Shown here in pieces: positions 1 through 64,000 of a stretch of 64,000 nt of DNA. The notes beneath the pieces are model-generated. The model worked only from the letters and a program-made list of their open reading frames with translations. It was not told the DNA's origin and searched no databases. This stretch comes from Bugula neritina (Eukaryota > Animalia > Bryozoa). A program made the translations under genes and the position numbers. The stretch covers positions 10,110,480 through 10,174,479 of the forward strand of contig OZ037771.1 of the NCBI GenBank assembly GCA_964035545.1. The letters are read 5' to 3'. Every line of letters begins with the position of its first letter. The stretch's first letter is position 1.

Positions 1-1060
1 ACACTCTGAGTAATACTGCAAAATGCTGAAATATACTGTAACACAGTGAAGTATACTGCAAAATTCTGAAACATACTGCAACATACTAAAACATGAGCAA
101 TATACTGAAAAATGCCTCAGCATACTCAAATATACTGCAAGATGCTGCAACATACGTAAATACACTGTAACATACTGAAATACACTGCAACATACTGCAG
201 CATACTGAAGTACACTGTAAAATATTGAAATACACTGCAACACATTGGAATATACTGCAACACACTGAAATATACTGCAACATACTGAAATATACTGCAA
301 CATACTGCAACATACTAAAGTGCACTGTAACATACTGTAACTTACTGAAATACACGGCAACAAACTGTAACATACTGAAACACACTGAAACATACTGAAA
401 CATACTGAAACATACTGAGACATACTGAAATACACTGCAACATACTGAAACATACTGAAATATACTGAAATATACTAAAATACACTGGAACACATTGAAA
501 AATACTGCAACATACTGAAAGACACTTCAACCCACTGAAGTATAGTGTAATATACGGAAATGTACTGTAACATACTGATATTTACTGTAACACACTGAAA
601 TATACTGCAACATACTGAAATACACTGTAACATACCGAAATAAACTGCAACATAATGCAACATACTGAATTACACTGTAACATACTAAAATACACTGCAA
701 CATTCTGCAACATACTTCAACGTACTGAAAGACACTGTAACATAATGAAATACACTGCAACACATTGAAATATACCGCAACAGACTGGAATATACTGCAA
801 CACATCCAAGTACATCGTAATATACGGACATGTACTGTAACATACTGGAACATACTGAAATACACTGCAACAAACTGTAACATACTGAAACACACTGAAA
901 CATACTGAAACATACTGAAACATACTGTAACATACTGAAACACACTGAAACATACTGAAACATACTGAGACATACTGAAATACACTGCAACATACTGCAA
1001 CATACTGAAATATACTGAAATATACTGAAATACACTGTAACACATTGAAAAATACCGCAA

Positions 1061-1134
1061 CATACTGAAAGACACTTCAACTCACTGAAGTATAGTGTAA
1101 TATACGGAAATGTACTGTAACATACTGATATTTA
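1061..1134 (+). repeat. Module-boundary landmark (example copy; ~109 copies by manual count): catactgaaagacact(a/t)caactcactgaagtatagtg(t/c)aatatac(g/a)gaaatgtact(g/c)taacatactgatattta
   Basis: The same run of atypical decamers opens every module, e.g. 531, 1081, 1371, 8519, 26866, 40274, 47317, 63694. Confidence 0.92.
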
Positions 1135-1860
1135 CTGTAACACACTGAAATGAACTGCAACATACTGAAATACACTGTAACATGCCAAAATAAACTGCAA
1201 CATACTGCAACATACTGAAATACACTGTAACATACTCAAATACACTGCAACATTCTGCAACATATTGAAATATACTGCAACACACTGAAATATACTGCAA
1301 CACACTGAAATATACTGCAAAATACTGAAATATACTTCAACATACTGCAACATACTGAAAGACACTACAACTCACTGAAGTATAGTGCAATATACAGAAA
1401 TGTACTCTAACATACTGATATTTAATGTTACACACTGAAATATACTAAAACATACTGAAATACACTGTAACATACCGAAATAAGCTGCAACATACTGCAA
1501 CATACTGAAATACACTGTAACATGATGAAGTACACTGCAACACATTGAAATACACTGCAACAAACTGAAATATACTGCAACATACTGAAATGTACTGCAA
1601 CATGCTGAAACTAATTGCAACATATCGAAGTATATCGTAAAATACGGACATGTACTGTAACATACTGAAACACACTGAAACATACTGAAACATACTGAAA
1701 CATACTGAAACATACTGAGATACACTGCAACATACTGCAACATACTGAAATACACTGTAACATGATGAAATACACTGCAACACATTGGAATATACTGCAA
1801 CAAACTGGAATATACTGCAACATACTGAAATGTGCTGCAACATACTGAAATACATTACAA

Positions 1861-1900
1861 TATATCGAAGTATATCGTAATATACGGACATGTACTGTAA
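1861..1900 (+). repeat. CpG-rich subunit cassette (example copy): tatatcgaagtatatcgtaatatacggacatgtactgtaa, recurring every 230-240 bp inside the long modules
   Basis: Seen at 1621/1861, 3041/3271, ~8770/9000/9240, ~24100/24340/24580, ~25480/25720/25960 and ~44190/44430. Confidence 0.9.
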
Positions 1901-4900
1901 CATACTGAAACACACTGAAACATACTGAAACATACTAAAATATACTGAAACATACTGAAATACACTGTAACACATTGAAAAATACTGCAACATACTGAAG
2001 GACACTTCAACTCAATGAAGTATAGTGTAATATACAGAAATGTACTGTAACATACTGATATTTACTGTAACACACTGAAATATACTGCAACATACTGAAA
2101 TACACTGTAACATACCGAAATAAACTGCAACATAATGCAACATACTGAATTACACTGTAACATACTAAAATACACTGCAACATTCTGCAACATACTTCAA
2201 CGTACTGAAAGACACTGTAACATAATGAAATACACTGCAACACATTGAAATATACCGCAACAGACAGGAATATACTGCAACACATCCAAGTACATAGTAG
2301 TATACGGACATGTACTGTAACATACTGGAACATACTGAAACATACTGCAACATTCTGAAGTACACTGTAAAATATTGAAATACACCGCAACAAACTGCAA
2401 CATATTGAAGTACACTGTACATATTGAAAAACACTGCAACACACTGAAATATACTGCAACACACTGAAATATACTGCAAAAAAACTGAATTATACTTCAA
2501 CATACTGCAACATACTGAAAGACACTACAACTCACTGAAGTATAGTGCAATTAAAAGAAATGTATTCTAACATACTGATATTTAATGTTACACACTGAAA
2601 TATACTACAACATACTGAAATACACTGCAACATACCGAAATAAGCTGCAACATACTGCAACATACTGAAATACACTGTAACATGATGTAGTACACTGCAA
2701 CACATTGAAATATACTGCAACAGACTGAAATATACTGCAAAATACTGAATTATACTTCAACATACTGCAACATACTGAAAGACACTACAACTCACTGAAG
2801 TATAGTGCAATATACAGAAATGTACTCTAACATACTGATATTTAATGTTACACACTGAAATATACTACAACATACTGAAATACACTGTAACATACCGAAA
2901 TAAGCTGCAACATACTGCAACATACTGAAATACACTGTAACATGATGAAGTACACTGCAACACATTGAAATACACTGCAACAAACTGAAATATACTGCAT
3001 CATACTGAAATGTACTGCAACATACTGAAATACATTGCAACATATCGAAGTATATCGTAATAAACGGACATGTACTGAAACATACTGAAACACACTGAAA
3101 CATACTGAAACATACTGAAACATACTGAGATACACTGCAACATACTGCAACATACTGAAATACACTGTAACATGATGAAATACACTGCAACACATTGGAA
3201 TATACTGCAACAAACTGGAATATACTGCAACATACTGAAACGTGCTGCAACATACTGAAATACATTGCAATATATCGAAGTATATCGTAATATACGGACA
3301 TGTACTGCAACATACTGAAACACACTGAAACATACTGAAACATACTGAAATATACTGAAATATACTGAAATACACTGTAACACATTGAAAAATACTGCAA
3401 CATACTGAAAGACACTTCAACCCACTGAAGTATAGTGTAATATACGGAAATGTACTGTAACATACTGATATTTACTGTAACACACTGAAATATACTGCAA
3501 CATACTGAAATACACTGTAACATACCGAAATAAACTGCAAGATAATGCAACATACTGAATTACACTGTAACATACTAAAATACACTGTAACATTCTGCAA
3601 CATACTTCAACGTACTGAAAGACACTGTAACATAATGAAATACACTGCAACACATTGAAATATACCGCAACAGACTGGAATATACTGCAACACATCCAAG
3701 TACATCGTAATATACGGACATGTACTGTAACATACTGGAACATACTGAAATACACTGCAACAAACTGTAACATACTGAAACACACTGAAACATACTGAAA
3801 CATGCTGAAACATACTGTAACATACTGAAACACACTGAAACATACTGAAACATACTGAGACATACTGAAATACACCGCAACATACTGCAACATACTGAAA
3901 TATACTGAAATATACTGAAATACACTGTAACACATTGAAAAATACCGCAACATACTGAAAGACACTTCAACTCACTGAAGTATAGTGTAATATACGGAAA
4001 TGTACTGTAACATACTGATATTTACTGTAACACACTGAAATGAACTGCAACATACTGAAATACACTGTTACATGCCAAAATAAACTGCAACATACTGCAA
4101 CATACTGAAATACACTGTAACATACTCAAATACACTGCAACATTCTGCAACATATTGAAATATACTGCAACACACTGAAATATACTGCAACACACTGAAA
4201 TATACTGCAAAATACTGAAATATACTTCAACATACTGCAACATACTGAAAGACACTACAACTCACTGAAGTATAGTGCAATATACAGAAATGTACTCTAA
4301 CATACTGATATTTAATGTTACACACTGAAATATACTAAAACATACTGAAATACACTGTAACACACCGAAATAAGCTGCAACATACTGCAACATACTGAAA
4401 TACACCGTAACATGATGAAGTACACTGCAACACATTGAAATACACTGCAACAAACTGAAATATACTGCAACATACTGAAATGCACTGCAACATACTGAAA
4501 TACATTGCAACATATCGAAGTATATCGTAATAAATGGACATGTACTGAAACATACTGAAACATACTGAAACATACTGAAACATACTGAAACATACTGAAA
4601 TACACTGTAACAAACTGAAATACACTGCAACAAGTTGGAATATACTGCAACATACCCAAGTATATGGTAATATAATGAAATGTACTGCAACATACCGCAA
4701 CATACTCAAAAACACTGTAACAAACTGAAATACGCTGCAACACATTGGAATAAACTGCGACATATCGAAATAAATGGTAATATACTGAAATATATTGAAA
4801 TACACTGTAACACATTGAAAAATACTGCAACATACTGAAACACACTACAACTCGCTGAAGTATAGTGTAACTTACTGAAATGTACTGTAACATAATGATA

Positions 4901-7022
4901 TTTACTGCAACACACTGAAACATACTGCAACATACTGAAATACACTGTTACATACTAAAATACACTGCAACATACTAAAATACACTGCAACAACCTGCAA
5001 CATTCTGCAACATACTTCAACATACTGAAAAACACTGTAACAAACTGAAATACGCTGCAACACATTGGAATATACTGCAACATACCCAAATAAATGGTAA
5101 CATACTGAAATATACTGAAATACAATGTAACACATTGAAAAATACTGCAACACACTGAAAGACACTACAACTCACTGAAGTATAGTGTAATATATGAAAA
5201 CGTACTGTAACATACTGATATTTACTGCAACACACTGAAATATACTGCAACATACTGAAATACACTGTTACATGCCAAAATAAACTGCAACATACTGCAA
5301 CATACTGAAATACACTGTAACATACTCAAATACACGGCAACATTCTGCAACATATTGAAATATACTGCAACACACTGAAATATACTGCAACACATCCAAG
5401 TAGACTGTAATATACGGACATGTACTGTAACATACTGAAACAAAATGAAATATACTGTAACACTCTGAGTAATACTGCAAAATGCTGAAATATACTGTAA
5501 CACAGTGAAGTATACTGCAAAATTCTGAAACATACTGCAACATACTAAAACATGAGCAATATACTGAAAAATGCCTCAGCATACTCAAATATACTGCAAG
5601 ATGCTGCAACATACGTAAATACACTGTAACATACTGAAATACACTGCAACATACTGCAGCATACTGAAGTACACTGTAAAATATTGAAATACACTGCAAC
5701 ACATTGGAATATACTGCAACACACTGAAATATACTGCAACATACTGAAATATACTGCAACATACTGCAACATACTAAAGTGCACTGTAACATACTGTAAC
5801 TTACTGAAATACACGGCAACAAACTGTAACATACTGAAACACACTGAAACATACTGAAACATACTGAAACATACTGAGACATACTGAAATACACTGCAAC
5901 ATACTGAAACATACTGAAATATACTGAAATATACTAAAATACACTGGAACACATTGAAAAATACTGCAACATACTGAAAGACACTTCAACCCACTGAAGT
6001 ATAGTGTAATATACGGAAATGTACTGTAACATACTGATATTTACTGTAACACACTGAAATATACTGCAACATACTGAAATACACTGTAACATACCGAAAT
6101 AAACTGCAACATAATGCAACATACTGAATTACACTGTAACATACTAAAATACACTGCAACATTCTGCAACATACTTCAACGTACTGAAAGACACTGTAAC
6201 ATAATGAAATACACTGCAACACATTGAAATATACCGCAACAGACTGGAATATACTGCAACACATCCAAGTACATCGTAATATACGGACATGTACTGTAAC
6301 ATACTGGAACATACTGAAATACACTGCAACAAACTGTAACATACTGAAACACACTGAAACATACTGAAACATGCTGAAACATACTGTAACATACTGAAAC
6401 ACACTGAAACATACTGAAACATACTGAGACATACTGAAATACACTGCAACATACTGCAACATACTGAAATATGCTGAAATATACTGAAATACACTGTAAC
6501 ACATTGAAAAATACCGCAACATACTGAAAGACACTTCAACTCACTGAAGTATAGTGTAATATACGGAAATGTACTGTAACATACTGATATTTACTGTAAC
6601 ACACTGAAATATACTGCAACATACTGAAATACACTGTTACATGCCAAAATAAACTGCAACATACTGCAACATACTGAAATACACTGTAACATACTCAAAT
6701 ACACTGCAACATTCTGCAACATATTGAAATATACTGCAACACACTGAAATATACTGCAACACACTGAAATATACTGCAAAACACTGAAATATACTTCAAC
6801 ATACTGCAACATACTGAAAGACACTACAACTCACTGAAGTATAGTGCAATATACAGAAATGTACTCTAACATACTGATATTTAATGTTACACACTGAAAT
6901 ATACTACAACATACTGAAATACACTGTAACATACCGAAATAAGCTGCAACATACTGCAACATACTGAAATACACTGTAACATGATGAAGTACACTGCAAA
7001 ACATTGAAATACACTGCAACAA

Positions 7023-10000
7023 ACTGAAATATACTGCAACACATCCAAGTAGACTGTAATATACGGACATGTACTGTAACATACTGAAACAAAATGAAAT
7101 ATACTGTAACACTCTGAGTAATACTGCAAAATGCTGAAATATACTGTAACACAGTGAAGTATACTGCAAAATTCTGAAACATACTGCAACATACTAAAAC
7201 ATGAGCCATATACTGAAAAATGCCTCAGCATACTCAAATATACTGCAAGATGCTGCAACATACGTAAATACACTGTAACATACTGAAATACACTGCAACA
7301 TACTGCAGCATAGTGAAGTACACTGTAAAATATTGAAATACACTGCAACACATTGGAATATACTGCAACACACTGAAATATACTGCAACATACTGAAATA
7401 TACTGCAACATACTGCAACATACTAAAGTGCACTGTAGCATACTGTAACTTACTGAAATACACTGCAACAAACTGTAACATACTGAAACACACTGAAACA
7501 TACTGAAACATACTGAAACATACTGTAAGATACTGAAACACACTGAAACATACTGAAACATACTGAGACATACTGAAATACACTGCAACATACTGAAACA
7601 TACTGAAATATACTGAAATATACTAAAATACACTGGAACACATTGAAAAATACTGCAACATACTGAAAGACACTTCAACCCACTGAAGTATAGTGTAATA
7701 TACGGAAATGTACTGTAACATACTGATATTTACTGTAACACACTAAAATATACTGCAACATACTGAAATACACTGTAACATACCGAAATAAACTGCAACA
7801 TAATGCAACATACTGAATTACACTGTAACATACTAAAATACACTGCAACATTCTGCAACATACTTCAACGTACTGAAAGACACTGTAACATAATGAAATA
7901 CACTGCAACACATTGAAATATACCGCAACAGACTGGAATATACTGCAACACATCCAAGTACATCGTAATATACGGACATGTACTGTAACATACTGGAACA
8001 TACAGAAATACACTGCAACAAACTGTAACATACTGAAACACACTGAAACATACTGAAACATACTGAAACATACTGTAACATACTGAAACACACTGAAACA
8101 TACTGAAACATACTGAGACATACTGAAATACACTGCAACATACTGCAACATACTGAAATATACTGAAATATACTGAAATACACTCTAACACATTGAAAAA
8201 TACCGCAACATACTGAAAGACACTTCAACTCACTGAAGTATAGTGTAATATACGGAAATGTACTGTAACATACTGATATTTACTGTAACACACTGAAATG
8301 AACTGCAACATACTGAAATACACTGTTACATGCCAAAATAAACTGCAACATACTGCAACATACTGAAATACACTGTAACATACTCAAATACACTGCAACA
8401 TTCTGCAACATATTGAAATATACTGCAACACACTGAAATATACTGCAACACACTGAAATATACTGCAAAATACTGAAATATACTTCAACATACTGCAACA
8501 TACTGAAAGACACTACAACTCACTGAAGTATAGTGCAATATACAGAAATGTACTCTAACATACTGATATTTAATGTTACACACTGAAATATACTAAAACA
8601 TACTGAAATACACTGTAACATACCGAAATAAGCTGCAACATACTGCAACATACTGAAATACACTGTAACATGATGAAGTACACTGCAACACATTGAAATA
8701 CACTGCAACAAACTGAAATATACTGCAACATACTGAAATGTACTGCAACATACTGAAATACATTGCAACATATCGAAGTATATTGTAATAAACGGACATG
8801 TACTGAAACATACTGAAACACACTGAAACATACGGAAACATACTGAAACATACTGAAATACACTGCAACAAACTGCAACATACTGAAACATACTGTAACA
8901 TGATGAAAAACACTGCAACACATTGAAATATACTGCAACAAACTGAAATATACTGCAACATACTGAAACGTACTGCAACATACTGAAACTAATTGCAACA
9001 TATCGAAGTATATCGTAAAATACGGACATGTACTGTAACATACTGAAACACACTGAAACATACTGAAACATACTGAAACATACTGAAACATACTGAGATA
9101 CACTGCAACATACTGCAACATACTGAAATACACTGTAACATGATGAAATACACTGCAACACATTGGAATATACTGCAACAAACTGGAATATACTGCAACA
9201 TACTGAAATGTGCTGCAACATACTGAAATACATTGCAATATATCGAAGTATATCGTAATATACGGACATGTACTGTAACATACTGAAACACACTGAAACA
9301 TACTGAAACATACTAAAATATACTGAAACATACTGAAATACACTGTAACACATTGAAAAATACTGCAACATACTGAAGGACACTTCAACTCACTGAAGTA
9401 TAGTGTAATATACAGAAATGTACTGTAACATACTGATATTTACTATAACACACTGAAATATACTGCAACATACTGAAATACACTGTAACATACCGAAATA
9501 AACTGCAACATAATGCAACATACTGAATTACACTGTAACATACTAAAATACACTGCAACATTCTGCAACATACTTCAACGTACTGAAAGACACTGTAACA
9601 TAATGAAATACACTGCAACACATTGAAATATACCGCAACAGACAGGAATATACTGCAACACATCCAAGTACATAGTAGTATACGGACATGTACTGTAACA
9701 TACTGGAACATACTGAAACATACTGCAACATTCTGAAGTACACTGTAAGATATTGAAATACACCGCAACAAACTGCAACATATTGAAGTACACTGTACAT
9801 ATTGAAAAACACTGCAACACACTGAAATATACTGCAACACACTGAAATATACTGCAAATAAACTGAATTATACTTCAACATACTGCAACATACTGAAAGA
9901 CACTACAACTCACTGAAGTATAGTGCAATATACAGAAATGTATTCTAACATACTGATATTTAATGTTACACACTGAAATATACTACAACATACTGAAATA

Positions 10001-13000
10001 CACTGCAACATACCGAAATAAGCTGCAACATACTGCAACATACTGAAATACACTGTAACATGATGTAGTACACTGCAACACATTGAAATATACTGCAACA
10101 CACTGAAATATACTGCAAAATACTGAATTATACTTCAACATACTGCAACATACTGAAAGACACTACAACTCATTGAAGTATAGTGCAATATACAGAAATG
10201 TACTCTAACATACTGATATTTAATGTTACACACTGAAATATACTACAACATACTGAAATACACTGTAACATACCGAAATAAGCTGCAACATACTGCAACA
10301 TACTGAAATACACTGTAACATGATGAAGTACACTGCAACACATTGAAATACACTGCAACAAACTGAAATATACTGCATCATACTGAAATGTACTGCAACA
10401 TACTGAAATACATTGCAACATATCGAAGTATATCGTAATAAACGGACATGTACTGAAACATACTGAAACACACTGAAACATACTGAAACATACTGAAACA
10501 TACTGAAATACACTGCAACAAACTGCAACATACTGAAACATACTGTAACATGATGAAAAACACTGCAACACATTGAAATATACTGCAACAAACTGAAATA
10601 TACTGCAACATACTGAAACGTACTGCAACATACTGAAACTAATTGCAACATATCGAAGTATATCGTAAAATACGGACATGTACTGTAACATACTGAAACA
10701 CACTGAAACATACTGAAACATACTGAAACATACTGAAACATACTGAGATACACTGCAACATACTGCAACATACTGAAATACACTGTAACATGATGAAATA
10801 CACTGCAACACATTGGAATATACTGCAACAAACTGGAATATACTGCAACATACTGAAACGTGCTGCAACATACTGAAATACATTGCAATATATCGAAGTA
10901 TATCGTAATATACGGACATGTACTGTAACATACTGAAACACACTGAAACATACTGAAACATACTAAAATATACTGAAACATACTGAAATACACTCTAACA
11001 CATTGAAAAATACTGCAACATACTGAAGGACACTTCAACTCACTGAAGTATAGTGTAATATACAGAAATGTACTGTAACATACTGATATTTACTGTAACA
11101 CACTGAAATATACTGCAACATACTGAAATACACTGTAACATACCGAAATAAGCTGCAACATAATGCAACATACTGAATTACACTGTAACATACTAAAATA
11201 CACTGCAACATTCTGCAACATACTTCAACGTACTGAAAGACACTGTAACATAATGAAATACACTGCAACACATTGGAATATACCGCAACAGACAGGAATA
11301 TACTGCAACACATCCAAGTACATAGTAGTATACGGACATGTACTGTAACATACTGGAACATACTGAAACATACTGCAACATTCTGAAGTACACTGTAAAA
11401 TATTGAAATACACCGCAACAAACTGCAACATATTGAAGTACACTGTACATATTGAAAAACACTGCAACACACTGAAATATACTGCAACACACTGAAATAT
11501 ACTGCAAAAAAACTGAATTATACTTCAACATACTGCAACATACTGAAAGACACTACAACTCACTGAAGTATAGTACAATATACAGAAATGTATTCTAACA
11601 TACTGATATTTAATGTTACACACTGAAATATACTACAACATACTGAAATACACTGCAACATACCGAAATAAGCTGCAACATACTGCAACATACTGAAATA
11701 CACTGTAACATGATGTAGTACACTGCAACACATTGAAATATACTGCAACACAATGAAATATACTGCAAAATACTGAAATATACTGCAACACATCCAAGTA
11801 GACTGTAATATACGGACATGTACTGTAACATACTGAAACAAAATGAAATATACTGTAACACTCTGAGTAATACTGCAAAATGCTGAAATATACTGTAACA
11901 CAGTGAAGTATACTGCAAAATTCTGAAACATACTGCAACATACTAAAACATGAGCCATATACTGAAAAATGCCTCAGCATACTCAAATATACTGCAAGAT
12001 GCTGCAACATACGTAAATACACTGTAACATACTGAAATACACTGCAACATACTGCAGCATAGTGAAGTACACTGTAAAATATTGAAATACACTGCAACAC
12101 ATTGGAATATACTGCAACACACTGAAATATACTGCAACATACTGAAATATACTGCAACATACTGCAACATACTAAAGTGCACTGTAGCATACTGTAACTT
12201 ACTGAAATACACTGCAACAAACTGTAACATACTGAAACACACTGAAACATACTGAAACATACTGAAACATACTGTAAGATACTGAAACACACTGAAACAT
12301 ACTGAAACATACTGAGACATACTGAAATACACTGCAACATACTGAAACATACTGAAATATACTGAAATATACTAAAATACACTGGAACACATTGAAAAAT
12401 ACTGCAACATACTGAAAGACACTTCAACCCACTGAAGTATAGTGTAATATACGGAAATGTACTGTAACATACTGATATTTACTGTAACACACTAAAATAT
12501 ACTGCAACATACTGAAATACACTGTAACATACCGAAATAAACTGCAACATAATGCAACATACTGAATTACACTGTAACATACTAAAATACACTGCAACAT
12601 TCTGCAACATACTTCAACGTACTGAAAGACACTGTAACATAATGAAATACACTGCAACACATTGAAATATACCGCAACAGACTGGAATATACTGCAACAC
12701 ATCCAAGTACATCGTAATATACGGACATGTACTGTAACATACTGGAACATACAGAAATACACTGCAACAAACTGTAACATACTGAAACACACTGAAACAT
12801 ACTGAAACATACTGAAACATACTGTAACATACTGAAACACACTGAAACATACTGAAACATACTGAGACATACTGAAATACACTGCAACATACTGCAACAT
12901 ACTGAAATATACTGAAATATACTGAAATACACTGTAACACATTGAAAAATACCGCAACATACTGAAAGACACTTCAACTCACTGAAGTATAGTGTAATAT

Positions 13001-16000
13001 ACGGAAATGTACTGTAACATACTGATATTTACTGTAACACACTGAAATGAACTGCAACATACTGAAATACACTGTTACATGCCAAAATAAACTGCAACAT
13101 ACTGCAACATACTGAAATACACTGTAACATACTCAAATACACTGCAACATTCTGCAACATATTGAAATATACTGCAACACACTGAAATATACTGCAACAC
13201 ACTGAAATATACTGCAAAATACTGAAATATACTTCAACATACTGCAACATACTGAAAGACACTACAACTCACTGAAGTATAGTGCAATATACAGAAATGT
13301 ACTCTAACATACTGATATTTAATGTTACACACTGAAATATACTAAAACATACTGAAATACACTGTAACATACCGAAATAAGCTGCAACATACTGCAACAT
13401 ACTGAAATACACTGTAACATGATGAAGTACACTGCAACACATTGAAATACACTGCAACAAACTGAAATATACTGCAACATACTGAAATGTACTGCAACAT
13501 ACTGAAATACATTGCAACATATCGAAGTATATCGTAATAAACGGACATGTACTGAAACATACTGAAACACACTGAAACATACGGAAACATACTGAAACAT
13601 ACTGAAATACACTGCGACAAACTGCAACATACTGAAACATACTGTAACATGATGAAAAACACTGCAACACATTGAAATATACTGCAACAAACTGAAATAT
13701 ACTGCAACATACTGAAACGTACTGCAACATACTGAAACTAATTGCAACATATCGAAGTATATCGTAAAATACGGACATGTACTGTAACATACTGAAACAC
13801 ACTGAAACATACTGAAACATACTGAAACATACTGAAACATACTGAGATACACTGCAACATACTGCAACATACTGAAATACACTGTAACATGATGAAATAC
13901 ACTGCAACACATTGGAATATACTGCAACAAACTGGAATATACTGCAACATACTGAAATGTGCTGCAACATACTGAAATACATTGCAATATATCGAAGTAT
14001 ATCGTAATATACGGACATGTACTGTAACATACTGAAACACACTGAAACATACTGAAACATACTAAAATATACTGAAACATACTGAAATACACTGTAACAC
14101 ATTGAAAAATGCTGCAACATACTGAAGGACACTTCAACTCACTGAAGTATAGTGTAATATACAGAAATGTACTGTAACATACTGATATTTACTATAACAC
14201 ACTGAAATATACTGCAACATACTGAAATACACTGTAACATACCGAAATAAACTGCAACATAATGCAACATACTGAATTACACTGTAACATACTAAAATAC
14301 ACTGCAACATTCTGCAACATACTTCAACGTACTGAAAGACACTGTAACATAGTGAAATACACTGCAACACATTGAAATATACCGCAACAGACAGGAATAT
14401 ACTGCAACACATCCAAGTACATAGTAGTATACGGACATGTACTGTAACATACTGGAACATACTGAAACATACTGCAACATTCTGAAGTACACTGTAAGAT
14501 ATTGAAATACACCGCAACAAACTGCAACATATTGAAGTACACTGTACATATTGAAAAACACTGCAACACACTGAAATATACTGCAACACACTGAAATATA
14601 CTGCAAATAAACTGAATTATACTTCAACATACTGCAACATACTGAAAGACACTACAACTCACTGAAGTATAGTGCAATATACAGAAATGTATTCTAACAT
14701 ACTGATATTTAATGTTACACACTGAAATATACTACAACATACTGAAATACACTGCAACATACCGAAATAAGCTGCAACATACTGCAACATACTGAAATAC
14801 ACTGTAACATGATGTAGTACACTGCAACACATTGAAATATACTGCAACACACTGAAATATACTGCAAAATACTGAATTATACTTCAACATACTGCAACAT
14901 ACTGAAAGACACTACAACTCACTGAAGTATAGTGCAATATACAGAAATGTACTCTAACATACTGATATTTAATGTTACACACTGAAATATACTACAACAT
15001 ACTGAAATACACTGTAACATACCGAAATAAGCTGCAACATACTGCAACATACTGAAATACACTGTAACATGATGAAGTACACTGCAACACATTGAAATAC
15101 ACTGCAACAAACTGAAATATACTGCATCATACTGAAATGTACTGCAACATACTGAAATACATTGCAACATATCGAAGTATATCGTAATAAACGGACATGT
15201 ACTGAAACATACTGAAACACACTGAAACATACTGAAACATACTGAAACATACTGAAATACACTGCAACAAACTGCAACATACTGAAACATACTGTAACAT
15301 GATGAAAAACACTGCAACACATTGAAATATACTGCAACAAACTGAAATATACTGCAACATACTGAAACGTACTGCAACATACTGAAACTAATTGCAACAT
15401 ATCGAAGTATATCGTAAAATACGGACATGTACTGTAACATACTGAAACACACTGAAACATACTGAAACATACTGAAACATACTGAAACATACTGAGATAC
15501 ACTGCAACATACTGCAACATACTGAAATACACTGTAACATGATGAAATACACTGCAACACATTGGAATATACTGCAACAAACTGGAATATACTGCAACAT
15601 ACTGAAACGTGCTGCAACATACTGAAATACATTGCAATATATCGAAGTATATCGTAATATACGGACATGTACTGTAACATACTGAAACACACTGAAACAT
15701 ACTGAAACATACTAAAATATACTGAAACATACTGAAATACACTCTAACACATTGAAAAATACTGCAACATACTGAAGGACACTTCAACTCACTGAAGTAT
15801 AGTGTAATATACAGAAATGTACTGTAACATACTGATATTTACTGTAACACACTGAAATATACTGCAACATACTGAAATACACTGTAACATACCGAAATAA
15901 GCTGCAACATAATGCAACATACTGAATTACACTGTAACATACTAAAATACACTGCAACATTCTGCAACATACTTCAACGTACTGAAAGACACTGTAACAT

Positions 16001-19000
16001 AATGAAATACACTGCAACACATTGGAATATACCGCAACAGACAGGAATATACTGCAACACATCCAAGTACATAGTAGTATACGGACATGTACTGTAACAT
16101 ACTGGAACATACTGAAACATACTGCAACATTCTGAAGTACACTGTAAAATATTGAAATACACCGCAACAAACTGCAACATATTGAAGTACACTGTACATA
16201 TTGAAAAACACTGCAACACACTGAAATATACTGCAACACACTGAAATATACTGCAAAAAAACTGAATTATACTTCAACATACTGCAACATACTGAAAGAC
16301 ACTACAACTCACTGAAGTATAGTACAATATACAGAAATGTATTCTAACATACTGATATTTAATGTTACACACTGAAATATACTACAACATACTGAAATAC
16401 ACTGCAACATACCGAAATAAGCTGCAACATACTGCAACATACTGAAATACACTGTAACATGATGTAGTACACTGCAACACATTGAAATATACTGCAACAC
16501 AATGAAATATACTGCAAAATACTGAAATATACTGCAACACATCCAAGTAGACTGTAATATACGGACATGTACTGTAACATACTGAAACAAAATGAAATAT
16601 ACTGTAACACTCTGAGTAATACTGCAAAATGCTGAAATATACTGTAACACAGTGAAGTATACTGCAAAATTCTGAAACATACTGCAACATACTAAAACAT
16701 GAGCCATATACTGAAAAATGCCTCAGCATACTCAAATATACTGCAAGATGCTGCAACATACGTAAATACACTGTAACATACTGAAATACACTGCAACATA
16801 CTGCAGCATAGTGAAGTACACTGTAAAATATTGAAATACACTGCAACACATTGGAATATACTGCAACACACTGAAATATACTGCAACATACTGAAATATA
16901 CTGCAACATACTGCAACATACTAAAGTGCACTGTAGCATACTGTAACTTACTGAAATACACTGCAACAAACTGTAACATACTGAAACACACTGAAACATA
17001 CTGAAACATACTGAAACATACTGTAAGATACTGAAACACACTGAAACATACTGAAACATACTGAGACATACTGAAATACACTGCAACATACTGAAACATA
17101 CTGAAATATACTGAAATATACTAAAATACACTGGAACACATTGAAAAATACTGCAACATACTGAAAGACACTTCAACCCACTGAAGTATAGTGTAATATA
17201 CGGAAATGTACTGTAACATACTGATATTTACTGTAACACACTAAAATATACTGCAACATACTGAAATACACTGTAACATACCGAAATAAACTGCAACATA
17301 ATGCAACATACTGAATTACACTGTAACATACTAAAATACACTGCAACATTCTGCAACATACTTCAACGTACTGAAAGACACTGTAACATAATGAAATACA
17401 CTGCAACACATTGAAATATACCGCAACAGACTGGAATATACTGCAACACATCCAAGTACATCGTAATATACGGACATGTACTGTAACATACTGGAACATA
17501 CAGAAATACACTGCAACAAACTGTAACATACTGAAACACACTGAAACATACTGAAACATACTGAAACATACTGTAACATACTGAAACACACTGAAACATA
17601 CTGAAACATACTGAGACATACTGAAATACACTGCAACATACTGCAACATACTGAAATATACTGAAATATACTGAAATACACTGTAACACATTGAAAAATA
17701 CCGCAACATACTGAAAGACACTTCAACTCACTGAAGTATAGTGTAATATACGGAAATGTACTGTAACATACTGATATTTACTGTAACACACTGAAATGAA
17801 CTGCAACATACTGAAATACACTGTTACATGCCAAAATAAACTGCAACATACTGCAACATACTGAAATACACTGTAACATACTCAAATACACTGCAACATT
17901 CTGCAACATATTGAAATATACTGCAACACACTGAAATATACTGCAACACACTGAAATATACTGCAAAATACTGAAATATACTTCAACATACTGCAACATA
18001 CTGAAAGACACTACAACTCACTGAAGTATAGTGCAATATACAGAAATGTACTCTAACATACTGATATTTAATGTTACACACTGAAATATACTAAAACATA
18101 CTGAAATACACTGTAACATACCGAAATAAGCTGCAACATACTGCAACATACTGAAATACACTGTAACATGATGAAGTACACTGCAACACATTGAAATACA
18201 CTGCAACAAACTGAAATATACTGCAACATACTGAAATGTACTGCAACATACTGAAATACATTGCAACATATCGAAGTATATCGTAATAAACGGACATGTA
18301 CTGAAACATACTGAAACACACTGAAACATACGGAAACATACTGAAACATACTGAAATACACTGCGACAAACTGCAACATACTGAAACATACTGTAACATG
18401 ATGAAAAACACTGCAACACATTGAAATATACTGCAACAAACTGAAATATACTGCAACATACTGAAACGTACTGCAACATACTGAAACTAATTGCAACATA
18501 TCGAAGTATATCGTAAAATACGGACATGTACTGTAACATACTGAAACACACTGAAACATACTGAAACATACTGAAACATACTGAAACATACTGAGATACA
18601 CTGCAACATACTGCAACATACTGAAATACACTGTAACATGATGAAATACACTGCAACACATTGGAATATACTGCAACAAACTGGAATATACTGCAACATA
18701 CTGAAATGTGCTGCAACATACTGAAATACATTGCAATATATCGAAGTATATCGTAATATACGGACATGTACTGTAACATACTGAAACACACTGAAACATA
18801 CTGAAACATACTAAAATATACTGAAACATACTGAAATACACTGTAACACATTGAAAAATGCTGCAACATACTGAAGGACACTTCAACTCACTGAAGTATA
18901 GTGTAATATACAGAAATGTACTGTAACATACTGATATTTACTATAACACACTGAAATATACTGCAACATACTGAAATACACTGTAACATACCGAAATAAA

Positions 19001-21275
19001 CTGCAACATAATGCAACATACTGAATTACACTGTAACATACTAAAATACACTGCAACATTCTGCAACATACTTCAACGTACTGAAAGACACTGTAACATA
19101 GTGAAATACACTGCAACACATTGAAATATACCGCAACAGACAGGAATATACTGCAACACATCCAAGTACATAGTAGTATACGGACATGTACTGTAACATA
19201 CTGGAACATACTGAAACATACTGCAACATTCTGAAGTACACTGTAAGATATTGAAATACACCGCAACAAACTGCAACATATTGAAGTACACTGTACATAT
19301 TGAAAAACACTGCAACACACTGAAATATACTGCAACACACTGAAATATACTGCAAATAAACTGAATTATACTTCAACATACTGCAACATACTGAAAGACA
19401 CTACAACTCACTGAAGTATAGTGCAATATACAGAAATGTATTCTAACATACTGATATTTAATGTTACACACTGAAATATACTACAACATACTGAAATACA
19501 CTGCAACATACCGAAATAAGCTGCAACATACTGCAACATACTGAAATACACTGTAACATGATGTAGTACACTGCAACACATTGAAATATACTGCAACACA
19601 CTGAAATATACTGCAAAATACTGAATTATACTTCAACATACTGCAACATACTGAAAGACACTACAACTCACTGAAGTATAGTGCAATATACAGAAATGTA
19701 CTCTAACATACTGATATTTAATGTTACACACTGAAATATACTACAACATACTGAAATACACTGTAACATACCGAAATAAGCTGCAACATACTGCAACATA
19801 CTGAAATACACTGTAACATGATGAAGTACACTGCAACACATTGAAATACACTGCAACAAACTGAAATATACTGCATCATACTGAAATGTACTGCAACATA
19901 CTGAAATACATTGCAACATATCGAAGTATATCGTAATAAACGGACATGTACTGAAACATACTGAAACACACTGAAACATACTGAAACATACTGAAACATA
20001 CTGAAATACACTGCAACAAACTGCAACATACTGAAACATACTGTAACATGATGAAAAACACTGCAACACATTGAAATATACTGCAACAAACTGAAATATA
20101 CTGCAACATACTGAAACGTACTGCAACATACTGAAACTAATTGCAACATATCGAAGTATATCGTAAAATACGGACATGTACTGTAACATACTGAAACACA
20201 CTGAAACATACTGAAACATACTGAAACATACTGAAACATACTGAGATACACTGCAACATACTGCAACATACTGAAATACACTGTAACATGATGAAATACA
20301 CTGCAACACATTGGAATATACTGCAACAAACTGGAATATACTGCAACATACTGAAACGTGCTGCAACATACTGAAATACATTGCAATATATCGAAGTATA
20401 TCGTAATATACGGACATGTACTGTAACATACTGAAACACACTGAAACATACTGAAACATACTAAAATATACTGAAACATACTGAAATACACTGTAACACA
20501 TTGAAAAATACTGCAACATACTGAAGGACACTTCAACTCACTGAAGTATAGTGTAATATACAGAAATGTACTGTAACATACTGATATTTACTGTAACACA
20601 CTGAAATATACTGCAACATACTGAAATACACTGTAACATACCGAAATAAGCTGCAACATAATGCAACATACTGAATTACACTGTAACATACTAAAATACA
20701 CTGCAACATTCTGCAACATACTTCAACGTACTGAAAGACACTGTAACATAATGAAATACACTGCAACACATTGAAATATACCGCAACAGACAGGAATATA
20801 CTGCAACACATCCAAGTACATAGTAGTATACGGACATGTACTGTAACATACTGGAACATACTGAAACATACTGCAACATTCTGAAGTACACTGTAAAATG
20901 TTGAAATACACCGCAACAAACTGCAACATATTGAAGTACACTGTACATATTGAAAAACACTGCAACACACTGAAATATACTGCAACACACTGAAATATAC
21001 TGCAAAAAAACTGAATTATTCTTCAACATACTGCAACATACTGAAAGACACTACAACTCACTGAAGTATAGTACAATATACAGAAATGTATTCTAACATA
21101 CTGATATTTAATGTTACACACTGAAATATACTACAACATACTGAAATACACTGCAACATACCGAAATAAGCTGCAACATACTGCAACATACTGAAATACA
21201 CTGTAACATGATGTAGTACACTGCAACACATTGAAATATACTGCAACACAATGAAATATACTGCAAAATACTGAA
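7023..21275 (+). repeat. 4749 bp HOR, three tandem copies; 8 modules: 550,290,870,520,260,870,520,869
   Basis: Landmarks at 7679,8229,8519,9389,9909,10169,11039,11559,12428. ORF offsets 7194/11943/16692, 8520/13269/18018 and 11035/15784/20533 are all +4749. Confidence 0.95.
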
Positions 21276-22966
21276 TTATACTTCAACATACTGCAACATA
21301 CTGAAAGACACTACAACTCACTGAAGTATAGTGCAATATACAGAAATGTACTCTAACATACTGATGTTTAATGTTACACACTGAAATATACTACAACATA
21401 CTGAAATACACTGTAACATACCGAAATAAGCTGCAACATACTGCAACATACTGAAATACACTGTAACATGATGAAGTACACTGCAACACATTGAAATACA
21501 CTGCAACAAACTGAAATATACTGCATCATACTGAAATGTACTGCAACATACTGAAATACATTGCAACATATCGAAGTATATCGTAATAAACGGACATGTA
21601 CTGAAACATACTGAAACACACTGAAACATACTGAAACATACTGAAACATACTGAAATACACTGCAACAAACTGCAACATACTGAAACATACTGTAACATG
21701 ATGAAAAACACTGCAACACATTGAAATATACTGCAACAAACTGAAATATACTGCAACATACTGAAACGTACTGCAACATACTGAAACTAATTGCAACATA
21801 TCGAAGTATATCGTAAAATACGGACATGTACTGTAACATACTGAAACACACTGAAACATACTGAAACATACTGAAACATACTGAAACATACTGAGATACA
21901 CTGCAACATACTGCAACATACTGAAATACACTGTAACATGATGAAATACACTGCAACACATTGGAATATACTGCAACAAACTGGAATATACTGCAACATA
22001 CTGAAATGTGCTGCAACATACTGAAATACATTGCAATATATCGAAGTATATCGTAATATACGGACATGTACTGTAACATACTGAAACACACTGAAACATA
22101 CTGAAACATACTAAAATATACTGAAACATACTGAAATACACTGTAACACGTTGAAAAATACTGCAACATACTGAAGGACACTTCAACTCACTGAAGTATA
22201 GTGTAATATACAGAAATGTACTGTAACATACTGATATTTACTGTAACACACTGAAATATACTGCAACATACTGAAATACACTGTAACATACCGAAATAAA
22301 CTGCAACATAATGCAACATACTGAATTACACTGTAACATACTAAAATACACTGCAACATTCTGCAACATACTTCAACGTACTGAAAGACACTGTAACATA
22401 ATGAAATACACTGCAACACATTGAAATATACCGCAACAGACAGGAATATACTGCAACACATCCAAGTACATAGTAGTATACGGACATGTACTGTAACATA
22501 CTGGAACATACTGAAACATACTGCAACATTCTGAAGTACACTGTAAGATATTGAAATACACCGCAACAAACTGCAACATATTGAAGTACACTGTACATAT
22601 TGAAAAACACTGCAACACACTGAAATATACTGCAACACACTGAAATATATTGCAAAAAAACTGAATTATACTTCAACATACTGCAACATACTGAAAGACA
22701 CTACAACTCACTGAAGTATAGTGCAATATACAGAAATGTATTCTAACATACTGATATTTAATGTTACACACTGAAATATACTACAACATACTGAAATACA
22801 CTGCAACATACCGAAATAAGCTGCAACATACTGCAACATACTGAAATACACTGTAACATGATGTAGTACACTGCAACACATTGAAATATACTGCAACACA
22901 CTGAAATATACTGCAAAATACTGAATTATACTTCAACATACTGCAACATACTGAAAGACACTACAA
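18017..22966 (+). repeat. 1650 bp sub-HOR (870+520+260), three tandem copies; overlaps the last 4749 copy and is also the internal repeat of the 4749 HOR
   Basis: Landmarks at 18017,19667,21317,22967. ORF offsets 18883/20533/22183 and 19408/21058/22708 are +1650. Confidence 0.93.
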
Positions 22967-25900
22967 CTCACTGAAGTATAGTGCAATATACAGAAATGTA
23001 CTCTAACATACTGATATTTAATGTTACACACTGAAATATACTACAACATACTGAAATACACTGTAACATACTGAAATAAGCTGCAACATACTGCAACATA
23101 CTGAAGTACACTGTAAAATATTCAAATACACTGCAACACATTGAAATACACTGCAACACACTGAAATATACTGCAACATACTGAAATGTACTTCAACATA
23201 ATGAAAAACACTGCAACATATCAAAGTATATCGTAATACACAGACATGTACTGTAACATACTGGAACATACTGAAACATACTGAAACATACTGAAACATA
23301 CTGAAATACACTGTAACAAACTGAAATACACTGCAACAAGTTGGAATATACTGCAACATACCCAAGTATATGGTAATATAATGAAATATACTGCAAAATA
23401 CCGCAACATACTGAAAAACACTGTAACAAACTGAAATACGCTGCAACACATTGGAATATACTGCAACATACCCAAATAAATGGTAACATATTGAAATATA
23501 CTGAAATACAATGTAACACATTGAAAAATACTGCAAGACACTGAAAGACACTACAACTCACTGAAGTATAGTGTAATATACGAAAATGTACTGTAACATA
23601 CTGATATTTACTGCAACACACTGAAAAATACTGCAACATACTGAAATACACTGTTACATGCCAAAATAAACTGCAACATACTGCAACATACTGAAATACA
23701 CTCTAACATACTCAAATACACTGCAACATTCTGCAACATATTGAAATATACTGCAACACACTGAAATATACTGCAACACACTGAAATATACTGCAAAATA
23801 CTGAAATATACTTCAACATACTGCAACATACTGAAAGACACTACAACTCACTGAAGTATAGTGCAATATACAGAAATGTACTCTAACATACTGATATTTA
23901 TTGTTACACACTGAAATATACTACAACATACTGAAATACACTGTAACATACCGAAATAAGCTGCAACATACTGCAACATACTGAAATACACTGTAACATG
24001 ATGAAGTACACTGCAACACATTGAAATACACTGCAACAAACTGAAATATACTGCAACATACTGAAATGTACTGCAACATACTGAAATACATTGCAACATA
24101 TCGAAGTATATCGTAAGAAACGGACATGTACTGAAACATACTGAAACACACTGAAACATACTGAAACATACTAAAACATACTGAAACATACTGAAATACA
24201 CTGCAACAAACTGCAACATACTGAAACATACTGTAACATGATGAAAAACACTGCAACACATTGAAATATACTGCAACAAACTGAAATATACTGCAACAGA
24301 CTGAAACGTACTGCAACATACTGAAACTAATTGCAACATATCAAAGTATATCGTAAAATACGGACATGTACTGTAACATACTGAAACACACTGAAACATA
24401 CTGAAACATACTGAAACATACTGAAACATACTGAGATACACTGCAACATACTGCAACATACTGAAATACACTGTAACATGATGAAATACACTGCAACACA
24501 TTGAAATATACTGCAACAAACTGAAATATACTGCAACATACTGAAACGTGCTGCAACATACTGAAATACATTGCAATATGTCGAAGTATATCGTAATATA
24601 CGGACATGTACTGTAACATACTGAAACACACTGAAACATACTGAAACATACTGAAATATACTGAAATATACTGAAATACACTGTAACACATTGAAAAATA
24701 CTGCAACATACTGAAGGACACTTCAACTCACTGAAGTATAGTGTAATATACAGAAATGTACTGTAACATACTGATATTTACTGTAACACACTGAAATATA
24801 CTGCAACATACTGAAATACACTGTAACATACCGAAATAAACTGCAACATAATGCAACATACTGAATTACACTGTAACATACTAAAATACACTGCAACATT
24901 CTGCAACATACTTCAACGTACTGAAAGACACTGTAACATAATGAAATACACTGCAACACATTAAAATATACCGCAACAGACTGGAATATACTGCAACACA
25001 TCTAAGTATATCGTAATATACGGACATGTACTGTAACATACTGGAACATACTGAAACATACTGCAACATTCTGAAGTACACTGCAAAATATTGAAATACA
25101 CCGCAACAAACTGCAACATACTGAAGTACACTGTACATATTGAAAAACACTGCAACACACTGAAATATACTGCAAAATACTGAATTATACTTCAACATAC
25201 TGCAACATACTGAAAGACACTACAACTCACTGAAGTATAGTGCAATATACAGAAATGTATTCTAACATACTGATATTTAATGTTACACACTGAAATATAC
25301 TACAACATACTGAAATACACTGCAACATACCGAAATAAGCTGCAACATACTGCAACATACTGAAATACACTGTAACATGATGTAGTACACTGCAACACAT
25401 TGAAATATACTGCAACAAACTGAAATATACTGCAACATACTGAAACGTACTGCAACATACTGAAACTAATTGCAACATATCGAAGTATATCGTAAAATAC
25501 GGACATGTACTGTAACATACTGAAACACACTGAAACATACTGAAAGATACTGAAACATAGTGAAACATACTGAGATACACTGCAACAAACTGCAACATAC
25601 TGAAACATACTGTAACATGATGAAATACACTGAAACACATTGAAATATACTGCAACAAACTGAAATATACTGCAGCATACTGAAACGTACTGCAACATAC
25701 TGAAATTAATTGCAACATATCAAAGTATATCGTAATATACGGACATGTACTGTAACATACTGAAACACACTGAAACATACTGAAACATACTGAAACATGC
25801 TGAAACATACTGTGATACACTGCAACATACTGCAACATACTGAAATACACTGTAACATGATGAAATACACTGCAACACATTGAAATATACTGCAACAAAC

Positions 25901-26865
25901 TGAAATATACTGCAACATACTGAAACCTGCTGCAACATACTGAAATACATTGCAATATATCGAAGTATATCGTAATATACGGACACGTACTGTAACATAC
26001 TGAAACATACTAAAATATACTGAAACATACTGAAATACACTGTAACACATTGAAAAATACTGCAACATACTGAAGGACACTTCAACTCACTGAAGTATAG
26101 TGTAATAGACAGAAATGTACTGTAACATACTGATATTTACTGTAACACACTGAAATATACTGCAACATACTGAAATACACTGTAACATACCGAAATAAAC
26201 TGCAACATAATGCAACATACTGAATTACACTGTAACATACTAAAATACACTGCAACATTCTGCAACATACTTCAACGTATTGAAAGACACTGTAACATAA
26301 TGAAATACACTGCAACACATTGAAATATACCGCAACAGACAGGAATATACTGCAACACATCCAAGTACATAGTAGTATACGGACATGTACTGTAACATAC
26401 TGGAACATACTGAAACATACTGCAACATTCTGAAGTACACTGTAAAATATTGAAATACACCGCAACAAACTGCAACATATTGAAGTACACTGTACATATT
26501 GAAAAACACTGCAACACACTGAAATATACTGCAACACACTGAAATATACTGCAAAAAAACTGAATTATACTTCAACATACTGCAACATACTGAAAGACAC
26601 TACAACTCACTGAAGTATAGTGCAATATACAGAAATGTATTCTAACATACTGATATTTAATGTTACACACTGAAATATACTACAACATACTGAAATACAC
26701 TGCAACATACCGAAATAAGCTGCAACATACTGCAACATACTGAAATACACTGTAACATGATGTAGTACACTGCAACACATTGAAATATACTGCAACACAC
26801 TGAAATATACTGCAAAATACTGAATTATACTTCAACATACTGCAACATACTGAAAGACACTACAA
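22967..26865 (+). repeat. Non-periodic transitional module string (590,290,880,499,860,520,260); includes a partial copy of the 4536 HOR tail
   Basis: Landmarks at 22967,23557,23847,24727,25226,26086,26606,26866. ORFs 23608, 23848 and 24723 recur at +6176 (29784, 30024, 30899). Confidence 0.85.
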
Positions 26866-29800
26866 CTCACTGAAGTATAGTGCAATATACAGAAATGTAC
26901 TCTAACATACTGATATTTAATGTTACACACTGAAATATACTACAACATACTGAAATACACTGTAACATACCGAAATAAGCTGCAACATACTGCAACATAC
27001 TGAAATACACTGTAACATGATGAAGTACACTGCAACACATTGAAATACACTGCAACAAACTGAAATATACTGCATCATACTGAAATGTACTGCAACATAC
27101 TGAAATACATTGCAACATATCGAAGTATATCGTAATAAACGGACATGTACTGAAACATACTGAAACACACTGAAACATACTGAAACATACTGAATTATAC
27201 TGAAATACACTGCAACAAACTGCAACATACTGAAACATACTGTAACATGATGAAAAACACTGCAACACATTGAAATATACTGCAACAAACTGAAATATAC
27301 TGCAACATACTGAAACGTACTGCAACATACTGAAACTAATTGCAACATATCGAAGTATATCGTAAAATACGGACATGTACTGTAACATACTGAAACACAC
27401 TGAAACATACTGAAACATACTGAAACATACTGAAACATACTGAGATACACTGCAACATACTGCAACATACTGAAATACACTGTAACATGATGAAATACAC
27501 TGCAACACATTGGAATATACTGCAACAAACTGGAATATACTGCAACATACTGAAACGTGCTGCAACATACAGAAATACATTGCAATATATCGAAGTATAT
27601 CGTAATATACGGACATGTACTGCAACATACTGAAACACACTGAAACATACTGAAACATACTGAAATATACTGAAATATACTGAAATACACTGTAACACAT
27701 TGAAAAATACTGCAACATACTGAAGAACACTTCAACTCACTGAAGTATAGTCTAATGTACAGAAATGTACTGTAACATACTGATATTTACTGTAACACAC
27801 TGAAATATACTGCAACATACTGAAATACACTGTAACATACCGAAATAAACTGCAACATAATGCAACATACTGAATTACACTGTAACATACTAAAATACAC
27901 TGCAACATTCTGCAACATACTTCAACGTACTGAAAGACACTGTAACATAATGAAATACACTGCAACACATTGAAATATACCGCAACAGACTGGAATATAC
28001 TGCAACACATCCAAGTACATAGTAATATACGGACATGTACTGTAACATACTGGAACATACTGAAACAAACAGCAACATTCTGAAGTACACTGTAAAATAT
28101 TAAAATACACCGCAACAAACTGCAACATATTGAAGTACACTGTACATATTGAAAAACACTGCAACACACTGAAATATACTGCAACACACTGAAATATACT
28201 GCAAAATACTGAATTATACTTCAACATACTGCAACATACTGAAAGACACTACAACTCACTGAAGCATAGTGCAATATACAGAAATGTATTCTAACATACT
28301 GATATTTAATGTTACACACTGAAATATACTACAACATACTGAAATACACTGCAACATACCGAAATAAGCTGCAACATACTGCAACATACTGAAATACACT
28401 GTAACATGATGTAGTACACTGCAACACATTGAAATATACTGCAACAAACTGAAATATACTGCAACATACTGAAATGTACTGCAACATACTGAAATACATG
28501 GCAACATATCGAAGTATATCGTAATAAACGGACATGTACTGTAACATACTGAAACACACTGAAACATACTGAAACATACTGAAACATACTGAAACATACT
28601 GAAATACACTGCAACATACTGCAACATACTGAAACATACTGTAACATTATGAAATACACTGCAACACATTGAAATATACTGCAACAAACTGAAATATACT
28701 GCAACATACTAAAACGTACTGCAACATACTGAAATACATTGCAACATATCGAAGTATATCGTAATATACGGACATGTACTGAAACATACTGAAACATACT
28801 GAGATACACTGCAACATACTGCAACATACTGAAATACACTGTAACATGATGAAATACACTGCAACACATTGAAATATACTGCAACAAACTGAAATATACT
28901 GCAACATACTGAAACGTACTGCAACATACTGAAATACATTGCAACATATCGAAGTATGTCGTAATATACGGACATGTACTTTAACATACTGAAACACACT
29001 GAAACATACTGAAACCTACTGAAATATACTGAAATGTACTGAAATACACTGTAACACATTGAAAAATACTGCAACATTCTGCAACATAGTTCAACGTACT
29101 GAATACACTGTAACATAATGAATCACACTGCAACATACTGCAACATACTGAAATATACTGTAACATACTGAAACATGAGCAATATACTGAAAGATGCCTC
29201 AACATACTCAAATACACTGCAAGAAACTGCAACATACGTAAATACACTGTAACATACTGAAATACACTGAAACATACTGCAACATACTGAAGTACACTGT
29301 AAAATATTCAAATACACAGCAACACATTGAAATACACTGCAACACACTGAAATATACTGCAACATACTGAAATGTACTTCAACATAATGAAAAACACTGC
29401 AACATATCAAAGTATATCGTAATACACAGACATGTACTGTAACATACTGAAACATACTGAAACATACTGAAACATACTGAAATACACTGTAACAAACTGA
29501 AATACACTGCAACAAGTTGGAATATACTGCAACATACCCAAGTATATGGTAATATAATGAAATATACTGCAAAATACCGCAACATACTGAAAAACACTGT
29601 AACAAACTGAAATACGCTGCAACACATTGGAATATACTGCAACATACCCAAATAAATGGTAACATATTGAAATATACTGAAATACAATGTAACACATTGA
29701 AAAATACTGCAAGACACTGAAAGACACTACAACTCACTGAAGTATAGTGTAATATACGAAAATGTACTGTAACATACTGATATTTACTGCAACACACTGA

Positions 29801-32800
29801 AAAATACTGCAACATACTGAAATACACTGTTACATGCCAAAATAAACTGCAACATACTGCAACATACTGAAATACACTCTAACATACTCAAATACACTGC
29901 AACATTCTGCAACATATTGAAATATACTGCAACACACTGAAATATACTGCAACACACTGAAATATACTGCAAAATACTGAAATATACTTCAACATACTGC
30001 AACATACTGAAAGACACTACAACTCACTGAAGTATAGTGCAATATACAGAAATGTACTCTAACATACTGATATTTATTGTTACACACTGAAATATACTAC
30101 AACATACTGAAATACACTGTAACATACCGAAATAAGCTGCAACATACTGCAACATACTGAAATACACTGTAACATGATGAAGTACACTGCAACACATTGA
30201 AATACACTGCAACAAACTGAAATATACTGCAACATACTGAAATGTACTGCAACATACTGAAATACATTGCAACATATCGAAGTATATCGTAATAAACGGA
30301 CATCTACTGAAACATACTGAAACACACTGAAACATACTGAAACATACTGAAACATACTGAAACATACTGAAATACACTGCAACAAACTGCAACATACTGA
30401 AACATACTGTAACATGATGAAAAACACTGCAACACATTGAAATATACTGCAACAAACTGAAATATACTGCAACATACTGAAACCTACTGCAACATACTGA
30501 AACTAATTGCAACATATCGAAGTATATCGTAAAATACGGACATGTACTGTAACATACTGAAACACACTGAAACATACTGAAACATACTGAAACATACTGA
30601 AACATACTGAGATACACTGCAACATACTGCAACATACTGAAATACACTGTAACATGATGAAATACACTGCAACACATTGAAATATACTGCAACAAACTGA
30701 AATATACTGCAACATACTGAAACGTGCTGCAACATACTGAAATACATTGCAATATGTCGAAGTATATCGTAATATACGGACATGTACTGTAACATACTGA
30801 AACACACTGAAACATACTGAAACATACTGAAATATACTGAAATATACTGAAATACACTGTAACACATTGAAAAATACTGCAACATACTGAAGGACACTTC
30901 AACTCACTGAAGTATAGTGTAATATACAGAAATGTACTGTAACATACTGATATTTACTGTAACACACTGAAATATACTGCAACATACTGAAATACACTGT
31001 AACATACCGAAATAAACTGCAACATAATGCAACATACTGAATTACACTGTAACATACTAAAATACACTGCAACATTCTGCAACATACTTCAACGTACTGA
31101 AAGACACTGTAACATAATGAAATACACTGCAACACATTAAAATATACCGCAACAGACTGGAATATACTGCAACACATCTAAGTACATCGTAATATACGGA
31201 CATGTACTGTAACATACTGGAACATACTGAAACATACTGCAACATTCTGAAGTACACTGCAAAATATTGAAATACACCGCAACAAACTGCAACATACTGA
31301 AGTACACTGTACATATTGAAAAACACTGCAACACACTGAAATATACTGCAAAATACTAAATTATACTTCAACATACTGCAACATACTGAAAGACACTACA
31401 ACTCACTGAAGTATAGTGCAATATACAGAAATGTACTCTAACATACTGATATTTAATGTTACACACTGAAATATACTACAACATACTGAAATACACTGTA
31501 ACATACCGAAATAAGCTGCAACATACTGCAACATACTGAAATACACTGTAACATGATGAAGTACACTGCAACACATTGAAATACACTGCAACAAACTGAA
31601 ATATACTGCATCATACTGAAATGTACTGCAACATACTGAAATACATTGCAACATATCGAAGTATATCGTAATAAACGGACATGTACTGAAACATACTGAA
31701 ACACACTGAAACATACTGAAACATACTGAATTATACTGAAATACACTGCAACAAACTGCAACATACTGAAACATACTGTAACATGATGAAAAACACTGCA
31801 ACACATTGAAATATACTGCAACAAACTGAAATATACTGCAACATACTGAAACGTACTGCAACATACTGAAACTAATTGCAACATATCGAAGTATATCGTA
31901 AAATACGGACATGTACTGTAACATACTGAAACACACTGAAACATACTGAAACATACTGAAACATACTGAAACATACTGAGATACACTGCAACATACTGCA
32001 ACATACTGAAATACACTGTAACATGATGAAATACACTGCAACACATTGGAATATACTGCAACAAACTGGAATATACTGCAACATACTGAAACGTGCTGCA
32101 ACATACAGAAATACATTGCAATATATCGAAGTATATCGTAATATACGGACATGTACTGCAACATACTGAAACACACTGAAACATACTGAAACATACTGAA
32201 ATATACTGAAATATACTGAAATACACTGTAACACATTGAAAAATACTGCAACATACTGAAGAACACTTCAACTCACTGAAGTATAGTCTAATGTACAGAA
32301 ATGTACTGTAACATACTGATATTTACTGTAACACACTGAAATATACTGCAACATACTGAAATACACTGTAACATACCGAAATAAACTGCAACATAATGCA
32401 ACATACTGAATTACACTGTAACATACTAAAATACACTGCAACATTCTGCAACATACTTCAACGTACTGAAAGACACTGTAACATAATGAAATACACTGCA
32501 ACACATTGAAATATACCGCAACAGACTGGAATATACTGCAACACATCCAAGTACATAGTAATATACGGACATGTACTGTAACATACTGGAACATACTGAA
32601 ACATACAGCAACATTCTGAAGTACACTGTAAAATATTAAAATACACCGCAACAAACTGCAACATATTGAAGTACACTGTACATATTGAAAAACACTGCAA
32701 CACACTGAAATATACTGCAACACACTGAAATATACTGCAAAATACTGAATTATACTTCAACATACTGCAACATACTGAAAGACACTACAACTCACTGAAG

Positions 32801-35800
32801 CATAGTGCAATATACAGAAATGTATTCTAACATACTGATATTTAATGTTACACACTGAAATATACTACAACATACTGAAATACACTGCAACATACCGAAA
32901 TAAGCTGCAACATACTGCAACATACTGAAATACACTGTAACATGATGTAGTACACTGCAACACATTGAAATATACTGCAACAAACTGAAATATACTGCAA
33001 CATACTGAAATGTACTGCAACATACTGAAATACATGGCAACATATCGAAGTATATCGTAATAAACGGACATGTACTGTAACATACTGAAACACACTGAAA
33101 CATACTGAAACATACTGAAACATACTGAAACATACTGAAATACACTGCAACATACTGCAACATACTGAAATACACTGTAACATGATGAAATACACTGCAA
33201 CACATTGAAATATACTGCAACAAACTGAAATATACTGCAACATACTGAAACGTACTGCAACATACTGAAATACATTGCAACATATCGAAGTATGTCGTAA
33301 TATACGGACATGTACTTTAACATACTGAAACACACTGAAACATACTGAAACCTACTGAAATATACTGAAATGTACTGAAATACACTGTAACACATTGAAA
33401 AATACTGCAACATTCTGCAACATAGTTCAACGTACTGAATACACTGTAACATAATGAATCACACTGCAACATACTGCAACATACTGAAATATACTGTAAC
33501 ATACTGAAACATGAGCAATATACTGAAAGATGCCTCAACATACTCAAATACACTGCAAGAAACTGCAACATACGTAAATACACTGTAACATACTGAAATA
33601 CACTGAAACATACTGCAACATACTGAAGTACACTGTAAAATATTCAAATACACAGCAACACATTGAAATACACTGCAACACACTGAAATATACTGCAACA
33701 TACTGAAATGTACTTCAACATAATGAAAAACACTGCAACATATCAAAGTATATCGTAATACACAGACATGTACTGTAACATACTGAAACATACTGAAACA
33801 TACTGAAACATACTGAAATACACTGTAACAAACTGAAATACACTGCAACAAGTTGGAATATACTGCAACATACCCAAGTATATGGTAATATAATGAAATA
33901 TACTGCAAAATACCGCAACATACTGAAAAACACTGTAACAAACTGAAATACGCTGCAACACATTGGAATATACTGCAACATACCCAAATAAATGGTAACA
34001 TATTGAAATATACTGAAATACAATGTAACACATTGAAAAATACTGCAAGACACTGAAAGACACTACAACTCACTGAAGTATAGTGTAATATACGAAAATG
34101 TACTGTAACATACTGATATTTACTGCAACACACTGAAAAATACTGCAACATACTGAAATACACTGTTACATGCCAAAATAAACTGCAACATACTGCAACA
34201 TACTGAAATACACTCTAACATACTCAAATACACTGCAACATTCTGCAACATATTGAAATATACTGCAACACACTGAAATATACTGCAACACACTGAAATA
34301 TACTGCAAAATACTGAAATATACTTCAACATACTGCAACATACTGAAAGACACTACAACTCACTGAAGTATAGTGCAATATACAGAAATGTACTCTAACA
34401 TACTGATATTTATTGTTACACACTGAAATATACTACAACATACTGAAATACACTGTAACATACCGAAATAAGCTGCAACATACTGCAACATACTGAAATA
34501 CACTGTAACATGATGAAGTACACTGCAACACATTGAAATACACTGCAACAAACTGAAATATACTGCAACATACTGAAATGTACTGCAACATACTGAAATA
34601 CATTGCAACATATCGAAGTATATCGTAATAAACGGACATCTACTGAAACATACTGAAACACACTGAAACATACTGAAACATACTGAAACATACTGAAACA
34701 TACTGAAATACACTGCAACAAACTGCAACATACTGAAACATACTGTAACATGATGAAAAACACTGCAACACATTGAAATATACTGCAACAAACTGAAATA
34801 TACTGCAACATACTGAAACCTACTGCAACATACTGAAACTAATTGCAACATATCGAAGTATATCGTAAAATACGGACATGTACTGTAACATACTGAAACA
34901 CACTGAAACATACTGAAACATACTGAAACATACTGAAACATACTGAGATACACTGCAACATACTGCAACATACTGAAATACACTGTAACATGATGAAATA
35001 CACTGCAACACATTGAAATATACTGCAACAAACTGAAATATACTGCAACATACTGAAACGTGCTGCAACATACTGAAATACATTGCAATATGTCGAAGTA
35101 TATCGTAATATACGGACATGTACTGTAACATACTGAAACACACTGAAACATACTGAAACATACTGAAATATACTGAAATATACTGAAATACACTGTAACA
35201 CATTGAAAAATACTGCAACATACTGAAGGACACTTCAACTCACTGAAGTATAGTGTAATATACAGAAATGTACTGTAACATACTGATATTTACTGTAACA
35301 CACTGAAATATACTGCAACATACTGAAATACACTGTAACATACCGAAATAAACTGCAACATAATGCAACATACTGAATTACACTGTAACATACTAAAATA
35401 CACTGCAACATTCTGCAACATACTTCAACGTACTGAAAGACACTGTAACATAATGAAATACACTGCAACACATTAAAATATACCGCAACAGACTGGAATA
35501 TACTGCAACACATCTAAGTACATCGTAATATACGGACATGTACTGTAACATACTGGAACATACTGAAACATACTGCAACATTCTGAAGTACACTGCAAAA
35601 TATTGAAATACACCGCAACAAACTGCAACATACTGAAGTACACTGTACATATTGAAAAACACTGCAACACACTGAAATATACTGCAAAATACTAAATTAT
35701 ACTTCAACATACTGCAACATACTGAAAGACACTACAACTCACTGAAGTATAGTGCAATATACAGAAATGTACTCTAACATACTGATATTTAATGTTACAC

Positions 35801-38800
35801 ACTGAAATATACTACAACATACTGAAATACACTGTAACATACCGAAATAAGCTGCAACATACTGCAACATACTGAAATACACTGTAACATGATGAAGTAC
35901 ACTGCAACACATTGAAATACACTGCAACAAACTGAAATATACTGCATCATACTGAAATGTACTGCAACATACTGAAATACATTGCAACATATCGAAGTAT
36001 ATCGTAATAAACGGACATGTACTGAAACATACTGAAACACACTGAAACATACTGAAACATACTGAATTATACTGAAATACACTGCAACAAACTGCAACAT
36101 ACTGAAACATACTGTAACATGATGAAAAACACTGCAACACATTGAAATATACTGCAACAAACTGAAATATACTGCAACATACTGAAACGTACTGCAACAT
36201 ACTGAAACTAATTGCAACATATCGAAGTATATCGTAAAATACGGACATGTACTGTAACATACTGAAACACACTGAAACATACTGAAACATACTGAAACAT
36301 ACTGAAACATACTGAGATACACTGCAACATACTGCAACATACTGAAATACACTGTAACATGATGAAATACACTGCAACACATTGGAATATACTGCAACAA
36401 ACTGGAATATACTGCAACATACTGAAACGTGCTGCAACATACAGAAATACATTGCAATATATCGAAGTATATCGTAATATACGGACATGTACTGCAACAT
36501 ACTGAAACACACTGAAACATACTGAAACATACTGAAATATACTGAAATATACTGAAATACACTGTAACACATTGAAAAATACTGCAACATACTGAAGAAC
36601 ACTTCAACTCACTGAAGTATAGTCTAATGTACAGAAATGTACTGTAACATACTGATATTTACTGTAACACACTGAAATATACTGCAACATACTGAAATAC
36701 ACTGTAACATACCGAAATAAACTGCAACATAATGCAACATACTGAATTACACTGTAACATACTAAAATACACTGCAACATTCTGCAACATACTTCAACGT
36801 ACTGAAAGACACTGTAACATAATGAAATACACTGCAACACATTGAAATATACCGCAACAGACTGGAATATACTGCAACACATCCAAGTACATAGTAATAT
36901 ACGGACATGTACTGTAACATACTGGAACATACTGAAACATACAGCAACATTCTGAAGTACACTGTAAAATATTAAAATACACCGCAACAAACTGCAACAT
37001 ATTGAAGTACACTGTACATATTGAAAAACACTGCAACACACTGAAATATACTGCAACACACTGAAATATACTGCAAAATACTGAATTATACTTCAACATA
37101 CTGCAACATACTGAAAGACACTACAACTCACTGAAGCATAGTGCAATATACAGAAATGTATTCTAACATACTGATATTTAATGTTACACACTGAAATATA
37201 CTACAACATACTGAAATACACTGCAACATACCGAAATAAGCTGCAACATACTGCAACATACTGAAATACACTGTAACATGATGTAGTACACTGCAACACA
37301 TTGAAATATACTGCAACAAACTGAAATATACTGCAACATACTGAAATGTACTGCAACATACTGAAATACATGGCAACATATCGAAGTATATCGTAATAAA
37401 CGGACATGTACTGTAACATACTGAAACACACTGAAACATACTGAAACATACTGAAACATACTGAAACATACTGAAATACACTGCAACATACTGCAACATA
37501 CTGAAACATACTGTAACATTATGAAATACACTGCAACACATTGAAATATACTGCAACAAACTGAAATATACTGCAACATACTAAAACGTACTGCAACATA
37601 CTGAAATACATTGCAACATATCGAAGTATATCGTAATATACGGACATGTACTGAAACATACTGAAACATACTGAGATACACTGCAACATACTGCAACATA
37701 CTGAAATACACTGTAACATGATGAAATACACTGCAACACATTGAAATATACTGCAACAAACTGAAATATACTGCAACATACTGAAACGTACTGCAACATA
37801 CTGAAATACATTGCAACATATCGAAGTATGTCGTAATATACGGACATGTACTTTAACATACTGAAACACACTGAAACATACTGAAACCTACTGAAATATA
37901 CTGAAATGTACTGAAATACACTGTAACACATTGAAAAATACTGCAACATTCTGCAACATAGTTCAACGTACTGAATACACTGTAACATAATGAATCACAC
38001 TGCAACATACTGCAACATACTGAAATATACTGTAACATACTGAAACATGAGCAATATACTGAAAGATGCCTCAACATACTCAAATACACTGCAAGAAACT
38101 GCAACATACGTAAATACACTGTAACATACTGAAATACACTGAAACATACTGCAACATACTGAAGTACACTGTAAAATATTCAAATACACAGCAACACATT
38201 GAAATACACTGCAACACACTGAAATATACTGCAACATACTGAAATGTACTTCAACATAATGAAAAACACTGCAACATATCAAAGTATATCGTAATACACA
38301 GACATGTACTGTAACATACTGAAACATACTGAAACATACTGAAACATACTGAAATACACTGTAACAAACTGAAATACACTGCAACAAGTTGGAATATACT
38401 GCAACATACCCAAGTATATGGTAATATAATGAAATATACTGCAAAATACCGCAACATACTGAAAAACACTGTAACAAACTGAAATACGCTGCAACACATT
38501 GGAATATACTGCAACATACCCAAATAAATGGTAACATATTGAAATATACTAAAATACAATGTAACACATTGAAAAATACTGCAAGACACTGAAAGACACT
38601 ACAACTCACTGAAGTATAGTGTAATATACGAAAATGTACTGTAACATACTGATATTTACTGCAACACACTGAAAAATACTGCAACATACTGAAATACACT
38701 GTTACATGCCAAAATAAACTGCAACATACTGCAACATACTGAAATACACTCTAACATACTCAAATACACTGCAACATTCTGCAACATATTGAAATATACT

Positions 38801-40273
38801 GCAACACACTGAAATATACTGCAACACACTGAAATATACTGCAAAATACTGAAATATACTTCAACATACTGCAACATACTGAAAGACACTACAACTCACT
38901 GAAGTATAGTGCAATATACAGAAATGTACTCTAACATACTGATATTTATTGTTACACACTGAAATATACTACAACATACTGAAATACACTGTAACATACC
39001 GAAATAAGCTGCAACATACTGCAACATACTGAAATACACTGTAACATGATGAAGTACACTGCAACACATTGAAATACACTGCAACAAACTGAAATATACT
39101 GCAACATACTGAAATGTACTGCAACATACTGAAATACATTGCAACATATCGAAGTATATCGTAATAAACGGACATGTACTGAAACATACTGAAACACACT
39201 GAAACATACTGAAACATACTGAAACATACTGAAACATACTGAAATACACTGCAACAAACTGCAACATACTGAAACATACTGTAACATGATGAAAAACACT
39301 GCAACACATTGAAATATACTGCAACAAACTGAAATATACTGCAACATACTGAAACCTACTGCAACATACTGAAACTAATTGCAACATATCGAAGTATATC
39401 GTAAAATACGGACATGTACTGTAACATACTGAAACACACTGAAACATACTGAAACATACTGAAACATACTGAAACATACTGAGATACACTGCAACATACT
39501 GCAACATACTGAAATACACTGTAACATGATGAAATACACTGCAACACATTGAAATATACTGCAACAAACTGAAATATACTGCAACATACTGAAACGTGCT
39601 GCAACATACTGAAATACATTGCAATATGTCGAAGTATATCGTAATATACGGACATGTACTGTAACATACTGAAACACACTGAAACATACTGAAACATACT
39701 GAAATATACTGAAATATACTGAAATACACTGTAACACATTGAAAAATACTGCAACATACTGAAGGACACTTCAACTCACTGAAGTATAGTGTAATATACA
39801 GAAATGTACTGTAACATACTGATATTTACTGTAACACACTGAAATATACTGCAACATACTGAAATACACTGTAACATACCGAAATAAACTGCAACATAAT
39901 GCAACATACTGAATTACACTGTAACATACTAAAATACACTGCAACATTCTGCAACATACTTCAACGTACTGAAAGACACTGTAACATAATGAAATACACT
40001 GCAACACATTAAAATATACCGCAACAGACTGGAATATACTGCAACACATCTAAGTACATCGTAATATACGGACATGTACTGTAACATACTGGAACATACT
40101 GAAACATACTGCAACATTCTGAAGTACACTGCAAAATATTGAAATACACCGCAACAAACTGCAACATACTGAAGTACACTGTACATATTGAAAAACACTG
40201 CAACACACTGAAATATACTGCAAAATACTAAATTATACTTCAACATACTGCAACATACTGAAAGACACTACAA
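26866..40273 (+). repeat. 4536 bp HOR, three tandem copies (4536, 4336, 4536); 6 modules: 870,519,1478 (1278 in the middle copy),290,880,499
   Basis: Landmarks at 26866,27736,28255,29733,30023,30903,31402. ORF offsets 26867/31403/35739 are +4536,+4336, and 29123/33459/37995 are +4336,+4536. Confidence 0.94.
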
Positions 40274-40466
40274 CTCACTGAAGTATAGTGCAATATACAG
40301 AAATGTATTCTATCATACTGATATTTAATGTTACACACTGAAATATACTACAACATACTGAAATACACTGCAACATATCGAAATAAGCTGCAACATACTG
40401 CAACATACTGAAATACACTGTAACATGATGTAGTACACTGCAACACATTGAAATATACTGCAACAA

Positions 40467-43400
40467 ACTGAAATATACTGCAACATACTGAAACGTACTG
40501 CAACATACTGAAACCAATTGCAACATATCGAAGTATATCGTAAAATACGGACACGTACTGTAACATACTGAAACACACTGAAACATACTGAAACATACTG
40601 AAACATACTGAAACATACTGAGATACACTGCAACAAACTGCAACATACTGAAACATACTGTAACATGATGAAATACACTGAAACACATTGAAATATACTG
40701 CAACAAACTGAAATATACTGCAACATACTGAAACGTACTGCAACATACTGAAATTAATTGCAACATATCAAAGTATATCGTAATATACGGACATGTACTG
40801 TAACATACTGAAACACACTGAAACATACTGAAACATACTGAAACATGCTGAAACATACTGTGATACACTGCAACATACTGCAACATACTGAAATACACTG
40901 TAACATGATGAAATACACTGCAACACATTGAAATATACTGCAACAAACTGAAATATACTGCAACATACTGAAACCTGCTGCAACATACGGAAATACATTG
41001 CAATATATCGAAGTATGTCGTAATATACGGACATGTACTGTAACATACTGAAACACACTGAAACATACTGAAACGTACTGAGATATACTGAAATACACTG
41101 TAACACATTGAAAAATACTGCAACATACTGAAAGACACTTCAACTCACTGAAGTATAGTGTAATGTACGGAAATGTACTGTAACATACTGATATTTACTG
41201 TTACACACTGAAATATACTGCAACATACTGAAATACACTGTAACATACCGAAATAAACTGCAACATAATGCAACATACTGAATTACACTGTAACATACTA
41301 AAATACACCGCAACATTCTGCCACATACTGCAACATACTGAAATACACTGTAACAGGATGAAGTACACTGCAACACATTGAAATACACTGCAACAAACTG
41401 AAATATACTGCAACATACTGAAATGTACTGCAACATACTAAAATACATTGCAACATATCGAAGTATATCGTAATAAACGGACATGTACTGTAACATACTG
41501 AAACACACTGAAACATACTGAAACATATTGAAACATACTGAAACATACTGAAATACACTGCAACATACTGCAACATACAAAAACATACTGTAACATGATG
41601 AAATGCACTGCAACACATTGAAATATACTGCAACAAACTGAAAAATACTGCAACATACTGAAACGTACTGCAACGTACTGAAATTAATTGCAACATATCA
41701 AAGTATTCCGTAATATACGGACATGTACTGTAACATACTGAAACACACTGAAACATACTGAAACATACTGAAATATACTGAAATGTACTGGAATACACTG
41801 TAACACATTGAAAAATACTGCAACATACTGAAAGACACTTCAATTCACTGAAGTATAGTGTAATATACGGAAATGTACTGTAACATACTGATAATTACTG
41901 CAACACACTGAAATATACTGCAACATACTGAAATACACTGTAACATACCGAAATAAACTGCAACATAATGCAACATACTGAATTACACTGTAACATTCTG
42001 CAACATAGTTCAACGTACTGAATACACTGTAACATAATGAAATACACTGCAACATAGTGCAACATACTGAAATATACTGTAACATACTGAAACATGAGCA
42101 ATATACTGAAAGATGCCTCAACATACTCAAATACACTGCAAGAAACTGCAACATACGTAAATACACTGTAACATACTGAAATACACTGAAATATACTGCA
42201 ACATACTGAAACGTACTGCAACATACTGAAACTAATTGCAACATATCGAAGTATATCGTAAAATACGGACATGTACTGTAACATACTGAAACACACTGAA
42301 ACATACTGAAACATACTGAAACATACTGAAACATACTGAGATACACTGCAACAAACTGCAACATACTGAAACATACTGTAACATGATGAAATACACTGAA
42401 ACACATTGAAATATACTGCAACAAACTGAAATATACTGCAACATACTGAAACGTACTGCAACATACTGAAATTAATTGCAACATATCAAAGTATATCGTA
42501 ATATACGGACATGTACTGTAACATACTGAAACACACTGAAACATACTGAAACATACTGAAACATGCTGAAACATACTGTGATACACTGCAACATACTGCA
42601 ACATACTGAAATACACTGTAACATGATGAAATACACTGCAACACATTGAAATATACTGCAACAAACTGAAATATACTGCAACATACTGAAACCTGCTGCA
42701 ACATACTGAAATACATTGCAATATATCGAAGTATGTCGTAATATACGGACATGTACTGTAACATACTGAAACACACTGAAACATACTGAAACGTACTGAG
42801 ATATACTGAAATACACTGTAACACATTGAAAAATACTGCAACATACTGAAAGACACTTCAACTCACTGAAGTATAGTGTAATGTACGGAAATGTACTGTA
42901 ACATACTGATATTTACTGTTACACACTGAAATATACTGCAACATACCGAAATACACTGTAACATACCGAAATAAACTGCAACATAATGCAACATACTGAA
43001 TTACACTGTAACATACTAAAATACACCGCAACATTCTGCCACATACTGCAACATACTGAAATACACTGTAACAGGATGAAGTACACTGCAACACATTGAA
43101 ATACACTGCAGCAAACTGAAATATACTGCAACATACTGAAATGTACTGCAACATACTAAAATACATTGCAACATATCGAAGTATATCGTAATAAACGGAC
43201 ATGTACTGTAACATACTGAAACACACTGAAACATACTGAAACATATTGAAACATACTGAAACATACTGAAATACACTGCAACATACTGCAACATACAAAA
43301 ACATACTGTAACATGATGAAATACACTGCAACACATTGAAATATACTGCAACAAACTGAAAAATACTGCAACATACTGAAACGTACTGCAACGTACTGAA

Positions 43401-43905
43401 ATTAATTGCAACATATCAAAGTATACCGTAATATACGGACATGTACTGTAACATACTGAAACACACTGAAACATACTGAAACATACTGAAGTATACTGAA
43501 ATGTACTGAAATACACTGTAACACATTGAAAAATACTGCAACATACTGAAAGACACTTCAATTCACTGAAGTATAGTGTAATATACGGAAATGTACTGTA
43601 ACATACTGATAATTACTGCAACACACTGAAATATACTGCAACATACTGAAATACACTGTAACATACCGAAATAAACTGCAACATAATGCAACATACTGAA
43701 TTACACTGTAACATTCTGCAACATAGTTCAACGTACTGAATACACTGCAACATAATGAAATACACTGCAACATACTGCAACATACTGAAATATACTGTAA
43801 CATACTGAAACATGAGCAATATACTGAAAGATGCCTCAACATACTCAAATACACTGCAAGAAACTGCAACATACGTAAATACACTGTAACATACTGAAAT
43901 ACACT
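40467..43905 (+). repeat. 1718 bp tandem duplication (two copies, several SNP differences)
   Basis: ORF offsets 40754/42472, 41140/42858 and 41840/43558 are +1718. The match begins at ~40467/42185. Confidence 0.88.
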
Positions 43906-44399
43906 GAAACATACTGCAACATACTGAAGTACACTGTAAAATATTCAAATACACTGCAACACATTGAAATACACTGTAACATACCGAAATAAACTGCAAC
44001 ATAATGCAACATACTGAATTACACTGTAACATACTAAAATACACTGCAACATTCTGCAACATACTTCAACGTACTGAAAGACACTGTAACATAATGAAAT
44101 ACACTGCAACACATTGAAATATACTGCAACAAACTGAAATATACTGCAACATACTGAAACGTGCTGCAACATACTGAAATACATTGCAATATGTCGAAGT
44201 ATATCGTAATATACGGACATGTACTGTAACATACTGAAACACACTGAAACATACTGAAACATACTGAACCATACTGAAACATACTGAGATACACTGCAAC
44301 ATACTGCAACATACTGAAATACACTGTAACATGATGAAATACACTGCAACACATTGAAATATACTGCAACAAACTGAAATAAACTGCAACATACTGAAA

Positions 44400-46855
44400 C
44401 GTGCTGCAACATACTGAAATACATTGCAATATGTCGAAGTATATCGTAATATACGGACATGTACTGTAACATACTGAAACACACTGAAACATACTGAAAC
44501 ATACTGAAATATACTGAAATATACTGAAATACACTGTAACACATTGAAAAATACTGCAACATACTGAAGGACACTTCAACTCACTGAAGTATAGTGTAAT
44601 ATACAGAAATGTACTGTAACATACTGATATTTACTGTAACACACTGAAATATACTGCAACATACTGAAATACACTGTAACATACCGAAATAAACTGCAAC
44701 ATAATGCAACATACTGAATTACACTGTAACATACTAAAATACACTGCAACATTCTGCAACATACTTCAACGTACTGAAAGACACTGTAACATAATGAAAT
44801 ACACTGCAACACATTAAAATATACCGCAACAGACTGGAATATACTGCAACACATCTAAGTACATCGTAATATACGGACATGTACTGTAACATACTGGAAC
44901 ATACTGAAACATACTGCAACATTCTGAAGTACACTGCAAAATATTGAAATACACCGCAACAAACTGCAACATACTGAAGTACACTGTACATATTGAAAAA
45001 CACTGCAACACACTGAAATATACTGCAAAATACTGAATTATACTTCAACATACTGCAACATACTGAAAGACACTACAACTCACTGAAGTATAGTGCAATA
45101 TACAGAAATGTATTCTAACATACTGATATTTAATGTTACACACTGAAATATACTACAACATACTGAAATACACTGCAACATACCGAAATAAGCTGCAACA
45201 TACTGCAACATACTGAAATACACTGTAACATGATGTAGTACACTGCAACACATTGAAATATACTGCAACAAACTGAAATATACTGCAACATACTGAAACG
45301 TACTGCAACATACTGAAACTAATTGCAACATATCGAAGTATATCGTAAAATACGGACATGTACTGTAACATACTGAAACACACTGAAACATACTGACACA
45401 TACTGAAACATACTGAAACATACTGAGATACACTGCAACAAACTGCAACATACTGAAACATACTGTAACATGATGAAATACACTGAAACACATTGAAATA
45501 TACTGCAACAAACTGAAATATACTGCAACATACTGAAACGTACTGCAACATACTGAAATTAATTGCAACATATCAAAGTATATCGTAATATACGGACATG
45601 TACTGTAACATACTGAAACACACTGAAACATACTGAAACATACTGAAACATGCTGAAACATACTGTGATACACTGCAACATACTGCAACATACTGAAATA
45701 CACTGTAACATGATGAAATACACTGCAACACATTGAAATATACTGCAACAAACTGAAATATACTGCAACATACTGAAACCTGCTGCAACATACTGAAATA
45801 CATTGCAATATATCGAAGTATGTCGTAATATACGGACATGTACTGTAACATACTGAAACACACTGAAACATACTGAAACGTACTGAGATATACTGAAATA
45901 CACTGTAACACATTGAAAAATACTGCAACATACTGAAAGACACTTCAACTCACTGAAGTATAGTGTAATGTACGGAAATGTACTGCAACATACTGATATT
46001 TACTGTTACACACTGAAATATACTGCAACATACTGAAATACACTATAACATACCGAAATAAACTGCAACATAATGCAACATACTGAATTACACTGTAACA
46101 TACTAAAATACACCGCAACATTCTGCCACATACGGCAACATACTGAAATACACTGTAACAGGATGAAGTACACTGCAACACATTGAAATACACTGCAACA
46201 AACTGAAATATACTGCAACATACTGAAATGTACTGCAACATACTAAAATACATTGCAACATATCGAAGTATATCGTAATAAACGGACATGTACTGTAACA
46301 TACTGAAACACACTGAAACATACTGAAACATATTGAAACATACTGAAACATACTGAAATACACTGCAACATACTGCAACATACAAAAACATACTGTAACA
46401 TGATGAAATACACTGCAACACATTGAAATATACTGCAACAAACTGAAAAATACTGCAACATACTGAAACGTACTGCAACGTACTGAAATTAATTGCAACA
46501 TATCAAAGTATACCGTAATATACGGACATGTACTGTAACATACTGAAACACACTGAAGCATACTGAAACATACTGAAATATACTGAAATGTACTGAAATA
46601 CACTGTAACACATTGAAAAATACTGCAACATACTGAAAGACACTTCAATTCACTGAAGTATAGTGTAATGTACGGAAATGTACTGTAACATACTGATAAT
46701 TACTGCAACACACTGAAATATACTGCAACATACTGAAATTCACTGTAACATACCGAAATAAACTGCAACATAATGCAACATACTGAATTACACTGTAACA
46801 TTCTGCAACATAGTTCAACGTACTGAATACACTGTAACATAATGAAATACACTGC
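44400..46855 (+). repeat. Dispersed duplicate (+4805) of ~39600-42050: tail of the 880 module, then 499,870,700 and the start of the next module
   Basis: ORF offsets 39771/44576, 40275/45080, 41140/45945 and 41840/46645 are +4805. Confidence 0.83.
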
Positions 46856-49800
46856 AACATACTGCAACATACTAAAACATGAGCAATATACTGAAAAATG
46901 CCTCAGCATACTCAAATATACTGCAAGATGCTGCAACATACGTAAATACACTGTAACATACTGAAATACACTGCAACATACTGCAGCATACTGAAGTACA
47001 CTGTAAAATATTGAAATACACTGCAACACATTGGAATATACTGCAACACACTGAAATATACTGCAACATACTGAAATATACTGCAACATACTGCAACATA
47101 CTAAAGTGCACTGTAACATACTGTAACTTACTGAAATACACGGCAACAAACTGTAACATACTGAAACACACTGAAACATACTGAAACATACTGAAACATA
47201 CTGAGACATACTGAAATACACTGCAACATACTGAAACATACTGAAATATACTGAAATATACTAAAATACACTGGAACACATTGAAAAATACTGCAACATA
47301 CTGAAAGACACTTCAACCCACTGAAGTATAGTGTAATATACGGAAATGTACTGTAACATACTGATATTTACTGTAACACACTGAAATATACTGCAACATA
47401 CTGAAATACACTGTAACATACCGAAATAAACTGCAACATAATGCAACATACTGAATTACACTGTAACATACTAAAATACACTGCAACATTCTGCAACATA
47501 CTTCAACGTACTGAAAGACACTGTAACATAATGAAATACACTGCAACACATTGAAATATACCGCAACAGACTGGAATATACTGCAACACATCCAAGTACA
47601 TCGTAATATACGGACATGTACTGTAACATACTGGAACATACAGAAATACACTGCAACAAACTGTAACATACTGAAACACACTGAAACATACTGAAACATA
47701 CTGAAACATACTGTAACATACTGAAACACACTGAAACATACTGAAACATACTGAGACATACTGAAATACACTGCAACATACTGCAACATACTGAAATATA
47801 CTGAAATATACTGAAATACACTGTAACACATTGAAAAATACCGCAACATACTGAAAGACACTTCAACTCACTGAAGTATAGTGTAATATACGGAAATGTA
47901 CTGTAACATACTGATATTTACTGTAACACACTGAAATGAACTGCAACATACTGAAATACACTGTAACATGCCAAAATAAACTGCAACATACTGCAACATA
48001 CTGAAATACACTGTAACATACTCAAATACACTGCAACATTCTGCAACATATTGAAATATACTGCAACACACTGAAATATACTGCAACACACTGAAATATA
48101 CTGCAAAATACTGAAATATACTTCAACATACTGCAACATACTGAAAGACACTACAACTCACTGAAGTATAGTGCAATATACAGAAATGTACTCTAACATA
48201 CTGATATTTAATGTTACACACTGAAATATACTAAAACATACTGAAATACACTGTAACATACCGAAATAAGCTGCAACATACTGCAACATACTGAAATACA
48301 CTGTAACATGATGAAGTACACTGCAACACATTGAAATACACTGCAACAAACTGAAATATACTGCAACATACTGAAATGTACTGCAACATGCTGAAACTAA
48401 TTGCAACATATCGAAGTATATCGTAAAATACGGACATGTACTGTAACATACTGAAACACACTGAAACATACTGAAACATACTGAAACATACTGAAACATA
48501 CTGAGATACACTGCAACATACTGCAACATACTGAAATACACTGTAACATGATGAAATACACTGCAACACATTGGAATATACTGCAACAAACTGGAATATA
48601 CTGCAACATACTGAAATGTGCTGCAACATACTGAAATACATTACAATATATCGAAGTATATCGTAATATACGGACATGTACTGTAACATACTGAAACACA
48701 CTGAAACATACTGAAACATACTAAAATATACTGAAACATACTGAAATACACTGTAACACATTGAAAAATACTGCAACATACTGAAGGACACTTCAACTCA
48801 ATGAAGTATAGTGTAATATACAGAAATGTACTGTAACATACTGATATTTACTGTAACACACTGAAATATACTGCAACATACTGAAATACACTGTAACATA
48901 CCGAAATAAACTGCAACATAATGCAACATACTGAATTACACTGTAACATACTAAAATACACTGCAACATTCTGCAACATACTTCAACGTACTGAAAGACA
49001 CTGTAACATAATGAAATACACTGCAACACATTGAAATATACCGCAACAGACAGGAATATACTGCAACACATCCAAGTACATAGTAGTATACGGACATGTA
49101 CTGTAACATACTGGAACATACTGAAACATACTGCAACATTCTGAAGTACACTGTAAAATATTGAAATACACCGCAACAAACTGCAACATATTGAAGTACA
49201 CTGTACATATTGAAAAACACTGCAACACACTGAAATATACTGCAACACACTGAAATATACTGCAAAAAAACTGAATTATACTTCAACATACTGCAACATA
49301 CTGAAAGACACTACAACTCACTGAAGTATAGTGCAATTAAAAGAAATGTATTCTAACATACTGATATTTAATGTTACACACTGAAATATACTACAACATA
49401 CTGAAATACACTGCAACATACCGAAATAAGCTGCAACATACTGCAACATACTGAAATACACTGTAACATGATGTAGTACACTGCAACACACTGTTGCAGA
49501 CTGCAACAGACTGAAATATACTGCAAAATACTGAATTATACTTCAACATACTGCAACATACTGAAAGACACTACAACTCACTGAAGTATAGTGCAATATA
49601 CAGAAATGTACTCTAACATACTGATATTTAATGTTACACACTGAAATATACTACAACATACTGAAATACACTGTAACATACCGAAATAAGCTGCAACATA
49701 CTGCAACATACTGAAATACACTGTAACATGATGAAGTACACTGCAACACATTGAAATACACTGCAACAAACTGAAATATACTGCATCATACTGAAATGTA

Positions 49801-52800
49801 CTGCAACATACTGAAATACATTGCAACATATCGAAGTATATCGTAATAAACGGACATGTACTGAAACATACTGAAACACACTGAAACATACTGAAACATA
49901 CTGAAACATACTGAGATACACTGCAACATACTGCAACATACTGAAATACACTGTAACATGATGAAATACACTGCAACACATTGGAATATACTGCAACAAA
50001 CTGGAATATACTGCAACATACTGAAACGTGCTGCAACATACTGAAATACATTGCAATATATCGAAGTATATCGTAATATACGGACATGTACTGCAACATA
50101 CTGAAACACACTGAAACATACTGAAACATACTGAAATATACTGAAATATACTGAAATACACTGTAACACATTGAAAAATACTGCAACATACTGAAAGACA
50201 CTTCAACCCACTGAAGTATAGTGTAATATACGGAAATGTACTGTAACATACTGATATTTACTGTAACACACTGAAATATACTGCAACATACTGAAATACA
50301 CTGTAACATACCGAAATAAACTGCAAGATAATGCAACATACTGAATTACACTGTAACATACTAAAATACACTGTAACATTCTGCAACATACTTCAACGTA
50401 CTGAAAGACACTGTAACATAATGAAATACACTGCAACACATTGAAATATACCGCAACAGACTGGAATATACTGCAACACATCCAAGTACATCGTAATATA
50501 CGGACATGTACTGTAACATACTGGAACATACTGAAATACACTGCAACAAACTGTAACATACTGAAACACACTGAAACATACTGAAACATGCTGAAACATA
50601 CTGTAACATACTGAAACACACTGAAACATACTGAAACATACTGAGACATACTGAAATACACCGCAACATACTGCAACATACTGAAATATACTGAAATATA
50701 CTGAAATACACTGTAACACATTGAAAAATACCGCAACATACTGAAAGACACTTCAACTCACTGAAGTATAGTGTAATATACGGAAATGTACTGTAACATA
50801 CTGATATTTACTGTAACACACTGAAATGAACTGCAACATACTGAAATACACTGTTACATGCCAAAATAAACTGCAACATACTGCAACATACTGAAATACA
50901 CTGTAACATACTCAAATACACTGCAACATTCTGCAACATATTGAAATATACTGCAACACACTGAAATATACTGCAACACACTGAAATATACTGCAAAATA
51001 CTGAAATATACTTCAACATACTGCAACATACTGAAAGACACTACAACTCACTGAAGTATAGTGCAATATACAGAAATGTACTCTAACATACTGATATTTA
51101 ATGTTACACACTGAAATATACTAAAACATACTGAAATACACTGTAACACACCGAAATAAGCTGCAACATACTGCAACATACTGAAATACACCGTAACATG
51201 ATGAAGTACACTGCAACACATTGAAATACACTGCAACAAACTGAAATATACTGCAACATACTGAAATGCACTGCAACATACTGAAATACATTGCAACATA
51301 TCGAAGTATATCGTAATAAATGGACATGTACTGAAACATACTGAAACATACTGAAACATACTGAAACATACTGAAACATACTGAAATACACTGTAACAAA
51401 CTGAAATACACTGCAACAAGTTGGAATATACTGCAACATACCCAAGTATATGGTAATATAATGAAATGTACTGCAACATACCGCAACATACTCAAAAACA
51501 CTGTAACAAACTGAAATACGCTGCAACACATTGGAATAAACTGCGACATATCGAAATAAATGGTAATATACTGAAATATATTGAAATACACTGTAACACA
51601 TTGAAAAATACTGCAACATACTGAAACACACTACAACTCGCTGAAGTATAGTGTAACTTACTGAAATGTACTGTAACATAATGATATTTACTGCAACACA
51701 CTGAAACATACTGCAACATACCGAAATACACTGTTACATACTAAAATACACTGCAACATACTAAAATACACTGCAACAACCTGCAACATTCTGCAACATA
51801 CTTCAACATACTGAAAAACACTGTAACAAACTGAAATACGCTGCAACACATTGGAATATACTGCAACATACCCAAATAAATGGTAACATACTGAAATATA
51901 CTGAAATACAATGTAACACATTGAAAAATACTGCAACACACTGAAAGACACTACAACTCACTGAAGTATAGTGTAATATATGAAAACGTACTGTAACATA
52001 CTGATATTTACTGCAACACACTGAAATATACTGCAACATACTGAAATACACTGTTACATGCCAAAATAAACTGCAACATACTGCAACATACTGAAATACA
52101 CTGTAACATACTCAAATACACGGCAACATTCTGCAACATATTGAAATATACTGCAACACACTGAAATATACTGCAACACATCCAAGTAGACTGTAATATA
52201 CGGACATGTACTGTAACATACTGAAACAAAATGAAATATACTGTAACACTCTGAGTAATACTGCAAAATGCTGAAATATACTGTAACACAGTGAAGTATA
52301 CTGCAAAATTCTGAAACATACTGCAACATACTAAAACATGAGCAATATACTGAAAAATGCCTCAGCATACTCAAATATACTGCAAGATGCTGCAACATAC
52401 GTAAATACACTGTAACATACTGAAATACACTGCAACATACTGCAGCATACTGAAGTACACTGTAAAATATTGAAATACACTGCAACACATTGGAATATAC
52501 TGCAACACACTGAAATATACTGCAACATACTGAAATATACTGCAACATACTGCAACATACTAAAGTGCACTGTAACATACTGTAACTTACTGAAATACAC
52601 GGCAACAAACTGTAACATACTGAAACACACTGAAACATACTGAAACATACTGAAACATACTGAGACATACTGAAATACACTGCAACATACTGAAACATAC
52701 TGAAATATACTGAAATATACTAAAATACACTGGAACACATTGAAAAATACTGCAACATACTGAAAGACACTTCAACCCACTGAAGTATAGTGTAATATAC

Positions 52801-55800
52801 GGAAATGTACTGTAACATACTGATATTTACTGTAACACACTGAAATATACTGCAACATACTGAAATACACTGTAACATACCGAAATAAACTGCAACATAA
52901 TGCAACATACTGAATTACACTGTAACATACTAAAATACACTGCAACATTCTGCAACATACTTCAACGTACTGAAAGACACTGTAACATAATGAAATACAC
53001 TGCAACACATTGAAATATACCGCAACAGACTGGAATATACTGCAACACATCCAAGTACATCGTAATATACGGACATGTACTGTAACATACTGGAACATAC
53101 TGAAATACACTGCAACAAACTGTAACATACTGAAACACACTGAAACATACTGAAACATACTGAAACATACTGTAACATACTGAAACACACTGAAACATAC
53201 TGAAACATACTGAGACATACTGAAATACACTGCAACATACTGCAACATACTGAAATATACTGAAATATACTGAAATACACTGTAACACATTGAAAAATAC
53301 CGCAACATACTGAAAGACACTTCAACTCACTGAAGTATAGTGTAATATACGGAAATGTACTGTAACATACTGATATTTACTGTAACACACTGAAATGAAC
53401 TGCAACATACTGAAATACACTGTAACATGCCAAAATAAACTGCAACATACTGCAACATACTGAAATACACTGTAACATACTCAAATACACTGCAACATTC
53501 TGCAACATATTGAAATATACTGCAACACACTGAAATATACTGCAACACACTGAAATATACTGCAAAATACTGAAATATACTTCAACATACTGCAACATAC
53601 TGAAAGACACTACAACTCACTGAAGTATAGTGCAATATACAGAAATGTACTCTAACATACTGATATTTAATGTTACACACTGAAATATACTAAAACATAC
53701 TGAAATACACTGTAACATACCGAAATAAGCTGCAACATACTGCAACATACTGAAATACACTGTAACATGATGAAGTACACTGCAACACATTGAAATACAC
53801 TGCAACAAACTGAAATATACTGCAACATACTGAAATGTACTGCAACATGCTGAAACTAATTGCAACATATCGAAGTATATCGTAAAATACGGACATGTAC
53901 TGTAACATACTGAAACACACTGAAACATACTGAAACATACTGAAACATACTGAAACATACTGAGATACACTGCAACATACTGCAACATACTGAAATACAC
54001 TGTAACATGATGAAATACACTGCAACACATTGGAATATACTGCAACAAACTGGAATATACTGCAACATACTGAAATGTGCTGCAACATACTGAAATACAT
54101 TACAATATATCGAAGTATATCGTAATATACGGACATGTACTGTAACATACTGAAACACACTGAAACATACTGAAACATACTAAAATATACTGAAACATAC
54201 TGAAATACACTGTAACACATTGAAAAATACTGCAACATACTGAAGGACACTTCAACTCAATGAAGTATAGTGTAATATACAGAAATGTACTGTAACATAC
54301 TGATATTTACTGTAACACACTGAAATATACTGCAACATACTGAAATACACTGTAACATACCGAAATAAACTGCAACATAATGCAACATACTGAATTACAC
54401 TGTAACATACTAAAATACACTGCAACATTCTGCAACATACTTCAACGTACTGAAAGACACTGTAACATAATGAAATACACTGCAACACATTGAAATATAC
54501 CGCAACAGACAGGAATATACTGCAACACATCCAAGTACATAGTAGTATACGGACATGTACTGTAACATACTGGAACATACTGAAACATACTGCAACATTC
54601 TGAAGTACACTGTAAAATATTGAAATACACCGCAACAAACTGCAACATATTGAAGTACACTGTACATATTGAAAAACACTGCAACACACTGAAATATACT
54701 GCAACACACTGAAATATACTGCAAAAAAACTGAATTATACTTCAACATACTGCAACATACTGAAAGACACTACAACTCACTGAAGTATAGTGCAATTAAA
54801 AGAAATGTATTCTAACATACTGATATTTAATGTTACACACTGAAATATACTACAACATACTGAAATACACTGCAACATACCGAAATAAGCTGCAACATAC
54901 TGCAACATACTGAAATACACTGTAACATGATGTAGTACACTGCAACACATTGAAATATACTGCAACAGACTGAAATATACTGCAAAATACTGAATTATAC
55001 TTCAACATACTGCAACATACTGAAAGACACTACAACTCACTGAAGTATAGTGCAATATACAGAAATGTACTCTAACATACTGATATTTAATGTTACACAC
55101 TGAAATATACTACAACATACTGAAATACACTGTAACATACCGAAATAAGCTGCAACATACTGCAACATACTGAAATACACTGTAACATGATGAAGTACAC
55201 TGCAACACATTGAAATACACTGCAACAAACTGAAATATACTGCATCATACTGAAATGTACTGCAACATACTGAAATACATTGCAACATATCGAAGTATAT
55301 CGTAATAAACGGACATGTACTGAAACATACTGAAACACACTGAAACATACTGAAACATACTGAAACATACTGAGATACACTGCAACATACTGCAACATAC
55401 TGAAATACACTGTAACATGATGAAATACACTGCAACACATTGGAATATACTGCAACAAACTGGAATATACTGCAACATACTGAAACGTGCTGCAACATAC
55501 TGAAATACATTGCAATATATCGAAGTATATCGTAATATACGGACATGTACTGCAACATACTGAAACACACTGAAACATACTGAAACATACTGAAATATAC
55601 TGAAATATACTGAAATACACTGTAACACATTGAAAAATACTGCAACATACTGAAAGACACTTCAACCCACTGAAGTATAGTGTAATATACGGAAATGTAC
55701 TGTAACATACTGATATTTACTGTAACACACTGAAATATACTGCAACATACTGAAATACACTGTAACATACCGAAATAAACTGCAAGATAATGCAACATAC

Positions 55801-58800
55801 TGAATTACACTGTAACATACTAAAATACACTGTAACATTCTGCAACATACTTCAACGTACTGAAAGACACTGTAACATAATGAAATACACTGCAACACAT
55901 TGAAATATACCGCAACAGACTGGAATATACTGCAACACATCCAAGTACATCGTAATATACGGACATGTACTGTAACATACTGGAACATACTGAAATACAC
56001 TGCAACAAACTGTAACATACTGAAACACACTGAAACATACTGAAACATGCTGAAACATACTGTAACATACTGAAACACACTGAAACATACTGAAACATAC
56101 TGAGACATACTGAAATACACCGCAACATACTGCAACATACTGAAATATACTGAAATATACTGAAATACACTGTAACACATTGAAAAATACCGCAACATAC
56201 TGAAAGACACTTCAACTCACTGAAGTATAGTGTAATATACGGAAATGTACTGTAACATACTGATATTTACTGTAACACACTGAAATGAACTGCAACATAC
56301 TGAAATACACTGTTACATGCCAAAATAAACTGCAACATACTGCAACATACTGAAATACACTGTAACATACTCAAATACACTGCAACATTCTGCAACATAT
56401 TGAAATATACTGCAACACACTGAAATATACTGCAACACACTGAAATATACTGCAAAATACTGAAATATACTTCAACATACTGCAACATACTGAAAGACAC
56501 TACAACTCACTGAAGTATAGTGCAATATACAGAAATGTACTCTAACATACTGATATTTAATGTTACACACTGAAATATACTAAAACATACTGAAATACAC
56601 TGTAACACACCGAAATAAGCTGCAACATACTGCAACATACTGAAATACACCGTAACATGATGAAGTACACTGCAACACATTGAAATACACTGCAACAAAC
56701 TGAAATATACTGCAACATACTGAAATGCACTGCAACATACTGAAATACATTGCAACATATCGAAGTATATCGTAATAAATGGACATGTACTGAAACATAC
56801 TGAAACATACTGAAACATACTGAAACATACTGAAACATACTGAAATACACTGTAACAAACTGAAATACACTGCAACAAGTTGGAATATACTGCAACATAC
56901 CCAAGTATATGGTAATATAATGAAATGTACTGCAACATACCGCAACATACTCAAAAACACTGTAACAAACTGAAATACGCTGCAACACATTGGAATAAAC
57001 TGCGACATATCGAAATAAATGGTAATATACTGAAATATATTGAAATACACTGTAACACATTGAAAAATACTGCAACATACTGAAACACACTACAACTCGC
57101 TGAAGTATAGTGTAACTTACTGAAATGTACTGTAACATAATGATATTTACTGCAACACACTGAAACATACTGCAACATACCGAAATACACTGTTACATAC
57201 TAAAATACACTGCAACATACTAAAATACACTGCAACAACCTGCAACATTCTGCAACATACTTCAACATACTGAAAAACACTGTAACAAACTGAAATACGC
57301 TGCAACACATTGGAATATACTGCAACATACCCAAATAAATGGTAACATACTGAAATATACTGAAATACAATGTAACACATTGAAAAATACTGCAACACAC
57401 TGAAAGACACTACAACTCACTGAAGTATAGTGTAATATATGAAAACGTACTGTAACATACTGATATTTACTGCAACACACTGAAATATACTGCAACATAC
57501 TGAAATACACTGTTACATGCCAAAATAAACTGCAACATACTGCAACATACTGAAATACACTGTAACATACTCAAATACACGGCAACATTCTGCAACATAT
57601 TGAAATATACTGCAACACACTGAAATATACTGCAACACATCCAAGTAGACTGTAATATACGGACATGTACTGTAACATACTGAAACAAAATGAAATATAC
57701 TGTAACACTCTGAGTAATACTGCAAAATGCTGAAATATACTGTAACACAGTGAAGTATACTGCAAAATTCTGAAACATACTGCAACATACTAAAACATGA
57801 GCAATATACTGAAAAATGCCTCAGCATACTCAAATATACTGCAAGATGCTGCAACATACGTAAATACACTGTAACATACTGAAATACACTGCAACATACT
57901 GCAGCATACTGAAGTACACTGTAAAATATTGAAATACACTGCAACACATTGGAATATACTGCAACACACTGAAATATACTGCAACATACTGAAATATACT
58001 GCAACATACTGCAACATACTAAAGTGCACTGTAACATACTGTAACTTACTGAAATACACGGCAACAAACTGTAACATACTGAAACACACTGAAACATACT
58101 GAAACATACTGAAACATACTGAGACATACTGAAATACACTGCAACATACTGAAACATACTGAAATATACTGAAATATACTAAAATACACTGGAACACATT
58201 GAAAAATACTGCAACATACTGAAAGACACTTCAACCCACTGAAGTATAGTGTAATATACGGAAATGTACTGTAACATACTGATATTTACTGTAACACACT
58301 GAAATATACTGCAACATACTGAAATACACTGTAACATACCGAAATAAACTGCAACATAATGCAACATACTGAATTACACTGTAACATACTAAAATACACT
58401 GCAACATTCTGCAACATACTTCAACGTACTGAAAGACACTGTAACATAATGAAATACACTGCAACACATTGAAATATACCGCAACAGACTGGAATATACT
58501 GCAACACATCCAAGTACATCGTAATATACGGACATGTACTGTAACATACTGGAACATACTGAAATACACTGCAACAAACTGTAACATACTGAAACACACT
58601 GAAACATACTGAAACATACTGAAACATACTGTAACATACTGAAACACACTGAAACATACTGAAACATACTGAGACATACTGAAATACACTGCAACATACT
58701 GCAACATACTGAAATATACTGAAATATACTGAAATACACTGTAACACATTGAAAAATACCGCAACATACTGAAAGACACTTCAACTCACTGAAGTATAGT

Positions 58801-61800
58801 GTAATATACGGAAATGTACTGTAACATACTGATATTTACTGTAACACACTGAAATGAACTGCAACATACTGAAATACACTGTAACATGCCAAAATAAACT
58901 GCAACATACTGCAACATACTGAAATACACTGTAACATACTCAAATACACTGCAACATTCTGCAACATATTGAAATATACTGCAACACACTGAAATATACT
59001 GCAACACACTGAAATATACTGCAAAATACTGAAATATACTTCAACATACTGCAACATACTGAAAGACACTACAACTCACTGAAGTATAGTGCAATATACA
59101 GAAATGTACTCTAACATACTGATATTTAATGTTACACACTGAAATATACTAAAACATACTGAAATACACTGTAACATACCGAAATAAGCTGCAACATACT
59201 GCAACATACTGAAATACACTGTAACATGATGAAGTACACTGCAACACATTGAAATACACTGCAACAAACTGAAATATACTGCAACATACTGAAATGTACT
59301 GCAACATGCTGAAACTAATTGCAACATATCGAAGTATATCGTAAAATACGGACATGTACTGTAACATACTGAAACACACTGAAACATACTGAAACATACT
59401 GAAACATACTGAAACATACTGAGATACACTGCAACATACTGCAACATACTGAAATACACTGTAACATGATGAAATACACTGCAACACATTGGAATATACT
59501 GCAACAAACTGGAATATACTGCAACATACTGAAATGTGCTGCAACATACTGAAATACATTACAATATATCGAAGTATATCGTAATATACGGACATGTACT
59601 GTAACATACTGAAACACACTGAAACATACTGAAACATACTAAAATATACTGAAACATACTGAAATACACTGTAACACATTGAAAAATACTGCAACATACT
59701 GAAGGACACTTCAACTCAATGAAGTATAGTGTAATATACAGAAATGTACTGTAACATACTGATATTTACTGTAACACACTGAAATATACTGCAACATACT
59801 GAAATACACTGTAACATACCGAAATAAACTGCAACATAATGCAACATACTGAATTACACTGTAACATACTAAAATACACTGCAACATTCTGCAACATACT
59901 TCAACGTACTGAAAGACACTGTAACATAATGAAATACACTGCAACACATTGAAATATACCGCAACAGACAGGAATATACTGCAACACATCCAAGTACATA
60001 GTAGTATACGGACATGTACTGTAACATACTGGAACATACTGAAACATACTGCAACATTCTGAAGTACACTGTAAAATATTGAAATACACCGCAACAAACT
60101 GCAACATATTGAAGTACACTGTACATATTGAAAAACACTGCAACACACTGAAATATACTGCAACACACTGAAATATACTGCAAAAAAACTGAATTATACT
60201 TCAACATACTGCAACATACTGAAAGACACTACAACTCACTGAAGTATAGTGCAATTAAAAGAAATGTATTCTAACATACTGATATTTAATGTTACACACT
60301 GAAATATACTACAACATACTGAAATACACTGCAACATACCGAAATAAGCTGCAACATACTGCAACATACTGAAATACACTGTAACATGATGTAGTACACT
60401 GCAACACATTGAAATATACTGCAACAGACTGAAATATACTGCAAAATACTGAATTATACTTCAACATACTGCAACATACTGAAAGACACTACAACTCACT
60501 GAAGTATAGTGCAATATACAGAAATGTACTCTAACATACTGATATTTAATGTTACACACTGAAATATACTACAACATACTGAAATACACTGTAACATACC
60601 GAAATAAGCTGCAACATACTGCAACATACTGAAATACACTGTAACATGATGAAGTACACTGCAACACATTGAAATACACTGCAACAAACTGAAATATACT
60701 GCATCATACTGAAATGTACTGCAACATACTGAAATACATTGCAACATATCGAAGTATATCGTAATAAACGGACATGTACTGAAACATACTGAAACACACT
60801 GAAACATACTGAAACATACTGAAACATACTGAGATACACTGCAACATACTGCAACATACTGAAATACACTGTAACATGATGAAATACACTGCAACACATT
60901 GGAATATACTGCAACAAACTGGAATATACTGCAACATACTGAAACGTGCTGCAACATACTGAAATACATTGCAATATATCGAAGTATATCGTAATATACG
61001 GACATGTACTGCAACATACTGAAACACACTGAAACATACTGAAACATACTGAAATATACTGAAATATACTGAAATACACTGTAACACATTGAAAAATACT
61101 GCAACATACTGAAAGACACTTCAACCCACTGAAGTATAGTGTAATATACGGAAATGTACTGTAACATACTGATATTTACTGTAACACACTGAAATATACT
61201 GCAACATACTGAAATACACTGTAACATACCGAAATAAACTGCAAGATAATGCAACATACTGAATTACACTGTAACATACTAAAATACACTGTAACATTCT
61301 GCAACATACTTCAACGTACTGAAAGACACTGTAACATAATGAAATACACTGCAACACATTGAAATATACCGCAACAGACTGGAATATACTGCAACACATC
61401 CAAGTACATCGTAATATACGGACATGTACTGTAACATACTGGAACATACTGAAATACACTGCAACAAACTGTAACATACTGAAACACACTGAAACATACT
61501 GAAACATGCTGAAACATACTGTAACATACTGAAACACACTGAAACATACTGAAACATACTGAGACATACTGAAATACACCGCAACATACTGCAACATACT
61601 GAAATATACTGAAATATACTGAAATACACTGTAACACATTGAAAAATACCGCAACATACTGAAAGACACTTCAACTCACTGAAGTATAGTGTAATATACG
61701 GAAATGTACTGTAACATACTGATATTTACTGTAACACACTGAAATGAACTGCAACATACTGAAATACACTGTTACATGCCAAAATAAACTGCAACATACT

Positions 61801-64000
61801 GCAACATACTGAAATACACTGTAACATACTCAAATACACTGCAACATTCTGCAACATATTGAAATATACTGCAACACACTGAAATATACTGCAACACACT
61901 GAAATATACTGCAAAATACTGAAATATACTTCAACATACTGCAACATACTGAAAGACACTACAACTCACTGAAGTATAGTGCAATATACAGAAATGTACT
62001 CTAACATACTGATATTTAATGTTACACACTGAAATATACTAAAACATACTGAAATACACTGTAACACACCGAAATAAGCTGCAACATACTGCAACATACT
62101 GAAATACACCGTAACATGATGAAGTACACTGCAACACATTGAAATACACTGCAACAAACTGAAATATACTGCAACATACTGAAATGCACTGCAACATACT
62201 GAAATACATTGCAACATATCGAAGTATATCGTAATAAATGGACATGTACTGAAACATACTGAAACATACTGAAACATACTGAAACATACTGAAACATACT
62301 GAAATACACTGTAACAAACTGAAATACACTGCAACAAGTTGGAATATACTGCAACATACCCAAGTATATGGTAATATAATGAAATGTACTGCAACATACC
62401 GCAACATACTCAAAAACACTGTAACAAACTGAAATACGCTGCAACACATTGGAATAAACTGCGACATATCGAAATAAATGGTAATATACTGAAATATATT
62501 GAAATACACTGTAACACATTGAAAAATACTGCAACATACTGAAACACACTACAACTCGCTGAAGTATAGTGTAACTTACTGAAATGTACTGTAACATAAT
62601 GATATTTACTGCAACACACTGAAACATACTGCAACATACTGAAATACACTGTTACATACTAAAATACACTGCAACATACTAAAATACACTGCAACAACCT
62701 GCAACATTCTGCAACATACTTCAACATACTGAAAAACACTGTAACAAACTGAAATACGCTGCAACACATTGGAATATACTGCAACATACCCAAATAAATG
62801 GTAACATACTGAAATATACTGAAATACAATGTAACACATTGAAAAATACTGCAACACACTGAAAGACACTACAACTCACTGAAGTATAGTGTAATATATG
62901 AAAACGTACTGTAACATACTGATATTTACTGCAACACACTGAAATATACTGCAACATACTGAAATACACTGTTACATGCCAAAATAAACTGCAACATACT
63001 GCAACATACTGAAATACACTGTAACATACTCAAATACACGGCAACATTCTGCAACATATTGAAATATACTGCAACACACTGAAATATACTGCAACACATC
63101 CAAGTAGACTGTAATATACGGACATGTACTGTAACATACTGAAACAAAATGAAATATACTGTAACACTCTGAGTAATACTGCAAAATGCTGAAATATACT
63201 GTAACACAGTGAAGTATACTGCAAAATTCTGAAACATACTGCAACATACTAAAACATGAGCAATATACTGAAAAATGCCTCAGCATACTCAAATATACTG
63301 CAAGATGCTGCAACATACGTAAATACACTGTAACATACTGAAATACACTGCAACATACTGCAGCATACTGAAGTACACTGTAAAATATTGAAATACACTG
63401 CAACACATTGGAATATACTGCAACACACTGAAATATACTGCAACATACTGAAATATACTGCAACATACTGCAACATACTAAAGTGCACTGTAACATACTG
63501 TAACTTACTGAAATACACGGCAACAAACTGTAACATACTGAAACACACTGAAACATACTGAAACATACTGAAACATACTGAGACATACTGAAATACACTG
63601 CAACATACTGAAACATACTGAAATATACTGAAATATACTAAAATACACTGGAACACATTGAAAAATACTGCAACATACTGAAAGACACTTCAACCCACTG
63701 AAGTATAGTGTAATATACGGAAATGTACTGTAACATACTGATATTTACTGTAACACACTGAAATATACTGCAACATACTGAAATACACTGTAACATACCG
63801 AAATAAACTGCAACATAATGCAACATACTGAATTACACTGTAACATACTAAAATACACTGCAACATTCTGCAACATACTTCAACGTACTGAAAGACACTG
63901 TAACATAATGAAATACACTGCAACACATTGAAATATACCGCAACAGACTGGAATATACTGCAACACATCCAAGTACATCGTAATATACGGACATGTACTG
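46856..64000 (+). repeat. 5459 bp HOR, right block: three full near-identical copies plus a partial copy
   Basis: ORF offsets 46872/52331/57790/63249 are +5459. It matches the left block at +46786. The family-diagnostic variant gcaattaaaagaaa occurs at ~2551, 49337, 54796 and 60255. Confidence 0.96.

Follow-up and report, generated by a model that had tools for sequence, protein, structure and literature searches.

A decamer-based satellite with nested higher-order repeats in the bryozoan Bugula neritina: a candidate centromere DNA

Satellites of 5–12 bp units, such as the 10-bp AATAACATAG, are found in Drosophila, and the kangaroo rat harbours the 10-bp HS-beta: these are largely homogeneous simple repeats, whose ~10-bp units fill megabase heterochromatic blocks near centromeres. 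In human HSat2/3, a short ancestral unit of 5 bp has decayed to variants that are arranged in chromosome-specific kilobase units, which measure 1.77 kb on chromosome 1, 1366 bp in another subfamily and 3.6 kb in DYZ1 (HSat3A6); the subfamilies are specific to a chromosome or region and form megabase arrays beside centromeres, with strands of unequal composition (PMC4022460). Primate alpha satellite is built on an AT-rich monomer of ~171 bp, about one nucleosome, and is organized in higher-order repeats (HORs) whose copies (over 99% identical) are far closer to one another than the units inside them. Variants of these HORs have arisen through in-register deletion or duplication of units; the HORs are chromosome-specific, some subfamilies being common to several chromosomes, and active human arrays are 'regimented' over megabases. 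A survey covering 325 genomes of the Darwin Tree of Life, whose main text makes no mention of Bugula or Bryozoa, reports monomers under 100 bp in 32 of 263 candidate centromere satellite families, as well as recurrent HORs (bioRxiv 10.64898/2026.09.17.752431).

The window analysed here, a stretch of 64,000 nucleotides, lies on chromosome 7 of Bugula neritina (assembly tzBugNeri2.1, 10.11–10.17 Mb). An uninterrupted 10/20-bp satellite occupies it from position 1 to 64000 on the plus strand, the strand of all features described below. TRF returns a single head-to-tail array at 13–63965 with period 20 and 71% matches; in ungapped comparison, 66.5% of positions agree at lag 10 and 73% at lag 20. 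The leading decamer is CATACTGAAA (25% of decamer counts), followed by TATACTGCAA, TACACTGCAA, CACACTGAAA and TACACTGTAA. Composition is uniform throughout, with a GC content of 0.33, a GC skew of −0.26 and an AT skew of +0.31, A and C being abundant on the plus strand. Membership in HSat2/3 by derivation from (CATTC)n was rejected: the TRF consensus is ATACTGCAACATACTGAAAT and the window is devoid of a pentameric period, identity at lag 5 being 0.32. Assignment to alpha satellite fails on the 10/20-bp period and the bryozoan host, and lag identities in the window reveal no 171-bp period. The minus strand stays open over a stretch of 340 codons, and the consensus is free of stop triplets on that strand; a coding reading was discarded, because the 10-bp period and indels in 10-bp steps, neither being multiples of 3, rule out a conserved reading frame. 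No coding or RNA signal was seen in the satellite, and Rfam gave 0 matches.

At the genome scale, the satellite forms one compound locus per chromosome on at least seven of the nine chromosomes (1–7), at 0.41–0.65 of chromosome length, with relative positions calculated from lengths taken in part from PMC11480708. The arrays lie at 14.695–15.5 Mb on chromosome 1, 17.85–19.11 Mb on chromosome 2, 17.90–18.32 Mb on chromosome 3, 14.54–15.45 Mb on chromosome 4, 9.78 Mb on chromosome 5, 6.98–7.39 Mb on chromosome 6 and 9.67–10.35 Mb on chromosome 7, where the edges fall within 9.65–9.69 and 10.33–10.36 Mb. Large unplaced scaffolds are also filled by the satellite. The placed arrays, as bounded by probes, total about 4.3–4.9 Mb; 46,674 matches to an 18-mer would translate into about 12 Mb at the chromosome 7 rate of ~3.4–3.9 matches per kb, an estimate regarded as unreliable, since the consensus dimer is far denser on unplaced scaffolds and in some blocks. 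On chromosomes 8 and 9 no array appeared in 150-bp probes spaced 435–800 kb, nor did the pattern listings that reached these chromosomes contain a match; this negative is weak, as blind probing every 435–650 kb also overlooked the arrays of chromosomes 5 and 6 that were later found by pattern. A 20-bp repeat in a chromosome 8 probe proved to be a minisatellite of only ~0.5 kb, and a weak 10-bp signal at 3.55 Mb of chromosome 6 reflects degenerate decamers over a few hundred bp and no array. The decamer spectrum is alike on chromosomes 1–4 and 7. HOR periods differ between chromosomes, for instance 3779 on chromosome 1 and 5515 on chromosome 3, and long k-mers are rarely shared, so that chromosome- or domain-specific HOR variants stand on one base unit.

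This distribution bears out the centromere-like pattern that the first-pass annotation had envisaged, with one central compound locus on each of chromosomes 1–7; on chromosomes 8 and 9 the weak probing described showed no array. The chromosomes would be monocentric, and the arrays appear to mark their centromeric or pericentromeric regions; judged from chromosomal position, the satellite is a plausible and good candidate for centromere DNA. We tentatively suggest that it may be the kinetochore-forming DNA of B. neritina, with CenH3 chromatin assembled on a unit of one helical turn and arrays renewed by recursive local tandem duplication. It is likewise possible that the arrays represent constitutive heterochromatin, pericentromeric or other, and that the functional centromere is specified by another sequence or epigenetically. 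HSat2/3, the nearest architectural analogue, is pericentromeric and not kinetochore-forming (PMC4022460), and several features of the Bugula arrays fit such a role: strands switch inside the arrays of chromosomes 2 and 6 and of scaffold C135, transposons are inserted within arrays, rDNA sits between the two satellite patches of chromosome 6 (probe L058), and chromosomes 8 and 9 are without a detected array. Against it speak the confinement of the satellite to a single compound locus in the central third of seven of nine chromosomes and the lack of any other large satellite in about 190 genome probes.

The internal organization of the window is disclosed by an 11-mer landmark, ACTGATATTTA, which occurs 101 times and whose spacings define modules. 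Every module starts with a cassette, a conserved block of ~200–260 bp with atypical decamers around the anchor (one example spans 504–764, its anchor at 574); over all 101 anchors, column conservation is 0.9–1.0 from −70 to about +130/+190 of the anchor. Identity comparison indicates that modules are sequence classes, more than mere lengths. Members of the 550 class are 98.7–99.8% identical; those of the 520/519/499 class share 97.2–99.8% among themselves and about 92% with the 550 class, and the 290 and 260 classes are about 93% identical. The 870 class takes in 880 and 860 modules, while the 640 and 630 modules are an 870 less 230 and 240 bp, respectively; 819, 849 and 869 make up one further class, 910 and 590 another. 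Indels are nearly all multiples of 10; the exceptions are a few single deletions of 1 bp, by which the phase is shifted once in each HOR. A ~240-bp subunit, proposed at first pass as a tier of its own, survives as the cassette carried by each module and as local 230–260 bp duplications present besides it, but not as an array-wide period: identity is 67.6% at lag 240 versus 65–66% at adjacent lags.

Modules are in turn arranged in HORs, and exact 30–80-mers recur at lags of 5459, 4749, 4336, 4536, 1650, 2890, 2569 and 3099. The module strings of the 5459, 4749, 4536 and 1650 repeats given in the first-pass annotation were reproduced from the one 11-bp landmark; its 590,320 in the 5459 HOR corresponds to a 910 module by ACTGATATTTA spacing, with sums in agreement. 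The window opens with the right end of a left 5459-bp block (1–6032; lag 5459 identity 1.0), whose start lies about 18.7 kb ahead of position 1 and which contributes one full copy at 574–6032, with the string 550,290,640,520,260,630,550,290,910,819. A junction unit, 550,290,849, follows at 6033–7721, the 849 being a variant of 869 about 20 bp shorter. The 4749-bp block (7722–18059) comprises two full copies of 550,290,870,520,260,870,520,869 and the start of a third, with 6 mismatches between copies. Units of 1650 bp (870,520,260) occupy 18060–22229: they are a sub-amplification of positions 841–2490 of the 4749 HOR, to whose interior they are 99.7% identical, and end in a 1130 module that combines a 260 module lacking its anchor with an 870. 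The non-periodic junction string 520,260,590,290,880,499,860,520,260 extends over 22230–26908. Three copies of the 4536 HOR (870,519,1478,290,880,499) span 26909–40316; the middle one, with its 1478 shortened to 1278 by a 200-bp deletion, measures 4336 bp, and copies 1 and 3 differ by 5 mismatches. At 40317–47359 come an 870, two diverged 1718-bp units (183 mismatches between them), 499, 870 and 1368. The right 5459-bp block, with three full copies at 47360–63736, completes the series. Mismatches between successive 5459 copies number 7, 1 and 8, the 8 being those of the copy at 574–6032 against that at 47360; overall, adjacent HOR copies differ by 0–8 bases. Identity is 66–73% at the level of 10/20 bp versus 99.85–100% between HOR copies, and the HOR families have colinear blocks of 0.3–1.6 kb in common at 97–99.7%. 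Module classes and HOR copies together substantiate a real multi-tier satellite.

The blocks belong to a still larger unit, a composite segment of 43–57 kb duplicated in tandem at 99.9% identity or better. The segment at 40317–47359 is the tail of copy 1; copy 2 starts near 47305, is opened by the right 5459-bp block and runs to about 90.7 kb, past the end of the window. The two match over 22.0 kb at lag 57704 (23 mismatches), 16.6 kb at lag 48206 (9 mismatches), where the junction string of 22230–26908 recurs, and 13.6 kb at lag 43870 (2 mismatches). Their structural differences come down to two copies of the 4749 HOR and one of the 4336-bp form; besides these whole-HOR differences, 34 substitutions are found over 52 kb. 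What had been taken for several coexisting HOR families is rather a succession of parts of one duplicated segment. Over the 264 kb examined on chromosome 7, a contiguous array except for two inserts, module order is strongly constrained: with classes denoted by letters, A is followed by B in 31 of 35 cases, C by a in 30 of 35, D by A in 22 of 26 and b by C or c in 19 of 21. Such constraint is consistent with a single ancestral order from which in-register unequal exchange deleted and duplicated modules. The idea of a shared module vocabulary consequently holds in so far as the same modules and local orders recur; they are not freely combined, the strings being derivatives of one ancestral order. 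Judged from sequence, this vocabulary is evidently a footprint of common descent from the order A B C a b C a D.

Taken as a whole, the window lies in a ~0.68-Mb array that consists of the major tandem satellite in B. neritina and that probably grew by repeated tandem duplication and in-register unequal exchange. Six layers are distinguished. The oldest is the 10-bp unit, 66% identical between neighbours, followed by the 20-bp dimer (73%), a cassette unit of ~260–290 bp, and triplets of ~1.4–1.75 kb, [550,290,870] and [520,260,870], whose counterparts are about 92–93% identical. HORs of 4.3–5.5 kb in 2–5 local copies, at 99.85–100%, form the fifth layer and the duplicated 43–57 kb segment the youngest. 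Later deletions and duplications, all in 10-bp multiples, would have reshaped the ancestral module order. Heterochromatin poor in recombination would be the setting, and unequal sister-chromatid or replication-template exchange the putative mechanism. For the one junction module tested, 849, an origin by crossover between 819 and 869 modules was rejected: it is an 869 variant and no clean recombinant of the flanking types. No direct crossover footprint was seen.

Because copies of 5–50 kb at 99.9–100% identity are at the limit of HiFi resolution, copy numbers could depend on the assembly, and so perhaps could the top tier. It is improbable that the upper tiers are in part an artefact, through wrong copy numbers or two haplotypes joined in tandem. 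The handful of bases separating adjacent HOR copies would favour such an error, the differences between the super-repeat copies resemble those of allelic satellite haplotypes, and large satellite scaffolds were left unplaced. However, the 264 kb contain no N and hence form a single contig without a scaffold join, private substitutions in the copies allow HiFi reads to tell them apart, and a 40-mer specific to the 5459 HOR has exactly 7 matches genome-wide, all in the two chromosome 7 blocks and with no extra copy on unplaced scaffolds; in addition, multi-kb HORs of like kind are present in the arrays of four other chromosomes. A functional box in the cassette, a protein-binding site or recombination hotspot setting module borders and rendering HORs combinatorial, is very unlikely: although the cassette is the best-conserved portion of every module, contains most CpGs (161 CGGA sites) and is common to chromosome 7 and one chromosome 2 block, indel breakpoints fall away from the landmark (module offset 178 for the start of the 230-bp deletion, 260 for that of the 240-bp one), many 10–50 bp indels lie elsewhere, module order is nearly deterministic, and multi-kb HORs form on chromosomes 1, 4, 5 and 6 even though the 37-mer landmark is absent from their arrays.

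Set beside the described systems, the Bugula satellite shares with HSat2/3 the kilobase units of decayed short variants, the chromosome- or region-specific subfamilies and the long arrays with strands of unequal composition (PMC4022460). It differs in its 10/20-bp unit of CATACTGAAA type in place of CATTC, with no sequence similarity, in its bryozoan host, and in HORs that are low-copy (2–5) local families inside a ~50-kb super-repeat, with no one unit homogenised over megabases. Like alpha satellite, it displays HOR copies far closer than their constituent units, variants produced by in-register unit changes, and chromosome-specific HORs alongside a shared subfamily, here that of the landmark on chromosomes 7, 2 and 3; its 10-bp unit is unlike the alpha monomer, and no CENP-B-box-like motif was identified in it. 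In contrast to regimented human arrays, many HOR families of short life make up a patchwork here, and the pattern is nearer to the 'heterogeneous' HORs of Arabidopsis as presented in the survey (10.64898/2026.09.17.752431). With the sub-nucleosomal satellites described there it has in common a single site per chromosome, seen here on chromosomes 1–7, mostly same-strand organization, recurrent HORs and transposon inserts. The Drosophila and HS-beta satellites resemble it in unit length and heterochromatic setting near centromeres; they are of other sequence, and the Bugula array stands apart by 66–73% identity at the unit level and deep higher-order structure.

As no published description of a Bugula satellite was found in the searchable literature, the first-pass view of an undescribed satellite is supported. 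Its claim of an unusual architecture is not, since kilobase units on a 5-bp base have long been known in HSat2/3 and DYZ1 (PMC4022460) and short-monomer families with HORs occur among Darwin Tree of Life genomes: this is a new satellite built in an already known way, and no new genome architecture. Thanks to its unusually clean nesting, with exact module strings, indels in 10-bp steps and identities that climb from 66% to 100%, it serves well as a natural case of unequal exchange building and reshuffling HORs. Annotators should be aware that roughly 2% or more of the assembly, and several unplaced scaffolds, are one satellite. To our knowledge, nothing is known about the centromeres of Bryozoa. 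The analysis yields a candidate sequence, locates its arrays on seven chromosomes and offers a 20-mer usable as a FISH or ChIP probe. If the kinetochore-forming role proposed above were true, Bryozoa would have its first defined centromere sequence, and the arrays would be renewed through six nested tiers of up to ~50 kb, with no single HOR being homogenised.

The tzBugNeri2.1 assembly of Bugula neritina spans 216.00 Mb and includes nine chromosomes, with chromosome 7 measuring 15.81 Mb (PMC11480708 Table 3); the assembly analysed here contains 216,009,554 bp in 321 contigs, and the window corresponds to C7:10110480-10174479 (C1-C9 designate the chromosomes). A single tandem array fills the window from 13 to 63965, with a period of 20, the consensus ATACTGCAACATACTGAAAT and 71% matches according to TRF. 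Nearly all of the array lies in one orientation and its composition is uniform (GC 0.33, GC skew -0.26, AT skew +0.31). Ungapped self-identity amounts to 66.5% at a lag of 10 and 73% at a lag of 20. The unit of one helical turn with its phased A-run suggests that the satellite may be intrinsically curved.

Higher-order repeats (HORs), named here by their period, are built on this base unit. Exact repeats of 30-, 50- and 80-mers in the window recur at lags of 5459, 4749, 4336, 4536, 1650, 2890, 2569 and 3099. Period 5459 occupies 1-6.5 kb and 47-64 kb, period 4749 extends over 7-21 kb, period 1650 over 18-22 kb and period 4536/4336 over 27-40 kb, and neighbouring HOR copies are separated by 0-8 base differences. 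Each HOR is restricted to a short stretch and present in few copies. A 40-mer diagnostic of the 5459 HOR matches the genome at exactly 7 sites, all within the two 5459 blocks, and at least 12 different periods of 3-9 kb succeed one another across 264 kb (the window and 100 kb on either side), each dominant over just 10-20 kb.

Within the HORs, modules are delimited by a landmark, the 11-mer ACTGATATTTA, which has 101 matches in the window. Its spacings reproduce all the module strings proposed in the first-pass annotation, the sole difference being that 590 followed by 320 forms one interval of 910. The 100 anchor-to-anchor intervals comprise 53 distinct sequences, and the modules are real sequence classes. 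Class A (550 bp) is 98.7-99.8% identical internally and ∼92% identical to class a (520, 519 and 499; 97.2-99.8% within), and classes B (290) and b (260) are ∼93% identical to each other. Class C (870, with variants 880 and 860) shows 88-91% identity to class D (819, 849 and 869; 97-99% within), and members of class E (910 and 590) are 95% identical. Module 640 is a class C sequence without 230 bp at offset 178, module 630 one without 240 bp at offset 260, and the intervals 1130, 1278, 1478, 1368 and 1718 are composites left by anchor loss. Indels are almost all multiples of 10 bp, and the decamer phase is shifted once per HOR by a few single-base deletions. Every module starts with a conserved cassette of ∼200-260 bp, and modules 260 and 290 are hardly more than this cassette. 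The previously proposed subunit of ∼240 bp thus holds as a recurring cassette and as local duplications of 230-260 bp, but not as a period: lag identity revealed no array-wide 240-bp periodicity in the window.

Module order is nearly deterministic over the 264 kb: A is followed by B in 31 of 35 cases, C by a in 30 of 35, D by A in 22 of 26 and b by C/c in 19 of 21. The HOR families have in common colinear blocks of 0.3-1.6 kb that are 97-99.7% identical, and the 1650 unit matches the interior of the 4749 HOR with 99.7% identity. These features are as predicted by descent from one ancestral order through in-register deletion and duplication; the modules are not freely combined. Breakpoints of the larger indels, when compared with the landmark, showed no coincidence with it.

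The block order of the window is repeated past its right end: a 5459 block, modules 550, 290 and 849, a 4749 block, 1650 units, a junction string, a 4536 block and 1718 units. Window coordinates -10399..46801 and 47305..90671, which reach into the flanking DNA (C7:10.100-10.201 Mb; fetched loci L190 and L191-L199), match in three colinear pieces: 22.0 kb at lag 57704 with 23 mismatches, 16.6 kb at lag 48206 with 9, and 13.6 kb at lag 43870 with 2. The steps between these lags correspond to two copies of the 4749 HOR and one of 4336 bp. HOR blocks make up a composite of 43-57 kb, or super-repeat, which is present as a tandem duplicate of at least 99.9% identity whose copies differ in nested HOR number only, and the window covers approximately one of its periods. 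Because the match is colinear and the lag steps amount to whole HOR copies, the several HOR families thought to coexist in 64 kb are instead consecutive parts of one tandemly duplicated segment. Copy numbers and this top tier may be an assembly artefact; against this reading, the 264 kb are free of any N, the repeat copies carry private differences and the 5459 marker has no additional copies elsewhere in the genome.

Identity rises with repeat length, from 66% at 10 bp and 73% at 20 bp, through ∼92-93% for A versus a and B versus b and 97-99.8% for one class across HORs, to 99.85-100% for HOR copies and at least 99.9% for super-repeat copies. This ladder, together with the 10-bp-step indels, the constrained module order and the mostly same-strand array, is best explained by recursive tandem duplication, through which the satellite would have grown. 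The agent would be either unequal sister-chromatid exchange or replication-template switching, operating where meiotic recombination is low. Such growth is the classical model of satellite and HOR evolution. No crossover footprint was demonstrated in the case tested.

A coding role was rejected, as the period is not divisible by three and the longest stop-free stretch in the window, 340 minus-strand codons, arises from composition, the T/G-rich strand consensus being without stop triplets; gene predictors may return spurious repetitive ORFs on this satellite. A structured RNA was likewise discarded after an Rfam search gave 0 matches.

Exact-pattern listings and short probes provided a genome-wide map, in which the satellite forms one compound locus on each of C1-C7. 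The arrays lie at 14.695-15.5 Mb on C1 (an 18-mer is absent everywhere before 14,695,309), 17.85-19.11 Mb on C2 (strand order -,+,-,+), 17.90-18.32 Mb on C3, 14.54-15.45 Mb on C4, about 9.78 Mb on C5 and 9.67-10.35 Mb on C7, and C6 harbours patches at 6.98-6.99 Mb (-) and 7.39 Mb (+) with an rDNA probe in between. All are positioned at 0.41-0.65 of chromosome length. This central, one-locus-per-chromosome distribution makes a centromeric or pericentromeric site on monocentric chromosomes likely and, by virtue of position, the satellite is a candidate centromere DNA. C8 and C9 gave no match in probes or in the pattern listings reaching them, but may still carry arrays, as those on C5 and C6 also escaped this probing. 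Placed arrays sum to about 4.3-4.9 Mb, equivalent to 2.0-2.3% of the assembly. Large unplaced scaffolds, including C106 and C135, also consist of this satellite and may be the missing C8/C9 arrays or haplotype copies. The consensus 20-mer dimer is abundant at C106:527-606 kb and C135:23-197 kb, and C135 displays strand switches and some 5459-bp spacings.

The sampled chromosomes have the same decamer spectrum, but differ in HOR periods and long k-mers. A landmark 37-mer has 193 matches, all on the plus strand; they lie on C7, in the 18.91-19.11 Mb block of C2, at one C3 site and nowhere else, and the module vocabulary of the first-pass annotation hence belongs to one subfamily. The C2 array contains at least three strand switches and carries the C7 landmark cassette in its last plus-strand block only, which suggests that exchange may have occurred between chromosomes 2 and 7.

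Non-satellite inserts of ∼3-5 kb break the C7 array at window coordinates -29.9..-27 kb and +146..+150 kb and at C7:9.95 Mb (L012). Around 50 kb past the right array edge, C7:10400001-10401000 (L017) shows weaker 10-bp periodicity in the opposite orientation, with a lag-10 identity of 0.59, and may be an old inverted remnant. Between the C6 patches, C6:7270001-7270150 (L058) appears to be the reverse complement of the 28S rDNA 5' end. Short degenerate decamer-family runs (TACACTGTAA / TATACTGTAA) occur at C6:3.5498-3.5506 Mb (L161:4780-5110 and 5510-5620), distant from every array and beside non-repetitive DNA, perhaps as a dispersed seed or as a fragment brought in by a transposon. An unrelated minisatellite of ∼0.5 kb occupies C8:5309641-5310160 (L043), with a 20-bp unit, ATAACCCTAGTATTCTAAGT, 98% identity between units and 14 exact dimer matches, all at this site. 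The unplaced contig C10 begins (1-150; L081) with CCCCAA repeats, a ciliate-type telomere.

The satellite is undescribed in the searchable literature, which holds neither its sequence nor any Bugula or bryozoan satellite or centromere, and the genome notes do not mention it. Its architecture has clear precedents. Human HSat2/3, of 5-bp origin, form chromosome-specific units of 1.77 kb, 1.37 kb and 3.6 kb (DYZ1) (PMC4022460), analogously deriving kilobase units from a short base unit. Among 325 Darwin Tree of Life genomes, a survey whose main text does not name Bugula counts 32 families of candidate centromere satellites with monomers below 100 bp and separates 'regimented' from 'heterogeneous' HORs (10.64898/2026.09.17.752431). 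The Bugula satellite is an unusually legible case of nested HOR growth and the first candidate centromere satellite for a poorly studied phylum.
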